Origin: Candidatus Latescibacterota bacterium
GTDB lineage: Bacteria; Latescibacterota; UBA2968; GCA-2709665
Reading direction: 5' to 3'
DNA length: 64,000 bases
NCBI GenBank assembly: GCA_963667175.2
Contig: CAXXXF010000006.1
Location: 1 to 64,000, forward strand
In this document: positions 1 through 64,000 of the stretch, piece after piece
How positions within the stretch are numbered: position 1 is the stretch's first letter
How the letters are laid out: the number at the start of each line of letters is the position of its first letter
The notes under the pieces: generated by a model
Told to the model about the DNA's origin: nothing
The model's database searches: none
Seen by the model: the letters and a program-made list of their open reading frames with translations, nothing else
Made by a program: the position numbers and the translations under genes

Positions 1-256
1 CGGGTACTTTTGCGGTAGGCGTGCGCGCTATATGTGCCCCCAAACACCTCATGGAATCGTCTGACGCTATCGAGTTGGTCTTTCACCTGGCATCTCCCAA
101 AGGCTCTGCCCAAGACATTGTCGGAATGTCTATGGTTTCACGAATACGACGATTAACTGCCTGGCAAGTTATGTGAGGGGAAATCCTCCCTACCGCAATT
201 CTGATCCACCGGGTTGACTGAAGTGGAATCTCCCTCGTGGGGGCGTCGATTCAAAG

Positions 257-1050
257 CTATCGTCGACGCTTCAGCAGGAAGATCATTTCTGGCGCGTCGG
301 GGACCTATCGGTTTCCGGTCAAAAGACCCGAATTCCCCCACGGTCTCGAGACTGGCGGCGTGGAAAAGAGCTTTGAGATGAGGATAGGTATATACGCTCA
401 TCCTGAATGGCTCTTCTTCCTCGGACAGGGGCCCGGCGGCCTTCATACAGCCTGAAGATAAACCGGCCGGCGAATACCATATTGACCGGATCGAATCCTT
501 CCTTGACGAAGAATCTCCGGATGGTCCGACCGGTCCCGTCGCCAGGCCGGCCACTCCAGCTCCAGATGTTCCTCGCCGTCGCCGGATAGGAGTTTGTCGA
601 AGCGGGGATTGAACACGTCGAACGCGAGGACGCCTCCATCCTTCAGATGTCTCCCGGCGTTTGTCAGAGCCGCCAGCTGGTCCTCCACGGTGTACATGTG
701 CTGCAAGGGTCTGAATGGGATGATAACCAGGGAGAAACGATCTCTGAGAGAAAAGGGTCCTGAAATCACCCTCGACAACGCGTACTCTGCGTGTGAGGCC
801 CTGCAGGTTCTTTAGCGAGCTTTGCGCGCAGAACCTCCAGCATCGCGCGAGAAGCATCGACCCCCGTGACATCGTGGCCCCGCCGTGCATGCGGCAACGT
901 GATTCTGCCGGTCCCGCAGCCCAGCTCCAGGACATGCCCGCCGTACTCACCGGCCAGATTCAGATAGAAATCTCTGTCAACCAGGTCTTTCTTCGCGCTG
1001 TACGCGGCGTCGTAGTGCTTCGCCGCCAGACGGTAGGCATCATCGATCAT
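257..1050 (-). pseudogene. Class I SAM-dependent methyltransferase, about 5 frameshifts
   Basis: VLELGCGTG motif; the protein is pieced together from ORF-track frames 766-1050, 153-950, 443-778 and 319-639. Confidence 0.8.
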
Positions 1051-1881
1051 CGCGAGTCTCCGATCGCATTCTCCGGGCCAACCAGTTTCTCCCTCAGTTC
1101 GATCGCTGCCCGGTAAGCATCCGCAAGGAATTCAGATGGAGCTTGAGCGAAATCCTGGGGCACTGACTCGATCATAATGGGACCCCGGCGGGGATGCGGG
1201 ATATGCTCTTGCAACGGTATCCCAATTGACAATTCCCTTCATCGGCAACCAGTGAACGTCGCTATGGCCGTCAGTATCCGAGAAGTGCGTCGTGAGAAGA
1301 CGATGCGCCCACTTCCCGAGCACGGCGCCGGGAGTACTGGAATACAGGAAGTCGTGTGAGCTATCGTAACACACGCCGAGGCTCGCCAGGGGAAGCTCAG
1401 TCAGAATGAAATCAACGCGATCGGTCAGCCTTGTATTCTCCAGAGCCAGCGCGACCCCGCAGTTTGCCGCCTCCTCGCCCAACCGCCGGAAGATTTCCAG
1501 GCCTTCCTCACAAGGTGGAGGCGGTGTTGGCCCCTTCGTCACGTGAAGCACGATGAAGGAAATGGAATGCCGGCTGCAGTACTCGATCAGCTTGAGATTC
1601 TCATTCGCCAACGCGTCCCGTTTACCGGTCCGGTCGGACCAGAAAGCATTCGCGTTGTCGTAGGGTGCGTGGACGTGATCGACGGCGAGCCCGACATCTG
1701 CGGCCATTCCCGGCATTTCGTGGGCACGACCCGATACAACCAGGGGTTCTTTGTTGCCCATCCACAGAAAGGTGTGACTGAATCCACTCTGTCTGATCAG
1801 ACTCAAGCGTTCAGCCAGAGGCAGGTCGTAGCCGAACCAGGAAAATATGCCGAGAGGGGCCCGGGCGCCACTTGAGATCAT
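1047..1881 (-). pseudogene. Sugar phosphate isomerase/epimerase TIM barrel, frameshift near 1190
   Basis: ALEN, YDSSHD, THFSD and HWLP motifs; C-terminus (GPIMIES) in frame 1047-1232; ATGA overlap with next gene. Confidence 0.8.
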
Positions 1882-1937
1882 GGGTTGCTCGCTTCTTGAT
1901 TTTGTACCATTGGTGAACCGCGACCGCCGCCAGAAGT

Positions 1938-2057
1938 CGGGCGCCTGCCTGCGCAGCGTACTGCCTGCCTGTGCGGAGCACGCCTGCCTGCGCAGTGCCC
2001 TGCGCTGCAGGCAGGCAGACAGGCGCTGCAGGCAGGCCCACAAGGGACGCCCCTACA
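1938..2057. repeat. GTAG-type REP-like palindrome carrying three nested CTGCCTG...CAGGC micro-insertions
   Basis: Empty version CGGGCGCCCACAAGGGACGCCCCTACA at 28774-28800; 93-bp insert at 1945-2037. Confidence 0.85.
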
Positions 2058-2322
2058 AGGCGAAGGAGAGCGATTTAGTGAAGTTTACGATTGATAAGGT
2101 AGAGCAAAACTGGCAGTGTGCTGCGCGTTCGCTGGGCCGCCGGCTGTGACGTACAAAGCGTACCTTGACGCGGTCGAGTCCAGGATGACGAAAGGATTTC
2201 GGTTGAATTTCTCTCTCCACGGCCGATCGAAAACGATGGTTGGTTGCAGCTTCGCTGCCACAGGCGATCTGTCTCACGGTAGATCAGCCTTCATTCACAG
2301 CAATGCAAGGACGTTTCAGCTT

Positions 2323-3123
2323 TCATGAGTCAGACATCCAGCTATCCCTGCCGTAATCGAATGCTTCAAAGTCGTCGCGGTACATGCTGTAGGTCAGAGC
2401 GGCCAGATCGGAGCTGTACGCGGTGGCCAGAGGCACGTGGACCGTCGGGTTTCGCTTCTCCGAGGCAAGGGCGACCGTCTCCTCTGGCGCACCGAGCCGT
2501 CTCAGAATCGCACGAAAATCTTCGGCGAAATTCTCAAATCGGCCTACGAAATCATAGGAAACGACGTCCTGCATCAGAATCCGGGTCTGCGCATTGAAAT
2601 GGCCGTCGTAAATGGCGTCAGGTTTCAACTCGTAACGTATCTTCGCGCGACAGTCTGACAGGAAGTGAACGAAGTCTGCAAACGTAACCTGAGCGCGGGG
2701 ACTCTCATCGCTGGCAGGATAGTTGAATTCTTCCCGTATCGCATCCTGCAGCCACAGATACTGGGTATCCCTCGCGTTTCCGATCTTCGACTTGTAGGCC
2801 GAGTGCAATCGATGAAACGGATTGCGGACAAAACAGAATCTCACCCATTCCGTCGAGGTCAGCATCTCAACGATCTCTTCAGTGCTAAATCGGGCGAGAA
2901 ACAACCCACGATCGAGACCGTGGACGTCGTTCGGATTCCCCGGCGCCGACTTTCCGGCCAGGTGATATAACGCCACCTTAACCGTCGTACAGGCGACTTT
3001 GGGTAACGTCATGCACAGGCATTTGTACTCAGGTACAACCCACCCGTGGTAAGAGAAACTCTGGTTAACATCGTTTTCCCGTGCTGTCCAGATAAGCGCT
3101 GCCAGATGTTTCGCTTCGTCCAT
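2323..3123 (-). CDS. Sulfotransferase family 2 protein
   Basis: PKVACTT, FVRNPFHRLHSAY and YDFVGRFE motifs. Confidence 0.9.
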   Translation of the reverse strand: MDEAKHLAALIWTARENDVNQSFSYHGWVVPEYKCLCMTLPKVACTTVKVALYHLAGKSAPGNPNDVHGLDRGLFLARFSTEEIVEMLTSTEWVRFCFVRNPFHRLHSAYKSKIGNARDTQYLWLQDAIREEFNYPASDESPRAQVTFADFVHFLSDCRAKIRYELKPDAIYDGHFNAQTRILMQDVVSYDFVGRFENFAEDFRAILRRLGAPEETVALASEKRNPTVHVPLATAYSSDLAALTYSMYRDDFEAFDYGRDSWMSDS

Positions 3124-3159
3124 ATCTGCCTCAAGCGGTCGTCCCAATACAGGTGGGCA

Positions 3160-3573
3160 TCAAAGCCGCTGTTGTTTCTTGAGTTCCGGGACGATGTGGT
3201 TCCGCAGAATGGGATTCAGCGGATGTTTTCCCGATTCCAGGTCCGACATGGATGCCCATGCGATCTCGAGCACTTCGTCCTGGTCGGGAACGGGTTCCCC
3301 TTCAAAACCCGCCGTGTAAGCCCTGACCCTCACGATGCGCCGTTCTCCGGTTCCATCAGGGTCGGCCAGACGTTCGTATTCCCCGAAGAATTCAGGATCC
3401 GTCGGGGTAATTTTGAGCTCTTCCTTCAACTCTCTTCGCAGTGTCTCCAGGTCCGACTCGCCGGCCTCGACCTTTCCGCCCGGCAGGAGATAATCATCGA
3501 TGCCGTCGCATTTTACGAGCAGGAGCCCATCGGGCGTAATCAGAATTCCAGATATGCGAACGAATGTCTTCAT
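3160..3573 (-). CDS. NUDIX hydrolase
   Basis: PGGKVEAGESDLETLRRELKEEL Nudix box. Confidence 0.92.
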   Translation of the reverse strand: MKTFVRISGILITPDGLLLVKCDGIDDYLLPGGKVEAGESDLETLRRELKEELKITPTDPEFFGEYERLADPDGTGERRIVRVRAYTAGFEGEPVPDQDEVLEIAWASMSDLESGKHPLNPILRNHIVPELKKQQRL

Positions 3574-3623
3574 TGCCTGCTTTCAGGCTTCGGTGAAGGC
3601 GAGATCGTCTGTGAAAGACTCGA

Positions 3624-3668
3624 TGTTAACGGGGAGATCCCTTGTCGATCCACAGTCCCCACGGATTG
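3624..3668 (-). other. Shrunken attC-like remnant
   Basis: TGTTAAC-GGGGA-GATC...GATC..TCCCC short hairpin in spacer. Confidence 0.3.
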
Positions 3669-3678
3669 TCATTCCTGT

Positions 3679-4173
3679 TTACGCCAATTCCTCCACCTTC
3701 AGGGACTTAACCGTTACAGTGGACCCCCACCCCGGTCCGATACATACCGGCCCAATGAGGGCACTGTAGTTGTTCCGTTGAAACTCATCTCCGGTCTCGC
3801 CCTCGTTGGAATAGCGCAGCTTTCCGTCGACCAGAACTTGCATGTAGTTTTCCTGTATCTCCCACGTCACCCTAACCCATGTATCCCGCGGAACCTGCCC
3901 CTGTCCCTCCGCGAAGAACGTATGGCCGTAGACCGGTTCGTAACACGCCATCTCTTCAAGTGCGACTTCCCAGTTCAAGATTACGTGCCCCTTCGCGAAA
4001 TGGAGCCGCAGGTTTGTTGAATCCGTCTTCGCCACCGCTTCCATCCGCAGCGGTACGGCGTAAATACCAGGAGTGCGGACATATCCGTATCCCGAAAGGC
4101 TCAGCTGCTCACTGTCGCATTTTGCGACACATTCGCTGACCGGGACCAGCCCGGAAAGTGGAATCTCTACCAT
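3679..4173 (-). CDS. Hypothetical protein (beta-sandwich-like)
   Basis: 164-aa ORF with GGAGG RBS. Confidence 0.7.
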   Translation of the reverse strand: MVEIPLSGLVPVSECVAKCDSEQLSLSGYGYVRTPGIYAVPLRMEAVAKTDSTNLRLHFAKGHVILNWEVALEEMACYEPVYGHTFFAEGQGQVPRDTWVRVTWEIQENYMQVLVDGKLRYSNEGETGDEFQRNNYSALIGPVCIGPGWGSTVTVKSLKVEELA

Positions 4174-4185
4174 CTCTTCCTCCGC

Positions 4186-5025
4186 TCAAATCAGCCCGAT
4201 TTTCCTAAACAGAAACAGGGCTTCAACGGTAAAGCTCGCCCTGTGTTCCTCCCCGTGCCCGGTAATCCAGCCTCCGTCCTCCTGTTGATTGCCCGTCACA
4301 CTGGCCAACGACAATTCGAAGAGGTCTTCCGCAACGTCACCGGCAAGATGGCTGGCGTGCGCAATGGAGATGACGTCTCCCGGATCCCCTTTGCCCTGTT
4401 TCACGGTTTCATACAATAGCTTCTTGCAACCGCTGACAATCTGTTCGTTCGCCCCATTGCCGGATCCACGGAGATGAAACAGAGGCAACGCCATCCAGTG
4501 CGTGTGGTTGTAGTCGGGAAATCGCTCGCCGTTCCATCCACACCGGACAAAATCCACGCCTTTTGCGAAGTCTACCTCGTGCTGCAGGCCCGATTCCATC
4601 AGTTTGCAGCACAGCGCCGAGGTCAGCCAGACCTGGTTCCCGTACCTGCCGGGCAGCATCCAGAAAGGCGGATTGAAATCCACGATCTCCTCCGGCTCAT
4701 CCCAGCTTCCGTCTTCACGCTGGGTTCTGCGGAGAAAATCCAGCGTATCCAGCAGCACCGGGCTGTTCCGGTCTCCAATCCAGTTCAGCCATTGTAGCGC
4801 GACGAATGTCGCGGTGATAATCGACAGGTCGCCCTCAAAGTCTTTGTCGGTTCTCGTCCAGCCACCGTCGTCTCGCTGATTGACGGCGAGAGCCTCGATG
4901 ACCTCGCCACGACTGCAATCACCCATTGCGAATCTGGCCAAGCTTGAAAGGACGGGATCGTCCGAAGCAAGGACGAAAGCCACGGCTCTATCCGGATCAA
5001 TTCCGCTCACGATTCCTTCCTCCAA
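4186..5025 (-). CDS. Prenyltransferase/squalene oxidase repeat protein
   Basis: Three QxxDGxW repeats. Confidence 0.85.
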   Translation of the reverse strand: MEEGIVSGIDPDRAVAFVLASDDPVLSSLARFAMGDCSRGEVIEALAVNQRDDGGWTRTDKDFEGDLSIITATFVALQWLNWIGDRNSPVLLDTLDFLRRTQREDGSWDEPEEIVDFNPPFWMLPGRYGNQVWLTSALCCKLMESGLQHEVDFAKGVDFVRCGWNGERFPDYNHTHWMALPLFHLRGSGNGANEQIVSGCKKLLYETVKQGKGDPGDVISIAHASHLAGDVAEDLFELSLASVTGNQQEDGGWITGHGEEHRASFTVEALFLFRKIGLI

Positions 5026-5049
5026 TGGTCACTCGAACAGGTGGCCGAA

Positions 5050-5138
5050 AACGAACAATACTCAATTCAGCGAAGCGGTTAAAACACACACGGTAAGATG
5101 ACTGCGTCCGCTCCGGTCCAGCTGGAAGTACGTCGCGG
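5050..5138 (-). other. Degenerate attC-like site
   Basis: AACGAAC-AATACT..CAGC...GCTG..AGTA-CGTC; contains family motif GCGAAGCGGTT. Confidence 0.45.
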
Positions 5139-5173
5139 GCGAAGATTCAGCCCTCACCACCGGGCGTACGGAT

Positions 5174-5935
5174 TTACATGATCGGCCTGAACCTGGCCTG
5201 CAGAATCCTCTGGCTCGACGACTCACCGAACGGCACGCCGCAGCCCCGCAGTTCCTCCACGACAGCGTGGTAATCATAACTCAATCTGTGATTTGCCACG
5301 TTCCAATCCTGCCCGTCCCAGCTCACGGTGGCATATCCAATGCGACGGTCCCCATCATACGGAAATCCGACTGAGTCGATGATCGCATACCGCTGACCGC
5401 AAGGTACGCCGAAGGAAGCATAATGGAGGTGTCCCGCTACAATAAGATTTGCCTTCACACTCCCGAGCAGTACCCTAGCCTCTTCCTCTGGCGTCACGGT
5501 CAGAAGTCCGAAGGGGTCCGGATCGAGGACCAGTACGCCGGTCACGTCGGCAGGCGTCGCGTGCACGATGAGTAGATCGTCGTCGGGAGACGTGCCGCCC
5601 GGCGGGGTTATCCTGTGCTCGAAGGGCAAACTCTTCAGATAGCTCAAGCCATCGGACCCCAGTTTCTCTCTGACCCAATCCGCGCCGTCGTCCGAATACC
5701 CTTCATCATAGACGAACAAATCCGCATTGCCGTAAACCGCGGGAATGCAAAGATCTCGAATCATGTCCAGGCTCTCGGTCGGTCGGGGTCCGTTCAGCAC
5801 CAGATCTCCGGCGACCACCAGACTGTCAATCCGTTGTCTCTGCAGGTCCTCGAGAACGGCGTCGAGCGCAGCGGCGTTTCCGTGAATATCTGCGATCACC
5901 GCGACCGTATATAACTGGCGATTATTCTTTGACAT
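5174..5935 (-). CDS. Metallophosphoesterase
   Basis: DIHGN, GDLV, GNAD and GHLH motifs. Confidence 0.92.
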   Translation of the reverse strand: MSKNNRQLYTVAVIADIHGNAAALDAVLEDLQRQRIDSLVVAGDLVLNGPRPTESLDMIRDLCIPAVYGNADLFVYDEGYSDDGADWVREKLGSDGLSYLKSLPFEHRITPPGGTSPDDDLLIVHATPADVTGVLVLDPDPFGLLTVTPEEEARVLLGSVKANLIVAGHLHYASFGVPCGQRYAIIDSVGFPYDGDRRIGYATVSWDGQDWNVANHRLSYDYHAVVEELRGCGVPFGESSSQRILQARFRPIM

Positions 5936-6503
5936 ATAGAGATCTTTGTACCCGCTTCAAATCATACGCGAATTGGTACAGTTCACCGAAATCCACGGAT
6001 TCCGGGCCGAACAACTCCGGGGCATGAGTGAAATGAACGGCCCGAACTTCGACAATTTTGCTGTGTGGATCCGGATCAGACCTGTCCTCGGTATTTCGGA
6101 CCACGTTCGCCCACGATACGACACGCACGTGCGCCGGATGCGGGATGTGGGGCGGCCTGGGGCGGTCGTTTCGAGAGACACAGTGATACATCCCGATCGG
6201 ATGAAGATTCTCCGGAACGCAGCCGGTCTCCTCCATCAATTCGCGACGGCCGGCCTCCTCCCAGCTCTCGCCGGGCTGGACGGTGCCTCCCGGCAGGACC
6301 CATTTCCCGTTGGACCGCCTGGTCATGAGACAATGCGTTTCCGATACGAACGGAATGACATAAGACGAGCCGCAAACGGTCGACGCCAGATCTTCATCGA
6401 ACCTGCGGAAGTGGACACCGGGACGAAGTTGTCCCTTCTCCCCGCTGAGTACGGGGTATTTCGAGATCAATTGATCGAAATGCGCAGAGTCCACGTTCAG
6501 CAT
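5922..6503 (-). CDS. NUDIX hydrolase
   Basis: PGGTVQPGESWEEAGRRELMEETG; overlaps downstream gene. Confidence 0.9.
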   Translation of the reverse strand: MLNVDSAHFDQLISKYPVLSGEKGQLRPGVHFRRFDEDLASTVCGSSYVIPFVSETHCLMTRRSNGKWVLPGGTVQPGESWEEAGRRELMEETGCVPENLHPIGMYHCVSRNDRPRPPHIPHPAHVRVVSWANVVRNTEDRSDPDPHSKIVEVRAVHFTHAPELFGPESVDFGELYQFAYDLKRVQRSLYVKE

Positions 6504-6582
6504 GTGTCTGGTTTTCCTGCTCGCGTCGTATGATGACCGGGCCGTCTGTTACTCGCCCCGGTTGGCCGGGCGGCACATCCGT

Positions 6583-6955
6583 ATCACTCCCCCCTTTTGG
6601 GGGAGTCGCAGAAGCCGAGCCGGTCCCTGAGCTTTCGTTACCTGAGCCTGTCTAAGGATCGAGGGGCCGGCGACGGCTGATGCGGTGGGGGGATCTCAAC
6701 GCCTTACCGTGTCAAGGCAGCGTGAATTAACCTCGATTTGAAATTTTCCGGGAACGTTAATTCGAATATACGCAAGTAAATAAAGGCGATTTGACTTCGG
6801 ATTTCCAGGAACCTTCAGGTCACCGGACGTGAACGGAAAGGATGTCCCTTCGGACGCCCATTTCGGCCCGTTTTGAAAGGCTTCGTCGCGGCTCCGCGTT
6901 GCTGTTTTCTTCGAATTAAGGTTAATAGATCCGCAATTTGAGTCGAAGCCTTACT
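6583..6955. repeat. Composite palindromic repeat copy 1 (TCACTCCCCC..GGGGGAGT family), interrupted by MITE
   Basis: Colinear with 7806-7957. Confidence 0.8.
6727..6925. mobile_element. MITE copy 1 (~200 bp)
   Basis: Terminal inverted repeats TTAACCTCGATTTG...CGAATTAAGGTTAA; 5 copies in window. Confidence 0.85.
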
Positions 6956-6963
6956 GTAACATT

Positions 6964-7656
6964 CTAATCGGCATTCGCGATCGAAGCGATCGCCGAAGGC
7001 AGTTCTTCCAAGTCGGAAATTGTCTCGTCCGGGAGTTCATCCGGCACACGAGGTTCCAGCGCCGCGTACCTGCCTTGCCTCATCCATACGGTCCGGAGAC
7101 CTACCTGCTTCGCCGGGATGATATCGTTGTCGAGGCGATCGCCGATCATAATCGCCTCCGAAGGCGCAAATCCCGCCCGGTCAAGTATTGTGCGGAAGAA
7201 TCGCTCATCCGGCTTCTTGATCCCGAGGCTGCCTGACACGTCCGTATGGCGAAACCATCGCAATACACCAAGATCGTCCAGGACGTCGACGATGTCCGCC
7301 GGCGCGTTGCCGGCCAGCGCGAGCGTGTATTCTCCAGCCAAGCGTTTGAGAACCACATCGGCCCCGGGATACAGCCTGGAACCGAGTGCCTGGATCTCCG
7401 GGTAATGCGATCGCACGTCTTTGGTGATCTCGTTGAACAGGCGCGTGTCAGGCCTGGAAAAATGCCACGTGATGGCGTGCATGGCGCTTGGAACGAACTG
7501 CGATATCTTCTCGCTGTCCAACTGTTTGTACTCTTCAATGGACAACTCAAAGCCGAAGTTGCCAAGCGTGGTTCGATGCGCCTCCATCAACGCATCCTGT
7601 TGACCGACGGCATCGAGAAGGGTCTCTCCGATATCGAACAACAGCACCGAAATCAT
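6964..7656 (-). CDS. HAD-family hydrolase
   Basis: FDIGETL, KPD and GDRLDND motifs. Confidence 0.92.
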   Translation of the reverse strand: MISVLLFDIGETLLDAVGQQDALMEAHRTTLGNFGFELSIEEYKQLDSEKISQFVPSAMHAITWHFSRPDTRLFNEITKDVRSHYPEIQALGSRLYPGADVVLKRLAGEYTLALAGNAPADIVDVLDDLGVLRWFRHTDVSGSLGIKKPDERFFRTILDRAGFAPSEAIMIGDRLDNDIIPAKQVGLRTVWMRQGRYAALEPRVPDELPDETISDLEELPSAIASIANAD

Positions 7657-7694
7657 GCGAATCTCACACTGATCTACAAAAGACGCAGCGCGAC

Positions 7695-7799
7695 GTCGTC
7701 AGGCGCCATTCGCTCGTTCCAATCACCAGTACCTGGCGCGGCCTCGCTTTACTGAGCCGCAACCAAACAGGTGCAATTGAAAACGCGCGCCCGTTCGAT
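7695..7799 (-). other. Degenerate attC-like site
   Basis: Arms CGTT-CCAAT-CACC / GGTG-CA-ATTG-AAAACG, ending GTTCGAT. Confidence 0.45.
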
Positions 7800-7805
7800 G
7801 GACCA

Positions 7806-7957
7806 ATCACTCCCCCTTGAGGGGGAGTCGCAGAAGCCGAGCCGATCCCTGAGCTTGTCGAAGGGCCGGCGACGGCTGATGCGGTGGGGGGATTCTAACG
7901 ACTTACCGTCCGCAAGTAGCGTGAATTGACATGTACGCATTTTGCATAGAAGTCACA
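7806..7957. repeat. Composite palindromic repeat copy 2
   Basis: Similar to 6583-6955; includes CCCTGAGCTTGTCGAAGGG unit. Confidence 0.8.
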
Positions 7958-8932
7958 CTATAAGTGTCTAAAGGAGGTTAACACGGCGTCCCATGCGAGT
8001 TCGGAAGCGATAAATCCGATATCGAATTCATCCAGGGTTTTCGTCTTGACTTCATTTGTGGTGACGGCATACAGGATATCGCCGTCATATTGGGTATGAA
8101 AGGGCTGAATCGCCTTCGACATGGAGCTATGTACCTGTTTGGACAACTGATGTAAGGATCCTGAATCCATCTGCCGGTTGGTGACGACCAACGTCAAGGT
8201 CGTGTTTTCGCGAGAAGGTTTGCGCTTTGTCGATCGGGCGGACCTGCGTTCAGCCCGATCCCGTATATGAACGCGGTTTCCTGTCTTGGGATCCCGATTC
8301 CCCCTGACGACCTGCCCCTGGCGGTCGACAATCGAGCCGAGTGCATTCACGACGGTAAATACAGCTATTTTCGTACGTCCGATCTGTCGAAAGGCGGCGC
8401 CCTGTCCGGATGATTCCCGAACGCCCAGTCCGGATCCGCCGCCCACGTTGGCCGAACGACCTGATCCGCGTGCACCGAGTGGAAAGACGCCGGTACGGGC
8501 TGCTCTCAGGGCGGCACGACCTAGTTTCATATCCGGATAGATGGCGTTGTTCCGCCCTCTCCAATCCCAGATAATAGCTCCTGAAACGAGGGGAATATTC
8601 TCCCAGTTGATGGAATAATTCTGCATCGCGAGAAGTTCGGCGCGCACGCCGAGGGTTGCTTCAAGGCCGTAAAGCGAGCCGCCGGCAAAGCAAATGGCGT
8701 GGTACCAGCCATATCCCGTCTCAATGGCGCCAACGCTGCCCCCTCGAATATCGACAGCCGTGGAAACCCCTTTCGGGAAGTCGAATACGGTACAACCGGT
8801 TGGACCCTCTTCATACTCAGCGATACCGACCTTCATGTCCGGAAAGTTGAACTCGAGGGTTGGACCGTCAAAGTCGGTCTTTGGATTCAACTGCACGGTA
8901 TCATGTGAGACCAGTTTTGTTCGCTTTGCCAT
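7958..8932 (-). CDS. P1/S58 family peptidase (DmpA-like)
   Basis: TGCTV, AGGSLYGL, VVNALG, ENTTL and PFHTQYDGD motifs. Confidence 0.9.
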   Translation of the reverse strand: MAKRTKLVSHDTVQLNPKTDFDGPTLEFNFPDMKVGIAEYEEGPTGCTVFDFPKGVSTAVDIRGGSVGAIETGYGWYHAICFAGGSLYGLEATLGVRAELLAMQNYSINWENIPLVSGAIIWDWRGRNNAIYPDMKLGRAALRAARTGVFPLGARGSGRSANVGGGSGLGVRESSGQGAAFRQIGRTKIAVFTVVNALGSIVDRQGQVVRGNRDPKTGNRVHIRDRAERRSARSTKRKPSRENTTLTLVVTNRQMDSGSLHQLSKQVHSSMSKAIQPFHTQYDGDILYAVTTNEVKTKTLDEFDIGFIASELAWDAVLTSFRHL

Positions 8933-8935
8933 TGC

Positions 8936-10279
8936 TCATTCCAGTTTGGAATCGGTTGTCGCCAGGCTGGCGCAGACCAGCTCCTCGTCGTTGCGGACGA
9001 AAACGTGTTTATAGGCGAACGCGGGATGCGCCCATGTGACGCCGCCGCGACGATTCAACTGATCGCGCGTCGGTTCGATCAGTTTCGCGCGACTGATGAC
9101 ATTCAACCCGTCCGGCGAAAGCGTCGTAATCAGGAGTTCACCGCGCTCATTGAACATCCAGACCCTGTCGCCGTTCCTGATGAAATGGATATTGCTCCAG
9201 CGGGCTTTGGGTACCGCTGTCAGGTCTTCCCAGATCCGTTCGCCGTTGCGGGCATCGAGGCAGCGGAGTTCCCCGTAACTGTCCACACCGTAGATGAAAT
9301 TGCCCAATCGGACCGGAGTCGACATCGTTGAATGGAGGGCATCCGTGTTTCTCTCGTCCTTGCCCTTACGGTGCCACCCGAATTGCATCTCCGGCTTATC
9401 CGGATTCACCTTCAGCAGCAACGATCCATCGAAGAAATCCGTAAAAAACAACTCGTTGCGATAAAAAACCGGGGATGCGATGCCGATCTCCATGCGTTTC
9501 GGCGGAAAAGGATGGCGCCAGTACACGCCGCCGGTCGTCGGGTTGAGGCCGACGATACTCTCGGCCGTCCGACAGACCAGGACGCGATTATTGCCCTGCG
9601 TAATCGCAATCGGCGCCGAGTAAGATGCCTTGTCGTCCAGCGCCTTCCATTTCTCAACGCCGGTTTCGCGGTCGAATGCGACGATGCTGGCGCCTGGCGT
9701 ACCGCCGGCCTGGACGATTACGTTTGATCCTTCAACGATCGGCGCGCTTGCAATGCCCCAGGTCGGCATCGCGATATTGTATTCGGAGTTCAGGTCTCTC
9801 TTCCACTTCAATGCGCCTGTGGCCGCGTCGAAGCAATGAAGATGGCCCATCGCGCCAAGGGCGTACGCCAGGCCGTTTTGAACGGTAACCGTCGCGCGGG
9901 GTCCCGCGACATAATTGATTCTGTACTCGCAGTCGTACGCATAGGACCAGATCAGTTCACCCGTTTCCCATGCAAAACAGTGGACCCGCTCGATCTGTTT
10001 CGGTTTCGCGAGACGGTCCGTCACGTAGACGCGGCCGTTGGCAACGCTCGGGCCGCTATAGCCGCTGCCGATCGGCGCCCGCCAGCGGACCGGGATCTCC
10101 GGGCCGTCGAACGCTTCGATGATTCCGATCTCTCGCCAGACACCGTCCCTGGCCGGTCCCCGCCACTGCGGCCATTCATCGGCCGCGATCGAAGAGATGG
10201 GGATCAACACCGCCAACATCATTGCCGCAAATCTCAATTGAATCACTCTTCTGCTTCGACATGTCAGTTGTTCCGGCAC
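8936..10279 (-). CDS. Secreted PQQ-like beta-propeller repeat protein
   Basis: Signal peptide, WPQWRGP, repeated xxDxxTGxxxW. Confidence 0.9.
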   Translation of the reverse strand: MPEQLTCRSRRVIQLRFAAMMLAVLIPISSIAADEWPQWRGPARDGVWREIGIIEAFDGPEIPVRWRAPIGSGYSGPSVANGRVYVTDRLAKPKQIERVHCFAWETGELIWSYAYDCEYRINYVAGPRATVTVQNGLAYALGAMGHLHCFDAATGALKWKRDLNSEYNIAMPTWGIASAPIVEGSNVIVQAGGTPGASIVAFDRETGVEKWKALDDKASYSAPIAITQGNNRVLVCRTAESIVGLNPTTGGVYWRHPFPPKRMEIGIASPVFYRNELFFTDFFDGSLLLKVNPDKPEMQFGWHRKGKDERNTDALHSTMSTPVRLGNFIYGVDSYGELRCLDARNGERIWEDLTAVPKARWSNIHFIRNGDRVWMFNERGELLITTLSPDGLNVISRAKLIEPTRDQLNRRGGVTWAHPAFAYKHVFVRNDEELVCASLATTDSKLE

Positions 10280-10328
10280 GTAAATCTCCTTGAGATATAG
10301 ACACTTCCGGCGTTTGCAGCAGCCGCGA

Positions 10329-10472
10329 GCCTGACGGGTCCGAGCGACCTCGTTTCGGCAATGTGATCGAAACTCTCTATTACGAACTCCAGCCCGATCA
10401 TCACAACTTTCTATTGGGGCGCGTTACAGTCTCTGACCTATATCGATTCGGTTGCCATCGGGACCGGCAGCG
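10329..10472 (-). other. Degenerate attC-like site
   Basis: GCCTGAC-GGGTCC-GA-GCGACC ... GGTTGC-CA-TC-GGGACC-GGCAG. Confidence 0.45.
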
Positions 10473-10691
10473 AAATGGCACGAGAAACACAAAACATATC
10501 CGGCGCGAAACACAAGACCATGCCGTTTCGCTATCGAAGGGGCGGATGCCGGAAGCATTTCAGCGTCATAGTTGGTAGAGGTCGCCAAGACATTGTTCGT
10601 GGGCGACCCCCACAGGTGAAATCGGGTAAGGAGAAACAATCAAAGAAGGAATTCGAGGCGTGGCTGAGGCCGCGGTAGGCAGAGGAAGGGT

Positions 10692-10931
10692 TTACTCAAA
10701 GGCGTCTAATCTTGCTTCGTTTTTGGCAATACGTTCGCCGAAGGAATCCAGGCGGGCGTCAATTTTCTCGAAACGACTGTTCATATTGTCTTCGAGTCTG
10801 TCTATCCGCTGGGTGAGTCTATCTTCAAGTCTGGTGTTAAGTGTCCAAACAGTGCCCCACACTAGGCCTGTAAGGGCCACCAGAAAGGTGAGCATTTGGA
10901 AGTAATCATTTCTGAGAATTTTCTGCAACAT
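10692..10931 (-). CDS. Small membrane-anchored coiled-coil protein
   Basis: One hydrophobic helix then heptad RLED/RIDRLE repeats; GGGA RBS. Confidence 0.7.
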   Translation of the reverse strand: MLQKILRNDYFQMLTFLVALTGLVWGTVWTLNTRLEDRLTQRIDRLEDNMNSRFEKIDARLDSFGERIAKNEARLDAFE

Positions 10932-11094
10932 GGCATATTTCCCAGGTGCTATTTAATGAAAAAGTATACAGGTTTTCAAGTCTTGTCAAGGCCAAATAAA
11001 AAACTTGCGAGAGATTGACGTGTGGCTGAAGCGGCGGTAGGCGACTGATTTTAAGAGGGTTTTTTCTGCTGGGCTGCTTATGCCACATTTCTGG

Positions 11095-11267
11095 ATAATC
11101 TCCTTTTTCAGGATCACAAAACCAACCGGACTCCCATTCTCGAACGTCTTGCACATTCCCAATATGGAAGTGTAGAATGCGACGGATTTCTCAATATTGC
11201 TGCCTCGAATCCCGGGCGCCATACGCCCGAACTCGACTGAATCGGGGAAATTCGACGAATTGCCCAT
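11095..11267 (-). pseudogene. 5' fragment of VOC/glyoxalase gene
   Basis: NIEKSVAFYTSILG..FENGSPVGFVILKK, then breaks off. Confidence 0.7.
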
Positions 11268-11326
11268 GGGCTCTGTCTCCTTCGATGACCACACGTCCGG
11301 AACCGAGGCAGTGCTCGGATCGATGA

Positions 11327-11413
11327 TCAGGCTGAGTGCTTCGCCGCCAGATGACGAATCAGATGTCCCAGGTGCGTGTCACTGATGTGGACGAAATGCA
11401 GTGGATCGGCCAT
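11327..11413 (-). pseudogene. 5' fragment of metallophosphoesterase
   Basis: GGAGGA RBS then MADPLHFVHISDTHLG only. Confidence 0.7.
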
Positions 11414-11499
11414 GTCTTCCTCCATTACCGGTTGTTGGGATCCGTTGATCTGTCTATGCGGGCGCGCTACGATCCGGGCTACCGGAGATCGCCCCGGTC

Positions 11500-12564
11500 T
11501 CAGAGCGCTGCGGTCGTCTCGTTCAAAGACCGGAGCAGCCTTCGTACTTCGGTTCCGAATGAGGGTCCGCCGTTTCCGATGGCCTTTCGCGCATTCATTG
11601 TCCAGATGAGTTCCTGCACGGTGTAAAGGAGATGGACCGATTCCCACGACGGCCCGTCAAGTCCCCTCGTACGCAGGTACTCGCCCCAAAAAGCCTCTCT
11701 GAACGCCGAAAAATCGCTTCGATATCGCCAAAGCTCCCCTCCCCACTCACCGAAGTTGAACTCGAGGACCGGATTTCCGATACCCGCGTTTCCCCAATCC
11801 AGGATTCCGGTGACTTCCAGATCCACGTCTGATCGGACCAGAATCTGATCCTCGTGAATATCCCCATGAAGTACAACGTCCTCCATCGCGGCAAGCGCTC
11901 CAAATGCCCGCTGCCATTTTTCGTAACTCGCTGCGGAATTCAACGCTCCGAATTCCTCCGTGCTACCTTCGGCAGCCAATTCCCGGATCGACGACGCGAC
12001 CGAGTCCGGTGCGCTTCCCAGGGTACCCGATTCGAGCGCCCCGTAAAGCCATCGATACGAGTCGCCATGATCGCCGTCGACGTCGTGAGACTGTGGTTTC
12101 AGGAAGTCAGTTTCGGGACCCAATGGCAGGTTGTGCCAGACTCCGGCGAGTCGTCCGACGGCGCAAATCACATTTCCATAGTCGGTCGTACTGCACGCAT
12201 GTTCGATCCTCCCAAGCAGCACCCCCTGCAGTCGCGTGACAACGCCGAACCTATACGGGCTCATCTCGCGGTTTTCGACCGATTCGACAAGCCTGGGAAC
12301 CGGCAATCCGTTCAGTCCGTTCAACAGTTCATATACTGCAAGCTCTAAATCCAGCGAACGCTGGTACCTGGGATGCCGTGGAAACAGAAACGCGCGATCA
12401 CGGGACTTGATCACGTGCTTCGACCATCCGGTAAAATCGGTTTCAAGCTCACCGGGTGTCAGCCCGAACGCTTCACATAAACGATCGAGTTGAGGCTTGA
12501 TCAATACGGCTTCGAGTGCTTTAGAGTCTGCCACGATGCGGTGATCCCGGAAGATCAGCGTCAT
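11500..12564 (-). CDS. APH/choline-kinase-like phosphotransferase
   Basis: HGDIHEDQI and GILDWG motifs. Confidence 0.88.
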   Translation of the reverse strand: MTLIFRDHRIVADSKALEAVLIKPQLDRLCEAFGLTPGELETDFTGWSKHVIKSRDRAFLFPRHPRYQRSLDLELAVYELLNGLNGLPVPRLVESVENREMSPYRFGVVTRLQGVLLGRIEHACSTTDYGNVICAVGRLAGVWHNLPLGPETDFLKPQSHDVDGDHGDSYRWLYGALESGTLGSAPDSVASSIRELAAEGSTEEFGALNSAASYEKWQRAFGALAAMEDVVLHGDIHEDQILVRSDVDLEVTGILDWGNAGIGNPVLEFNFGEWGGELWRYRSDFSAFREAFWGEYLRTRGLDGPSWESVHLLYTVQELIWTMNARKAIGNGGPSFGTEVRRLLRSLNETTAAL

Positions 12565-12654
12565 AGATACCTTGCAGGTTCAGTTGATACAGTCGGCGAA
12601 TGTGCCAGGGTTTGACTCGTTCGGAGGGCATATCGGACCTGAACCGAGGGATAC

Positions 12655-12877
12655 TTAACCTTGATTCGTAGTTCTTCGGGAACGTTAATTCGAATAAACG
12701 CAGGTGAATAAAGGCGATTTGACGTCGGATTTCCACGAACCTTCAGGTCACTGGACGTGAACGGAATAAACATCCTTTCGGACGACCATTTCGGTCCGTT
12801 TCGCAGCGATACCCTTTGTGCCTTTTTGTGCTTTTTGTGGCGAATTTAGCGGTTGTCTTTTTTAGAATTGAGGTTAA
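12655..12877. mobile_element. MITE copy 2 (long variant with TTTGTGC tract)
   Basis: Same TIRs and core as copy 1. Confidence 0.85.
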
Positions 12878-12880
12878 TCT

Positions 12881-13693
12881 TCACGTTTTGATCGCCGGTC
12901 CCCAATCGGCGGCGAAGTCGTTTGCCGAACTGTTGGATAGATTGACAAGGTTCCCGCCGTCAAGATCAATCCGGTAGATCTGTTGCCGGCCGTCTTCGTG
13001 GCCTGTAAAGACGATCTGTCGGCCGGTCGGAGACCATGAGAGTTCTCCTGCGCCCGTTACCTGATCAGTGAGGCGTCTGGGATCCGATCCGTCCGCTTTC
13101 ATGACGTAGATCTGCTTTTCACCGTCACGGTCCGATTTGAAGGCAATCCATCTTCCGTCCGGTGACCATGCAGGATCGGCGTCGTCGCTGTGCGAAACGT
13201 GCAGCCGTCGCTGCCCGCTTCCGTCCGGGTCCATCACGTAAATCTGCGAGCGTCCATCGCGGTCCGACGTGAAGGCGATCCGAGCGCCATCGGGAGAAAA
13301 GGTCGATTCCAGCTCGCACGCCGGATGATTCGTCAGGTTCCTCTGATTGGAACCATCGCGGTTCATTGCGTAGATCTCGACGTTGTCGCCGCGATCGGTG
13401 GTGAAGATGATCGTCTGCCCATCCGGCGACCAGTGCGGACGAAGATCCGGCGCCGCATTCCGGGTCAGTCGCTCCGGCCGGCTCCCATCCGCGTCGATCA
13501 CGTAGATTTCCCCTTTCCCGTGACGCCTGTCGCAGTACACGATCCGCGTGCCGTCGGGCGACCATCGCGGATGATCTTCCTCCCAGTCCGCGGTCCGGGT
13601 GATATTTGTCTGATTGCTTCCGTCCTCGTCCATGACGAAGAGATCGAACGTACCATCCCGATCGCTGACAAACGTGATCTTCGAAGAATTCAT
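12881..13693 (-). CDS. TolB-like PD40 repeat beta-propeller protein
   Basis: Repeated WSPDG..I.F.S.RDG. Confidence 0.92.
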   Translation of the reverse strand: MNSSKITFVSDRDGTFDLFVMDEDGSNQTNITRTADWEEDHPRWSPDGTRIVYCDRRHGKGEIYVIDADGSRPERLTRNAAPDLRPHWSPDGQTIIFTTDRGDNVEIYAMNRDGSNQRNLTNHPACELESTFSPDGARIAFTSDRDGRSQIYVMDPDGSGQRRLHVSHSDDADPAWSPDGRWIAFKSDRDGEKQIYVMKADGSDPRRLTDQVTGAGELSWSPTGRQIVFTGHEDGRQQIYRIDLDGGNLVNLSNSSANDFAADWGPAIKT

Positions 13694-13771
13694 GGCGGCG
13701 CCCACGTCGACTGGTTGGGTTTTGGGTTCAAGCTGATTAGTGAACGCTGATAGTTGCTCTTGCTCCGCTTC

Positions 13772-14010
13772 CTCCCCCTCTCCCCCTGGGAGAGGGGGTT
13801 GGGGGGAGAGGTCGCGAAAAGGCGGTGAGACGTAAGCCGTGTGACGGTAGATGAAAGACCTGAAAACGGTGAGACGTAAGCCGTTAGACGGTAGAGGATT
13901 ACGTTACCACAATGTTTTCACGTTAACCGTGCCTGTTTTTTTTCTGTTATTGTAACGACAAGAAAAACCATTGGGCATTCATTTCCTCTCCCCTCTTACG
14001 TCTCCGCTCT
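13772..14010. repeat. Short-repeat cluster: CCCTCTCCC palindrome plus GAGACGTAAG repeats with an inverted copy
   Basis: CGGTGAGACGTAAGCCGT twice; CTTACGTCTC at ~13995. Confidence 0.7.
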
Positions 14011-14048
14011 TCCACCGGGCGCGAGGGCATACTGCCCTCGAAAGCAAG

Positions 14049-14729
14049 CTATCCTTCATGTTTCCTCAGGACGAGAAGCTCATCTTCCTGGGCCGCCTCC
14101 AGGGTAAAGTCGAACCGGTCCGCGTCCAGACACATTTCAACGTCTCGGGGATTTATGCCCGGGTAGCCCTCTGCCGCTGCCTGACGAATATCGTCCGCAG
14201 CACCGGACTCGGCGGCTCTCCGTATATACGAGGCTGGACCGGTCCGCGGGTCTCGAATGAGCGCATCGATGTATTGGGCGCACGCCAGGTCCTCTTCAGC
14301 CGTCCCGTCCTCTCCGGTCACGACATAGGTCAACTCCTTCGGCGCCAGTTCGCGCAACCTGCGAGCGACAGCCGATGCGCAAACGAAACCTGTGCAGATC
14401 AGCGGCTTGCAGTGGCGCACGGCAACCGCGCCTATTGTGCCGGCAGTCGTACGTTGGACGATGGTTTTCCCGCGAATGTCCGCTTCCTGCAAGTCCGCGG
14501 GTGAATTATATAAATCAAATCCCTCTGCCGGCGCGCCGTCCTTCAACGCCAGGGATCCAGGAATCCGCGCCTTGATTTCAAGAGCTTCCTCGAGGTCATC
14601 AACCAGAATCATCCTTGACGCGCCCTTGTGCAAGGCCCATGCGGCAACGGTATACGCTCGCATCACGTCGATAACAACTGCTGCGCCGAAGACAGACTCA
14701 CATTCTCCGATGCTTAAAAATTTCGCCAT
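14049..14729 (-). CDS. 2-phosphosulfolactate phosphatase family (ComB-like)
   Basis: VVIDVMRA, NSP, RTTAGT and EEDLACA motifs. Confidence 0.88.
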   Translation of the reverse strand: MAKFLSIGECESVFGAAVVIDVMRAYTVAAWALHKGASRMILVDDLEEALEIKARIPGSLALKDGAPAEGFDLYNSPADLQEADIRGKTIVQRTTAGTIGAVAVRHCKPLICTGFVCASAVARRLRELAPKELTYVVTGEDGTAEEDLACAQYIDALIRDPRTGPASYIRRAAESGAADDIRQAAAEGYPGINPRDVEMCLDADRFDFTLEAAQEDELLVLRKHEG

Positions 14730-14765
14730 GAAATCATCTCCTCACTGCGTATACGCGTTGGCACA

Positions 14766-15046
14766 GGATAACCGGTGTCGAGCCTGAAGTCATAGATAGC
14801 CTCGATTCGTCATTTTTCGGAAACGTAAATTCGAATATACGCAAGAAAATAAAGGCGATTTGACGTCGGATTTCCAAGAACCTTCAGGTCACTGGACGTG
14901 AACGGAGAAAACATCACTTTGGACGACTTCTACGCCCCGTTTGGCGCCGATACCCTTTGTGCCTTTTGTGCTTTTTGTGGCTGATTTTACGGTTATCTTT
15001 TTTCGAATTGAGGATAGTTGTAGTGCCAGTGTTGAGCCGGCTTGTA
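14766..15046 (-). other. attC-like site split by MITE
   Basis: Left arm ATAAC-CGGT-G-TCGA-GC-CTG pairs with right arm CAG-TG-TTGA-GCCGG-CTTGT across the MITE. Confidence 0.5.
14797..15016. mobile_element. MITE copy 3 (long variant)
   Basis: TAGCCTCGATTCG...CGAATTGAGGATA. Confidence 0.85.
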
Positions 15047-15051
15047 AGTTC

Positions 15052-15861
15052 CTAAGAATAACTGAACTCCGGATAGGGGTTCTCGGAGAGCTTCACTCCC
15101 CCGATCCAGGTCACATGGTGTGTGGTCTCGATCTCACCGGACGAGGTGGTATTGCGTTCAGCGAACAGCTTCAGGCGAGGGTCATCATAGCGCGGAAGGG
15201 ATCCCCCGCCCCATGCCCAGATGGAACATTGGAACTGAAGCCATTCGTAGATATCCGGATAGATCCTTTTCTCGATGACGTCGGCTGCGAAACGAATCCC
15301 TACACCGCTCCTTTCCATAGAGACGCGCATCTGATCCTGAACGGTGATCGTCTGGGATAGCCGCGTGCCATCATCGAAAACGTCCTTCGCCTCCTGATGG
15401 TGCAACTCACCAATCAGTTCACAGAAGATGAGACCGCCGGGCTTCAGGACACGCAGTGCGGCCTGTACACCGTAGGTGTCGTACCCAATGGGCGCGCGTT
15501 CGGAATAAACGAAGTCGAACGATTCCGGCTCCAGGGAGTCGCTCTCTGCAAGGAAATCGAGACGCCTGAATTCAACGTTCGGCGCATCACTTTTTCTCAG
15601 GGCGTTCTCGGCCAGTTCTAGGTGTTTGGGGTCGTTTTCGACACCGAGAGCCGAGTCAAAGCGAACGGCATTCTGGAGTAGCGTTCCGCCGTTCCCGCAT
15701 CCAATGTCCAGCACCCGCATCTCCGGGCGAAATTGCGAAGCGACAATTTCCGTTGCCCGGGGCGCAATGTTTCCATCGGTCCGGTATTTCGCCGGGCGCG
15801 AGCCGTAGTAGGAGTGTTCCTGACCTAAAATTGACTTCAGGCGTTTTTCGTCGAGATCCAC
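15052..15861 (-). CDS. Class I SAM-dependent methyltransferase
   Basis: VLDIGCGNG and RVLKPGG motifs. Confidence 0.9.
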   Translation of the reverse strand: MDLDEKRLKSILGQEHSYYGSRPAKYRTDGNIAPRATEIVASQFRPEMRVLDIGCGNGGTLLQNAVRFDSALGVENDPKHLELAENALRKSDAPNVEFRRLDFLAESDSLEPESFDFVYSERAPIGYDTYGVQAALRVLKPGGLIFCELIGELHHQEAKDVFDDGTRLSQTITVQDQMRVSMERSGVGIRFAADVIEKRIYPDIYEWLQFQCSIWAWGGGSLPRYDDPRLKLFAERNTTSSGEIETTHHVTWIGGVKLSENPYPEFSYS

Positions 15862-15918
15862 AGGCAGGACCTCCCGCTATTAAGGGGAGCACTGATGCGG
15901 GATGCCTTCGATCCTTAG

Positions 15919-16392
15919 TCAGGCCGATATCAGGTCAAGGGCGAAGTGAACCTCATCGCCAAATGGACCCTCGTGCCGGTGTGTGATATGAAAGCCGGAT
16001 TTCTTGTAGAACTCGATTGCATTGGACCACGTAGAATTCGTCTCGAGGATTATGCGTTTGAATCCCAGTTCTTTAGCCTCCTGACAAAGCCTCTCCAGTA
16101 TTTTCGCGCCGATTCCTGTTCTACGCAACTCCGGCGCCACGCACATCCTGACTATCTCTGCTATCTGGTCTGACCTTGGGACGAGTGCACCCGAACCAAT
16201 GACTCTGCCATCAAGCCAGGCTACCAGGAACGTGGCGTCGATGTAGCTGGCACTGATGTCGCACAAATCCAGATTCAATTTCGGGTCGATTTCTCCCCAG
16301 TGTTCTGCAAGTCCTGCCAGAATCAGACTACGGACAACGTCTTGATTCTCGCGCTCAAACGGCTTAATCAGAATTTTCCCGGCATCCGCCAC
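15919..16392 (-). CDS. GNAT acetyltransferase
   Basis: VAPELRRTGIG and AIEFYKKSGF motifs. Confidence 0.9.
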   Translation of the reverse strand: MADAGKILIKPFERENQDVVRSLILAGLAEHWGEIDPKLNLDLCDISASYIDATFLVAWLDGRVIGSGALVPRSDQIAEIVRMCVAPELRRTGIGAKILERLCQEAKELGFKRIILETNSTWSNAIEFYKKSGFHITHRHEGPFGDEVHFALDLISA

Positions 16393-16581
16393 TTTTTGAG
16401 ACTATCCTTTCCTTTGTTGGCAAGCTACAGGATGTGCTCTGATCTCTTTACCACGTTATTTATAGTCTATCGGTTTGGGAAACCGGAGTCCGGCCGCTGA
16501 GACGGTGCTCTGAGCCTGTGATCCCTTAGCATGTCGAAGGATGCCCCTGGATGGTCCGAGGGCCGGTCGAACAGGACTCAG

Positions 16582-17244
16582 CTACACCCGTTCGTTTCTG
16601 ACGGCAAAGAAAAACGGATGGACCTCTTCCGCAGTATCGGCACTTGTAAGCCCGGCGCCCACGACACCATCCTGTTCAATCTCAAATCCGGTCTCAGCGA
16701 GGATTTTCTTGTAAGTTCCCGGGCCGAAATTGCTCCAGTACATCGTCTCGCCGAAGAAGTCATCCTCAGTGTACCCCGGCCCGTCGTCATTCCTTGCGAC
16801 CGTAATCAAGAGAAGTCCGCCGGGACGAAGCCACCGGGTAAATCGACGGAATAGATCGAAATGCTCCTGCCTTGGAATATGGAAGATGGCGTAGAAACTG
16901 ACAATTGCATCGAAGCCGGCTGCGGGAAATTCAGCCTCCATCACGTCGGCGGTGAGGAATCTGCCCGAAGGGACGCTTTTCCCGGCCAGAGCGATCATGC
17001 TTGAAGAGACGTCGATCCCCGTGACGTCAAACCTCGTCGCAAGGTGGCGCGCGACCGGTACGCCGGCGCCGCAGCCGACGTCAAGGATCCTTGAACCAGG
17101 CTTCAGACGTTCAGAGATCAAATTGAGCTCCGCCTCGGCCGTGGTGCGCCGCTGCTCCGCGTAGTCATTCGCGCACCGGTCGTAGGCCGCCCTCACGAGC
17201 TCTCGATAATCGACGTCGGGGTCGTCAGCAATCTTGAACGGCAT
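16582..17244 (-). CDS. Class I SAM-dependent methyltransferase
   Basis: ILDVGCGAG and WLRPGG motifs. Confidence 0.9.
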   Translation of the reverse strand: MPFKIADDPDVDYRELVRAAYDRCANDYAEQRRTTAEAELNLISERLKPGSRILDVGCGAGVPVARHLATRFDVTGIDVSSSMIALAGKSVPSGRFLTADVMEAEFPAAGFDAIVSFYAIFHIPRQEHFDLFRRFTRWLRPGGLLLITVARNDDGPGYTEDDFFGETMYWSNFGPGTYKKILAETGFEIEQDGVVGAGLTSADTAEEVHPFFFAVRNERV

Positions 17245-17272
17245 GATACCACTCTCCTGGATGGGGTCAGCC

Positions 17273-17353
17273 TTTCAACGGGTTTTCACGAATTGATGGA
17301 TCCGCTCCCCCGGAATACCCTACAATATACACAGAAAACCGGCGGTCGTGTTC
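17273..17353 (-). other. Degenerate attC-like site
   Basis: TTTCAAC-GGGTTTTC...GAAAACC-GG with inner ATTG/CAAT and TCCG/CGGA stems. Confidence 0.45.
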
Positions 17354-17362
17354 TTATCCCCA

Positions 17363-19732
17363 TTATTCTTCCCGAAGGGCGTTTGCGGGATTCATCAGGG
17401 AAGTCACGTAGACCTGTCCTCCGGCAATCAGGATGGTGATCGACGTCGTCAACAGGGTGGCATAGACAAACACATCCGCGCCAATCTCGATACGATAGGC
17501 GAATCCCTGAAGCCACCCTGTCAGAACATAGTAGGCAACAGGCCAGGCTGCCAGACCTCCAATAATACCCATGATTGCAAATTTGCGCACGTACCGCGCC
17601 GCCACCCGCCATTCCGATGCCCCCAGGACTTTCCGGATACCAATATCCTTTGTCGTCTGTTCAACCATCAGCCTGACAAAACCCAGCAGGCCGAGACCCG
17701 ACAGGAACAGGACAAGAAAGACACATATCGTCACAATTTGACGTAAGGACCGTTCGTTCTTGTACAATCGTTCGATTCTATCGACCAGAAAGCCGCTGTT
17801 TGTCGGAAAGGCAGTCCGAGGCGCAACTTTCGACCATGTCCGATGAATCCACTCGATGGCATCGTCTACACCGTCCGGATGGATTTTCGCCAGTATACCG
17901 GAGCCGCTTTCTGTCAAAAAAATCCCAAGGGGTTCAATCGGGTTGTGGAGCGACATAAAGTGGTAATCTCTGACAACACCCACAACCGTCCTGCGTTGAC
18001 CCCACCAGCTGATCTCTTCCCCGATCGGCGCCTCCAACCCAAGGAGCCTGACGGCCGTTTCGTTAAGGAGGCAGGTGCGCTCAACTTCATGCAGAGTTGT
18101 GAAATTACGGCCTCGTCTGAGTTCAATGCCCAACGTCTGCAGATAGTCGCGGCTTGCCGCGAGGCTGCGAATGGAGACGCCGCCCGTAATGGAACGCCCC
18201 CTTGCAGTATAGCTCCTCAGATTCGCGCCGGGGATGCCGCCCGATGCAACATTCAGAACGAAAGGTGATTTCTTCAGCTCCCGTTCGATCATGAGACGCT
18301 GAGACGCCGACAGCCCCGGCGTTGAAAAATAGAAGACCCCCTCCGGAGAATAACCGAGATTCTTTTTGTCAATATGGTCCATCTGCAGAAAGACAACTGC
18401 GGCACTTGACAGGAAAAACGTGGAAACCGCAACTTGCAGCAGCAACAGGATCTGCTGCAGCCACCTCGCAGTAACGAGATTCAACTGACCCTTTACGACC
18501 TGGGTCGGCTGTATCCCGGAAACCCAACGGGCAGGATATCCTCCGATACCGATTGCAATAATAGGGACAAGTGCAAGAAGCGTCACCAGAATGAATGAAA
18601 TCTGGCCGGTTGCTGAATACACCTCGTAAAATACGATGCCGTTCAAGTAAGGGAAGCAGAGGTAAGCAATTCCGACACCGGCCAGTACCGCCAATGAAGA
18701 TATCGCAAACGACTCCACCAGAATCTGGAAGACCAGTTCGGACCGCTTTGCCCCGATGACCTTTCTGAATCCGAATTCCCTGGCGCGCGACAGATATGCT
18801 GCCGCATTGAGATTGAAGACATTCAGACATGCACTGATCAATACGAGAACGGCTGCAATCAGGAAGCCGTAGACATAGGCAGATTGGCGGAGCATTGCAT
18901 TCGCTGAGAACTGTTGATTTGCCGGCGACTCGAGATGGAGATCAGTTAACGATTGAAGAGAAAGTTGGAACCGTTTTGCGTCTTTCCGTCCATAAAACCT
19001 CTGAATGAAGTCGCGCTCCTGAACTTCGAAATTCTCATTGGTGTAGCCTTTCGCCAGCAGCACGTACGTATAGACGGACATCCAGCCCTTTGAATCCAGA
19101 TAGTTCGGGAGGTGGTTCGTTACCGTATTGATCGAGAACAGGTAATCGAATGAAAGATGTGAATTCCGGGGAATGTCCCTTAAGACCCCGGTTACCGTCA
19201 GGTAATACGCTTTGCCCTTGAATTCACCCGCTTTAACGACCTTATGCATGGGATCTTCATCCCCGAACAACTTTCCGGCCAGGGACTCCGTAATCACGAT
19301 TGAATTGGGTTTCTCAAGGGCAATTTGGGGGTCTCCTTCGACAAGTGGAAACGTGAATAGATCGAAGACATTGGCATCAACGCAGTAACCCGACGCGCGG
19401 TACTGACGCTCCTGGTATTGAATGACTCTGTTGAATCTGAAAAACCGTACGTAATCGAGAATATACGGGTAGTCGCCCGCGAGACGCGGCCCCATGAACC
19501 AGGCAGATTGTTGCCAGATACGTTCACCGTTTTCGAATTGCTGGCGTACGGTCAGGCGGTATATTCGTTCGGCATTTTCGTGAAATCGATCATAGCTGAA
19601 TTCGTGCCGGACATAGACGGCAATCATCAACGTCGCAGCAACACCGATCGCCAGGCACATCACGATTGTCGCGGAAATGAATTTGCGCCCCATTAGATGG
19701 CGCGCAGCGATGACGAGATGGTGTTTCAACAA
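17363..19732 (-). CDS. ABC transporter permease (MacB/FtsX-like), no cognate ATPase nearby
   Basis: SYDRFHENAERIYR, RKVIGA and IGIRKVLGAS; two FtsX halves. Confidence 0.92.
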   Translation of the reverse strand: MLKHHLVIAARHLMGRKFISATIVMCLAIGVAATLMIAVYVRHEFSYDRFHENAERIYRLTVRQQFENGERIWQQSAWFMGPRLAGDYPYILDYVRFFRFNRVIQYQERQYRASGYCVDANVFDLFTFPLVEGDPQIALEKPNSIVITESLAGKLFGDEDPMHKVVKAGEFKGKAYYLTVTGVLRDIPRNSHLSFDYLFSINTVTNHLPNYLDSKGWMSVYTYVLLAKGYTNENFEVQERDFIQRFYGRKDAKRFQLSLQSLTDLHLESPANQQFSANAMLRQSAYVYGFLIAAVLVLISACLNVFNLNAAAYLSRAREFGFRKVIGAKRSELVFQILVESFAISSLAVLAGVGIAYLCFPYLNGIVFYEVYSATGQISFILVTLLALVPIIAIGIGGYPARWVSGIQPTQVVKGQLNLVTARWLQQILLLLQVAVSTFFLSSAAVVFLQMDHIDKKNLGYSPEGVFYFSTPGLSASQRLMIERELKKSPFVLNVASGGIPGANLRSYTARGRSITGGVSIRSLAASRDYLQTLGIELRRGRNFTTLHEVERTCLLNETAVRLLGLEAPIGEEISWWGQRRTVVGVVRDYHFMSLHNPIEPLGIFLTESGSGILAKIHPDGVDDAIEWIHRTWSKVAPRTAFPTNSGFLVDRIERLYKNERSLRQIVTICVFLVLFLSGLGLLGFVRLMVEQTTKDIGIRKVLGASEWRVAARYVRKFAIMGIIGGLAAWPVAYYVLTGWLQGFAYRIEIGADVFVYATLLTTSITILIAGGQVYVTSLMNPANALREE

Positions 19733-19959
19733 TTGGCGGTTCTTTCAACCGGGAGTGTACAGGGTTCTCATAGGCGCCACGGGTTTGCGTCCAGACGCGG
19801 AGACGTACTCGACGCCGCAGCGTGGATGGTGCAGTCAATCGCTCAACACGCTACCCATTCTGGTCTTGCGCAAGGGCACAGCCCTACGTGCCAATATAGG
19901 GTGAGACAACTCCCCCTTCGAGATTAATGTCGTATCATGGGCGGAGAGGAGAACAAGAG

Positions 19960-20427
19960 ATGAGGTCAAGGACCGATGTTGTAGGCAACGGCAGCAAGGG
20001 GTCTCTGGTTGTGGAGGTCCCGCGCGGGACCTCCACAACCACGAGGCCGAATCCGGAAGTGCCGGCGCGTGCGCGGCGTCGCCGTTTCACGGCAAAGTAC
20101 AAGCTTCGCATCTTGGAAGAGGCCGATGCGTGCCGTGCCCCTGGTGAAGTCGGCGCGCTGCTGCGCCGCGAGGGTCTGTATTCCTCGCAGTTGACGCAGT
20201 GGCGTCGTGCGCGTCGCGAGGGGTCGCTCAAGGCGCTGTCGAAGCTGCGGGGACCCAAGGGACATCGCCGCGACGAGGTGGCCGTCGAGAACGAGCAACT
20301 GCGCAAGGAGATCGCCCGTTTGCGACGACGATTGGAACAGGCGAACACGATCCTCGAGATCCAAAAAAAAGCCTCCGAGATCCTGGGCGTCCCCCTGAAT
20401 CCGCCAGCAGGCGACGACGACGTATGA
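19960..20427 (+). CDS. IS3 transposase OrfA
   Basis: RRRFTAKYKLRIL and LLRREGLYSSQLTQWR HTH, coiled coil. Confidence 0.92.
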   Translation: MRSRTDVVGNGSKGSLVVEVPRGTSTTTRPNPEVPARARRRRFTAKYKLRILEEADACRAPGEVGALLRREGLYSSQLTQWRRARREGSLKALSKLRGPKGHRRDEVAVENEQLRKEIARLRRRLEQANTILEIQKKASEILGVPLNPPAGDDDV

Positions 20428-21437
20428 TACGGGCGGCAGAACAACTGGCCCCGAAGGTCGGGTTGGCTTCCGCGTGCCGGGCGCTGGGTGTGGCGCGGGC
20501 ATCGGTCTACCGTGCGCGTCAGCCAGCCCAACGCGGGCCTCGTGGCGCCCGGTCCTCGTCGCCACGTGCGCTTTCCCAAAACGAGCGCGCTACCGTGCTG
20601 GACATCCTGCACGAGGACCGCTTCGTAGACCAGGCGCCACCGGCAGTCTACGCCGCGCTGCTCGAGGAAGGGCGGTATGTCTGCTCGATCCGGACCATGT
20701 ACCGTCTGCTGCACGACGCAGGAGAGGTGCCCCAGCGGCGACACCAGCGGCGTCATCCACGTCTGGAACCGCCCCGCTTGATGGCGGATGCGCCCAACCA
20801 GGTCTGGACATGGGATATCACGCGGCTGCCAGGAACCCGCAAGTGGGAAACCTATCCCCTCTACGTCGTACTGGATCTGTTCTCACGCTATGTCGTGGCC
20901 TGGATGGTCGCCACAAGAGAAAGCGCCACATACGCCAAGCGCCTGATCACCAACGCCTGCAACAAGCAGGGCATTCAACCCCGACAACTGACGCTGCACC
21001 AGGACCGCGGCGCACCCATGACAGCCAAGACGTTTTCGCAGTTGCTGATGGACCTCGACATCCTGGCCAGCTACGCTCGACCCCGCGTCTCCGATGACAA
21101 CCCGTATTCCGAAAGCCAGTTCAAAACGCTCAAATACGCGCCTTCATACCCCGGGCGCTTCACCGGTCCGCAAGAAGCCCGTACCTATTTACAGACCTTC
21201 TTTTCCTGGTACAACACGCAACACCGGCACAGTGGACTGGGCTTACTCACGCCCGACACCGTCCACCATGGGCTCACACAGCAGGTGCAAGCCGACAGAC
21301 AATCGGTGCTGGATCAGGCCTATCACAACCACCCTGAACGATTCGTTAAAGGGCATCCTCGTCCACCACGCGTTCCAGACCAAGTCTGGATTAACCAACC
21401 ACAGAACACCATCGAATGCCAACAACTGCTACACTAA
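20424..21437 (+). CDS. IS3 transposase OrfB (DDE)
   Basis: PNQVWTWDIT, HQDRG and DNPYSES motifs. Confidence 0.95.
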   Translation: MIRAAEQLAPKVGLASACRALGVARASVYRARQPAQRGPRGARSSSPRALSQNERATVLDILHEDRFVDQAPPAVYAALLEEGRYVCSIRTMYRLLHDAGEVPQRRHQRRHPRLEPPRLMADAPNQVWTWDITRLPGTRKWETYPLYVVLDLFSRYVVAWMVATRESATYAKRLITNACNKQGIQPRQLTLHQDRGAPMTAKTFSQLLMDLDILASYARPRVSDDNPYSESQFKTLKYAPSYPGRFTGPQEARTYLQTFFSWYNTQHRHSGLGLLTPDTVHHGLTQQVQADRQSVLDQAYHNHPERFVKGHPRPPRVPDQVWINQPQNTIECQQLLH

Positions 21438-21479
21438 ACCCCAACGGGAGGTGTCTCATTTCTATTGACACGTTCCGCA

Positions 21480-21819
21480 GACAGTTTCCGTCGGGGTCCT
21501 CGAAACTGAATTCAAGATTGCCCCAGCTCTGGTCCCAGAGCTTTCCAACCGCGATGCCCGCCAGCCTGTACTCCTCGTACACTGCTGCCGCATCCTCGAC
21601 GTAGATTTGTACAGTCCGCGTCCCCGGCGGACCGTCGCCGGGGAATGACGAAACGACAATATGGGCGGCGTCCCGGACGACGCCCATACAGCAGGGGTCG
21701 AGTTTTTCCGGATGCGGCCTCCAGGCGTACACGCGACGGAACCCGAGTCTTCCGCAGTAGAATTCCTCGGCAGCTTTCGAACTCGACACTCCCAAAATCG
21801 GTACCGCTTCCCTGAACAC
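21480..21819 (-). pseudogene. VOC/glyoxalase protein, C-terminus interrupted by IS3
   Basis: AEEFYCGRLGF, QSWG..EF..EDPDGN; last codons (ALAQDQNG*) found in frame at 19851-19879. Confidence 0.8.
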
Positions 21820-21930
21820 GCTATTACCTCCATCTAATCTTCCTTCGACAGGGCGGCAGACAAGGACGTTGGGACCCTGTCAGCAGAACCACGATCATCA
21901 GAGTACGCTTCGTACGTAATTTGCCTCTCG

Positions 21931-22317
21931 TCAGTCCCTTTTAAATACATGGTCGGTCAACCATTCGACCAGACTCTCTCTTGAAACCCCGCCCGAAGCG
22001 ACACCCAACATAAGCGCTTCTTGTTCATCGACGCTGGCCCAGATCTCATGCCCATTCAGAACCAGAAACACTTCCATTGCCGCATGGCCCAATCTTTTGT
22101 TCCCATCTACGAACGGATGGTTTTGTATCAAGGAAAAGCATAACGCGCCGGCTTTCTCAATCAGTGTGGGATATAGATCCCGCTCCCCATAAGTCATACG
22201 GGGTTGCGCAACGGCCGACTCCAGTCTGCCTGTATCACGCAACCCCGATGCTCCGCCAGTTTGAACAACAACTCGTCTGTGAAGTTCAATTACCTCTGCC
22301 AGAGAGAGATACCTCAT
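21931..22317 (-). CDS. doc: Doc/Fic family toxin
   Basis: HPFVDGNKR Fic motif, 128 aa. Confidence 0.92.
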   Translation of the reverse strand: MRYLSLAEVIELHRRVVVQTGGASGLRDTGRLESAVAQPRMTYGERDLYPTLIEKAGALCFSLIQNHPFVDGNKRLGHAAMEVFLVLNGHEIWASVDEQEALMLGVASGGVSRESLVEWLTDHVFKRD

Positions 22318-22511
22318 TAACTAAGCCTTCTATAGAGTTCCTCATTCTTGTCTAATACATGCTGCGCAGCGGCATTGAAGTCCTCTTGAAGCTTATTTAA
22401 CAACTCGTCCAACGCAGCTTTTGCAAGCTCTTCTCGGCGTATACCAAGGCGTTTGGCGGTTAGATCCAACTTTTCGTTTTGTGATTCCGTGAGTTCAAGT
22501 AGCAGCTTCAT
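22317..22511 (-). CDS. Antitoxin (RHH-like) coupled to doc
   Basis: KNEELYRRLS C-terminus; stop/start overlap with toxin. Confidence 0.85.
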   Translation of the reverse strand: MKLLLELTESQNEKLDLTAKRLGIRREELAKAALDELLNKLQEDFNAAAQHVLDKNEELYRRLS

Positions 22512-22549
22512 CGTCCTTCCTCCAGGCATTGTTGGTTATTCCACAAAAT

Positions 22550-22674
22550 CGCAAATTTCGCAGCAGGGTTCAAGTAGGATCGTGCTTCTGGACCCTATTC
22601 AAATGTCACTCTTCGGAGTCATGTCGGTTTACGAAGCCTCGACCTGTATTCTGAGCTTGCCGCGGGTGTTCACG
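22550..22674 (-). other. attC-like site
   Basis: Long stem TTCGC-GCAG-GTTCA / TGAGC-TTGC-GCGGG; R'' CGTGAAC contains upstream TGA stop; R' mutated to ATTTGCG. Confidence 0.7.
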
Positions 22675-23460
22675 TCTTCCGGAGTATCACGTAGACGTTT
22701 CCATGTTCCCCGGACACGTGCTCCATGTCCTCGATCTCTTCGAATTCCTCCCCGTAAATGGCGGCAATCTGGAACTGTTCAGATCTGTGGGCGATCTTCT
22801 CCAGATCGGAGTAAAGCCAGAGCCTCAAGGTATGGCGCTCTTCAAACCGATCGATCTTCCCGTCCTGTGCGACCTCAAACGTGCAGACCTGGTGACTCAA
22901 TCTTGATTCTCTGTCTTCGTCGAGAATTCTCCACGACGTACTCACACAAATGCCGCCGCGCTCCAGCGCCCAATGATCGCCATCCGGAAGTTCGCCTTCG
23001 TGAGCGAAGTTAAGGTGGACAATGTAGATTCCGTTCTGACGAAGTGACGAACCTGTAGCTCGCAGATGGGAGACGATTTCGTCATCCGAATGGATATATC
23101 CGATGCTGTTGATCGAATTCAGCGCGGCATCGAAGACGCCGGGGATTTCGGCGGATACCATTTCCCCAGGCACGACGCGGACATTCATGGCGTATCCTGC
23201 CGCTGCAGCCGAGTCCTTTGCATATTGCACCATGACGGGACTGGCGTCATAACCCGGAACCCAGAACCCGCCAGGGCCCTCAGCATGCGTCCGGTTCCAC
23301 AGGCGGGTTCCAGAATGTGCCTCACCGAGAAGGGAACGTGCGACTCAAAGACTCGATTGAAGAATTCGATTTCTTCGGAAAGATCCCATGAGAAGGCAAT
23401 GTCGTAAATCTGAGGTTGGTTGTAGAGCTCAAACCTGTCAGTTCGTTCGGGCGTAATCAA
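22670..23460 (-). pseudogene. Class I SAM methyltransferase, frameshift at ~23250
   Basis: ILEPACGTG in one frame; GYDASPVMV onward in another. Confidence 0.85.
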
Positions 23461-23474
23461 CTGATTCTCCCTAT

Positions 23475-23542
23475 CGCTCGAGGTTCCCGGCGCGCGAACC
23501 GCGCAGTAGTCAGGCGCTGGGCGCCGGGGAACGGCGTTAGCG
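23475..23542 (-). other. attC-like site
   Basis: GTTCCCGGCGC / GCGCCGGGGAAC stem; R'' CGCTAAC contains TAA stop; GCGAACCGCG motif. Confidence 0.7.
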
Positions 23543-24283
23543 AAGATCCGACCTCATGAGGGACGGCCCATTCCGCCCACCGAAGAACGTTGAACAGATG
23601 TGACGCCGGTGCGGAACTTCGCGACTCTCAAACTGCTCGAATAGGACACGATCATCATACGGAACCTGACGCAACTTCAATTCACAAGTCCCGTTCTTGA
23701 GCTCCAGAATGGCGAATCGGGCAATGGATTCTGAATGACAGCCCAAAGAGCCGGGATTGACGTATCTGGCCATACCCACCAAATCCGAAGGTGAATGATC
23801 GTGGCCATAGAAAACAAGATCGGATTCTATATCCCTGAAGATTTCGTCCAGGTCGACAGGATGAGGATCTGTTATAACGGACTTGAAGTCTATCTGCGAC
23901 TCTGTGAGGCCATAATGAAGAAACGAAATTCGAATGCCTTCATAAACATCCTGAATCAGGAAGGGCCATTCCCGGACGGTGGCGCGCAGTGACCCATCGA
24001 GGCAGGAATGCACCCATCTCTGATGTTTCATCTCGCCATCGCTCATCCACGATGGCTGAGGTTCCGGAAGCCCCTGAGAAAACCAGGTATCATGATTGCC
24101 GCGAATGAGATGGACACGCGACATGCTCAGCAGCAATTCCAGACATTCCGCGGGAAACGGGCCGATGCCAATTGCATCTCCCGTGTGAAAAATCGCGTCG
24201 GCGCCCTCTCGCCTTATTTCTCTCAGCGCAGCCTGGAGCGCAGGTAAATTGCCATGGACATCTGTAAAGACCGCAATCTTCAT
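23537..24283 (-). CDS. Metallophosphoesterase
   Basis: DVHGN, GNHD, GHDH and NPGS motifs. Confidence 0.92.
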   Translation of the reverse strand: MKIAVFTDVHGNLPALQAALREIRREGADAIFHTGDAIGIGPFPAECLELLLSMSRVHLIRGNHDTWFSQGLPEPQPSWMSDGEMKHQRWVHSCLDGSLRATVREWPFLIQDVYEGIRISFLHYGLTESQIDFKSVITDPHPVDLDEIFRDIESDLVFYGHDHSPSDLVGMARYVNPGSLGCHSESIARFAILELKNGTCELKLRQVPYDDRVLFEQFESREVPHRRHICSTFFGGRNGPSLMRSDLR

Positions 24284-24328
24284 GTCAATTCAGCCGTTGT
24301 GCGTTTTGCAAGCCCCGAGGTAGACGTA

Positions 24329-24527
24329 TTAACTTCGATTTGAAATTTATCGGGAATGTTAATTCGAATATACGCAAGTAAATAAAGGCGATTTGACTTC
24401 GGATTTCCAGGAACCTTCAGGTCACGAGACGTAAACGGAAAGGATGCCCCTTCGGACGCCCATTTCGGCCCGTTTCGAAAGGCTTCGTCGCGGCTCCGCG
24501 TTGCTGTTTTCTTCGAATTAAGGTTAA
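24329..24527. mobile_element. MITE copy 4
   Basis: Near-identical to copy 1. Confidence 0.87.
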
Positions 24528-24598
24528 ACAGAAACGGTTGTTGAACATCAGCAAAAGAAATAACGGGGCGGTCATTACCCCGTTTTGTGTCCGGACAC

Positions 24599-24797
24599 CT
24601 AATCTTGATCCGTCATTTTTCTGAGACGTTAATTCGATAATATGCAAGTAGTTAAAGGCGATTAGACGTCGGATTTCCAGGATAATTCAGGTCACTGGAC
24701 GTGAACGGAAAAAATGTCCTTCCGGACGACCTTTACGCCCCGTTTCCGAAGGTTTTGTCGCAGCGCCGCGTTGTGGTAATTTTTACATCAAGGCTAA
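24599..24797. mobile_element. MITE copy 5 (diverged)
   Basis: Same length and core, degenerate TIRs. Confidence 0.8.
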
Positions 24798-24838
24798 TAG
24801 GTGGAAAAATTCGACGACAAGCAATGAAATGTATCAAT

Positions 24839-25066
24839 TCACAGATGTGTCTTTATCTCAAAGACCTCCTCTGTAATAGCGGGAGGAATGGGGTCTCCGT
24901 GGGCTTCGAGACTCGAGATGTAGAGCTCCATCGCTTCCTGGACATTAGCCAAAGCTTCGTCTCGAGTAGGCCCTTGTGAAATGCACCCTGGCAATGTGGG
25001 CACTTCCGCCACAAAAACGCCGTCTTCATCCTGCTCAATATGTACCCGGAATTTGATATTGCTCAC
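24839..25066 (-). CDS. HicB-family (UPF0150) antitoxin, orphan
   Basis: FVAEVPTLPGCISQGPTRDEALANVQEA. Confidence 0.88.
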   Translation of the reverse strand: MSNIKFRVHIEQDEDGVFVAEVPTLPGCISQGPTRDEALANVQEAMELYISSLEAHGDPIPPAITEEVFEIKTHL

Positions 25067-25091
25067 ATCGCTGTCCTCGAAGGTCGTTTCG

Positions 25092-25188
25092 TCGTAACAA
25101 AATCATTCCCGAAGAAAGATAGCGATTCTCCCGCGCCGCTGCAATTGGAATCGCACTTTGAAGGGGTCTTCTCAGTGCGTGGTTAGCC
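25092..25188 (-). other. attC-like site
   Basis: TCGTAAC...GTTAGCC ends; CATT/AGTG, GAAGA/TCTTC and GCGATTC/GAATCGC stems. Confidence 0.7.
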
Positions 25189-25231
25189 GACCGGCGTGGT
25201 CCCGCTTTGCTAATCCGATCAGGAAACAGCG

Positions 25232-25906
25232 TCAGGTACTGCCCCAGCTCTCAACCAGGTCCCGGTCCGCGCCCCCCTTGACCAACACGGGTATCAGGTC
25301 CGGGTGTTTCTGCCGCACGGCCGTATCGCACAACAGCCGCGTATACGGCTTCACGAGGGCGCCTTCTCCAATCAGCCATCGGGCGAGTTGCTGGTGGCCT
25401 CCCGCCACGGCGTAGTGCAGAGGTGCCACGCGCCAGACGGTGTCGTCCTCCTGTTCCCTGGTCAACAGACCCGGATCGGCTTTCAGGAGGTGTCGAACCC
25501 GGTCCGTGTCACCGAGATAGCAGGCCGAATAGATATCCAGTACGGTACCCGCCTTTTCCAGCATCCGGGCGAGTTCCATCCGGCGATAGCGACGCGCAAT
25601 ACAGTAGGGCTTCAGGAGCACCGTGATCTCCGCCCGGAGCCGCCCCGGGATATTGGGATCGGCTCCCTCGCGCAGCAGGAACCGCACGACGTTGACCCGA
25701 TTGCCGCGCGTTGCTTCCCAAAGAAACGTCCGGTTGTGCCCGCCGCTCTTGGCCTGCAGGAGCGTCGGATCCTGTCTCAGATACCGTTTCACGGCCCTCA
25801 AATCGCCGCGCCGTACCTCCTTTAATATCTTGTCGATGCCGAAGCGGCCGCTGTGGCCCGCGCGCGGCTTCGTTTCATTTCCCCATCCGTTGTCGTCCGA
25901 CGGCAT
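25232..25906 (-). CDS. Ankyrin repeat protein
   Basis: FLLREGADPN and PLHYAVAGGH repeats. Confidence 0.88.
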   Translation of the reverse strand: MPSDDNGWGNETKPRAGHSGRFGIDKILKEVRRGDLRAVKRYLRQDPTLLQAKSGGHNRTFLWEATRGNRVNVVRFLLREGADPNIPGRLRAEITVLLKPYCIARRYRRMELARMLEKAGTVLDIYSACYLGDTDRVRHLLKADPGLLTREQEDDTVWRVAPLHYAVAGGHQQLARWLIGEGALVKPYTRLLCDTAVRQKHPDLIPVLVKGGADRDLVESWGST

Positions 25907-25940
25907 TACTCATCGTCCTTTTACAGTCTGAAACGGAGCT

Positions 25941-26061
25941 TGATAACTGCGGAGATTTCCCGGAGAGCGAAATTCCGGTGGCTGCTGTTCGAAGGCCCGA
26001 ATGCGCCGCGCCCGTCGCCGTCGAATTGGCGACCTGCACGAAAGTCGTCCGAATGTTCAGA
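25941..26061 (-). other. attC-like site
   Basis: TGATAAC-TGCGGA-GATTTC...GAAAGTC-GTCCGAAT-GTTCAGA; R'' contains TGA stop. Confidence 0.72.
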
Positions 26062-26530
26062 CGGTTTTTCGCAATTCAGCATTCAGCCGCTCCAGGCTCT
26101 CTCGAGGCCATGTCTCGTTCCTGTCATATCCTTGTTCAAACTGAGGAACGTAGGCCGGCAGATCAATCCAGGCGTGCTTTTCCTTTGTCCAGATGTGCGC
26201 ATTTATGTCCAGAACTCTCGGGTCGTCCAGCGTTTGCGACCTCAATAACGCCGTGCATGGGTGATGCGTCGCAGTACTGTAGATCACGTCCTCGCACGAC
26301 TGGCAGATGAACGTCGTTCGGTTCGCTGTGACAGGCTTCGAGACGAACTCTCCCTTGTCGCACGTTACATCGGTTTCCAACACAATGATGGTAATTCCAA
26401 ATGCCGAGCCGGAAGCCTTTTGACAGTCCACGCAATGACACGCATGCACAAAGAGAGGCGCATTCAGAAGTCTGTAACGCACCTCTCCGCACCGGCAGCC
26501 ACCGGAATACATACGGTTCCCGTTCACCAT
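26057..26530 (-). CDS. GFA family protein
   Basis: GGCRCGEVRY and CHCVDCQK motifs. Confidence 0.92.
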   Translation of the reverse strand: MVNGNRMYSGGCRCGEVRYRLLNAPLFVHACHCVDCQKASGSAFGITIIVLETDVTCDKGEFVSKPVTANRTTFICQSCEDVIYSTATHHPCTALLRSQTLDDPRVLDINAHIWTKEKHAWIDLPAYVPQFEQGYDRNETWPRESLERLNAELRKTV

Positions 26531-26550
26531 ATCAACCGAAGGACTAAGGT

Positions 26551-26845
26551 TAATTATCCGAAAAAATCCATCGTTTCGTTGTGTAACAAGCTGTATTTAA
26601 ATGGATTAAACGATGCATAATACGACAATCCATGAATAAATGCGGAATCTGATTGGTCCGGATAATATTTCATGCGCTACAGGGGTGTGGATTCACCACA
26701 ATGTCCAGGACACCGGAGCATTTCTCCTGCTCCTGGCTCTTTCCTGCATCAGGTTTTGATCCTGCACTTGGTTTCCGATCCTGTTAATCCTGCAAAACCT
26801 GATCGGTTTGGGTTCTTATCCTGTCTATCCTGTCCATCCATGTAA
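26551..26845. repeat. AT-rich ATTATCCG-ended mini element plus ATCCTG short-repeat tract
   Basis: IR ATTATCCG/CGGATAAT; ATCCTG tract resembles 59393-59526. Confidence 0.6.
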
Positions 26846-26877
26846 GTTTGGGTCTTTGAATTGTAGAAACCCAGGTA

Positions 26878-27822
26878 TCACCCCAACCGTTTGACCAAGC
26901 CGTAATCCAACACCTGCCGCACACGATATCCGGCGCCGAAATAGATCTCCTGCGCCGGATTGTTCAGCCCCGTATGGAGCGTATTGCGCGCCACACCGCG
27001 CTTTTTGAACTCCGCACACATCAGATTGAACAGGACCGTACCGATCTTGCCGCGACGGTAGTCCGGATGCGTGCCGATTCCCGTGAAGCCGCCGCTTCCA
27101 TCCCGGCCCACCCGGACCGGTCCGGCGAATCCCACCACTGCGGGCCCGTCCGTCGCAATGAAAACGGGATACGGGGGAACTCCGTCCAGGCATGACTTTA
27201 CAGAAGCCTCCCAGCCACCGGGGAACAATGCCTCCATAAACGCGCACAGCGCCTCCCGGTGCCGGGCATCGCACAGCCCGAACAGGATGCCTCTGGACCG
27301 GTTATTCTCGATAGCGCCCAGGATCTCCTCGCGAAGTTCAAATTCGGCAAACGTCGTTTCCATAAACAGACTCACGGAACCGCGGTTGCGGAATCCCTGA
27401 TTCAGGAAAAACGTATAGGCCGGCGTCTTCATATCGACGCCGGTCGCGAACGTAATCGGGTTTCCCTTGTAACCGATCCGCATTTCCGTACATCCACGTC
27501 CCGCCAGAAATTCTCCCGCGGCATCCAGGAGCCTGCCCCCAAACCCTTTTCGCCGAAAATCCGAATCCACCATCAACACGCTCAGATAGCCCGTCTCTCC
27601 GGTCAGGGGCGCAACCGCTAGAGCAAACCCGGCAACCCTGGTGTCCACCCGTGCAATTAACGCTCCCTTCCCGTCATAATCCGGATGGGCCAGTACTCGC
27701 TGCCGGAATCCCGCTTCATCCATCCGGAAATCGTACTTCCGGCCCGCAAATGCCCGCTGCCAGAGATCAATCACCGGCAACAGGTCTCCATCCCTCCAGG
27801 ATGAAATCGAAAATTTGTCCAT
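26878..27822 (-). CDS. Tandem-domain GNAT acetyltransferase
   Basis: FRRKGFG and YRRGKIG acetyl-CoA motifs. Confidence 0.9.
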   Translation of the reverse strand: MDKFSISSWRDGDLLPVIDLWQRAFAGRKYDFRMDEAGFRQRVLAHPDYDGKGALIARVDTRVAGFALAVAPLTGETGYLSVLMVDSDFRRKGFGGRLLDAAGEFLAGRGCTEMRIGYKGNPITFATGVDMKTPAYTFFLNQGFRNRGSVSLFMETTFAEFELREEILGAIENNRSRGILFGLCDARHREALCAFMEALFPGGWEASVKSCLDGVPPYPVFIATDGPAVVGFAGPVRVGRDGSGGFTGIGTHPDYRRGKIGTVLFNLMCAEFKKRGVARNTLHTGLNNPAQEIYFGAGYRVRQVLDYGLVKRLG

Positions 27823-27843
27823 AACGACAATCCACCATTCTAC

Positions 27844-28239
27844 TTAACTGCCGGGAAGGAACGCGACGGCTTCGATCTCCACCAGGTAATCCGGATGGGC
27901 GAGGCCGCTGACGAACAGCAGCGTGTTCGGGGGAAATGCGTCCGTGAAGAAGCGGTTGCGGACGTGGCGAAACGCCTCCAGGTGAGCGCGGTCGGTCAGG
28001 TATGTGGTCAATTTGACGATGTCGTCCAGACTGCCTCCGAGTTCCTCGAGGATGGCCTGAAGATTCGCGTAGACCTGCTGCGTCTGCGCCTCGATGTCGC
28101 CTCGCCCTATCAGGTTGCCGCCCGGATCCAGGGCGATCTGACCGGCAATGTAACAGGTGTCGCCGGCCTTCACGACGTGCGAGTACCCCACACCCGCCGT
28201 CGAGTGGACACTTCCCGGATGTATGATCTCACGCGCCAT
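27844..28239 (-). CDS. RidA/YjgF family protein
   Basis: YSHVVK, IAGQIA and LVEIEAVA; GGAGGT RBS. Confidence 0.9.
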   Translation of the reverse strand: MAREIIHPGSVHSTAGVGYSHVVKAGDTCYIAGQIALDPGGNLIGRGDIEAQTQQVYANLQAILEELGGSLDDIVKLTTYLTDRAHLEAFRHVRNRFFTDAFPPNTLLFVSGLAHPDYLVEIEAVAFLPGS

Positions 28240-28331
28240 CGATCCCCACCTCCTATGTCCTAAGTTGAGTTCAGCTTCGCAGGCTTCGTGCTCCCTGGCA
28301 CGAACTCTTGTACGGGCCCAGGAACCGATCC

Positions 28332-28742
28332 TCACGACCTTCCGGATAATCTTGCACCAATCCAAGCCATCGGCATATAAGCGCCAACCAGGTCCACGAC
28401 ATTGAACAGGACCGGGCCACCTATCATGATGACATTGGCGATTCCTCCGATCAGGAACAGCCCGCCTACCACCATCGCCACTGCCATCCTGCAGCTTGCG
28501 GCGATGAGCGCGGCCAGCCAGGCACCCACAAGGGTCCCGAGCGCATGCGCCAGGAACGGGAAAATGAAATGTCTGAACTCGAACAGGTGCATGGAAGACT
28601 TGATGGATTTCACGTCGGTCACGTCGACGGCATCGGGAGGTGGAATGACATAAGGCCCTATCGTAACCAGAAGCATATTGGCGATACTGCCGACAACAAC
28701 TCCCACGATGACTGCCAGGACGTTCTTCAGTTTGGACTTCAT
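28332..28742 (-). CDS. Membrane protein (4 TM)
   Basis: Hydrophobic helices, HFIFPFLAHALGT. Confidence 0.82.
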   Translation of the reverse strand: MKSKLKNVLAVIVGVVVGSIANMLLVTIGPYVIPPPDAVDVTDVKSIKSSMHLFEFRHFIFPFLAHALGTLVGAWLAALIAASCRMAVAMVVGGLFLIGGIANVIMIGGPVLFNVVDLVGAYMPMAWIGARLSGRS

Positions 28743-28773
28743 GGTTCACCTCGCGAGTTTAGACTTCGATTGG

Positions 28774-28800
28774 CGGGCGCCCACAAGGGACGCCCCTACA
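28774..28800. repeat. GTAG-type REP-like palindrome
   Basis: Minus strand TGTAGGGGCGTCCCTTGTGGGCGCCCG. Confidence 0.8.
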
Positions 28801-28982
28801 ATGTCAGGTGAGTCGACCGCGTCCAGGATCGCCCGAAGCACCATTTCAGGCCCGCCTACAATCCATCCGACTGCCTTGACGGAAGCATGCAACATCACCG
28901 TGTCGCCCGAGACAAGCCCCAGGCTCGACAGATCAGACACCAATCTGCTTCGCGTAATCACGGGCAGGGCTGTTTTGACCAC
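28801..28982 (-). pseudogene. 5' fragment of AAC(3)-family N-acetyltransferase
   Basis: LGLVSGDTVMLHASVKAVGWIVGG, truncated at the REP. Confidence 0.8.
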
Positions 28983-29032
28983 ACTATCCGCCTTCTGTTT
29001 CCCTGGACAATAGACAGAGGTATGAAAGGAAC

Positions 29033-29656
29033 CTATGACCTCTGAAGAGTAACTTCACAGAATGGCTTCCCGCATGGGCTCGCAATATACGTCGTGGAAA
29101 CGTGCCTGAACCCACCGTTCTGGTCTGCGATATACTTGAATGCGCCTGGCGTGTGAAGCGACATGATCGGCAGGACTGCCTCGAGAGAAGCCACCCCCGA
29201 ACTCGCCATCTTTCCCTGCTCCGATTGTTGCTGCAAAAGTGCTACCAGATGTCCCTTTGGGGTGAGATGCGCGGCAATAGCTGCCAGGGTCGTCCCCAAA
29301 TCCACGTATTCGAAAAACAAGGCGCCATAAGCCAAATCGAAACGGCCTGGTTCACTGAAGTCTTCCGGATAACTGCATTCCTTCGTCCGCAATGCTGTAA
29401 GCATCTCAAAGCGTCTGCGAAGATATGCCAGATATTCGGGATTAACATCCACAGCCAGAATCTTGCTCAACTGCGACGCTCGAGAGCTCTCCAACCCATT
29501 TCCTATACCCGCTCCCAGATACAGAAGCGAATCGGGGTCAAACCGTTCAAGGCAATCCTCAAAATGCTTCCGAATCATCTCACCCTGCCGGACCGTATCA
29601 TGTTCCATGTGAATCTTATAGTCAGCAACTGGAACATTCAGCCAGGGATTGATCAC
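29033..29656 (-). CDS. Class I SAM-dependent methyltransferase
   Basis: NPWL and LGAGIGNG motifs. Confidence 0.85.
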   Translation of the reverse strand: MINPWLNVPVADYKIHMEHDTVRQGEMIRKHFEDCLERFDPDSLLYLGAGIGNGLESSRASQLSKILAVDVNPEYLAYLRRRFEMLTALRTKECSYPEDFSEPGRFDLAYGALFFEYVDLGTTLAAIAAHLTPKGHLVALLQQQSEQGKMASSGVASLEAVLPIMSLHTPGAFKYIADQNGGFRHVSTTYIASPCGKPFCEVTLQRS

Positions 29657-29747
29657 AGTTCAACCCGATTATCGTTTGTAAAGAATACCTGAGCCCACCA
29701 ACTATCGAAATATCCAAATCCGAATGGATTGCCATTGCGCCAGAGTT

Positions 29748-29778
29748 GTTTAACGTTACGCCGGTTTGCGAACCTGGG
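29748..29778 (-). other. Half attC (R' arm only)
   Basis: GTTTAAC-GTTAC-GCCGGTTTGCGAACC; core identical to 41195-41221. Confidence 0.6.
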
Positions 29779-29794
29779 AACACGCGGCCCAATT

Positions 29795-30697
29795 TCAGGC
29801 GCACGATGCCGTTTCCAGGTCGCGAGACGCTTTCAGCAATGCCTCTTGAATGTTTAGAAATTCAAGATACCCGGGTGGCATTGGAAATCTGGCACTGTCA
29901 AACGGCTGAAATGGATCGACGATCTTCTGCCTTGCAAATGCGTAGAGAGCCTTCTGGTGGTCGTTCGCCTCAGAAGCCCGGTCGAAGGGAATACCGCAAT
30001 GATTACGCCACAGTCGAGGATCAACGACATCAACCATCGCCTGAATTCGTGAGTCTCGATTACCAAACTTCGAGTTCAGGTAATTGGACAATCTCTCGGC
30101 CTGCTCACGCGGTGCTCGCATGATATCTTCGTACCCAATAAAAAGCCGGTGCGCCGCGTATTCGGTGTCGCGCAGGATCAGCGTCATCATGTGCTGCCAA
30201 CGCAGCAGATTCATCGCCACGAAAGAGACGCGAATTTTCGCATTTTGCGGCAATATGAACTTCTGCCACGAGATTGCGACGTCGAGAGGATTGCGAATCG
30301 TGATGACATATACAGCCTCTCCCCAAATCTGTTTCCAAACAGGCAAGAAATGGGCGAGCGCCGGGTCCTTCCAGAACCAGGGACCATCGTTCTGCATTTC
30401 TGACATCAGTTCACGTGCTTTACGCCTATACCCCTGATCAGTGGCTTTGTATTCCATTCGTTGCTGGAAGTCAGTCTCCCACCACGTCGCCCCGGAAGCA
30501 AAATCCCCTAAATCGGCCAGAAAATCCCATAACGGCAGGTATTCCCAATATCCTCTGGGCGCATGTTCATCAGCAGCGTGCAACTTTTCGGAAGCGCCCG
30601 CATACGCACCCCAGGCATGCACCATCTCAGCAACCACAGATGTCCCGCTGCGCTCTACGCCAAGTACGATAATAGGTTGGCATTCAGAGCGGTTCAT
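29795..30697 (-). CDS. Sulfotransferase family protein
   Basis: LGVERSGTS, WKDP and IRNPLDVA motifs. Confidence 0.9.
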   Translation of the reverse strand: MNRSECQPIIVLGVERSGTSVVAEMVHAWGAYAGASEKLHAADEHAPRGYWEYLPLWDFLADLGDFASGATWWETDFQQRMEYKATDQGYRRKARELMSEMQNDGPWFWKDPALAHFLPVWKQIWGEAVYVITIRNPLDVAISWQKFILPQNAKIRVSFVAMNLLRWQHMMTLILRDTEYAAHRLFIGYEDIMRAPREQAERLSNYLNSKFGNRDSRIQAMVDVVDPRLWRNHCGIPFDRASEANDHQKALYAFARQKIVDPFQPFDSARFPMPPGYLEFLNIQEALLKASRDLETASCA

Positions 30698-30719
30698 TTC
30701 GAGTGCCCTTTGATACTTC

Positions 30720-30817
30720 CGTCAACGACGCATTACGTTTGGCCGCGCCCGAATCGAGACGTGGTGACGCGCAGGCGTCACGGGGCTGAAGCCGGGAACG
30801 AGCGTGCCTGCTGAGGT
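30720..30817 (-). other. Degenerate attC-like site
   Basis: CGTCAAC-GACGC..CGTT...AACG-AGCGT; inner GTGACGC/GCGTCAC. Confidence 0.4.
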
Positions 30818-30825
30818 CAGGGTCC

Positions 30826-31569
30826 TCAGACCGCAGTCAGCAAGATAGGCCGACCATCGGTAATGACAACAGTATGCTCATAGTGAGCCGAGAGAGATCC
30901 GTTTGAGGTTTTCATTGTCCAACCGTCGCTGTCTTCAACGGCCCGGGCCGGGTTCTCGGCAATCAATGGCTCGATCGTGATCACAAGACCATTCGTAAGC
31001 GGCGTCGAATCGAGCGGATTATAGGTGTTGGCAACGATGGGGTCTTCATGGATAACGCGACCTACTCCATGCCCGGTAAGCTCACTGACAACCCGGAATC
31101 CTTGTTGCGTCACTTCTTGCTCTACGGCATAGCCGATGCAATTGATCGGTTTGCCTGCACGAGCTACGGCCACCGCCCTCTCGAACGCCGTGCGGGCGCA
31201 TCGGCACAATCTGGCGGCTTTCGCGGAGCATGGAGGTATCGGGATGGTTATTGCTGCATCTGCAATGTATCCCTTCAGTTCCGCGGTGACATCCAGGCTT
31301 ACAATGTCACCCTTTTCGAGCACTCGATCACCCGGAATACCGTGGACGATCTCGTCATTGACGCTGATAAGATTGACGCCGGGAAAACCGTAAAACAGCC
31401 GGGGTGCGGACGTTGCGCCGTACCGGTTGAGCACCGACTCGCCAGCGCGATCGACGTCCGCAGTGGTTACTCCGGCGCGAACGAAACACGCCATTTCCCT
31501 CAACGTGGCGGCAACCACCTGCCCGGCCTTCGCAAGGCCTTCGAAATCCTCAGGACATTCTATCGACAA
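30826..31569 (-). CDS. map: Type I methionine aminopeptidase
   Basis: SVNDEIVHGIP, GHGVG..HE and SAHYEHTV; probable TTG start. Confidence 0.92.
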   Translation of the reverse strand: MSIECPEDFEGLAKAGQVVAATLREMACFVRAGVTTADVDRAGESVLNRYGATSAPRLFYGFPGVNLISVNDEIVHGIPGDRVLEKGDIVSLDVTAELKGYIADAAITIPIPPCSAKAARLCRCARTAFERAVAVARAGKPINCIGYAVEQEVTQQGFRVVSELTGHGVGRVIHEDPIVANTYNPLDSTPLTNGLVITIEPLIAENPARAVEDSDGWTMKTSNGSLSAHYEHTVVITDGRPILLTAV

Positions 31570-31590
31570 CGACCTGCTCCCTTTGATGGG

Positions 31591-31690
31591 GATAACTCTC
31601 AATAGTGACCGGTTTGAAGCAATAATGCGGCTTATTGTGGCCGACAGCAATCCTTCGCCTGTAAACACAGCCCTACAGGTCATAGCCGTC
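31591..31690 (-). other. Degenerate attC-like site
   Basis: GGATAAC..GTGACCGGTTTG...TAAAC..GGTCAT. Confidence 0.35.
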
Positions 31691-31696
31691 GGTGAC

Positions 31697-32905
31697 TCAG
31701 GCGCGCATTCGATTGAGGCAATCCTCATAAGCGTCAAAGCGCTCGCCTTCCCGTTCCTCGGGATCGACCTTCTTGAGGAACAACGCGCTGCCGGGCTTTT
31801 TGCCGGTGAATTCGCGGTGACTCTTGATGTGTGCCGGGTTTTCACCGCTCCATTTGACTTCGCCGTCCTGCAGATACACGAAGTTTCCTCCGTGTTCGTC
31901 GATCATCGCCTGCATCCGATCGCGATAGAACAGTCCCTGTTCGCAAGCCGTTTCCCTTACCGTGGCCATGATTTCGGGCGGATCTTCCTCGACGGAGTCA
32001 AATTCGTTCAATGGACCCTCGACCTCACTCTTGAAGTCAATTTCGTCAAGATCGACCGTTCCGAATCCGCTCTGCGCGGCCACGAGGAGATGGTTGCGGT
32101 CGCGACGGAATGGCGGCGTGGGCCAATCGGAAGTGGGATCGTGCCCCATCAGGCTCGTGCCGACGGCATCGGTGGCGATGATCTGGTCGCCCGAGATGAG
32201 GGCGTTGCACACGCGGCCCTCGCCGTCCCATTCACGACCCCATTGACCTGTCGTGGCGTCGATGATATTGAGGCACGGGTTGGTAATACGCGCCAGATCG
32301 GGCAGCACGTAGGACAGCCGGATTGCGTGGTGGAAGTAGGTGCGCACGCGACCCTCCGGCGGAATCGTGGGCGTGAGGCCAAAGAGGTTCTTGGTGCAAA
32401 GTGTGACGCCCATGAACAGGTGGTTCTTCAACTTGGCGACGGAAACGACCTCATCCGCTTCGCTGAAGCACCGGCTGAGCGTATAGCGCTGGAACATGCA
32501 GCCGCCGCCCGGTACGTCATACTCGGCGAAGGGAGGATAATTCGACTCCGCGTGCTCGACGTCAAATTCCTCGAGCAGCGGAAGGTAGTTGAAGTAGTCC
32601 GTCGCGGCCCCGGACGCGTCCCGGCAGAATGTGTCGGCGGCGACAAGGTCCGCGGACGTCCGCTCGCGCAGGAGCCGAAGGACGGCGCGGAAGACGGCAT
32701 CGTCGACAAGCTCTCGACGGCGGCCCTTGAATCGAGCCACGTTCGTATGCCCCATGTTGAACTTGAACGCAATGCGCCCCGCTCTCTCAAGCTTCTCCCA
32801 GGAACGCGCAAGCGGGGCGGTGGCCCGAACCAGGTTCTCATAGACCTCTTCGTCGGAGGCCCGGTGATCGCAATGGACTGCACGAACGCTGAATTTATGG
32901 TTCAT
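31697..32905 (-). CDS. DUF362 domain protein
   Basis: KFN, KLKNH..GVTLCTKNLFG and ATDAV motifs. Confidence 0.85.
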   Translation of the reverse strand: MNHKFSVRAVHCDHRASDEEVYENLVRATAPLARSWEKLERAGRIAFKFNMGHTNVARFKGRRRELVDDAVFRAVLRLLRERTSADLVAADTFCRDASGAATDYFNYLPLLEEFDVEHAESNYPPFAEYDVPGGGCMFQRYTLSRCFSEADEVVSVAKLKNHLFMGVTLCTKNLFGLTPTIPPEGRVRTYFHHAIRLSYVLPDLARITNPCLNIIDATTGQWGREWDGEGRVCNALISGDQIIATDAVGTSLMGHDPTSDWPTPPFRRDRNHLLVAAQSGFGTVDLDEIDFKSEVEGPLNEFDSVEEDPPEIMATVRETACEQGLFYRDRMQAMIDEHGGNFVYLQDGEVKWSGENPAHIKSHREFTGKKPGSALFLKKVDPEEREGERFDAYEDCLNRMRA

Positions 32906-33082
32906 TTCTATACTCTCCTTGTGTGAACGGCGGTTCCGGGGTCGGTCCATCAGACGATGGGTTGCCCGAATGTTTCAACAGGCTGGGACAGTCGCGGCGT
33001 CTCGTGCGATGGCGGAATGCCGGCAGGGTAGCTCATCCGGCAAATTCCAAACCGATGTGTAATGAGATATGTTCCTTCAACT

Positions 33083-33424
33083 TCAATTGCCATCCATTTC
33101 CTGAGATAGATCCACGAGCAACGACAATTCTGTCACCGACCTTCGAACCCACGTGTCTCGCTTGAATTGACGGTGATATGCATCAATTTCGCGCAAAGAC
33201 TCGTTGGCCACACGCTGTGCCCGCTCCATATTCTCCGAGCGAATGTAGGAAAGCAGGTAGTCGTCACCGTTCAAGGAGAAAAGAAACCAGGACTCAATGT
33301 CCACTCCTTCATCGCGTAGTGTCGCCAATGCTTCGTCTTTGCGCGCATTGATTGTACTTGCCCATTCCGACACCCGTTCGCCGGAGTCTTTCTTAAGCTT
33401 TATCAGGTACGCCTTCACGTCCAT
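33083..33424 (-). CDS. Hypothetical protein (DUF6176-like)
   Basis: TLRDEGVDIESWF and IDAYHRQFK. Confidence 0.75.
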   Translation of the reverse strand: MDVKAYLIKLKKDSGERVSEWASTINARKDEALATLRDEGVDIESWFLFSLNGDDYLLSYIRSENMERAQRVANESLREIDAYHRQFKRDTWVRRSVTELSLLVDLSQEMDGN

Positions 33425-33479
33425 GGTCGCTCCGGTTATTTGTCCAGACTGTATGCTACTTCAGTTGACGTTTCTGTCA

Positions 33480-33670
33480 GCCGTATGCCGGCCTCCGGCG
33501 TGCCAGGTTGGGTAATGAGGAGCAGCCGGCTTTCCTTCGTGATATAGGCGTAAGCTCTTTGACGGTTTTCATTGGAGTGGGGATCGGAGAAACCCGTGTC
33601 TCACGTGTCCTGTAACATTCTCGGCACCCCCGTTGCCGGAGGTGCCGTGTCAACCGATATATAGGCTTGT
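33480..33670 (-). pseudogene. 5' fragment plus leader of a NUDIX paralog of 42017-42457
   Basis: MKTVKRAYAYITKESRLLLITQP vs MKTRHRAYAYITNGSRLLLFTQP; shared upstream hairpin. Confidence 0.8.
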
Positions 33671-33711
33671 CGGATCACCTGAGATTTAAGTGCCAACCAT
33701 TACCTCTTTTT

Positions 33712-34017
33712 TCATTCATCTCCTGCTAGTGCTTCTGACCAACGCCTGGCCATTGCCCTCAATTCTTCCTCATGGTCGGGCCAATCGTGAAGCGTGGCTG
33801 GATCAAAGTCAGCACCATTGGGCCAGACGAGTGTATGGACCTCGGAATCGATACGCACCTGATTAAAGAGCACTTCATCCATCAGAGGTCCGAACAACTC
33901 GCCCTCGAGAACCGGACGAAAATCGATTTCCTGTGTCGTTTTATCGTTGAATCTGACATTGATCCGATGAGGCCCGACAATCTCAAATTCAATGACTTCA
34001 TAGATCGAATGACTCAT
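33712..34017 (-). CDS. DUF2442 protein
   Basis: TLVWPNGADFDPATL. Confidence 0.88.
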   Translation of the reverse strand: MSHSIYEVIEFEIVGPHRINVRFNDKTTQEIDFRPVLEGELFGPLMDEVLFNQVRIDSEVHTLVWPNGADFDPATLHDWPDHEEELRAMARRWSEALAGDE

Positions 34018-34028
34018 TCCATTCTCCC

Positions 34029-34298
34029 TTAATGTAGCGGATCGATCGGCAAGGGCGGATGCCCGGATTGGAGCCGATCCCAATCTACAAGTAGCTCAAT
34101 CTGGTGTAACTCCGCCCAGGCTTCGACGAATCGTCGTTGCCGGCGTGGCAAAGTCCCTGCGATCAATTCAACAGTATCCACAGCGTAAACGGCCACTTCA
34201 TCTTGATAGTAGGCGTGAAAATGAGGCCGATGGTGCTGTGTTCTCGGTTCGGCAAACATGCGAATGATGATTCCGAAAAACCGAGAAATCTCAGGCAC
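34029..34298 (-). CDS. DUF4160 protein
   Basis: PEISRFFGIIIRM, HHRPHFHAYY and IDPL. Confidence 0.9.
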   Translation of the reverse strand: MPEISRFFGIIIRMFAEPRTQHHRPHFHAYYQDEVAVYAVDTVELIAGTLPRRQRRFVEAWAELHQIELLVDWDRLQSGHPPLPIDPLH

Positions 34299-34448
34299 TT
34301 GTCTTCCTTGCGATATGGATTCTGTCGACATAATCCCGCAGGAAGTATACCGAATTCTGCGAGGGTAGGCAAAACCCGAATTTGGAGAGGTGGGCGTCTG
34401 CTGTTGCACATGCGAGCTTGACCAATAAGCCCGTCAAATCTCCATGTT

Positions 34449-34601
34449 GGCGAGCGTCCTCAAAGACTGCGAAACCGCGAAGAAAGTTAGGCGAGGGGGC
34501 TGTTGCCTCGAATCCGCGGACACGGTGCTACCTGTGTACGCTACTTCGGTTGGGGGACGGTATGCATCGGGTTGGCTGATTCTCGCCTTTCAGGCTATGC
34601 C
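34449..34601 (-). other. Degenerate attC-family repeat
   Basis: Colinear with 37706-37864; GCGAAACCGCGAAG..GTTAGGCG motif. Confidence 0.55.
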
Positions 34602-35567
34602 TTCGATTGCAGCCTCGCCCAGGCGAATCGCCGCATCGGGAAGCGCGAGTATTCGGTCTTCCAGTCCCCAGGTTCTCCGGTTCGACGACGTCGGCCCCCA
34701 CTTCCGGTGGAGCTAGCAGAGGCGTTTGGCATAATAGTCGGCGAAGATGAGCGGGAGTGCGGCCCGTTCATCATCTGTGGGAGGCCGGATCGAGAAGTAC
34801 CCCTTAACGAACTGCTGCATTTCCTCATCGGTAAGCTGTCGACCCACGGTCCCCATCAGCCATTGCATCCGGACCATCACGACGTCCTCGAGCGCCGGAG
34901 CGACGTGAGCTGAATTGAAGTCGGTGAAACGGACTTCGCCTGATGGCGAAGAAATCGTGTTCCAGCTTCGCACGTCTCCACGACAGAAGAGCCACCGGAC
35001 GTCCATCTTTTTAGGTGTGTCATTCAACTGTGCTCGAAGCCGAGCGACAGCGTCCGCCATGTCCGAGGAAAACGTCGTCCTCTCGCAATATTCCAGAGCC
35101 TCGGAGATGTACGGCCGCACATCTCCGACTTCTGATCTGCAGGCTGGAAAGTCTTCGCTCGCATCGTGAACCCGTGCGAGCGCCACCCCCACGTCGCGGA
35201 GCGTGTCGACGCGGTCTGCGACCTCTCCCTCCAGGAAGCCCTCGACCGAAATCACCAGGTCTCGAACGGACTTGCATAAGCTTCCGTCCGTGGTTGGCCG
35301 GATGTCAGGACAGGGCGCGCCGCGATCGGAAAGGTGTCGCACGAACGCCGCGATGGTTTCGGGATGGGTCGCACAGTCCCACCCCGGATTCACGCGGAAC
35401 ACAACGCGTCCGTCCCGCAAGCTGTCGCAAAAGAAGACGCACCGCGAATTCGCCCTGCGGACGCGGGTTACTTCCAAGTCCCAGAATCGCTTGCAGAGAT
35501 CCACGATCTCCCTCTGATCAGGCAGCGGGCCCGTTTTATCTCTAGTTCTGGGATAACGTGTTTCCAC
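34590..35567 (-). pseudogene. Phosphotransferase (homoserine kinase II-like) with in-frame TAG at 34713-34715
   Basis: LARVH, RGDVRSWN and TDF motifs; frame continues 40 codons past the TAG. Confidence 0.75.
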
Positions 35568-35601
35568 TTGCTCTCTTAGCTCAGGGCCGGTCGTATCTGC
35601 A

Positions 35602-35695
35602 CGTAGCTGGTGACGTTATGGCTGTTCTGCGAACCTGACGAAGCCAGCTTGGGGCGAGGGGTGGATACCTCGAGCCGCAGACAGCCAGTTCTACG
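35602..35695 (-). other. attC-like site
   Basis: TGGCTGT(T)CTGCG / CGCAGACAGCCA stem with one extrahelical T; GCGAACCTG motif. Confidence 0.6.
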
Positions 35696-35817
35696 CTTGC
35701 GGCATGGCCCCTTTCATACGAAGCATAAGAACGGACTAACTCGAGGCCCACACCGAAAACACTCGATTTTGTACTTCCTGAATCTGGTCTTTCAGTCAGC
35801 CAGAGCTCAATTTACCG

Positions 35818-36333
35818 TCATGAATCGATGGCATGAAGATTGTACCGGTCAAATAGCATCCTGGTCTTCGGATTCCTCATCGCCCCGAGTACAGAGATTC
35901 CGACAACCTCTCCTCCCAGGCGTTCGATCAATCTGACGAGAGCCTTCGCCTGAGCCCCGGTTTCTATCACATCATCGACGACCAGAATTCGATCACCCTC
36001 AGAAACAAGACTGCGATTCACCTCCAGTGCCTTCTTCGTTCCTGTATAGTCAACAAAGGAAATCTGAGCCACATATCGACGAAGCGTAGGAAGGGCGCCT
36101 CCCGTCCTTATCGGTATAAATCCCTTTCCCAGTTTGAGTGCCACCGCGCTGCCTAGGACGAAGCCCAATGCTTCTGGACTCGCAACCTTTTCGAACTGCA
36201 CCCCCACAAATGGTCTGGCCAAATCGGTCACCAGATGCTTTAACACGGCGGGACTATTGCAAAGGGGCGTTAGATCGACCTTGTTTCCCCGAACCCTACG
36301 ACCTATATGGCCCTTGTAGTAGCTCCAATCCAT
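35818..36333 (-). CDS. Adenine phosphoribosyltransferase-like protein
   Basis: EALGF and ILVVDDVIETG PRPP motif. Confidence 0.88.
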   Translation of the reverse strand: MDWSYYKGHIGRRVRGNKVDLTPLCNSPAVLKHLVTDLARPFVGVQFEKVASPEALGFVLGSAVALKLGKGFIPIRTGGALPTLRRYVAQISFVDYTGTKKALEVNRSLVSEGDRILVVDDVIETGAQAKALVRLIERLGGEVVGISVLGAMRNPKTRMLFDRYNLHAIDS

Positions 36334-36404
36334 TGTTCACGCCGTTCCTGAGCAGGAAGCTTGTCGATAATTCAGATTGTCGGCGGGACACTTTACTGAC
36401 CACA

Positions 36405-36826
36405 CTATCTGGTTGGTCTACCTGCATGCCTGGACACAAGACGCGCGATTGACGCTTCCAGTGTACCCTTTGACTTACAATGTCTAATTGCACTAAGAAC
36501 CCTGAGACGCGTAAATTCTGTATTCTCTTCAATCACTATTTAAAATAAATCCAAGCAGCTTCGCTTCTGTGAAACTGAGCCCAATCACAGTTCGCGTAGC
36601 GTGGCATATCATGCATATAGAAATCTCTTTCTGCATAGATAACACCACTATCCCTCTTCGTGTATCGAATATCTACCTGCTGAGATTCAAGATAGGTTGT
36701 TACCGCATCCCAGACCAGCGCCTTTGGAGTCTTTTTGAAATCCTGCCGCAATTCGAAATCATAAAGCTGGGAATACGCAGAGCAACTTACCAACAATAAA
36801 CAGAAAATTACACCGAAAGATCGCAC
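36405..36826 (-). pseudogene. Putative lipoprotein, frameshift at ~36540
   Basis: Lipobox-like LVSC; second frame IVIEEN..CKSKGTLE continues to 36405. Confidence 0.55.
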
Positions 36827-37680
36827 AATAGGTCACCCATGTTAGAGTTCTCCGTACCTACGCACCCGAGCAGCGGGCCCGTTTCATCTCTGGATCTGGG
36901 ATAGCTGCCAAGCCAGTCTCCCGTCACGAATTCAAACGACCAGTTGTCTGTGTTCAGCACACCCATGCACCCCTCGTGGACTGCCGGCTTTTGTGATCGC
37001 CGCGCATCGCTGACGACACTTGCGACCTGCACGCACATTGTGTCATACACCCGGCGTGGTGCGACGGGGTGGTGGAAATGGCCATACACATGAAATGCAG
37101 GTTTTCGTTTCTTCAGGAAGCTCAGCATCGCATCGGGACCCGGCGCCAGGCCTTCGGATTCGGCGCCGACTCCGAATCCTCCTTCGTGGGAGACCAGGAC
37201 TTCGACGACATCCCCTGAACGAGAATCGAGCCCGCCGGGATCCCCTGCTTCACAGAATCCAACCCGTACGTCCCGATCGTGATGGACGAATCCGTCGGGA
37301 ACGGACTCGAAGATACCGTGCGGATCGATGGGTTGGGGATGTCCAGGTCCTTCTTCATCTAAAGTTCGAAGCGCTGCGAATTCGTCGTGGTTCCCCGCCG
37401 TAACCAGAATGGGCCGAGTCAGATACTCACGGATCCTGGCAGGGAGAGTGGCTTCAACACTATCCAGCAGGATCAGCTTAGCCAGGTCATAGACGGCAGG
37501 ATCCCACTTCTCGAACCTGTCGTATGGCACGTCTCCAGTCCTGGGTTCCGGCAAAACCCCCAGGTCACCTACCTGCACCACGAGATCAAACGGTCTTCTC
37601 CTTTCGGATTGCCAAACCAGCAGGACTGACAGGGCGTGACAAACCCGCCCGTGTACATCACCGATGAATGCAATCTCCAT
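36808..37680 (-). CDS. Metallophosphoesterase
   Basis: GDVHG, VGDLG, GNHD and GHFH motifs. Confidence 0.9.
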   Translation of the reverse strand: MEIAFIGDVHGRVCHALSVLLVWQSERRRPFDLVVQVGDLGVLPEPRTGDVPYDRFEKWDPAVYDLAKLILLDSVEATLPARIREYLTRPILVTAGNHDEFAALRTLDEEGPGHPQPIDPHGIFESVPDGFVHHDRDVRVGFCEAGDPGGLDSRSGDVVEVLVSHEGGFGVGAESEGLAPGPDAMLSFLKKRKPAFHVYGHFHHPVAPRRVYDTMCVQVASVVSDARRSQKPAVHEGCMGVLNTDNWSFEFVTGDWLGSYPRSRDETGPLLGCVGTENSNMGDLLCDLSV

Positions 37681-37705
37681 GGCGTTCTCGTTCCATTCAG
37701 CTTGC

Positions 37706-37864
37706 GCCTGACGTTTCCGCGGGCTACGAGACTGCGAAGAGAGTTGGGCGAAAGGCCCTTTGCCTTGAATTCGAGTACACCTTATTGCCTGTGTGCGATG
37801 CTTCGGTGGGGGAAAAGGTAAGCATCGGGTCGGCTGATCGCGCGCCCCGCGCGAAGTGGTACAT
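37706..37864 (-). other. Degenerate attC-family repeat
   Basis: GCCTGAC-GTTTC-CGCGGG...CCCGCG-C-GAAGT; paralog of 34449-34601. Confidence 0.55.
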
Positions 37865-37875
37865 GTCGTGCGACG

Positions 37876-38319
37876 CTATTGGTCCAGCCGTTTGTAGAAG
37901 AACACCTCTCCCAATTCATCGTCAAAGGGAATTCCCTCCAGATTCCCACAGCGTTCGAAGCCTACATGCCTGTGCCAGGTTTGAGGTTCATGCTCGTTGA
38001 CAGCACATGAACTCAGCAGAACCGTCTCGTCTCGTTCCCTCAAGAGACGCTCCAGAAATCCCAGGAACGCCCTCCCTACACCCTTGCCTTGGTATTCCTT
38101 ATTCACGACGATTGAGCTGATATAAGGGATCCCGCCCTGTTGACCTGGCCACAAATACGAAAGGTGCAACGCGCCTGCCAATCCGCCACCAGACTCAGCC
38201 ACGAACAATTCACTCAGACCGGGAATCTGATGAGCGGGGTAATTGGAGTCCAGCTTTAGTGTATACCTGCACCAGTCCAAATCGGAATCGGTGGCCGGTC
38301 GTATGGGGATCTCATTCAA
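37876..38319 (-). CDS. GNAT acetyltransferase
   Basis: YQGKGVG and WHRHVGF; start uncertain. Confidence 0.85.
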   Translation of the reverse strand: MNEIPIRPATDSDLDWCRYTLKLDSNYPAHQIPGLSELFVAESGGGLAGALHLSYLWPGQQGGIPYISSIVVNKEYQGKGVGRAFLGFLERLLRERDETVLLSSCAVNEHEPQTWHRHVGFERCGNLEGIPFDDELGEVFFYKRLDQ

Positions 38320-38458
38320 TGTTGGAGTGCTCCCGATATTGCATACCTTACGCCCTACCTTTTGTTCTGTGTGGGAAACCGGTTGCCCGAAATCAGCTGC
38401 CAAGTCGCACGTAAGTCCGGAACCACGAGCGCCCCCTCGTCGTCTCCCGGGCCAACCC

Positions 38459-39067
38459 TCACAGGATCTCCTTGCCGAAGTCGGCGTAGGTCCCTGCGGC
38501 GGAAAGCCTGATCGGGGCGTTGATTCCATCCAGCTCGGTGGCCACGGAATCCAGTGCTGCGAAATCGGGGACGGTCCACACGGCCAGCCCGCCGGGTTCG
38601 GGCGCCAGCATCCCGATTCTCTGGACGAGGAGATTGAGGGTGAACTCAGGATGCTGTTTTGCACGGCTCTCGTAGAAGCCCCTGACCGTATCCGCGGTGT
38701 CGCGGGAAGCGAAAAACTCGGCGTAGTAGGCGCCGTTGCGGGCCGGGACCGGTTCGAGCAGCGGAGTGTAGCACCCGGCCGCGTCGATCCGCGCGACCTG
38801 AAAGAACGGCTGTTCCAGGTCGTCCGCCTCGCCGCTTCGAAAGATCCGGTCCCACGCGTCGATCCTGTCAAGGCCGGCGTTCCGCGTGTGCCAGACCGTC
38901 ATATAGCCCGGATCGGGCCCCAATCGCCACGTGCGGCCGACGGACAGAACCAACTCGTCCTCATACCCGCTGTCCCACCCCTCCTGGCCCTGTGCGGCCT
39001 GCGAGCGAAACGTCTCCGGATCGACGCCCGGCAGACGGCTGATGTACTCGATGTAAACAAGGCCCAT
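38459..39067 (-). CDS. Hypothetical protein (dimeric alpha-beta barrel-like)
   Basis: 202-aa ORF ending YADFGKEIL, coupled to upstream oxidoreductase. Confidence 0.75.
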   Translation of the reverse strand: MGLVYIEYISRLPGVDPETFRSQAAQGQEGWDSGYEDELVLSVGRTWRLGPDPGYMTVWHTRNAGLDRIDAWDRIFRSGEADDLEQPFFQVARIDAAGCYTPLLEPVPARNGAYYAEFFASRDTADTVRGFYESRAKQHPEFTLNLLVQRIGMLAPEPGGLAVWTVPDFAALDSVATELDGINAPIRLSAAGTYADFGKEIL

Positions 39068-39088
39068 CGCGTGTGTTGTCCTGTTGCC

Positions 39089-40141
39089 TCACGGCCTGGC
39101 CACAGGGACCTCTTTCCCGGTCGCCGCCGAGGCATAGAGCGCGTCCATGAGCCGCTGAATTCGCACGATCTCCGTACCCGATACGGGAGAAGCCTCACCC
39201 TGGCGGACGGCACGCAGGAATTCGACGATCAGCGGCCTCATATCGTAGTCGGCGGGCTTCAAGGCGGGGGTCTCCTCACGCCACGATCGTCCGTCGTCGG
39301 TCCAGATTTGAAGTGGCGAAATAGACGCTGCACCGCGGTCGCCGAGAAGGGTCCAGCCTTCGTGTCTGTCAGACGGCGCCTGAAGAAAATTCGCTTCCAC
39401 AGTCAGGATGGTATTGCCGGACAGCCGAATAAAGGCCGCGCCGTAGTCCTCGAAATCCGGATCGAGCGACGCCGGATCGACGTCGTCTCGTATGGTTCCG
39501 GCCGCAATCGGGTAACTGGAGACCCGCTGATGGCAGAATGCGCTGGCGGTCAGCGGTTCAAGGTTGCCAAGCAGCCAGAGCACGAGGTCGAGGTTGTGGA
39601 TCGTCCAGTGCGCGAGAGCGCCGCCGCCGCACGATCCACGCGACCGGTGCGCCATCGCCGGCAGTCCTCGGGCACACCCACCCCACGTTCGAACCGCGTG
39701 TACGTGACCGAGTACGCCGTCCGCGATCCGGTCTCTCAGGTACCGGGACTCGGCCCAGGTCCGGTATTGGAAGCAGATGCTCAGCAGTCGATCGTTTGTT
39801 TCGGCGGCATGGATCATGTCCCGTGCCTCGTCCGAATTCATCGCAACGGGCTTTTCGCACAGGACGTGACATCCCGCCTCAAGGCACATCACCGCGAGGG
39901 CTCGATGACTCGAGGGTAGCGTCGCAATGCTCACGACGTCGGGCCGGGTCCTTTCGAGCATCTCTTCCGCATCCAGAAATCCGGCGACGTCAAACTGCTT
40001 TCCGGCCCACGCCACCCGTTCTGGTTCCAGATCGCACACGCCTACAAGCGAACAGACTCCGGCATCTTCCGCCTCCTTGTAGGCCGGCAGATGTTGCGTG
40101 GTTGCGATCTGGCCGCACCCGATCACGGCGACTTTAGTCAT
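39089..40141 (-). CDS. Gfo/Idh/MocA oxidoreductase
   Basis: VIGCGQIA, HVLCEKP and GGGAL motifs. Confidence 0.93.
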   Translation of the reverse strand: MTKVAVIGCGQIATTQHLPAYKEAEDAGVCSLVGVCDLEPERVAWAGKQFDVAGFLDAEEMLERTRPDVVSIATLPSSHRALAVMCLEAGCHVLCEKPVAMNSDEARDMIHAAETNDRLLSICFQYRTWAESRYLRDRIADGVLGHVHAVRTWGGCARGLPAMAHRSRGSCGGGALAHWTIHNLDLVLWLLGNLEPLTASAFCHQRVSSYPIAAGTIRDDVDPASLDPDFEDYGAAFIRLSGNTILTVEANFLQAPSDRHEGWTLLGDRGAASISPLQIWTDDGRSWREETPALKPADYDMRPLIVEFLRAVRQGEASPVSGTEIVRIQRLMDALYASAATGKEVPVARP

Positions 40142-40229
40142 GAGCCCCTCGCAGCAGGAGGATAAACTTCACGCCGGATCGCAACACCGATGCGTTGTGC
40201 GCCATCACTCGGGCGTTCGACCCGCCCAT

Positions 40230-40299
40230 CGTCAACGACTCGACGATTCATTGAGCCGCGCCAGTCACGTCGAAGCTCTCAATGGGACGAACGTTTAGC
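40230..40299 (-). other. attC-like site
   Basis: CGTCAAC..TTCATTGAG...CTCAATGGG..GTTTAGC. Confidence 0.5.
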
Positions 40300-40383
40300 G
40301 CACATCATTGATGATTGTCTTGGGTTATTGATCATTTACTTCCTGTATACGACACCTACCGGGCGTGTTGATGAAAATTATCA

Positions 40384-40560
40384 TCAGACGGCAAAGGGCG
40401 CCTTGGTTGGTTTGCGACGTGGAAATGACACGGGCTTGCGGGACAATCGGGCTTGCCGCTTTTGAATATCTTCAAAAATAGCATCAATATCGTAATCAAA
40501 CTTAGCCGCGTATTGCTCACGGAGCTTCCGTGTTTCTTCCACTATCGGATCTTTCCACAT
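40384..40560 (-). CDS. Small partner of PIN toxin (putative antitoxin), 58 aa
   Basis: MWKDPIVEETRKLREQYAAKFDYD; GGAGG RBS; below ORF-track cutoff. Confidence 0.8.
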   Translation of the reverse strand: MWKDPIVEETRKLREQYAAKFDYDIDAIFEDIQKRQARLSRKPVSFPRRKPTKAPFAV

Positions 40561-40563
40561 AAC

Positions 40564-41037
40564 TCAACCCTCCATCAGTTCCTGAGGTGTGCAGATGATA
40601 GGCGGTGCAAAACCTTGTTGAAAACAGATCTCTTCTATCCGCGGTCTCAAGGCCGCATTTGCAATGTGCATGCAATTCCACGTGAGCAGATATTCCATGC
40701 CGTGCACCGCTGCAACTGCGATATGGTAGGCATCCATTTCAGCTGTGTCCGGAATCGGTCCTTCAAGAACCAGTTTTCTGGCAAGTTCCCTGACTGCTTC
40801 GGTCACCGCAAGCTTTGGTAAAGCTTCAATGGCATCCAGACGTCTCTGCGCAAACTCAGGATCTCCAAGGCTCGCTTCTGCGGAAATCAGTTCGGAAACA
40901 AAGAGATCGAAATCGGGCCGACGTGTGTCCCACCACTCAATGGTTGTACTCTGATTTGCCGCAACCCTGAGGTCGTTGCTTAAACGTGCGGCCAGATAAC
41001 TGAGCATCGATGTTTCTATGTAGACCTTTGGCTTCAC
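40564..41037 (-). CDS. PIN-domain (VapC-like) protein
   Basis: VYIETS, DAYHIA and LLTWNC.HIAN motifs. Confidence 0.9.
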   Translation of the reverse strand: MKPKVYIETSMLSYLAARLSNDLRVAANQSTTIEWWDTRRPDFDLFVSELISAEASLGDPEFAQRRLDAIEALPKLAVTEAVRELARKLVLEGPIPDTAEMDAYHIAVAAVHGMEYLLTWNCMHIANAALRPRIEEICFQQGFAPPIICTPQELMEG

Positions 41038-41192
41038 TGGTTACTCCAGTTTGCATATTTGATTACCTACTGATTGTGTAAGAAGGACTCAATCAATCTC
41101 AGTCCTGAAAAATACCTGAAAAAATCCAGGATGAGGCCATAATTCTTGTGTGCGATCATTTTGGGTGGCGCGTTGAGGTTTTCGCGCTGCTT

Positions 41193-41295
41193 GCATTTAA
41201 CGGCGCGCCGGTTTGCGAACCGAGAAGGGAGTTGCCGAAGGCCAGGGCTCAGTTGCCCAAGACGTGCTACATTAAGCAGATATCGGCGGCTATGC
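41193..41295 (-). other. attC-like site
   Basis: ATTTAAC-GGCGC-GCCGGTTTGCGAACC...GCAGATATCGGC-GGCTATGC. Confidence 0.6.
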
Positions 41296-41305
41296 GAAGC
41301 CCCGG

Positions 41306-41884
41306 TCAAATCTCCCAACCTGACTGATATGTACGGCCTTTGAGGCGTTGGGCAAGTTCGACAAATACTGTCAACGACTTCCTCACTCGTGAAGTTGACG
41401 CCTGGTCCAGTTTATTGTCCGACGTCCAGTTTGCTTCGTGCACGTATACATTGTAAGGACTCACGATGCATTTGAAGTCGAGAATCATCGAGACGGCCAG
41501 CGACGTAAACGCCATATAGCTGTGCGGCACACCACCCGAATTGACAAACATCACTACCTTGTCATAGAAGGCGCCTCTGAGCGATCCGCCTGGTGGCGTA
41601 GAGCCAATATACTCGACGAATTTCTTGAGCTCGGAGCAACAGGCCCAGTTGTAGACCGGACTGGCCAATATTACCGCATCAGATGCCGAAACGATCCTGT
41701 GGCACGATTGGTACACCTCAGACGAATAGATCTCGTCGTCGTCGAAATTCGGCGGATCAAGCTGACAAAGATCGATGAAATCAACCTGGATGCCCCTGTC
41801 TTCCAGCGCGGTCCGACACATAATGGCCAGCACCCTGCTTCGACTATCGGCCTTGAGACTGCTGCTGACGACCGAAATCCTCAT
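41306..41884 (-). CDS. NADPH-dependent FMN reductase
   Basis: SSSL..SRS and ASPVYNW motifs. Confidence 0.88.
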   Translation of the reverse strand: MRISVVSSSLKADSRSRVLAIMCRTALEDRGIQVDFIDLCQLDPPNFDDDEIYSSEVYQSCHRIVSASDAVILASPVYNWACCSELKKFVEYIGSTPPGGSLRGAFYDKVVMFVNSGGVPHSYMAFTSLAVSMILDFKCIVSPYNVYVHEANWTSDNKLDQASTSRVRKSLTVFVELAQRLKGRTYQSGWEI

Positions 41885-42016
41885 CTGGAACTTTCCTCAA
41901 AGTCGGCACGCATCTGGCGCCCGGCTTCCCACCGGAATCCGAACACCGAAACCTGACGAGGGGCAGCTGCGGGATATGGCGAAACAGACGCGCCAGCGCG
42001 CAACAAAAGGATTGCA

Positions 42017-42457
42017 CTACTCGATTGCGTTCATTGACGCTGCCAGCAAGTCAATCTTGTCGTCGTAGTTGGCAACGAGTTCCGGAAGTGAACTGACGTC
42101 GGCCCAAAAGAACTCGAATGGATGGATGACGGTTCCGTCCTCCGCATGTTCTCCGTGGCGCCATGTTTCTTCCGTCGGCCCTTCCACAGACAGATGAAAG
42201 AACCAGCGAAACTGCAGTTCATCGCTGCCGCAGTCCCGCATGTCCCGGGTATCCCGGCCCAGGAACCGTTCAAATCTCAGCCCGGTTAATCCGGTCTCTT
42301 CCCTTGCTTCACGCATCACCGCATCCCGAGGACTCTCTCCGGGCTCAATCGTCCCAGCAGGCACCTGAATACCGGCCTCGGGCGCCACGGGTTGCGTAAA
42401 GAGGAGCAGCCGGCTCCCGTTGGTGATATAGGCGTAGGCTCTGTGGCGCGTCTTCAT
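42017..42457 (-). CDS. NUDIX hydrolase
   Basis: PAGTIEPGESPRDAVMREAREETG. Confidence 0.92.
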   Translation of the reverse strand: MKTRHRAYAYITNGSRLLLFTQPVAPEAGIQVPAGTIEPGESPRDAVMREAREETGLTGLRFERFLGRDTRDMRDCGSDELQFRWFFHLSVEGPTEETWRHGEHAEDGTVIHPFEFFWADVSSLPELVANYDDKIDLLAASMNAIE

Positions 42458-42841
42458 TGGAGTAGGGGTTGGCTAGACCCTGGTCCCATATGGGCTACAA
42501 GATACTCGGCACCCCGAAGCCGGAGGTGCCGTATAAACCGATGTGGAGTTCTGCCGGACCATAGTAAAATTCAAGACGCAATGAACACGCGAAGCGCGGA
42601 CTGCGCAGTTACAGGACGCGTGCACTACTTGCGGGCATCCGTCCATCCCATCTCTCTGCGTTGTTTGGTGCACGGCTTGTCGCAGTGCACTCACTGCGCG
42701 CGTACTCGTCCTGCCTCTTCACGGAGCTGACGTCAACCGACTGGGTTTTTGATTCAAGCTGAGTGCTGAAAGCTGACGGCTGATAGCAGTCTTCGATGCT
42801 CCCGGTCGGTCGAATCCCGGCAGTCAATCCCGGAGGCAGCA

Positions 42842-43489
42842 CTAGGGCCACTTGTAGTGGCGTATCTTCGGATCGCGGTATTTCGCTCGAGTGTCCCACC
42901 ACATTGCAATGCCGATCCCTCCCCCGTCGTAGCTGGCATCGGTCACCTGGTTGACGAGTTTACCGTCAATATAGGTCGTCAGCGAGCGGTGCCGGGCAGA
43001 AATGATGAGGTGGTACTCGCGCCCTTTCTCCAGCGGATAGTTGACGACACTGAGCTTGGTGACACCGTGTCGGTCCGGATCACGCAACGTGACGTTTATC
43101 GACTGCCAGGCATAATCGAACTCCACGAAATAGAAGCCTTTCCTGTCGTCAGTCACGCGGAACGGGAACTGCATGCACGAGCCCTTTTCCAGCGTGACAA
43201 AAAGCGAATATTCGTAGTTCTTCCAGTTGGAATCACCCTGAAACAGATGGGACTTGCGTTTGCCGTCCAGTTTCCCGACAACGGCGTCGCCATTGCGAGA
43301 CCATGCTCCGGATGACGTGGTCGGCCCCCAACCTTCGAGGCCGTTACCCTGAAGAAGGGTTTGCCAGGGGATGATCAGGCCGTCGGGGCGGCTCCGGCCA
43401 TAGTCGTCCTCCGGACCTGCGGCCGCTTCGTTGCGAGGCACTGCTGCCAGGAGCATCGTGAGTACGCCAAACAGAATGAGTTGACTCAT
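42842..43489 (-). CDS. Secreted DUF1080 (3-keto-disaccharide hydrolase-like) protein
   Basis: Signal peptide, LLQGNGLEGW, WKNYE and IDGKLV. Confidence 0.8.
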   Translation of the reverse strand: MSQLILFGVLTMLLAAVPRNEAAAGPEDDYGRSRPDGLIIPWQTLLQGNGLEGWGPTTSSGAWSRNGDAVVGKLDGKRKSHLFQGDSNWKNYEYSLFVTLEKGSCMQFPFRVTDDRKGFYFVEFDYAWQSINVTLRDPDRHGVTKLSVVNYPLEKGREYHLIISARHRSLTTYIDGKLVNQVTDASYDGGGIGIAMWWDTRAKYRDPKIRHYKWP

Positions 43490-43535
43490 GCTGTTATCCC
43501 TGATTTCGCCATCGGGTGTGTCTGAACGCCGGCGT

Positions 43536-43880
43536 TTATTGTCGTGCGTCTGGCGCCAAGACATCAGCGAGTGTTTCTGTCGCCCACTGATTGATACTCT
43601 TTCCACTTACTTCAGCAGCCATCGCGATCGCCGCGTGAACCTCTGGAGGAACGCGCAACATCAGTTTGCCGGAATACGGCTTTTGAGGGGGTCTGTTGAG
43701 CTTTTCACAGGTTTCTAGATAGTCGTCAACCGATTCTTCAAAAGCATAACGCAGTTCCTCAACTGATTCGCCGTGAAAGCCTACCACGTCATTGATCCCT
43801 GCAATATGACCAATGAAGCAGCCATCTTCATCACTATAGTCAATCCTAGCCGCATATCCTCTATGGGTCATCGTGTTCAT
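43536..43880 (-). CDS. hicB: HicB antitoxin
   Basis: FEESVDDYL, PYSGKLMLRV and SINQW. Confidence 0.92.
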   Translation of the reverse strand: MNTMTHRGYAARIDYSDEDGCFIGHIAGINDVVGFHGESVEELRYAFEESVDDYLETCEKLNRPPQKPYSGKLMLRVPPEVHAAIAMAAEVSGKSINQWATETLADVLAPDARQ

Positions 43881-44131
43881 GGAGTAACTCCTGCCCGTTG
43901 TAGAAAACGTCTGGCATCACGCACTTGATAGAATCTTGCCTCCCTGTGAGGGTGAGGTCGGTGAAAGGTGGCGACGACACCATTGAACGCAAACCGCACC
44001 CGCGAACCTCTGCCTTCAATTGATTCAGCTCCAATTGCCTTGAATAAAGCTTCAATACGCCTCCACTCCAGTCCCGCAGGAACGGGCGTTTTGAAGATAT
44101 CAGCCAAAGTATCCCGGTGCCGTTTGTTCAC
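43877..44131 (-). CDS. hicA: HicA toxin
   Basis: GRGSRVRF..FHRPHP; ATGA overlap with hicB. Confidence 0.92.
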   Translation of the reverse strand: MNKRHRDTLADIFKTPVPAGLEWRRIEALFKAIGAESIEGRGSRVRFAFNGVVATFHRPHPHREARFYQVRDARRFLQRAGVTP

Positions 44132-44135
44132 GAGT

Positions 44136-44166
44136 AAATGATATCACAATCTGATATCATTTGCAA
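44136..44166 (-). promoter_or_regulatory. sigma70 promoter with overlapping palindromic operator for hicAB
   Basis: TTGCAA-N17-TATCAT; perfect IR AAATGATATCA-N5-TGATATCATTT. Confidence 0.85.
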
Positions 44167-44223
44167 GGGATTTATCGTGGCCGAAGACAAGGCGCGGGAC
44201 CGACGCGAATCCTCGGATTCGGC

Positions 44224-44259
44224 GAAGGAGCACCTGCCTGTTGGCGGGCAGGCTCCTTC
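44224..44259. terminator. GC-rich hairpin directly after stop codon
   Basis: GAAGGAGC-A-CCTGCCTG-TTGG-CGGGCAG-GCTCCTTC; no U-tract. Confidence 0.4.
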
Positions 44260-44260
44260 A

Positions 44261-45082
44261 CTATGCAAAAACGAGATTGTACAGCTTCGCGGCTTGCTCG
44301 AAAGCAAGCCTTACGAATTCATCCCTTTCCTTCACCCTCGAATGTTCCGTCAGGACCTCAAGAGTAATCGGTCCGCCGTAGTCGGTGTTGCGGATAATGC
44401 CGCACAGATTCTCCCAGTCAATGAAGCCATCGCCGGGGATGACATGGTCAACGTACTCACGGACCCGATCTGACAGGTGAAGTGCCAGAAGCCGGTCTGA
44501 CATCGCCTCAAGCAAGGTGAAGGGCCTTGGGCCTCCCATCTGATCGTGTGAAGAATCATAGCAAAACCCGAAAACCTCAACTGGCAGACTGTCAAGAGCG
44601 CGCCGAACAAGATCCGTAGCGGGGCCGGGATGCACATTCTCGAGTGCCAACTTAATTCCGGTGTCCCGAAGGGTTGAAGTCAGAGCCTCGCAGGTGGCGA
44701 GAGCCGCATCCAGGTGTTTGTGCGTCTCCTCTGGCTCAAGGACGAATGGCCCGGCGTGTACGACGACGATCGATACATCGAGAAAGGCCGCGGATTCAAC
44801 CGTGGCGGCAAGGGTCGAACACGCGCGTGGAAGATGAAGCGGCTTGCCGTGAATTGTGTCTATATGCAGGTCGCAGTCAAGCAGGAGATCCCGCAACCCG
44901 GATCTTTTCGTGTCACCCAGGTACCTTGCGTGTGGTTCTTGCGCTCCAAGCGAAACATGCGTAAATCCTGCGTCTGCTATCGTGGGAAGCAAATCCTCAA
45001 GTGCACAGTCATACGCAAAGGAGGTAGCTATGGATGTTTTCGGGTGGTTCAAGTGACCTCGCTTCAGGATGGCTCCGTTCAC
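44261..45082 (-). CDS. Sugar phosphate isomerase/epimerase TIM barrel
   Basis: LALEN, YDSSHD, LHLSD and ITLEV motifs. Confidence 0.9.
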   Translation of the reverse strand: MNGAILKRGHLNHPKTSIATSFAYDCALEDLLPTIADAGFTHVSLGAQEPHARYLGDTKRSGLRDLLLDCDLHIDTIHGKPLHLPRACSTLAATVESAAFLDVSIVVVHAGPFVLEPEETHKHLDAALATCEALTSTLRDTGIKLALENVHPGPATDLVRRALDSLPVEVFGFCYDSSHDQMGGPRPFTLLEAMSDRLLALHLSDRVREYVDHVIPGDGFIDWENLCGIIRNTDYGGPITLEVLTEHSRVKERDEFVRLAFEQAAKLYNLVFA

Positions 45083-45098
45083 GTTCCCGCAGCACTTC

Positions 45099-45190
45099 GG
45101 CTGACGTCCTCACCACCTTCGATCCCGTGGGTGCGGGGTGAGTGCGACCACCAGGCGCTTCTGCCATGCAGCGCAAAATGGACGTAAGAC
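45099..45190 (-). other. Degenerate attC-like site
   Basis: GGCTGAC-GTCC...GGAC-GTAAGAC. Confidence 0.35.
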
Positions 45191-45209
45191 TTCAACCGGT
45201 GATTTTCAC

Positions 45210-46139
45210 TCAGTTAATTCTCTGCGGGCGTAACGTTCGGTTCGGCGCTTCCGCAAAAGACGCGATAGAGGAGGTGCGCGCATGGCCGCCACTCTGCCTC
45301 CGCTTTTCGAGAATCCTGCGGAGTTCACCATGCTCCCAGTTCCCACTATCGCCATCCTCACGCCACTTCATGTTGTATGTCTCTCGCTTGCAGACGTCCA
45401 GGTACTTTGGCGCCAGCGTGAGCCACGTCCTCCCTGAAGTGACACTTCCGAAGCCGTTAAAGCATGGGGAGTGCATGTAGAGCAGGTTCTTCGCCATGTA
45501 CGTCAGATAGTCTTCCGAGCTATACCTGGCGCCATTGTAACTCAGTTCGTCATTGCTGAAAATAGCCTTGTGCCGGCAGAGTCGGTCCCTTGTCTCCCAT
45601 GGATTCAGGATCAGTCCGTCAGAGTCAGACAGATATGCATTGTACGAAGGGTCAACCATCACCCACTTCGAGTGAGAAGTACTCCAAACCACCGTAACAA
45701 TATGATTATCATAGTCATACGGATTCAGAGGATTCAGAGATATCAATCTGCTCGGCAATCCCAGAGACAGACAGGCTTCTGTCAGCACGATAGAAAGCAT
45801 GTAGCAGTTGATGCCATAGTCCTCGCCTTTGCCGAACGAATACCTCAGAAGTCCCGAAGCGTTCATAGGAAGGGATTTGCAGACTTCGGGCAGCGATTTG
45901 GTTATGTCGCCTCGGTGGCATACGCCTTCAGACATCCACTGCATTAAGTTCAGAATCCCGGACCATTCGTCTCCACCTCCGGCAACCTGATCAAGTCGGT
46001 ATGTCTCGCGCAGCCGCTCGATCTCAGGATGTGAGAGTTCATATTGGAAGCCAGGCGCCGACTCGTCTGGCAACGAATCAAACTCGTCAAACAGGCGCAA
46101 GAGCCCGCAGTGTAGCCTGAACTGGTAATTCATCGTCAT
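45210..46139 (-). CDS. Transglutaminase-like domain protein
   Basis: Cys(INCY)-His(NHIV)-Asp(WVMVDPS) triad. Confidence 0.88.
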   Translation of the reverse strand: MTMNYQFRLHCGLLRLFDEFDSLPDESAPGFQYELSHPEIERLRETYRLDQVAGGGDEWSGILNLMQWMSEGVCHRGDITKSLPEVCKSLPMNASGLLRYSFGKGEDYGINCYMLSIVLTEACLSLGLPSRLISLNPLNPYDYDNHIVTVVWSTSHSKWVMVDPSYNAYLSDSDGLILNPWETRDRLCRHKAIFSNDELSYNGARYSSEDYLTYMAKNLLYMHSPCFNGFGSVTSGRTWLTLAPKYLDVCKRETYNMKWREDGDSGNWEHGELRRILEKRRQSGGHARTSSIASFAEAPNRTLRPQRIN

Positions 46140-46177
46140 TACCTCAAGTTATGTTGATTCTATCTTCCCAATTGATA

Positions 46178-46260
46178 TATCATCCTCCCGGGCTGCGAAC
46201 CTGCGAAGCAGGTTGAGCGAAGGCGCGAATACGCAGGAGCCACAGCCCGTCGTGTTGCAA
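46178..46260 (-). other. attC-like site
   Basis: CGGGCTG/CAGCCCG stem, AACCTGCGAAGCAGGTT inner hairpin, TCGTGTT end as at 62224. Confidence 0.68.
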
Positions 46261-46694
46261 GCAGGCGGCCTGATCACGTGAAGCCCAGGAGGGCAATAGT
46301 CTACATAACCTGGGTCGCCAGTCCCAGCATGTGGTACACTTTTCCGCCTCCGCTTTCCTCAACTTCGACACAGGAGAACCCAATCTCACGAGCCGTCAGC
46401 AAGAAAGCTTCCGTGTTCCTGATCAGACAGCACGACGGGTGCATACGGTTACCCAGGACGGCGGGCATGGGAAGGTGCTGAAGAGCTTTTCAATGACGTC
46501 TCCAGTCTGAGCCGGGCAAGGACGTGTTATAGTAAGCGCCAAACCTGTTCTCTTACCGCAGCAATCTCAATTCCGCACACATTCCCGCCAGACGGCTTTG
46601 AAAGGCTTTCCTGTGTAATTCCATCAGGTACGAATAGGTGCTCGATCTCAAGATGCGTCCACTCTTGAAAGTGACCTTCAAGCTCGGATTGGGA

Positions 46695-46741
46695 GCGGCA
46701 ACAGGTTGTAATGAGAAAGTTTCATCTCGGTCGGCTGCCGC
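46695..46741 (-). other. Short attC-like hairpin abutting stop codon
   Basis: GCGGCAAC...GCTGCCGC. Confidence 0.35.
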
Positions 46742-47658
46742 TACTCGGGAGCCCCAAGTTCACGGAGTCTATCAATTTCCCGGTAGACCGCACGTTGTTC
46801 ACGGTCCAGAGTGCCGTCCGGCCCGGAGCGCCATCTCTGACGCGCCAATGCATAACCCAAAGGCGTGACTTCCTTGATTTCGCTCCCTACACAACATCTC
46901 GCCCGCATGGATAGATCCGGTCCGTGTCGCAGGAGACAATCGAAGGCTTCGTAGCAAGAGCCAAAGGCGCGCCCAATTGTGTGAAAGATGGGCGTCTGTT
47001 CACCGGTTCCATCAAAGATGATCTGGGTACGTCGCCCATCATTCGTCTCATGGATCGGACCGATCGCATCAATGTCCGCCCCATAATTGAGCAACAACTC
47101 CACGAACTCCGCATCGTTGTGGGCCGCAGCCACGTGAAGCAACGTGCCGCTGGTTGGTATGGCGTGCGAAGTGTCTTCGTGGATCTGGTGAATCAATAAC
47201 GGGTCCCGTTGAATTCGCCGCTCAAGGGAACTCAAATCGCCGCGATGAATATCCATGTAGGGTCCATCTTCATAATCAGCTCCGGCGTCGATGAGAACAT
47301 TCACGAATTCGTAACGCCACTGACCGGCAGAACCCAACCCGGCCATGAGTCCCGGATTGGGTCGCACGCCACGAGCGAGTAGACGCTTGACCTGCGCCAT
47401 GTCCCGATTACCAACGCAATGGGCGAGCGAGTGGTTCAGGAAATCAAGGTTTGCACCCGCGGCTAATAGCGCATCAATGCTTCCCTGTTGATCGCACGCA
47501 TTTGCGTAACGGATCGGCGTGATTAATCGCCGGCGTCCCTTGCTATCGGTCCATAGGAACTCCTGGCCGATCAGAGTTGGATCCCGATCCAGAAGTTCAT
47601 TGATGCGCGAGATATCGCCTTTCTCAATGGCTGTCTTCAACGGATTATCGGTGCCCAT
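46741..47658 (-). CDS. Ankyrin repeat protein
   Basis: TLLHVAAAHN..LLLNYGADID and TPLGYA. Confidence 0.88.
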   Translation of the reverse strand: MGTDNPLKTAIEKGDISRINELLDRDPTLIGQEFLWTDSKGRRRLITPIRYANACDQQGSIDALLAAGANLDFLNHSLAHCVGNRDMAQVKRLLARGVRPNPGLMAGLGSAGQWRYEFVNVLIDAGADYEDGPYMDIHRGDLSSLERRIQRDPLLIHQIHEDTSHAIPTSGTLLHVAAAHNDAEFVELLLNYGADIDAIGPIHETNDGRRTQIIFDGTGEQTPIFHTIGRAFGSCYEAFDCLLRHGPDLSMRARCCVGSEIKEVTPLGYALARQRWRSGPDGTLDREQRAVYREIDRLRELGAPE

Positions 47659-47687
47659 GCCTATTCGATGCTGTGATTTGGAATTTC

Positions 47688-47727
47688 ACATAACTACGGT
47701 ATTACCGGACAGTTACGGTAATTCGTA
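47688..47727 (-). other. Truncated attC (R'' missing)
   Basis: ACATAAC-TACGG-TATTACCG-loop-CGGTAAT-TCGTA. Confidence 0.55.
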
Positions 47728-48035
47728 TCTGGTCGGAGGATCTGCGAACGTTCGATTACGTTGGAGCTTGTAGCCGAAGATGTTCAGGAATACTATTAAT
47801 CGGCCACCGTCTCTAATCGAATCCTGCTTCATTCTCATTCGTTATTACATCAAGGTGCCTATGGGTTCTTGCGAGATCCGTATGCAGAATTGCCCAAAAT
47901 GAAGGTTATTTCCCGATGCCGGCGCATGTGATTTGAAGTAGACTCAGCTTCCCCGCTGTCACGACCGGTCGAGACAGCCAGGATTCTCTACAGTCCGCCG
48001 GATGAACTTGTAAACAGGGCAAACGAAACCGTAGA

Positions 48036-49478
48036 TCACGTACCTTTGAATCCCGCCAGATATTCGGCGATTTCCTTATGTCCCGCGTACCGTGCCCAGT
48101 CTTCCGGCGTGGCGTCGTGTCGATGATCTTTGATGTTCACGTCGATCCCTTTACGAACGAGATACACCACCTGTTCCATGCGGCCGGCGAAGGCGCATTC
48201 GTGCAGGATGCTGGCCGGCTCGTGGGTACTCCATCTCGTGTTGAAATTCGCGCCGTGATCCAGGAGATAGTCCGCGATCTCGTAATTCCCGTTCTGCACC
48301 GCCCACGCTAATGCCCTGTCGACGATCTCCTGAACGCTGGCCAATGCTGATTCCCCGGGTGGGCAGGCATACAAGGATGGATCGCCCAACCGCGGAAAGC
48401 CGTTCGCAAACCTTTTTGCGACTGCTTCCATGTTGCCCAGACCGGCAGCGTGGGGCAGATCGTCAGGCACTGGCCAGATCTGCGACAAGGCCGAAACGTA
48501 GTCGGCATTGCCGTATTCGAGAGCATAGAGGACGGCGCGAGACGCCGGCGGTTCAGCCGCTGTGGTGATGGCCGCGCCGGCCGTGATCACGGCTTCGATC
48601 ACCGGCAGTTTTCCCTCGGAGCAGGCCGCGACTGCAAGCAGCATTTCCTGGGTCTTGAGATAGCGGGGTCCCAGTAGAAAGGGTTCGGTCGCGAGCAGAT
48701 CGCGAATGGAATCCGCGTCTCCGTCGTCCAATGCAGCCAACAGCCGCAATTCCACGGCCCGGCGCCAGATCAGACCGGGATCGTCGTCCGCCTCCCTGTA
48801 GGAAAGCGTTTGTCTTCCCCCCTCAGGCCCCTTCTCCAGCAGGAAATCGATAAAGGCCATTTTCCCCCGCCAGGCGTCCACGCGAGTTCCTAGATCGTCG
48901 TCGAACCGAAGGCAACGATCCATCAGGAAGTGCGCGACGTCGTGATGACCCAACCGGCAGGCATAGAGGAACGCATCGGCAACGATCAGCCGGTCATCCG
49001 CTGGATCGGGCCAATCCGCCTCAGCGCCGGTGTAACCGGTGCGCAGTTCCGGCTCCGGGCGTCCGACGTCGTGCAGGCCGCCGGCGGGGTCGAAACATTC
49101 CCGCACCCCATCGAGATCGCCCCTCGCGGTCAACGTTCGAAGGTTTTCCGGCAGTACGCCCTTCCCGTCAAACAGCGCCAGCATGCCGTGGGCGCCGGTG
49201 TCGATTGCCCTCAAGTACACCCGGGGATGCATAACCGCGCCGGCGTCGAGCAGCAGGCCGGCGCAGTCGGGCCGGTTGAACACGGATTCATTCCCAGCGC
49301 CGGGAAAGTTGGAATACGAAATGGTGGCGTAAAGTAGAACGCCGCACTCGTCGTCCGGATTGTACCAGGTGAGCAGACCCGGGTGCTCCGAAACGAGGCT
49401 CTCAAGGCGAGCGGTATCGTTGGCGTCGATGGCCTTCACAGCTGCTTCTACAGCCCACTTCAACTCAGGAGCGGACAT
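48036..49478 (-). CDS. Ankyrin repeat protein
   Basis: YLLDHGANFN, ILHECAFAG and TPEDWARYAGH. Confidence 0.88.
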   Translation of the reverse strand: MSAPELKWAVEAAVKAIDANDTARLESLVSEHPGLLTWYNPDDECGVLLYATISYSNFPGAGNESVFNRPDCAGLLLDAGAVMHPRVYLRAIDTGAHGMLALFDGKGVLPENLRTLTARGDLDGVRECFDPAGGLHDVGRPEPELRTGYTGAEADWPDPADDRLIVADAFLYACRLGHHDVAHFLMDRCLRFDDDLGTRVDAWRGKMAFIDFLLEKGPEGGRQTLSYREADDDPGLIWRRAVELRLLAALDDGDADSIRDLLATEPFLLGPRYLKTQEMLLAVAACSEGKLPVIEAVITAGAAITTAAEPPASRAVLYALEYGNADYVSALSQIWPVPDDLPHAAGLGNMEAVAKRFANGFPRLGDPSLYACPPGESALASVQEIVDRALAWAVQNGNYEIADYLLDHGANFNTRWSTHEPASILHECAFAGRMEQVVYLVRKGIDVNIKDHRHDATPEDWARYAGHKEIAEYLAGFKGT

Positions 49479-49493
49479 CGGTATTTCTGTCTC

Positions 49494-50444
49494 CTACATG
49501 AGATAGCGAAACGCATCCTTCGCCCGCTGCAGCCTGGTCGTATCATCAACCAGACGGGCCAACTTGTGGAAACCATAGAGCGTTTTAATCCGGTGAGTCA
49601 GCCTTGCGCGATCCCTCCTTAGAGTGCCGGATTCCCAATAGACGGGGGTGCAGGGATCTTCTTCAGCCGGCGCTTCCGTCCCCAGTTCGTCCTCGACGTT
49701 CGGCAGGGTTCTCCACAGGCGGACATGACGATGGTGGGCCTCAAGTCCTTTCTGCGCCAGGTCAGCGTAGCCACACTCAGACAGATCGATCAGCGAAGCG
49801 GAATGGTTGATAACGTGCCACAATCCCCCGTATCCCTGTCTCCGTTCGGCAGCTGTCTCAAGAAGCTCATCCAACACCGCTTCGATCACGCCCTCCAGAT
49901 TGGAATACGGCGGAAAATCCGAATGTTCCGGCAACACGATCATGTCACCGTCGATCCGACCTTTTTCCCTCCCGTAGTAGCCGCTTCCAGCAGATGCCTG
50001 GTCAAAGCCCCCGATCAATTTGCATATGCCATCGATGATAGACGATGTTGCGTGCATGGGGTATTCCTGGAGCGCCCTAATGGAAAGAGAGGCGAAGATC
50101 ACGTTGTGACCCGAGGAGCGTGTTTCTCCGATGTTTCTGGAGAGGACATGGGCGATGCGGTCAATCTGATCTACCTGCACGGCTTCGTCCGGATACGGCA
50201 GAAACAGTTCCGGCGTTGTGATGGATCCGCCCTCGCCCGGGTCGAATACCGACTCACCATTGAGGACACGATCCAGTTCCTTTTCTATACCCGCATGAAC
50301 CTTCCTGTCCAATTCACTGTGTTCCTTACTGAAGAGATAGCCAGCGACGAGAGTTGCGCCCAAATGTCCTGTCATGGTATCCACAAGGTGGGCTCGGCTC
50401 AGTCCCAACAGCCCTTTTTCCAGATACTCAGGTCTAACCGCCAT
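49494..50444 (-). CDS. Hypothetical His-rich helical protein
   Basis: GHLGA, SGHNVIF, HVINH and HRIKTLYGF. Confidence 0.75.
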   Translation of the reverse strand: MAVRPEYLEKGLLGLSRAHLVDTMTGHLGATLVAGYLFSKEHSELDRKVHAGIEKELDRVLNGESVFDPGEGGSITTPELFLPYPDEAVQVDQIDRIAHVLSRNIGETRSSGHNVIFASLSIRALQEYPMHATSSIIDGICKLIGGFDQASAGSGYYGREKGRIDGDMIVLPEHSDFPPYSNLEGVIEAVLDELLETAAERRQGYGGLWHVINHSASLIDLSECGYADLAQKGLEAHHRHVRLWRTLPNVEDELGTEAPAEEDPCTPVYWESGTLRRDRARLTHRIKTLYGFHKLARLVDDTTRLQRAKDAFRYLM

Positions 50445-50548
50445 ATGTCTTCTCCACGCCTTGACTCAGTGAGTCAGGCAACTCCCAAATGGCTTTCCCT
50501 CGCATCTTGAAACAGATACCCATTGATAGCGAGACTGCGGGACGTCGG

Positions 50549-51301
50549 CTATTGCCGTTCGTAGAGGGAATCAATCGGGAGATAGCCGGAATTAACCGGC
50601 AGAGCGCGCTCGACGATCCGGCCTCGCTGAACCTGGAGCGACCAGGCTCCGGATTCGGCATCGGCGGAGATGACCCTGTACCCGTCAGGCGTGAACCCGA
50701 CGGCGCAGTCATTGTCGATGGCGAGGCCGTTTCCACCCTTTCGCTTTAACATATCGTGGAAATCCTGCCTTCTGGGTACGCCAGCTGTATCTCCGTTGTA
50801 GTGAGGACACGCCAGACCGCGCAGAAGTCCCATGCCGGTGACGGCTATGTAGCGCCAGTCGTCGGGGCTGTAGAAGGATATCGAGTCGCTGTGCCCGCGG
50901 TCGAACCAGCAGATCGCTCCTGCGCTCACGCCGTAGAGGACCGCGCCGTCTGTATGAGCCGCCCTGAGCAAGGCGTCGACACCAAGCCGCCGCCATCGGC
51001 GCATCATCTTGAGCGTGTTTCCACCACCGACGTAGATGATCTCGGCCCAGGCGATCTTTTCGGCTATGGACTCCGTCGATGGCGGTTGGCCAAGCAGGTA
51101 GAGCACATCGGTGTCGCACCCGTAGCTCTCTCGATACGCTCTGTCGAATGCTTCCCAGTACTCGACCGAATCGCTGCTTGCCGTCGGGATGAACAGGGTG
51201 TTTGGGTTCGATGATCCCGACAGCTTGATGATTTCCACGTCGATGGGCCGGGTTGCCAGGGTGCTGATGTCTCCGCCACCTATTGCGACGATGCTTCCCA
51301 T
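50549..51301 (-). CDS. Peptidase E / S51 family
   Basis: FIPTAS, YVGGGNT and GVSAGA motifs. Confidence 0.92.
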   Translation of the reverse strand: MGSIVAIGGGDISTLATRPIDVEIIKLSGSSNPNTLFIPTASSDSVEYWEAFDRAYRESYGCDTDVLYLLGQPPSTESIAEKIAWAEIIYVGGGNTLKMMRRWRRLGVDALLRAAHTDGAVLYGVSAGAICWFDRGHSDSISFYSPDDWRYIAVTGMGLLRGLACPHYNGDTAGVPRRQDFHDMLKRKGGNGLAIDNDCAVGFTPDGYRVISADAESGAWSLQVQRGRIVERALPVNSGYLPIDSLYERQ

Positions 51302-51356
51302 CACATGACCCCGTTGGTAGTCAATCTGTGAGCAGCGCGAGACATGCGGACCACAT

Positions 51357-52127
51357 TTATGCGGCAAGCGAATCGTAATTCTCTTTCAGCCACGTGTTTT
51401 CTTCTTTCAGTTCCGCAAGATCCCCACGTTGGTAGAAGATAGACCACGGGAGGAGTCCTCGGCTCCCCAGAGTCTCGGTCCTGCGGTACTCTTCCAATTG
51501 CAGATCGCTCAGGGTGTCCAGGATTGCGCTGGTATCCGTGCCGTATGTGTCAGAAAGTACAGCTAACCTGGACCTGAGATCCGGCATATCGGAAAACCCG
51601 ACTTTACTCCAGTGCGCTTCGCCTCGGAGAGGCACCGCATACCAGGCAAACTGACTGACATCGCTGAGGGGATCACCCGGCTCGGCAAAGTCCCAGTCGA
51701 TTATTCCTTTCAATTTTCGCCCTTCCCAGACAGTATTCCAGGGTCCAAGGTCCCCGTGCCGGATGATCATCCCGGGTCGCCAGGCTACATTGGGAACAAC
51801 CCATTCGGCATCCTCGGACGGCTCGAAATCCCTCACTGCATTGTGATATCGGGACAGATAAAGCGCGACCTCGGCAAGGCCCTTTTCCTCGAGCATCACC
51901 TCCGGCCATGGTCGCCGGGCAACTTCTCCAGGGATAAACGAAAGCACCTCGCGTCCGAGTTCGTCGAATCCGAGGACACGAGGAACTCCTGAAAAGCCAA
52001 CCGCCTCCAGGTAACGCAGCAGGGCATGCACGGCCGGCGTCCACCTGTGGACAGGTCTGCGCACGGTGTCTCCAATCCGCACAACGGGATTGACACAACC
52101 CTGGTCGGATTCGCCCTCTTGCATCAT
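51357..52127 (-). CDS. Phosphotransferase (APH-like)
   Basis: HGDLGPWN and IIDWD motifs. Confidence 0.9.
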   Translation of the reverse strand: MMQEGESDQGCVNPVVRIGDTVRRPVHRWTPAVHALLRYLEAVGFSGVPRVLGFDELGREVLSFIPGEVARRPWPEVMLEEKGLAEVALYLSRYHNAVRDFEPSEDAEWVVPNVAWRPGMIIRHGDLGPWNTVWEGRKLKGIIDWDFAEPGDPLSDVSQFAWYAVPLRGEAHWSKVGFSDMPDLRSRLAVLSDTYGTDTSAILDTLSDLQLEEYRRTETLGSRGLLPWSIFYQRGDLAELKEENTWLKENYDSLAA

Positions 52128-52180
52128 CGTCAGATTCTCCCAATCCTGATTTGATTGCCCTCTTGTTTGGCCTCATGTCT

Positions 52181-52285
52181 CGCTACGATATGCCAGTTTG
52201 CGAACCGCCAAGGTGGCTGCTGACAGCCTGATCGGCAACGGTGCCGCAGCGCAAGACGGGCTGTTAGCAGACGTCGCCAGTAGCA
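52181..52285 (-). other. Degenerate attC-like site
   Basis: GCTAC-GATAT-GCCAGTTTGCGAACC...GCAGAC..GTAGC. Confidence 0.55.
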
Positions 52286-52292
52286 TTCATCG

Positions 52293-53219
52293 TCACATCA
52301 GATCCGGTTCAGGGAGTCCAAGTTCCTTGACCGTCCACTGAAGACCTGTAATGAGCTGCGCCTGCTGCAGTTTGCGAACCAACGGCGCGTGGGGCAGATC
52401 CGGCAACCCTGCACGCGAAGCGAAATACCCCGTAACGTACGACGCCAGGCGACCGGCGTCCGGAAGAATATCCTGTGGAGACGGTCCACCCTCGTGGCGA
52501 AGGCCGGGCAGCCAGAAAGCAATGTCGAGATCGGGATTGCCGGAGCAGGCGTTGTTCCAGTCGATTAGAACGGCCCGGTCGTCACGAAAGCAGATGTTGT
52601 CGCTTCTCACGTCAAGGTGGACAAGCGCATTGCCTTCAGGTTCAACTCTATCGTGCGCCTCAAGGAGGGTGGGCAGACACTTTGTCAACCACGATTCGCT
52701 TGCGACGCGTATCGACAGGAAGGCCTCCGGGTGCGACGCGACTTCGTGCCATCCGCGATGCGTGAAGATGTCCTGATATTCGGGCACACTCGCCTGGCTC
52801 CCGTGTATCGTTGCCAGACTGTCAAGAACCCTATCGACGCGAGAAGCCGTCCAGGGCGGTGGCCACGCGTTCCCGGTCAGGTCCTCCAATATCAATAGAG
52901 TAGGTTCCTCCTCATCATAGGCCAATACGTCCGCCATGAAATCGCCGGAAAGCTGGCGGTAGACCAGAATCTCGGAATACAGCCACGCGCTGGTGCGCCG
53001 GTCCGTAGCGCACTTTGCAAATGCCGTGTTGCCGTCGCGGAATCTTACGATTCTCCGGCAGGCGTTTGTGTAACCTCCCTGAACCGGTAACAGCCGCTCC
53101 ACTCCCCGTCCGGTCAGGTCCGCTATTCGTGATTCAAGTCCGTCGCAGCAGATGTCCGGTCCCATAAATAACTCGCCATTCTCCCACCGATTTATCATGT
53201 CCGGCTGAAACGTGGTCAT
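52293..53219 (-). CDS. Phosphotransferase (APH-like)
   Basis: HLDVRSDN and LIDW motifs. Confidence 0.9.
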   Translation of the reverse strand: MTTFQPDMINRWENGELFMGPDICCDGLESRIADLTGRGVERLLPVQGGYTNACRRIVRFRDGNTAFAKCATDRRTSAWLYSEILVYRQLSGDFMADVLAYDEEEPTLLILEDLTGNAWPPPWTASRVDRVLDSLATIHGSQASVPEYQDIFTHRGWHEVASHPEAFLSIRVASESWLTKCLPTLLEAHDRVEPEGNALVHLDVRSDNICFRDDRAVLIDWNNACSGNPDLDIAFWLPGLRHEGGPSPQDILPDAGRLASYVTGYFASRAGLPDLPHAPLVRKLQQAQLITGLQWTVKELGLPEPDLM

Positions 53220-53282
53220 TGAATGTGCTGCCTGCGCTGAACTTGCCGAAGTGGCTTGTCGAAATGTTGAAATGCACGCGCT

Positions 53283-53909
53283 TCATTTCATCAGGAAGTT
53301 CCTGCCATACCGATACGCGATCTCGAGATTCCTTGCCGTGTTGCTCGATGTTGCAAAATGATCCGCCATCCCGGGAAGAAATGCAAACTCACAATGCTTC
53401 ACACCCGCGTCAGGGCGGAGGCGATCATGCGTGTATAACCGCCTCATGGCTTCAGCAATTCCGGACTCTACGAATCCCTCTAGAGAATTTCCAACAGGAC
53501 AGAGAACGAGCGCTCTTTCCATGGAGAGGCGTGGAAACGGATAGGTCTCCCTCGCGAATTGGTACTCGTAGGCGTATCCGCAGACCCAGACCCGGTCGAA
53601 CCATCCCTTCAACTTCGCCGGACAGTCGCTCCACCAGACCGGAAAGACAAAGGCCAGTCCGTCTGCCCTGCCGATCTTGCTGTGTTCGGCTTCCACGTCC
53701 GGCGGTATGGAGAGGGTGGGGCGATTGCCCTGGACGTTCATCTCGCGAATGTACTCATCCGGAGTCATTTCGCATTTGAAGTCCATTTCATACAAGTCCC
53801 CGATCTCGTAGGAATGTCCTCCGTCGTCGAGTCCTCGACAAAGTTCGTCCAGGACCTCCCCGGTGAAAGACCTCCTCGTCGGATGCGCAAAGACAATGTA
53901 TGCGTGCAT
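53283..53909 (-). CDS. Flavodoxin-fold NAD(P)H oxidoreductase, copy 1
   Basis: AHP..SFT and FPVWW..PAKLKGWFDRV. Confidence 0.92.
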   Translation of the reverse strand: MHAYIVFAHPTRRSFTGEVLDELCRGLDDGGHSYEIGDLYEMDFKCEMTPDEYIREMNVQGNRPTLSIPPDVEAEHSKIGRADGLAFVFPVWWSDCPAKLKGWFDRVWVCGYAYEYQFARETYPFPRLSMERALVLCPVGNSLEGFVESGIAEAMRRLYTHDRLRPDAGVKHCEFAFLPGMADHFATSSNTARNLEIAYRYGRNFLMK

Positions 53910-53983
53910 CAAGGGATCTCCGCCGGCAGCGGTGCAGGCCACGCCGCTGGACAACACGGCGCTGTCTTCGAAAGGAGTCTCAA

Positions 53984-54256
53984 TCAGGCATGCGCCGTCA
54001 CGACCGGCTGAAAGTAACCTGACTGTTCAGGTGTATGCCAGGCGATTTTCGAAAATCCGGCGGACTCCAGGGCCCGAGTGAGCTCCTTGCGCCGGATTGC
54101 CCGGTAGCGCGTCCTTAGCTCTCTTACTTGCCACCCATTCGGCGCCCGGGTCATTTTGAATAGCCGAATCAGGCAGGTATCTGATTTCTTCGACCAGTCC
54201 CAGACCTGAAACGTAATGACCTCGCGCTCCGATGCACCCTGAACGTTCGCGCCCAT
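53984..54256 (-). pseudogene. 3' fragment of methyltransferase (paralog of 60373-61149)
   Basis: Matches last ~90 aa of 60373-61149. Confidence 0.9.
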
Positions 54257-54308
54257 AAACGATCACGTTATTGACATAGTGACCACCGGTGCACCTACTT
54301 GTCCGCGA

Positions 54309-55094
54309 TTATTTGCCTCGCAGGTAATCTACGTAATGGCTTATGTATTGGTCGCCGGCCTCATCAACGCACCTATCGCAGAAATTCTCTTCCGCAATAG
54401 GTGCATATGAGGCCACGGTCTCACGGCCACAGCCAGCACACACTTCGCACCGGTAGAGATCAGCCCTACACAGGTGGCAGTGCACGTAGTCTCCGTTGCG
54501 GAGAGTCATCACTTTCTCGGCAGCGCATCGGGGACAGGGATCCACGATGGCTCCTCCTTCCTCGATTGCTGCTTTTCTTGCAGACTCCACGACATTTCGC
54601 CAATCACTGAGCATTTCGTTCGCTTGCGACCAAAGATCCCCTGGTAGAAAGCTTTCCAGCGGCGTGTCCATTTGTTGGCGCAAGTAGGTTGCAATGAAGT
54701 CGATCAGCATTGGCAACTGAAATTCCGCATCTTCACGATTGAAGGTCGGCATGTGATGCACGATCTCATGTCGACCTTCCGTAACTCTGTCGATTAAGTG
54801 AGCTTGATCGGGATCGAGGGGTAAACCGAAGTTTGCGAGCCGACGAGGAACGGCGGCTAACGAAACCGTCTTTTCCGCACCGGGGTTCTTTGCATCAATG
54901 TTGCGGTACACCAAGGTCGGATGGATTCGACGGAGCCGTTCTTTGAGCACCAACTCTGTCGTAACGACGGCGTGGACGATAGCAAAGTTCAGCTTCCGCG
55001 ACCGGAAATTGCGCATAGCCTCGACAAGGAATTGCTTCGCTGACGGCAGCAAAGACTCGTTCTTGTCATTCCAGTTTGTCAACTTACGTCCCAT
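54309..55094 (-). CDS. Hypothetical protein: HEPN-like domain plus Zn-ribbon
   Basis: ELVLKERL, RHEIVH (Rx4H); CPRC/CHLC/CAGC/CDRC. Confidence 0.7.
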   Translation of the reverse strand: MGRKLTNWNDKNESLLPSAKQFLVEAMRNFRSRKLNFAIVHAVVTTELVLKERLRRIHPTLVYRNIDAKNPGAEKTVSLAAVPRRLANFGLPLDPDQAHLIDRVTEGRHEIVHHMPTFNREDAEFQLPMLIDFIATYLRQQMDTPLESFLPGDLWSQANEMLSDWRNVVESARKAAIEEGGAIVDPCPRCAAEKVMTLRNGDYVHCHLCRADLYRCEVCAGCGRETVASYAPIAEENFCDRCVDEAGDQYISHYVDYLRGK

Positions 55095-55169
55095 TTTAGA
55101 CCAATTGCAAGCTTTCGAGTTCTCGCAGGACTATGTCTCGCCCCGCCTCCGCTGTCTTGGCAGAAAACT

Positions 55170-55320
55170 TGATAACGCGCCCGCCAATTGAGTCTGCGAT
55201 ACACGACAGAGGATCAGTATACCGCGGTCGCTCCAAACCCCCGTTGCATCGCGTTTGTCGATCCGGGTTGGGATATTGGAAAGGCTGGCAGTCATGCCAA
55301 AGACGCGCCATTCGTTGTCA
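55170..55320 (-). other. attC-like site
   Basis: CTTGATAAC-GCGC...GCGC-CATTC-GTTGTCAAG. Confidence 0.5.
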
Positions 55321-55414
55321 AGAAGGACCGAGGGGCACATGCACCGAAGTGCAAAACCGATGTTCTACGCCGTCCCCATTCACGCTGGCAGTTGTCTGGT
55401 CGTAGGGTAGTTGC

Positions 55415-56056
55415 TCACAGTGCGGGAGCAGTAGAGTCCTTCAGAGGCACCACCCAAACGACGAAATTCTCATAGAATAGCATTCGAAAGACGGGTTCTT
55501 CCATCTCTTCTGAGGGCGGCAAGACATTATACAGAAACACCATCTGGTTCTCACCGTGGGAAGGAAGTGGCGGGCAATTCTCTTTAGCCCATCGCATCAA
55601 CAGCCCGTATTCGTCCTCGCTCATATCTGCCGCGACCAGATTCGGAGTCATAATAATCAAGTCTCGATTCCATGGTTTACCGAACTCATGGAAGTGTAGT
55701 CCATAGGCGATCTTTTTCATTGTACGGTTGAAACGCTCGCGGTTGATCTCAAACGCCCTTGTAGTTCCTTCTGGGATTTCGACTCTCTGTGTCGTGCCAA
55801 GCGTTGTTTTTGCAAGACCCAGGCTGTCTTTCAGCGAATCCACGGTCCTATCAATGAACTGCTTAAACCCTGTTGCATTGTTCCCAATGCACATGGCGAT
55901 GATGTTCCGCACGTATTCATCGTCCTTGGATGTATCCTCATTGTGAACGGAGCACGATCGAACCGTAATCAACTGCCTTCGGTACGAACCTTCGTCAGGA
56001 AAGAAGCATTTTGCTGGTACGTGCTCTCTCGATGTAGCACTGGCTCGCCATGTCAT
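55415..56056 (-). CDS. HNH-like endonuclease-family protein
   Basis: SREHVPAKCFF..LITVRSCSVHN..SKDDEY. Confidence 0.7.
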   Translation of the reverse strand: MTWRASATSREHVPAKCFFPDEGSYRRQLITVRSCSVHNEDTSKDDEYVRNIIAMCIGNNATGFKQFIDRTVDSLKDSLGLAKTTLGTTQRVEIPEGTTRAFEINRERFNRTMKKIAYGLHFHEFGKPWNRDLIIMTPNLVAADMSEDEYGLLMRWAKENCPPLPSHGENQMVFLYNVLPPSEEMEEPVFRMLFYENFVVWVVPLKDSTAPAL

Positions 56057-56115
56057 TTCACTCTCGTATGTATTCGCTGGTCGGACAAAAGTCGCGTAGG
56101 CAGGATTTATGCGAA

Positions 56116-56206
56116 GGTTGACGTGGGAATGCCTGAAGCCGCGCGGACGACGTTATACGCCGACAGCCCCCTTCGCGCAAAACGAATGAGGGCTGCCACG
56201 TCACTG
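56116..56206 (-). other. Degenerate attC-like site
   Basis: GGTTGAC-GTGG..CCT...AGG..CCAC-GTCAC. Confidence 0.4.
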
Positions 56207-56322
56207 GCGTACGATCGCCTCTTCTTTCTTCAACGCTACCGATGTTTTCTATATTAATTTTTCCAAAAGGCGATGACTGAGCGGCAGTTGCGTCGCGAAA
56301 CGCCAATATCTGCAGAAGCCCA

Positions 56323-57027
56323 TTACCCCTCGTATTGAGCAGGTGGCTCAAGTAGCCTGAGTTGGGAGACCTCGCGACCCATTCGTCTGGCAGCGCCGTG
56401 GAATGAATTCTGTTCGACGTCCTCATTGCCCCATTGATCCCAACCCCCCCTTACAAAGCGAGCGAAGAGCTCCAAATAGGGCCCAGGTGAACACGCTTCA
56501 ATGATGTCATAAATCTCGTCCGGCTTGCGTGAGTGCTCACGCTTTCTGGTAGGGACCAGATTCACCTGGGTCCTACCCGCGGGAAGCGTCCGCATCGAGC
56601 CGCGAACACCGAAAAGAACCAACTCAGTGACATTCCTGAAATAAAAGCCGACGCCCCGCCCATCGGGGCCTCCATCCTTGCGGATTTTGTACCAGACAAT
56701 ATTCGTCTTGTACGTAAATCCCCATGTCTTCATCACTTCCAAGCCCCAGGCCAATAACGCGTTAGGAACCCATAGATATAGGTGAGAATCCTTACCCGTT
56801 AACTGCGGCACAGGCAGCTCGCAGATTTCATCCAATGTCATTGTCGGATAGCGCATTAACCGCTGATGTTCCGGAGCCACCTTGCCGGTACGATTCTGAA
56901 ATCTCCACGGAGGGTCCGCCAATATCGTTGTGTACGGTCCGCTTGCTTTTGACGCCAGGTCCTGCGAAGCCGTCGGTCGCGGGATATTAACAATCTTCGT
57001 CAAAGAGCGGCTCCTTTGTACGTCCAC
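56323..57027 (-). CDS. MT-A70 family adenine methyltransferase
   Basis: ADPPW, LYLWVPN, EHSRKP and YLELFAR motifs. Confidence 0.93.
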   Translation of the reverse strand: MDVQRSRSLTKIVNIPRPTASQDLASKASGPYTTILADPPWRFQNRTGKVAPEHQRLMRYPTMTLDEICELPVPQLTGKDSHLYLWVPNALLAWGLEVMKTWGFTYKTNIVWYKIRKDGGPDGRGVGFYFRNVTELVLFGVRGSMRTLPAGRTQVNLVPTRKREHSRKPDEIYDIIEACSPGPYLELFARFVRGGWDQWGNEDVEQNSFHGAARRMGREVSQLRLLEPPAQYEG

Positions 57028-57240
57028 TCATCACGAAATTCGCTCTCAAGAATCGCGGATGCATGGCGCCATTCATGAATCTCGTAATTGCTGCGAATCG
57101 CGTCTGGAAAGTGTTCTATAGGCATGGTAGAAAGATAAGCCTCAGTGCGCGTCGTCGCAAGATTTCGTTAAGAACGATCGGACGACGAAGACACGGGTTT
57201 TCGTTCCGCATCTACAAGATATACCAACCTGAAATATTCA

Positions 57241-59216
57241 GTGCGCCGTGAAAAGGCGCGGAACTTCAGTGGGTGAGAGTCCCACCCGACAAGTGTTGCC
57301 ACAGTCGGTAGCAATCGGAGCGGGGACGTAGGAAACGACATCTCCGAAGCCTCCGGTGTAGAGGGTCGCAAGGCGACTTGGCGAGTATGCGGGCCGAAAC
57401 GTGAGTGAACGCTGCGCAGGCCTCGAAAAGGGTAATGCGGGAGCCGACCCGCCTGAATTTCGGGGAAGGCCGCCGTCGTTGGGGAAGCAGGCAACGCGAG
57501 CACCCAACGGTCCCGCCGGGGTAGTGGCGGAGGCACGTATACAAGGAGTTCCGACGCAACACGGGAAGCCCCAGGCGGTGGTGGAGACACCAACCGGCAG
57601 CCCGTGAGGGTCAGGCCGGGCCGCGTGGGGTGGCGGAGAGGCCCGTAGTACCTGAGAAGCCGGGTAATGCCGGCGGAGGAAAGGGGCCTTGGTTCAAGGG
57701 CAACGTCAAAGGAGCGAGAGCCTGGAGATTGGTATGAGCCTAAGACCTCCGGAAAAGGTTCGGAAGTTGCAGAGGACGTTGCATGCCAAAGCGAAGGAAT
57801 CGCCCGGCTACCGATTCTACGCGCTGTATGACAAGGTGTATCGCGAGGACATCCTGCTTTATGCGTACCGCTGCTGCAAGGCCAACGGCGGCGCGGCGGG
57901 CGTGGACGGCGAGACGTTTGCGGATATCGAGTCATATGGGCAAAAGCGGTGGTTAGGCGAACTGTCGGAAGCCGTAAGGAGCAAATCGTATCGGGTGTCT
58001 CCGATCCGTCGGGTGTATATCCCCAAGCCGAACGGGAAGCAAAGGCCGCTGGGCATCCCGACGGTGAAAGATCGGGTGGTGCAAACCGCGGCGATGCTGG
58101 TATTGGAGCCGATCTTTGAGGCGGACCTGCCAGCGGCGCAGTATGCGTACCGTCCGAAACGGAGTGCGCACGACGCCATCAGGGCGGTTCACAGTCTGGT
58201 GAGCCGTGGCCATACGCAGGTGATCGACGCGGACTTGAGCGGTTACTTTGACACGATCCCGCATGCCGAGCTGATGAAATGTGTGGCGCGTCGCATCAGT
58301 GACGGGCGTATGCTGCGCCTGGTCAAGCTGTGGCTGACCGCGCCGATTGAGGAGACCGACAAGCGGGGCCGCAAACGTCGAACGACGCCGAACAAGGATC
58401 AGGGAAGGGGGACACCGCAAGGCGCCCCGATCTCGCCCCTGCTGGCGAACCTGTATATGCGGCGGTTCATTCTGGGATGGCAGGTTCGGGGACATCAGCA
58501 ACGCCTGAAGGCTCATATTGTCAACTACGCGGACGATTTTGTGATCTGCTGTCGCGGCACCGCAAAAGAAGCGATGCGCGCGATGCGATCCATTATGAAG
58601 GCGCTCAAGTTGACGGTGAACGAGCAGAAGACGGGCATATGCACGCTTCCTGAAGGACGATTTGACTTTCTGGGCTACACCATCGAACGCTGTTACTCAC
58701 CAAAGACGGGAAAGGCCTATATCGGCACGCGCCCGTCAAAGAAGGCCATCCGGCACATCTGCCGGGCCATCAGCGAGGCAACGGCGCGGCGGTGGCTGCT
58801 GAAAGACCATCAAGAACGGATTGCCCACCTGAACCGAAAGCTAACAGGGTGGGGCAACTACTTCCGTCTTGGTCCGGTCAGCAAAGCCTACCGGAGTGTG
58901 GACAGCCACACCCGGCAACGGCTCCGCTGGTGGTTGTGCAACAAGTACCGAATACCGGGAAAGGGGACGTCCCGTCTCCCTGACGAGGTCCTCTACAATA
59001 CGTTGGGCCTGACCCGGCTGGAGGTGCAGACGCACAACCTTCCGTGGGCGAACGCATGACTCCTTGTCCGAGAGCCGGATGCGGTAAATCCGCACGTCCG
59101 GTTCGATGAGCGGGACGTGGAAACGGAGCGCGGAGCGGCTATGGAGGCACCGCCAGACGAAAGGGGCGGAAACAGATAGGCCTCTCCTACACCACCGCGC
59201 CACCTCTCGACTCTAC
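57241..59216 (+). mobile_element. Group II intron
   Basis: 5' GTGCG; domain V GAGAGCCGGATGCGGTAAATCCGCACGTCCGGTTC; 3' CTCTAC; putative EBS1 TGAATTT vs exon ATATTCA. Confidence 0.93.
57734..59059 (+). CDS. ltrA: Group II intron reverse transcriptase/maturase (no En domain)
   Basis: RPLGIPTVKDR, GTPQG, YADD, FDFLGY and X-domain GWGNYF. Confidence 0.95.
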   Translation: MSLRPPEKVRKLQRTLHAKAKESPGYRFYALYDKVYREDILLYAYRCCKANGGAAGVDGETFADIESYGQKRWLGELSEAVRSKSYRVSPIRRVYIPKPNGKQRPLGIPTVKDRVVQTAAMLVLEPIFEADLPAAQYAYRPKRSAHDAIRAVHSLVSRGHTQVIDADLSGYFDTIPHAELMKCVARRISDGRMLRLVKLWLTAPIEETDKRGRKRRTTPNKDQGRGTPQGAPISPLLANLYMRRFILGWQVRGHQQRLKAHIVNYADDFVICCRGTAKEAMRAMRSIMKALKLTVNEQKTGICTLPEGRFDFLGYTIERCYSPKTGKAYIGTRPSKKAIRHICRAISEATARRWLLKDHQERIAHLNRKLTGWGNYFRLGPVSKAYRSVDSHTRQRLRWWLCNKYRIPGKGTSRLPDEVLYNTLGLTRLEVQTHNLPWANA

Positions 59217-59392
59217 CGAAAACCGGTGGACTTGTCGTATAATCGATTGATTTTCAATAACATCAGTGGAGAATTTAACGAATTCCATTAAGAGTCCGGA
59301 ATCGGGCTGGCCGGCAAACGTTGGGGTTTCAAGTTGGACGGACTTATCGCTGTTGCTTGCCAGAGTGAGCATTTGCCCTGGCTCCTGGTTTC

Positions 59393-59526
59393 TAATCCTG
59401 CTTAATCCTGCAAATCCTGATCGGTTTTTCTGGTTTTTTTTCGCGTTTTTTCGTGTATTTCGTAGTTTCTGATGTTCGTTTTCTCGTGCTTTTTGGCTTT
59501 CATCCTGTCCATCCTGTCCATCCATG
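59393..59526. repeat. ATCCTG and TTCGYG short-repeat tract
   Basis: Similar to 26777-26843. Confidence 0.7.
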
Positions 59527-59671
59527 TTTGTTCCGTTTCATGGATTAATGGGGACCAAGAGAATCTGGCTTTACAAATCTCATTACAGACGGCGTGGAAT
59601 CAGCAGCCGGCAACCCGACAATGTTTCCAGCGTCATCCTCAGATCGAATGAGGCGCCCGTTTCACTCTGCG

Positions 59672-60298
59672 TCACTTCATCAGGAAGTTCCTGCCATACT
59701 GATACGCGATCTCAAGATTCCTTGCCATGTTGCTCGATGTTGCAAAGTGATCCGCCATACCAGGGAGGAGTGCGAACTCACAATGCTTCACACCCGCATC
59801 AGGGCGGAGGCGATCATGGGTGTATAACCGTCTCATGGCTTCAGCAATTCCAGCCTCTTCCAGACCCTCTAAAGTATTGCCCACCGGACAGAGAACGAGA
59901 GCTCTTTCGACTGAGAGTCGCGGAAACGGATAGGTCTCCATGGCAAACTGGTACTCGTACGCGTATCCGCAGACCCAAACCCGGTCGAACCATCCCTTCA
60001 GCTTTGCCGGACAGTCGCTCCACCAGACGGGAAAGACAAAGGCCAGGCCATCTGCCCTGCCGATCTTGCTGTGTTCCGCCTGCACGTCCGATGGTACGGG
60101 GAGAGTGGAGCGATTGCCCTGAACGTTCATCTCGCGAACGTACTCATCCGGACTCATCTCGCATTTAAAGTCCATTTCATACAAATCGCCGATCTCGTAT
60201 GAATGCCCACCGTCGTCGAGTCCTCGACACAACTCGCCCAGGACCTCCCCGGTGAAAGACCTCCTCGTCGGATGCGCAAAGACAATGTATGCGTGCAT
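59672..60298 (-). CDS. Flavodoxin-fold NAD(P)H oxidoreductase, copy 2
   Basis: Paralog of 53283-53909. Confidence 0.92.
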   Translation of the reverse strand: MHAYIVFAHPTRRSFTGEVLGELCRGLDDGGHSYEIGDLYEMDFKCEMSPDEYVREMNVQGNRSTLPVPSDVQAEHSKIGRADGLAFVFPVWWSDCPAKLKGWFDRVWVCGYAYEYQFAMETYPFPRLSVERALVLCPVGNTLEGLEEAGIAEAMRRLYTHDRLRPDAGVKHCEFALLPGMADHFATSSNMARNLEIAYQYGRNFLMK

Positions 60299-60651
60299 CA
60301 AGGGATCTCCGCCGGCAGCGGTGCAGGCCACGCCGCTGGACAACACGGCGCTGTCTTCGAAAGGAGTCTCAATCAGGCATGCGCCGTCACGACCGGCTGA
60401 AAGTAACCTGACTGTTCAGGTGTATGCCAGGCGATTTTCGAAAATCCGGCGCACTCCAGGGCCCGAGTGAACTCCTTGCGCGGGATTGCCCGGTAGCGGG
60501 TCCTTAGCTCTCTTACTTGCCACCCATTCGGTGCCCGGGTCATAATGAATAACCGAATCAGGCAGGTATCTGATTTCTTCGACCAGTCCCAGACCTGAAA
60601 CGTAATGACCTCGCGCTCCGATGCACCCTGAATGTTCGCGCCCTCAAACGA
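59672..60651. repeat. ~1-kb direct repeat, copy 2
   Basis: Colinear with 53283-54262. Confidence 0.95.
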
Positions 60652-61149
60652 CGGTTTTTCCGCGAGCAGCCGATCGTAATCTCGAATACTGGCAACCAAC
60701 AGTCCATCAGTCGTCATCGTGCGCCTGATGCTTCGGAGAGCGAGAGTCAGGTCTTCGTCAGTCAGGAGATGAGGCAGTGAGTTATCGCAACTGATCACAA
60801 CGTCGAATTTGTGGGCGAAGGCACATTCCACCTCACGAACATCGGCAACGGCGAATTCAATCTTCAGCCCCCGGTCAGCTGCTTCCGATTTCGCCCTTGC
60901 AATCGCCTTCGGGCTTAGATCTGACGCGAAGACTTCGTATCCCTGCCGCGCCAGGCCAATTGCCTGAGTGCCGATTCCACAAGAACAGTCCAGGACAAGG
61001 GATGCATTTACTGACGATTCACGTTGAATCAACCTATCCAATACACACGACTGCCGCTCGATTGCCGATTCCCACTCTGCGTAAACGTGATGGTAATCAG
61101 CAGCCAGGTCATCGTAAAAACGTCTGACGTCTTCGCTCAACGTTGGCAA
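60373..61149 (-). CDS. Class I SAM-dependent methyltransferase
   Basis: VLDCSCGIGTQ and DNSLPHL motifs. Confidence 0.92.
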   Translation of the reverse strand: MPTLSEDVRRFYDDLAADYHHVYAEWESAIERQSCVLDRLIQRESSVNASLVLDCSCGIGTQAIGLARQGYEVFASDLSPKAIARAKSEAADRGLKIEFAVADVREVECAFAHKFDVVISCDNSLPHLLTDEDLTLALRSIRRTMTTDGLLVASIRDYDRLLAEKPSFEGANIQGASEREVITFQVWDWSKKSDTCLIRLFIMTRAPNGWQVRELRTRYRAIPRKEFTRALECAGFSKIAWHTPEQSGYFQPVVTAHA

Positions 61150-61466
61150 CTCCCTCGTGTGACAAGACCATGAAGCGAGAGGAACTCCTTGCGAAGGGAT
61201 GCCTCGGATTCCCGTAGTCGGAACCTGTCCGCATCGGTGACGGCGTCAAGGACAAATGGATGCAAGTCAAGATCAGAAACTTCGGGTACAGCTTCATTCC
61301 GATGAACACTTCCCCACACGTAGACTGAGGCAAGCCGTTCATCGAATACTTCGCAATACACCGAGACGTGGTCCACCACGGCATCTCTGAAGAAGCCATC
61401 CGCGATGGCGTCGAGATTGACAAACCTGTCGAGGTCTTTTACAGCCACGACACCTCCTTCGCGCAC
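61137..61466 (-). pseudogene. Nucleotidyltransferase domain, probably truncated
   Basis: SVYVWGSVHR..SDLDL; runs into next gene. Confidence 0.6.
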
Positions 61467-61508
61467 GGGTCGCTGTCGCGTTTCGGGCGTGACTGACTAT
61501 GCAGGCCG

Positions 61509-62117
61509 CTATTCCGACAGTAACCCTTGCCAGCGATGCCCTTCAGGATACAAGACTTCCAACCCGGCCGCCAACCATCTCTTTGCCTCGGCGGACATCA
61601 GCGGCAGGCACGTTTCAAAGTCCAGATCATCTTTCGAACGAGGATTCCTGGCTTTGTACAGCAGTTGAACCTCAATCCGTATGCAGGGAACATTTCTGTA
61701 TGCGACGATCAAGTCTCTTCGTAGCCCGCCAATCAGTCTGCTGCGTTTGCTGAACCACCTGTCGCCTTCGCTCTCAGTCAACATGATCTGAAGCTGCCAT
61801 GCCTGTATGCCGGTATGACCCCATATGTCATGTATCCCGTAAGGCAGGTACTCTGACTCCGCCCATGGTCGCAATGAGCCGGGTGGATCAGCCGCGTACA
61901 GATGCCAATCCGAGAGCCAGCGCTGTACCTCGAGTTGTTGATCCCGGTACACGATGACGTCAATATCACCGTGGTCCCGTACACGGGTTCCCACGAACTG
62001 CTCTACCGCATGGCCGCCGGCGAGTCCCCACATGAAAGGATCGTTGGCGAACAATTTCGTCAACTCCTTGACGGACAAGGGTTTCCATTGGCTGAAGGGA
62101 ATCTCAGGAGTGGTCAT
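61509..62117 (-). CDS. Nucleotidyltransferase (ANT(2'')/Lnu-like superfamily)
   Basis: LAGGHAVE, RDHGDID and LLYKA..RSKDDLDF. Confidence 0.85.
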   Translation of the reverse strand: MTTPEIPFSQWKPLSVKELTKLFANDPFMWGLAGGHAVEQFVGTRVRDHGDIDVIVYRDQQLEVQRWLSDWHLYAADPPGSLRPWAESEYLPYGIHDIWGHTGIQAWQLQIMLTESEGDRWFSKRSRLIGGLRRDLIVAYRNVPCIRIEVQLLYKARNPRSKDDLDFETCLPLMSAEAKRWLAAGLEVLYPEGHRWQGLLSE

Positions 62118-62147
62118 ACAGGTCGCATTCTGCGCTTAAACGATATC

Positions 62148-62233
62148 CGCTAACGGTCCGGCACCCACGAACCTGCGTAGGGAGGTTGGGCGCAGGTGCG
62201 TGTGCACAGGAGCTGTGGGTACTCGTGTTACGC
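62148..62233 (-). other. attC site (best preserved)
   Basis: Minus strand: R'' GCGTAAC (contains TAA stop)-ACGAG-L'' TACCCACA...L' GTGGGTG-CCGGACC-R' GTTAGCG, 30 bp before next ATG. Confidence 0.8.
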
Positions 62234-63271
62234 GAACGTGAATTCGCCGGATACGCAATCCGGCTCCGTCGAAACCACCTCGGACCATATGGATGCAGTT
62301 TGTTCGAATGACAACTTGAGCTGAGACTTGCGCAGATTCTCATTGAGCAGCCACGAACCGGTTTCACCAGTACGAGCTGCATACCACGTAAAGGCATACA
62401 GGACGTCGCGTTTGTCGTCGAGCTCCGTGATCTCCTCACCCACCGCCAGGCGGGATGGATACGATGTGATGTGCCGCTCCACAACATGGGCGGGAGCGTT
62501 CGCGTATCTTGTTTCTACGTCATCCGCCGTAAGAGAGAACAGACGAACGATGCGACTCGCAATGGCTTCTTCATGGTGTTCGCGAGCCAGCACGCAAAAG
62601 CGAGTGAAAGCCCTTCCAAAGGACCGGTCACCCTGTCCCCATCTCTCCATCAGGCATGGGATTACCAGACGCGCGAGTTCCTGTATAGATATCCCAGCCG
62701 CGATCAGACGACCTGCCTGCAGATGTGACGTTACTCGATGGGCGAGCCGGGTTGCACGTCTGACTCGCTCGATTTGGCGCGCCCGGACAACCGAAGGATC
62801 AAATCGACCATCGGAGAGCCGGACAACGAAAGCAGGAGTATCGCAATCCTCAGACGCGTGAACCGATTGACCGAGATGGCCCTTGTCAGTCGCATGGAAA
62901 ATCCTCTCATTGGCCATCAGCTCATCCAGGTTAAGCTTGCCGTTGATCAAGTCGTCTGCCTCGTCGGCTGTGAAATGAAGCCGACCCGCGTCAACAGAAG
63001 TCGGCCACGAGTCTCGGGCCCACTCCCTTGTGATGGATAACGCAAGCTCGTCCACTCGTTTTGGGAGACCGTTGTCCGCCTCCCTGGTCTTAATGTAGAT
63101 GAGGTCTACATCTGATAGGGGCCAGGCCGTTCCTCGCCCCACGCTACCCCCAACAATCACGCCCGAAACGCCAGGAACAGATGCGATCCGTTCGATGGCT
63201 TCAACGGTTCGCTCCCGAAGAATGAGTTCCCAGTTTTCCAGGTGCCCCTGGAAGAGATCCGCTCTGAACAA
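62228..63271 (-). CDS. Nucleotidyltransferase domain protein
   Basis: GGSVGRG...SDVDL. Confidence 0.82.
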   Translation of the reverse strand: MFRADLFQGHLENWELILRERTVEAIERIASVPGVSGVIVGGSVGRGTAWPLSDVDLIYIKTREADNGLPKRVDELALSITREWARDSWPTSVDAGRLHFTADEADDLINGKLNLDELMANERIFHATDKGHLGQSVHASEDCDTPAFVVRLSDGRFDPSVVRARQIERVRRATRLAHRVTSHLQAGRLIAAGISIQELARLVIPCLMERWGQGDRSFGRAFTRFCVLAREHHEEAIASRIVRLFSLTADDVETRYANAPAHVVERHITSYPSRLAVGEEITELDDKRDVLYAFTWYAARTGETGSWLLNENLRKSQLKLSFEQTASIWSEVVSTEPDCVSGEFTFA

Positions 63272-63285
63272 ATCGAACTCACTTT

Positions 63286-63359
63286 CGCAAACGTCCCCAC
63301 GGTGCCCGAACCGCGAAGCGGTTGCGCGGAGGGCTCAGCCGGGCACGGTCGTATTAGCC
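63286..63359 (-). other. attC-like site
   Basis: CGCAAAC..GTGCCCG-AACCGCGAAGCGGTT...CGGGCAC..TCGT-ATTAGCC. Confidence 0.68.
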
Positions 63360-63393
63360 GGGGTATGGAGCTGCGCGCAAGGCACAAGATTGC

Positions 63394-64000
63394 TCAGGCT
63401 GGGAGACGATCTACGAAAAATTGGGTCGCTCTCTCGAATACTTCGTCGCGATGCTTTGCCAACCCGTGTGTATCGTCGGGAAAAACGACCAGCGAGCAGT
63501 CTCCACCAAAATCGTTAATATGCCTTTCGACTTGCCGCATTTCGTCCGTAGTTGCTACAGAGTCAAGTCCACCATGGAAGAGTAGAGCCGGTCTCTTGAT
63601 CTTTTCGGCCTGCCACAGCACGGATCTCTCTTCCAATGCCTTCTCGCGCGCAATAGGGTTGGCCGGAAGGAATCTGTCATGGTGAAGCCGCAGGACTCGT
63701 AAACTCGTACAGGTGCAGGTCGATACCGCACCCAGGAATGGTGAGGAAGGATTCGCCAGGGCCAGAAGGCTGAGAAAGCCACCGTAGCTGTTGCCAAACA
63801 GCGCGATCCTTCTGCCCGATCCAAATTGCTGCTGCCAAAAAACCCCACAATCAACCACATCCTGAACGTCCGAAACTCCGCAAACACCTTCATTGGCTCT
63901 CGCCAGATCATCGCCAAAGCCGGTAGAGCCCCTGTAAGCGACACGCACGACCTCGAAACCCTTGCGAACAAGCCACAGCGCCCATGAGTCGTTTCTATCG
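63394..64000 (-). CDS. S9 prolyl oligopeptidase family, 5' part outside window
   Basis: YRGSTGFG, GNSYGG, HGGLD and DTHG motifs. Confidence 0.9.
   Translation of the reverse strand, partial: DRNDSWALWLVRKGFEVVRVAYRGSTGFGDDLARANEGVCGVSDVQDVVDCGVFWQQQFGSGRRIALFGNSYGGFLSLLALANPSSPFLGAVSTCTCTSLRVLRLHHDRFLPANPIAREKALEERSVLWQAEKIKRPALLFHGGLDSVATTDEMRQVERHINDFGGDCSLVVFPDDTHGLAKHRDEVFERATQFFVDRLPA

Follow-up and report, generated by a model that had tools for sequence, protein, structure and literature searches.

The window, that is, the whole stretch of 64,000 nucleotides analysed here, very probably represents the integrase-distal half of a sedentary, integron-type cassette array of about 118 kb, which has its own attC family, reaches its right-hand end at about 117.9 kb of the same contig (C6), and is decaying after the loss of its recombinase. 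According to our gene list, the window is one long minus-strand run of 71 genes of unrelated function, in agreement with the approximately 70 genes given in a preliminary description of this DNA; same-strand runs average 2.6 genes genome-wide, as estimated from crude ORF calls. Pfam matches were obtained for 58 of the 126 minus-strand ORFs of at least 75 aa and for 3 of the 48 plus-strand ORFs of at least 120 aa, and all three of the latter are mobile-element genes. The cargo comprises methyltransferases, NUDIX, GNAT, APH, Metallophos and glyoxalase proteins as well as HicAB, Fic/Doc and DUF4160/DUF2442, which confirms the GNAT/NUDIX/methyltransferase-type and toxin-antitoxin content claimed beforehand; the small ORF upstream of the Fic/Doc gene (21931..22529) gave no Pfam match. 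The very large size that had been proposed was also borne out, since the array extends far beyond the window. Many adjacent genes in the window are separated by fewer than 25 bp, too little to accommodate an attC-type site.

The attC-type sites form a family that is confined almost entirely to the region from 29.7 to 117 kb of C6 in a genome of 5.5 Mb, always on the plus strand. Searching the whole genome with nhmmer yielded 20 matches with E < 0.01, all 20 of them on the plus strand of C6 between 29.7 and 101.5 kb, and 22 of the 23 matches at E ≤ 1.5 still fell on this strand and contig. Covariance model R1 matched ten times in the whole genome, always on the plus strand of C6, and model R2, run with filters off on C6:1-124 kb, gave 19 matches with E < 0.01, all on the plus strand and 78–154 nt long; the matches of both models at E < 0.1 were exclusively plus-strand. 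Sites were recognisable in 12 of the 49 window spacers of at least 50 nt (six R2 matches with E < 0.01, three marginal ones with E values of 0.026–0.088, and three detected by nhmmer alone; Table 1), and neither nhmmer nor R2 found any between positions 1 and 29.7 kb. The private attC family of the preliminary description is thus supported by nhmmer, the covariance models and covariation, but its estimate of about 25 hairpin-bearing spacers is reduced to these 12. From its five seed sites, those at 46178 and 62148 belong to the family, and those at 22550, 25092 and 25941 do not.

Table 1. Features located in the window (numbering as in contig C6)
Feature	Position	Strand	Evidence
Array, distal part (array from contig start to ~C6:117.9 kb)	1..64000	-	Pfam, ORF layout
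Fossil distal block, no recognisable sites	1..19900	-	74-93% identity, genus genomes
IS3-family insertion sequence, secondary coloniser	19927..21437	+	HTH_Tnp_1, rve
Fic/Doc toxin gene and small upstream ORF; candidate toxin-antitoxin cassette	21931..22529	-	Fic/DOC Pfam match
Partial attC-type site, 5' half only	29747..29820	+	nhmmer 29751-29780, E 0.002; R2 E 0.88
Marginal attC-type site	33609..33658	+	R2 15.6 bits, E 0.026
DUF4160/DUF2442 gene pair; candidate toxin-antitoxin cassette	33712..34409	-	Pfam
attC-type site, divergent subfamily, paired with 37709 site (homologous spacers)	34455..34532	+	nhmmer E 2e-09
attC-type site	35607..35697	+	R2 17.4 bits, E 0.0065; nhmmer
attC-type site, divergent subfamily	37709..37788	+	nhmmer E 7e-09
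attC-type site, 25 nt downstream of FMN_red gene stop	41194..41281	+	R1 29.3 bits, R2 36.6 bits
Marginal attC-type site	42734..42814	+	R2 E 0.088
HicA/HicB toxin-antitoxin cassette	43536..44131	-	Pfam
Marginal attC-type site	45098..45193	+	R2 E 0.03
attC-type site, earlier seed	46174..46263	+	R2 47.9 bits; fold z -2.44
attI-like module with remnant of recombinase 3' end, begins directly after TAAC	47691..47879	+	Sequence comparison
attC-type site, best in window	52181..52272	+	R1 74.5 bits, R2 57.5 bits
Group II intron with reverse transcriptase/maturase (RT 57689-59059)	57241..59216	+	Rfam, Pfam
attC-type site, earlier seed; 3' core overlaps stop of gene 62228-63271	62147..62236	+	R2 33.5 bits; sequence
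attC-type site	63285..63362	+	R2 30.6 bits

The sites are about 80–100 nt long. Their plus (bottom) strand can fold so that TAAC and GTTA pair as inverse cores; the fold further comprises an unpaired spacer, a stem of 9 bp that is bulged on one side, and a branched, variable centre. The sites follow gene stops at a distance of 0–120 nt on the 3' side, the polarity being ORF, RYYYAAC-like core, GTTRRRY-like core, and about a third of them carry GAC in place of AAC. Using a structure model extended by hand on seven sites, we obtained 87.8% pairing cells in the sites, compared to 73.1% in shuffles and 29–45% in slid controls; compensatory changes were present in 19 of the 27 pairs, and the AAC/GTT positions were paired in 13 and 14 of 16 sites. 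Judged by the covariance model of the lineage itself, the sites show the defining characters of attC, namely an imperfect palindrome of approximately 57–141 nt with RYYYAAC...GTTRRRY cores, L boxes, extrahelical base(s) and a variable centre, placed 3' of an ORF. The fold energies of the 12 window sites ranged from z = −2.44 to +1.36 relative to shuffles and were below −2 in only two cases, which contradicts the earlier expectation that the hairpins would outperform shuffled spacers. Because the energies are no better than those of shuffles, the evidence for the sites is taken from family conservation and covariation instead. Overlap of the R'' core with stop codons, previously put forward as a hallmark, occurs at chance rate (AAC overlapping the stop in 8 of 71 window genes vs. 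530 of 4164 background ORFs). RNAalifold returned no consensus structure from a MAFFT alignment of 19 sites, the 8-mer GGTTCGCA was not enriched (6 matches vs. 3.2 expected, with 14 of 100 shuffles reaching 6), Rfam, which contains no attC family, matched only a group II intron, and a tRNA search found no tRNA. A constrained-fold scan of all spacers anchored on AAC...GTT was dropped, since a pattern identical to its reverse complement cannot tell the strands apart, and scores were indeed alike for top and bottom.

Compared to relatives, gene order is altered in one part of the window and conserved in another. The interval from 40 to 60 kb of the window is common to the arrays of the genus in reshuffled order, with 78–97% identity, whereas at least the first 19.9 kb are collinear in all 14 genus genomes searched. 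The preliminary description had named conserved gene order as evidence against an array, and this order is indeed what the first 19.9 kb present; co-orientation and gene content are therefore the only evidence that this part consists of cassettes. One shared cassette end is identical in 64 of 64 bases up to CTAAC, and the homology breaks exactly after TAAC; beyond the shared CTAAC, this genome continues with an attC body and relative G013 with the attI-like site beside the recombinase. In a small sample of alignment (HSP) ends against relatives, four right ends were located about 1–17 nt from a site core and two left ends 27 and 57 nt inside a site. Parts of the window are matched by contigs from metagenome runs of sponge and marine origin, and one contig of run X2 joins position 41,248 to 52,245, both inside sites. 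The main joint table for contigs of four metagenome runs, a type of data blind to rare excision, contained no cassette-sized joints.

These data bear on the alternative that there is no cassette array at all, but an island of accessory genes, biased to one strand and passed on vertically, with structured intergenic repeats of the REP or terminator type. Such an island would agree with the collinear first 19.9 kb, the unremarkable fold energies, the tight packing of many genes and the presence of other, MITE-like repeat families in the same spacers. We nevertheless consider it very improbable, given that the repeats are restricted to one strand of one 90-kb stretch of the 5.5-Mb genome, have an AAC/GTT core with covarying stems, and coincide exactly at the core with a homology break, and that the gene units are reshuffled among relatives and were found joined from within one site to within another in the X2 contig.

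The right-hand end of the array is marked by a conserved flank gene at C6:122,171 and by a 180-bp attI-like remnant at C6:117,713-117,898, which lies beside an empty integrase slot now filled by unknown ORFs and a broken IS1595. The attI-like module occurs in four copies in the genome, all within this array. An intI gene and attI had been predicted to the right of position 64,000; the attI-like end does lie there, at about 117.9 kb, but the slot is empty, and a second attI-like remnant is located inside the window. We found no integron integrase in the assembly (approximately 5% of the genome is unassembled), which extends the earlier observation for the window to the entire assembly: TIGR02249 scores reached at most 88.6 bits (cut-off 265), only three PF00589 genes are present, and a tblastn search with the IntI of G017, a member of the same family, matched only Xer-like genes. 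The recombinase known from close relatives (see below) likewise left no remnant in the assembly apart from the 3'-end remnant in the attI-like module. The array therefore classifies as a CALIN, with at least two attC-type sites and no integron integrase within about 4 kb, and not as a complete integron, which has an IntI with the additional domain adjoining the array.

An IntI-related recombinase is present at the array boundary of the close relatives G011, G013 and L019, and as a remnant in G002. In the former three, the gene points in the same direction as the cassettes, with its 3' end towards the first of them, the sites lie beyond this end on the strand opposite to the recombinase, and a conserved region of 130 bp between the recombinase stop and the GTTAG core represents a putative attI-like site. 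Instead of a divergent, canonical IntI, these genomes contain a co-oriented and non-canonical enzyme at the array end. It is 39–41% identical to a true IntI, with VchIntIA as the best solved relative, but scores only 206–241 bits with TIGR02249 (cut-off 265), which places it outside IntI. The IntI-specific insertion in the I2 helix region is absent (about 41 columns in the alignment, about 42 residues relative to 2a3v), and the N-terminal extension is HARP-like by a weak match below the cut-off (E 0.011). An IntI above the cut-off was found in none of the 14 genus genomes, all 14 of which contain attC-type sites. The same family includes a canonical IntI in G017 (464.5 bits) and a fragment in G036. 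A related recombinase is also present inside the array of G016, in opposite orientation. Five of six identical recombinase copies in G020 lie beside arrays and were first taken as support for a cognate integrase; they are now read as IS91-family elements, because each is followed by an ORF resembling the N-terminus of an IS91-type transposase, presumably its zinc-binding part as judged by eye.

We give even odds to the array-end recombinase of the relatives being the cognate enzyme of the arrays; the genomes showing this arrangement are close kin and therefore amount to roughly one independent observation. Somewhat more tentatively, the attC-like arrays of Latescibacterota may have been built and serviced by this insertion-less sister of IntI, with its HARP-like N-terminus and co-oriented gene, acting at the 130-bp attI-like site that ends in GTTAG. 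The enzyme lost from the present array was probably not a canonical IntI. Alternatively, a canonical IntI with the I2 insertion could have built the array and since been lost genus-wide, the insertion-less recombinase and its 130-bp site being an independent integrative module with attC cores as its target, in the manner of IS1111-attC elements and group IIC-attC introns. This would account for the canonical IntI and the IntI fragment in the same family, for sites with every canonical attC feature including the one-sided bulge, for four copies of the module in the array together with C-terminal recombinase fragments inside the arrays of relatives, as repeated insertion would give, and for a second recombinase fragment 2 kb upstream of the intact gene in G013; the 55–70% identity of the recombinase family across phyla is likewise typical of mobile genes. 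We regard this history as unlikely, because all 14 genus genomes contain the sites and none an IntI above the cut-off, no R2 site lies within 40 kb to the left or 20 kb to the right of the G017 IntI, save one at 19 kb, and in G011 the recombinase directly adjoins the array on one side and the conserved chromosomal flank gene on the other, further genes of an element being absent. Passages in PMC8138268 and PMC7790495 treat the IntI-specific insertion as essential for attC recombination, and one inserted helix is thought to have made the integron integrase possible (Escudero et al., PMC4792948 and PMC7790495). Our literature search, from which supplements were excluded, turned up no account of attC arrays with integrases that lack the insertion, nor of Latescibacterota integrons.

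In the favoured reading, the cassettes are mostly single minus-strand genes, each intact one ending in an attC-type site. By analogy with integrons, they would have been inserted and excised at the AAC/GTT core by a tyrosine recombinase, and new cassettes would enter at the attI-like site at the right-hand end, at about C6:117.9 kb. In this genome the recombinase gene has been deleted, with unknown ORFs and a broken IS1595 taking the slot, and the array is therefore frozen and decaying. Near the right end the sites are still dense and well preserved; they are few in the window and absent from the first 30 kb, a part now inherited vertically. MITE-like repeats, the IS3 element and the group II intron have moved in.

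Among bacteria, integrons are the principal known means of accumulating and exchanging single genes; the sedentary chromosomal kind is exemplified by the superintegron of Vibrio cholerae, whose attC sites are of the VCR type. The Latescibacterota array shares with the latter a very long, co-oriented series of mostly single-gene cassettes, sites that are alike within the lineage and carry a bulged base on the bottom strand, toxin-antitoxin cassettes and GNAT/NUDIX/methyltransferase-type cargo, and the polarity of the cores relative to the ORF. It differs in that the assembly lacks an IntI, sites occupy only about a quarter of the window spacers, the distal 20–30 kb are fixed in the genus, and the recombinase of the relatives lacks the IntI insertion. 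Integrons with inverted integrases exist, e.g., in Treponema denticola, and resemble G011, G013 and L019 in having a recombinase co-oriented with the cassettes and facing the first one with its 3' end; the T. denticola-type enzymes carry the IntI-specific domain, unlike the Latescibacterota enzyme. A CALIN is a cluster of attC sites without an integron integrase (Cury et al. 2016, PMC4889954). The present array resembles one in having at least two attC-type sites in a row and no integron integrase nearby, and a standard tool would probably file it as such, if its attC model sees the sites. Unlike a usual CALIN, it spans about 118 kb, and comparison with relatives shows where the integrase slot used to be and where attI-like remnants persist. 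We are thus dealing with an uncultured lineage that has arrays of more than 100 kb and textbook-looking attC sites, yet no canonical integrase in the 14 genus genomes searched. If an insertion-less enzyme did build them, cassettes would be captured via folded attC without the domain regarded as the defining innovation of integrons, and the present array would be a natural knock-out of how arrays decay after enzyme loss. The genome offers a picture of such decay, with intact sites near the entry end, eroded ones in mid-array and a fixed, vertically inherited tail. Standard integron finders key on the IntI insertion and would call such systems integrase-less at best.

The group II intron in the window is multi-copy, with identical copies elsewhere in the genome. 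It is oriented opposite to cassette transcription, and the nearest hairpin ends 35 nt upstream. Since no R2 site flanks its ends at 57241 or 59216, we did not assign it to the group IIC-attC introns in spite of this orientation. MITE-like repeat families also occur in spacers of the array.

Contig C6, of which the window forms the first 64 kb, is 721,850 bp long and belongs to an assembly of 5.52 Mb in 18 contigs, which is 95% complete and has a G+C content of about 59%. Pfam scans were run on 174 ORFs of the window, consisting of 126 minus-strand ORFs of at least 75 aa and 48 plus-strand ORFs of at least 120 aa. Matches were obtained for 58 of the 126 minus-strand ORFs vs. only 3 of the 48 plus-strand ORFs. 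All three plus-strand matches belong to mobile elements, two of them to an IS3-family element and the third, a reverse transcriptase, to a group II intron. The gene list comprises 71 minus-strand genes, which bears out the preliminary description of about 70 genes, all on that strand. This co-oriented run is exceptional compared to the genome-wide mean of 2.6 genes per same-strand run (from crude ORF calls), and it extends on C6 to about 107 kb and then beyond an IS cluster to about 118 kb. The gene content is a mixture of unrelated functions, including SAM methyltransferases, sulfotransferases, ankyrin proteins, flavodoxin-like reductases, four NUDIX and four GNAT enzymes, five APH-type kinases, four metallophosphoesterases, a glyoxalase, HicAB, Fic/Doc and a DUF4160/DUF2442 pair. 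This cargo agrees with the preliminary description. A Flavodoxin_2 cassette region occurs twice in the array (53283-54262 and 59669-60651, 92% identity), and the minus-strand methyltransferase gene at 443-1050 is broken into two frames (ORFs 766-1050 and 443-778) and is probably a frameshifted pseudogene.

The spacers between these genes contain a family of attC-type sites. Single-site nhmmer queries gave weak cross-matches, every one on the plus strand of C6. An iterated nhmmer profile yielded 20 genome-wide matches with E<0.01, which without exception fall between 29,751 and 101,543 on the plus strand of C6, and a later profile (E<=1.5) yielded 23, 22 of them on the C6 plus strand and one on contig C14. 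A covariance model built from seven sites (R1) recognised 16 sites within C6:1-124 kb, all on the plus strand, and a whole-genome scan, in which 150 of 3957 candidates were scored, placed 10 out of 10 matches there as well. A second model, R2, drew on 35 sites, some of them from relatives. Applied to the window with filters off, it gave six matches with E<0.01 and three with E values of 0.026-0.088, all on the plus strand, while the other 29 matches (E 0.19-9.7) were distributed over both strands, with 12 on the minus strand. In C6:64-124 kb, R2 found 13 matches with E<0.01 and one with 0.047, again exclusively on the plus strand. Both the array and the attC family private to it are real and reach well past the window, as had been proposed.

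Together with the sites detected only by nhmmer, 12 of the 49 window spacers of at least 50 nt contain a supported site, about half of the roughly 25 spacers claimed beforehand. Among the five sites suggested as seeds of a model, those at 62148 and 46178 turned out to be family members, but those at 22550, 25092 and 25941 did not. The densest and best-scoring sites are found in C6:64-102 kb, with sparse sites in the window. Neither nhmmer nor R2 detected any attC-type site of the window left of 29.7 kb, and the cassette status of the left 30 kb is no longer demonstrable. The coordinates are compiled in the table.

Features of the array (coordinates on C6)
Feature	Position	Strand	Remarks
attC-type sites, R2 E<0.01	starts 35607, 41194, 46174, 52181, 62147, 63285	+	
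attC-type sites, R2 E 0.026-0.088	starts 33609, 45098, 42734	+	
attC-type sites, nhmmer only	29751 (partial), 34455, 37709	+	
IS3-family element	19927-21437	+	Pfam matches in its two ORFs
Group II intron	57241-59216	+	Rfam 57267-59216; 5' end put at 57241
MITE-like repeat	6727-6873, 12590-12810, 14797-14951, 24315-24477, 24593-24746		
attI-like module copies	47,691-47,879 (in window); 87,209; 106,353; 117,713-117,898		

In the sites, read on the plus strand, the core TAAC (or TGAC) precedes GTT, and a conserved arm pairs with the 3' arm, on which one base is bulged. Inner hairpins, one to three per site and variable in sequence, form the centre, and a GTTA core closes the site. About a third of the sites carry GAC instead of AAC, and in one of these the partner base is also changed, keeping the pair. 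On the R1 alignment, 87.8% of the cells are paired, compared with 73.1% for shuffled and 29-45% for slid controls, and compensatory changes were seen at 19 of 27 pairs, values obtained on an alignment that was itself fitted to R1. The coding (minus) strand shows the order stop codon, RYYYAAC-like motif, stem and GTTRRRY-like motif, and the bulge falls on the arm that corresponds, for the bottom strand, to the double-primed one. This polarity matches the canonical attC layout, described in part in PMC8138268.

Two further hallmarks claimed for the spacers did not hold. Folding of the 12 candidate sites as single-stranded DNA gave z scores between -2.44 and +1.36 relative to dinucleotide shuffles, and only 2 of the 12 fell below -2, so that by energy alone the hairpins are no better than chance. 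Stop codons overlapped by an AAC core, the second of these hallmarks, are not commoner here (8/71) than elsewhere in the genome (530/4164). The real signal is a sequence-and-structure family of sites.

Gene order in related genomes differs between parts of the window. The region of 40-60 kb recurs in the arrays of the genus with 78-97% identity, split into blocks of one or a few genes whose order has changed, as anticipated for cassettes, but that of 1-19.9 kb is conserved: G009 and G012 are collinear with it (87-93%), as for the most part are G013, G001 and others (74-87%). In G009 and G013, where this was checked, the recombinase end is at the other side of the array from the collinear block. 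On our reading, an old distal tail has turned into ordinary chromosome. Parts of the 45-55 kb region were also found in sponge and marine metagenome contigs, and the contigs of four runs cover most bins of the 40-60 kb region, although contigs cannot reveal rare excision. One contig of run X2 joins position 41,248 to 52,245, each within an R2 site, with 12 other letters between them, and may derive from a relative in which these two cassettes are adjacent.

That no integrase is in view, as noted beforehand, applies to the whole genome, in which the best match to the integron integrase model TIGR02249 scored 88.6 bits vs. a cut-off of 265. The genome contains three PF00589 genes; a tblastn search with the true IntI of the related genome G017 returned two Xer-like genes and nothing else, and neither a gene nor a translated remnant of the relatives' array-end recombinase was detected in it. 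In standard terms, the array is a very large CALIN, a cluster of attC sites without an integron integrase.

Among the relatives, R1-type sites are present in 14/14 genomes of the genus, 19/21 of the family and 14/19 of the sister family searched, clustered in arrays that span at most about 150 kb. Canonical IntI was confined to G017 (464.5 bits), apart from a fragment in G036, and occurred in none of the 14 genomes of the genus. A tyrosine recombinase is located at one array end in G011, G013 and the genome of locus L019, with the sites located past its 3' end on the opposite strand, and a remnant occupies this position in G002. The array-end recombinase shares 39-41% identity with the G017 IntI, lacks about 41 aligned columns at the position of the IntI insertion and reaches 206-241 bits with TIGR02249, below the cut-off of 265. 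The closest solved structure is VchIntIA (2a3v; 151 bits, compared to 125 for XerA and 88 for XerD), which matches in two stretches with about 42 unmatched chain residues between them. The full-length protein (P0001) has 376 aa, including a 95-aa N-terminal extension with a weak HARP match (E 0.011; 15.7 bits, under the cut-off of 25). The family is large, with 55-70% identity across phyla, and G016 carries a related recombinase within an array in reversed orientation.

Several further observations concern these recombinases. Of the 41 genomes searched, only G017 has a full canonical IntI (loci L004, L012, L013, L046); no R2-type site occurs within 40 kb upstream of it and one lies 19 kb downstream. 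An IS91-linked recombinase is encoded directly behind it. Recombinase fragments in or beside arrays (G007, G011 and G013, e.g., L007 at G013:C1:4760309-4760548) nearly always retain the C-terminal part, with a common start point at about residue 240, and some carry an in-frame TAG. Contig L030, labelled as a Gemmatimonadota MAG, contains R1-type sites (six with E<0.001, one with E 0.13) and a C-terminal fragment of the Latescibacterota-type recombinase (79% identity), which could reflect inter-phylum transfer or a binning error.

The entry end of the array was located by comparison with G011, in which the gene to the right of the recombinase matches C6:122,171-122,876 with 79% identity. The 130 bp from the recombinase stop to the first cassette, together with the final codons of its gene, are found as four attI-like copies in the source genome, all within the array and all starting directly after TAAC. 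The stretch between 117.9 and 122.2 kb contains ORFs without known function and a broken IS1595 transposase. Because the flanking gene, the attI-like remnant and the DNA between them are assembled, the integrase slot is present and empty rather than hidden in an assembly gap. The expectation of intI and attI to the right of 64000 thus holds for an attI-like end at about 117.9 kb, but the slot is empty and one remnant lies within the window. Moreover, one cassette end is identical in the source genome and G013 over 64/64 bases as far as CTAAC, past which the source genome continues into the attC body of site 101,448 and G013 into the attI-like region adjoining the recombinase. From the sequences, this junction appears to be a direct sign of exchange at the core.

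Comparison with its kin suggests that the array is a decaying representative of an integron variant with an integrase devoid of the hallmark domain. We consider the chances about even that the relatives' insertion-less recombinase is the cognate enzyme. The main rival is that a canonical IntI, now lost, served the array and that the insertion-less module is a hitchhiker targeting attC sites, which accounts for the repeated internal remnants too. Six identical or near-identical copies of a 314-aa tyrosine recombinase in G020 (L037-L042), five of which abut arrays in one fixed orientation, were rejected as support for a cognate integrase, because each is followed by an ORF which we take, by eye, to be the zinc-binding N-terminus of an IS91-type transposase. 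They are accordingly read as IS91-family elements beside arrays; ISCR elements, which are IS91 relatives, are neighbours of class 1 integrons. The G017 loci L004/L044-L046 are grouped with these copies. With these copies set aside, the evidence for a cognate enzyme consists of one group of close kin and the CTAAC junction. On our reading, the array body ceased turning over once the enzyme was lost, in this presumed order of events. Our literature search found no description of Latescibacterota integrons or of attC arrays with insertion-less integrases; related work comprises Cury 2016 (PMC4889954), IntegronFinder 2.0, Ghaly 2022 (PMC9668308), Escudero 2016 and 2020, a Treponema paper (PMC3607928) and a group IIB intron paper (PMC7923331).

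The array also harbours mobile elements. Its entry-proximal part contains a cluster of IS elements (C6:107475-115597; DDE_Tnp_1_4, IS3, IS21), which encloses genes for a Cap15-like cyclic-dinucleotide receptor and a nucleotidyltransferase (CBASS-like). A MITE-like repeat, about 150-220 bp long and bounded by terminal inverted repeats, occupies several spacers of the site-less left part, and 36 BLAST matches on 10 contigs were obtained for it genome-wide. Full, identical or near-identical copies of the group II intron are present on contigs C4, C6, C14, C15 and C18, and many further matches span only its first ~450 nt. ORF-less forms of the intron, in which position 57,689 is joined to 59,066, occur in metagenome contigs.

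Follow-up and report, generated by a model that had tools for sequence, protein, structure and literature searches.

A family of attC-type sites with an invariant CGAACC centre probably bounds the cassette genes of an array in Latescibacterota

Among the described cassette-bearing systems, the Vibrio VCR and Xanthomonas XCR repeats are taxon-specific attC families of sedentary chromosomal integrons, the VCRs being near-identical over their whole length. Canonical attC sites are about 57-141 nt long, have a variable central region and are held to be recognised by shape, aided by the I2 helix of the integrase; an array that has no IntI gene is classed as a dead remnant. An inverted layout of the integron integrase is known as the Treponema denticola type. 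The I2 helix is presented as the key innovation of the integron integrase for attC by Escudero et al. (2016, PMC4792948; 2020, PMC7790495). Groups of at least two attC sites within 4 kb with no IntI nearby, termed CALIN (Cury et al. 2016, PMC4889954; Neron et al. 2022, PMC9024848), are thought to be degraded integrons. Ghaly et al. 2021 (PMC8352920) give taxon-specific attC covariance models for 11 taxa, Latescibacterota not among them, and report a clustering of attC sites by habitat and not by phylogeny; the word 'Latescibacteria' does not occur in the text of that paper. Our literature search found no paper on integrons in Latescibacterota.

In the present study, we analysed 64,000 nt of a Candidatus Latescibacterota genome (the window, which opens contig CAXXXF010000006.1, here C6), and sites were searched with two covariance models, R2 and R3. 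From 5174 to 63948 the window carries cassette-like genes in a row, with few exceptions on the minus strand, as seen from open reading frames and Pfam; they include GNAT, methyltransferase, APH, NUDIX, metallophosphatase, flavodoxin-like, ankyrin, Fic/Doc and DUF4160/DUF2442 genes. This run is part of an array of promoterless cassette genes of more than 110 kb, which extends from the contig start to about C6:117 kb and is split into sub-arrays by remnants of array heads (candidate attI). The window genome is 95% complete, with the array beginning at a contig end, and no TIGR02249 match over the cut-off and no recombinase of either kind considered here (IntI or I2-less) was found in it, nor any recombinase remnant at its syntenic array head. 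A complete integron of IntI, attI and attC was ruled out here, there being no intI with the IntI-specific domain by the array. Since the window genome is without integrase, the array is CALIN-like: the sites at 62146 and 63284 lie 1.1 kb apart with no integrase, and agree with the CALIN definition by our own models rather than by the standard attC model, and further close pairs stand at C6:84212/85006 and C6:89367-92724. The window array is an eroding, integrase-less array of an already known kind and would be filed as CALIN; its present state would follow from the loss of its recombinase. It differs from a CALIN in its length and in the array-head remnants inside it, and the arrays of relatives are not orphan, an I2-less recombinase that the IntI criterion does not count standing beside them.

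Only five good sites and about six decayed ones stand at the approximately 58 gene junctions of the window, and four of the five strong sites lie 0-34 nt past a minus-strand stop codon. In the relative G057, eight sites accompany nine ORFs, followed by a divergent recombinase gene. The window genome and its congener G011 have gene-sized homology blocks in common; those towards the array head show 88-98% identity and a shuffled order, and in the chromosomal flank the order is collinear at 81.7% identity.

An earlier note on this DNA had listed ten sites with an internal CGAACC signature and assigned all of them to one family. The letters at all ten coordinates match its description, and CGCCGGTTTGCGAACC is indeed common to 29748 and 41195. 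As to membership of one family, covariance models upheld it for 41193, 46173, 52178, 62146 and 63284, and the other five are decayed or atypical. On the window, R2 with filters off gave 32 matches at E<=10 and R3 gave 44; the five strong sites of R2 were found by R3 too, each at E<=1.3e-8. The best site of the window lies at 52178..52270 (+; R2 72.5 bits, R3 54.5 bits), 23 nt beyond the stop codon of ORF 52293-53219 (-). The site at 41193..41278 (+; 53.9 and 37.0 bits, respectively) is in bottom-strand orientation, with a consensus 5' half and a partly decayed 3' arm; it follows the stop of ORF 41306-41884 (-) at a distance of 28 nt, and as a single strand folds no better than shuffles (z -0.05). 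At 46173..46261 (+; R2 52.2 bits, R3 47.2 bits), the inner hairpin is AACCTGCGAAGCAGGTT, the R' core is mutated to ATATC, and the predicted fold is an L stem with a junction of hairpins (z -2.81); this site is 480 nt downstream of ORF 46741-47658 (-). The R'' end of the site at 62146..62234 (+; R2 31.8 bits, R3 44.4 bits) overlaps the stop of ORF 62228-63271 (-), and the homology blocks held in common with G011 break at this site. The short site at 63284..63360 (+; R2 31.5 bits, R3 40.7 bits) has the hairpin AACCGCGAAGCGGTT and is found 34 nt past the stop of ORF 63394-63948 (-).

The remaining five are weaker. The decayed site at 29746..29839 (+) has R', spacer, L' and CGAACC intact over 27 nt, so its 5' half is perfect, and its 3' arm is lost, overlapping the end of ORF 29795-30697 (fold z +0.53); it had been an nhmmer seed, so that its nhmmer score is not independent, and the structure models give it only 12.1 bits (R2, E 0.54) and 12.3 bits (R3). 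The divergent probable member at 35606..35695 (+; R2 13.7 bits, E 0.17; R3 16.2 bits, E 0.032) has an L stem of 11 bp, GGCTGT(T)CTGCG / CGCAGACAGCC, followed by CGAACC. An atypical or degenerate site at 23475..23542 (+), identified by sequence and fold, is absent from the R2 and R3 match lists; it retains the L stem, CGAACC and an R'' of GTTAGCG, has CGA in place of AAC in the R' core, and is without inner hairpins. Two weak candidates are a CGAAAC variant at 34447..34534 (+; R3 13.3 bits, E 0.25; absent from the R2 list at E<=10) and a CGAGAC variant with R' GCCTGAC at 37704..37830 (+; R2 10.6 bits, E 1.5; R3 9.9 bits, noise-level by score). These two form a longer sub-type of about 125 nt, their mutual likeness being visible in the sequence. 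By score alone the weak sites are at noise level, because minus-strand matches at 1950, 61300 and 27126 score in the same range. Single-sequence folds of the sites are mostly no better than shuffles (z -2.8 to +0.5).

The genome-wide scan with covariance models and nhmmer demonstrated that the sites share one orientation and keep to a single array. At E<0.01 by covariance models, the five sites of the window and a further twelve, reaching C6:116898, are all on the plus strand, and all ten nhmmer matches at E<1e-3 are on the plus strand of C6:29.7-101.5 kb. The REP-like dispersal that the earlier note had set against its own proposal was not seen, 16 of the 17 model matches at E<=1 genome-wide lying on the plus strand of C6:41-113 kb. 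Two true dispersed repeats of the window behave differently, their 57 and 52 copies being spread over 10 to 14 contigs, which argues that the site family is not a REP; a REP/BIME palindrome dispersed genome-wide in two orientations was rejected.

The anatomy was read on the plus strand, opposite to the cassette genes and by analogy the 'bottom' strand. From its 5' end a site consists of yTAAC|G, a spacer of 6-7 nt, a variable L' arm of 7 bp, CG-AACC, a small hairpin and GGTT; then follow a GCC-GAA-GGC mini-hairpin, a third hairpin, ..AG-C..G, the L'' arm, a spacer of 3-4 nt and GTTAGC. The fixed distance of CGAACC claimed earlier was borne out, since it lies 13-15 nt after the core C in 16 of the 17 sites of the window genome, and it is exact in 13 of them. 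The exact hairpin AACC.GCGAAGC.GGTT occurs in two copies genome-wide, both inside the window, and the enrichment of the short motif is modest (TGCGAACC six times in the window, all on the plus strand, vs 2.5 expected by share). Site lengths are 77-159 nt. The spacer asymmetry (R'-L' longer than L''-R'') appears unlike that of canonical attC, in which extrahelical bases on the recombined strand set polarity; here a bulged, extrahelical base in L'' is present in only 10 of 60 sites.

Structure statistics were taken from 60 distinct sites in a model-fitted alignment, so that the covariation counts lean towards structure: 89.2% of cells are paired vs 29-41% with the partners slid, double changes occur in 20 of 25 pairs, and none of 500 shuffles reaches the observed values. 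In the L helix (helix 2) of the same alignment, 92.6% of cells are paired, with 3-5 pair types per position, and the second inverted-repeat pair L'/L'' is kept by structure and not by sequence. The inverted cores RYYYAAC/GTTRRRY are present (of 60 sites, 5' core T 57, A 54, A 55, C 60; 3' core G 58, T 57, T 56, A 56). The CGAACC junction is conserved like the core boxes TAAC and GTTA (C28 59/60, G29 59/60, A30 60/60 and the partner T137 60/60), while the adjoining L stem covaries; constancy is limited to the core boxes and, within the centre, to the CGAACC/GGTT/GCC-GAA-GGC junction, whereby the base of the centre is not variable. As far as can be judged from sequence, covarying L arms around a constant junction speak for selection acting on the junction and not for a recent copying of sites in this lineage.

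Like VCR, XCR and other taxon-specific attC families, the cassettes of this clade carry one sequence family that can be captured by a covariance model. In contrast to the VCR, near-identical throughout, the family has covarying L arms and a constant branched centre. The earlier note had proposed a lineage-specific family with cassettes made or homogenised within the lineage; neither part was confirmed as worded. Sites occur in 40 of 61 related genomes, in four families and 12 of 17 genera; the window genome has them too, as do 13 of 14 other members of its genus. They are also present in records titled Poribacteria and Gemmatimonadota, which fits the clustering of attC by habitat reported by Ghaly et al. 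(PMC8352920). The site family spans at least a class of Latescibacterota as well as other phyla. Homogenisation of the VCR kind is contradicted by L arms that differ and covary, with compensatory changes in seven of the eight pairs, and a homogeneous species-specific repeat of the VCR/XCR type was rejected for the number of L-arm pair types, the span of genera and the presence in other phyla. Runs labelled sponge metagenome contain near-identical pieces of the array.

In relatives, a tyrosine recombinase stands by the arrays. Its best PDB match, and closest solved structure, is the canonical integrase VchIntIA/IntI4 (2A3V; E 2.8e-43), relative to which it lacks about 42 residues in the I2 region; the IntI-specific insert of about 41-42 residues is absent from the array-adjacent genes, and the catalytic R, K, HxxR, H and Y region is retained in the alignment. 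The sites likewise share R and L boxes with attC. Canonical attC is recognised by structure, whereas here the centre of the site is conserved in sequence and the array-adjacent enzyme is without the insert. The I2-less recombinases score 181-241 bits vs the TIGR02249 cut-off of 265. In the tree they are sister to true IntI, the joint clade being supported at 100/100 against the Xer genes of the window genome and the I2-less clade itself at 84/82. The I2-less gene was found in 19 of the 61 relatives, often broken, and was not found in the site-holding Poribacteria and Gemmatimonadota genomes.

A candidate attI was recognised next to this recombinase as well, with the layout TAAC-N10-12-CGAAC that resembles the core and CGAACC of the attC-type sites. 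TAAC-N9-12-CGAAC occurs 17 times in 30 recombinase loci vs about 1.7 expected from the genome background. A decayed candidate attI copy, an element of about 190 bp, lies at 47691..47879 (+), 75.8% identical over 149 nt to the copy at C6:87209, and also bears a degenerate trace of the 3' end of the recombinase gene. The window genome has four copies of this element, all on the plus strand and inside the array, and conservation among copies begins at yTAAC, the only and indirect sign here of a crossover at AA|C; in relatives it is immediately adjacent to the I2-less recombinase gene, at the 3' end. In G011, G013 and G044, the recombinase gene runs in the direction of the cassettes, with the candidate attI lying after its 3' end, resembling the Treponema denticola layout; G016 and G057 have the usual divergent layout, and the enzyme here is without I2.

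The signature is, with good probability, the invariant centre of an attC-type site family that bounds cassette genes. Chance resemblance among unrelated spacers would explain the noise-level scores of five sites among the ten listed, and the 7-8-mer alone is common (GCGAACC 1408 times in the genome); it is scarcely credible against full-length matches of 31-88 bits, with E down to 1e-24, and the same model's scores of up to 90 bits for sites in further families of this class, and model scores rule it out for the five strong sites. REP/BIME-like palindromes or transcription terminators, in place of recombination sites, are very improbable. The sites are intergenic imperfect palindromes downstream of genes, and hairpins are numerous on either strand of this GC-rich DNA in a generic palindrome scan (59 vs 53), but the family keeps to one region and one strand, its RYYYAAC and GTTRRRY ends are conserved without a T-run, tyrosine recombinases adjoin the sites in relatives, and the homology blocks between congeners are gene-sized and shuffled.

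A more serious, though still rather unlikely, alternative is that these are ordinary attC sites served by a canonical IntI, lost here or acting in trans, with the I2-less genes being unrelated mobile-element genes that landed in the arrays and the constant CGAACC reflecting common descent of the cassette pool. True IntI genes do occur in six of the 61 relatives, with a broken one in a Poribacteria genome, and most site-holding genomes are without the I2-less gene. Judged from sequence comparison, the I2-less recombinase could be a mobile bystander, because its family is very large, taking in 7894 of the 8000 candidates scored (E<=1e-20), and some genomes have more than one copy, G020 six identical ones; the arrays of the window genome have also drawn in other mobile DNA, an IS and a group II intron with at least ten genomic copies apiece. 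Against this, no significant family site was found at the eight true-IntI loci, the sole match there having 11.8 bits (E 0.55, filters off), vs 13 of 30 I2-less loci with one within 1.5 kb of the recombinase. No IntI over the cut-off was found in any of the 15 genomes of the window's genus, nearly all of which hold sites. The TAAC-N-CGAAC site flanks the I2-less recombinase in 14 distinct places in 11 genomes, at both gene ends and in diverged sequence, and compensating L arms beside an invariant junction are not explained by common descent alone.

CGAACC, stacked on the L stem, would form the sequence-specific inner half of the binding site of the second recombinase monomer, doing the job of the extrahelical bases and the I2 helix in canonical integrons; we regard such a recognised inner half-site as an evenly balanced proposition. 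The GAA-looped hairpins would favour folding of the plus strand as single-stranded DNA. A broader and more tentative suggestion is that Latescibacterota and some co-resident Poribacteria and Gemmatimonadota have integron-like gene capture by a sister of IntI that never had I2 and, in place of extrahelical bases, reads CGAAC(C). This motif would then lie 10-15 nt from the TAAC crossover in both attI and folded attC, and in attC the L stem and first hairpin would stack, presenting it as a duplex. The present results extend integron-type arrays to Latescibacterota, and CGAACC together with the I2-less enzyme offers concrete targets for asking whether cassette capture works without I2. If this suggestion is true, I2 would be dispensable for single-strand cassette recombination, and many 'orphan' CALIN arrays would have an unrecognised integrase.

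The recurrent signature that the earlier note had described is real, and it represents the constant centre of a family of attC-type sites, which carry a yTAAC core, a CGAACC centre and a GTTAGC end and lie on the plus strand, opposite to the cassette genes. The window is the initial 64 kb of contig C6 in a genome (G000) of 5.52 Mb and 18 contigs. The letters at all ten coordinates named in that note were read as it had stated, and CGCCGGTTTGCGAACC is common to 29748 and 41195. Short motifs by themselves are weak evidence; TGCGAACC has six window copies, all on the plus strand, versus 2.5 expected by share, and TTTGCGAACC led to more plus-strand copies at 65, 84 and 101 kb of C6. Six seeds, used for an iterated nhmmer search of the whole genome, yielded 10 sites at E<1e-3; all of these lie on the plus strand between 29.7 and 101.5 kb of C6, with no match better than E 0.3 in the remainder of the genome. 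RNAalifold on a MAFFT alignment settled on another, local pairing without the stems formed by the core ends (R) and the inner arms (L), so the structure was assigned by hand in the covariance models R1, R2 and R3, built from 5, 13 and 64 sites, respectively. With filters off, five of the ten sites proved strong (41193, 46173, 52178, 62146 and 63284), four (35606, 29746, 34447 and 37704) scored 10-16 bits, equal to minus-strand chance matches, and the site at 23475 was unmatched by the covariance models. By eye, site 29746 has a perfect 5' half and has lost its 3' arm, site 35606 retains the L stem and CGAACC, and site 23475, in which the AAC core and the inner hairpins are gone, retains the L stem, CGAACC and GTTAGCG. 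Beyond the window, 12 additional sites were found, all on the plus strand, the furthest at C6:116818-116898. Of the 17 sites, 16 have CGAAC starting 13-15 nt past the core C, and 13 show an exact CGAACC. We are highly confident that the strong sites are attC sites.

An ordinary REP element would be dispersed through the genome in both orientations. In the whole-genome model scan, which scored 150 of the 3248 first-look candidates, there were 17 matches at E<=1, of which 16 lay on the plus strand of C6 at 41-113 kb and one, a weak match, on contig C2. Two repeats from the window spacers were truly dispersed, with 57 and 52 BLAST matches on 10 and 14 contigs, respectively; the site family, unlike them, is confined to one region and one strand and is therefore not a REP. 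The first repeat, of about 140-220 bp and starting ...GGGAACGTTAATTCGAATA..., lies at 6732-6873, 12660-12880, 14801-15016, 24337-24477 and 24604-24746 and looks MITE- or REP-like, with no relation to the attC family. The second, a C-rich/G-rich hairpin CCCCCTTTTGGGGG..., lies at 6570-6720 and 7806-7909. A generic scan for attC-like palindromes (AAC/GAC...GT, at least 6 of 7 core pairs, constrained DNA folding) was non-discriminating, with 59 matches on the plus strand versus 53 on the minus strand (22 versus 20 at a stricter cut), and thus provides no evidence for more site families. A short hairpin, CTCGGCACCCC..GGAGGTGCCG, with TAAC/GTCAAC-like ends, is present in two copies (33608-33656 and about 42500-42545), one of which scored 17.7 bits with R3; it may represent a minimal attC-like site that has no inner hairpins.

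The anatomy of the family was studied in 60 distinct sites from G000 and related genomes. In this alignment, which was fitted to the model, 89.2% of paired cells were complementary versus 29-41% with the partners slid, double changes occurred in 20 of 25 pairs, and the L helix showed compensatory variation in 7 of its 8 pairs. Almost no variation was seen in the two closing pairs or the first hairpin stem (C 59/60, G 59/60, A 60/60, continuing with A 55/60, C 54/59 and C 52/60, with GGTT on the opposite side), and the GCC-GAA-GGC mini-hairpin and the TAAC/G and GTTA ends are conserved equally to this CGAACC/GGTT centre. DNA hairpins with a GAA loop and a C-G closing pair can be unusually stable. 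The best sites fold as DNA into the R stem, an asymmetric internal loop, the L stem and then a three-hairpin junction. Folding energies and single-sequence z-scores were mostly no better than those of shuffles, the energy difference between strands was small (means -18.95 versus -18.12 kcal/mol), and a bulged base in L'', as the canonical extrahelical-base rule would require, was seen in only 10 of the 60 sites.

The long ORFs of the window are almost all on the minus strand, and four of the five strong sites follow a minus-strand stop codon at a distance of 0-34 nt, with the start of the next gene 13-50 nt before the site. By Pfam, the ORFs encode GNAT acetyltransferases, methyltransferases, APH kinases, NUDIX proteins, metallophosphatases, flavodoxin-like and ankyrin proteins, one Fic/Doc gene and one DUF4160/DUF2442 pair, a mixture of small enzymes typical for cassette arrays. 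The GC content per 2 kb is 0.52-0.62 versus 0.575-0.622 across whole contigs. The gene run is broken by two plus-strand insertions within the array. One is an IS at 19900-21500 with an rve-type transposase (ORF 20199-21437), which has at least 14 near-full genomic copies, including a second in the array at C6:109103-110722. The other is a complete group II intron at 57241-59216 (RT/maturase ORF 57689-59059; Rfam matches to D1-D4 and D5/D6), placed on the strand opposite to the cassette genes with a stem-loop upstream; its insertion point is not a family attC site, and at least 10 full-length genomic copies of 94-99.9% identity exist, plus many related 5' and 3' ends. Aligned with a congener (G011), G000 is collinear at 81.7% identity over the chromosomal flank C6:122171-130000 and roughly collinear at 77-90% identity over the initial 33 kb of the window, where sites are few in either genome, and the 61-106 kb region shares gene-sized pieces of 88-98% identity in changed order. 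This fits a distal part that is old and a part closer to the array head that has been exchanging recently. Two flavodoxin-like (Flavodoxin_2) paralogues, at 53283-53957 and 59672-60346, both match a single gene of the congener at 86%, which suggests that a cassette was duplicated within the array. Likewise, C6:97388-98369 and C6:105315-106363 are both duplicates of a single block of the congener (97-98%).

Taxon-specific attC families and the clustering of attC sites by habitat have been established (Ghaly et al. 2021, PMC8352920). Of 61 related genomes, 40 carried the present family, spread over 12 of 17 genera (f1 18/21, f2 17/31, f3 2/5 and f4 2/3 by taxonomic family), in a scan with stricter filters and 70 candidates scored per genome; the matches lay in co-oriented clusters, with scores of up to 90 bits in another taxonomic family. 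When one genome per species was scanned for an exact pattern, which selects in itself for the CGAACC-type signature, at least 80 loci were found; among the loci listed, 42 had a full model match (43 matches), and by record title these were 36 Latescibacterota, 3 Poribacteria, 2 Gemmatimonadota and 1 Vicinamibacteria. Whole-genome scans of four of these genomes from other phyla found 2, 7, 5 and 12 sites, clustered and co-oriented, some of them on Poribacteria records titled whole chromosomes.

Clusters of attC sites without an integrase have been defined as CALIN (Neron et al. 2022, PMC9024848). None of the three tyrosine recombinase genes of G000 is of IntI type, and no integrase remnant was found at the array head, placed by synteny at C6:117-122 kb. 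In relatives, the array-adjacent gene scored 181-241 bits with TIGR02249 (cut-off 265), the match being split in two with profile positions 180-235 left out. Alignment with true IntI of the same class showed that it lacks the IntI insert (I2) of about 41 residues, and compared with its best solved relative, IntI4 (2A3V), about 42 residues are absent there. In a 28-row tree, IntI and these I2-less proteins were split from the Xer genes of G000 with 100/100 support; the four IntI formed one clade (100/99), and the I2-less proteins, intermixed with homologues of other phyla, formed the second (84/82). With 7894 of the 8000 candidates scored reaching E<=1e-20, among them homologues from Dehalococcoidia, Clostridia and Ignavibacteriales, the I2-less family is very large; it occurs in 19 of the 61 relatives, many copies being broken, and the gene of G013 is full length at 333 aa. 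One relative (G020) has six identical copies, in two groups by score, and another (G017) has three, which lie either immediately downstream of a true IntI gene or away from one; these copies suggest that some I2-less recombinases ride on a repeated mobile unit.

A candidate attI of about 190 bp overlaps the final codons of the I2-less gene in three genomes (G011, G013 and G044). G000 holds four copies, at window 47691-47879, C6:87209, C6:106360 (partial) and C6:117713, all on the plus strand within the array and none outside it. In the copy at C6:87209 the final 14 codons of the I2-less gene can still be read; the window copy has degenerated. Conservation among copies starts at yTAAC, the expected position of the cassette junction, and the layout is TAAC/T-N-CGAAC followed by an inverted repeat. 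In two other relatives (G016 and G057), the 5' side of the I2-less gene has the same TAAC-N-CGAAC layout in quite different sequence. Over 30 recombinase loci, TAAC-N9-12-CGAAC occurred 17 times versus about 1.7 expected, at 14 distinct sites in 11 genomes. The G000 copies carry CGGAC, CGAAA or CGAAT in place of CGAAC and are therefore decayed; a promoter and terminator scan of one copy found none.

Twenty public runs contain part of 41001-51000, none with half of the sampled words, and the DNA-labelled runs with a share of at least 0.2 (n=7) are sponge metagenomes or plain metagenomes. Contigs from four public runs were short pieces. Joints of 40730 to 41946 and of 42445 to 47891 were each seen in one contig, with a shorter side of just 29-30 letters, and neither coincides with a family site. 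The repeated candidate attI and a palindrome near 42747-42787 are frequent end points of the contigs; repeat-caused assembly breaks would give the same picture, and nothing is concluded from these ends. The palindrome (42735-42811), at which contigs of three runs from three studies end (42747, 42784-42787), partly resembles the spacer 13706-13760 and may be another repeat.

A recognition role for the CGAACC centre, to which we give about an even chance, is the best explanation of three findings: the stem next to the centre covaries and the centre itself does not change, the candidate attI has it again at a similar crossover distance, and the associated enzyme is without I2. The main rival is that canonical IntI acts on the family sites and the I2-less genes are bystanders. 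True IntI, above the TIGR02249 cut-off, was present in 6 of the 61 relatives; the 15 genomes of the genus of G000 had none. The surroundings of eight true IntI loci, scanned with filters off, gave one match only, of 11.8 bits; of the 30 loci of the I2-less recombinase, 13 have family attC sites at a distance of 1.5 kb or less. Among titles and abstract openings, we found no work on integrons of Latescibacterota or sponge symbionts, and among titles and abstracts none on I2-less integrases adjoining attC arrays. In G000 itself the system is dead, the enzyme being absent and most sites eroded.
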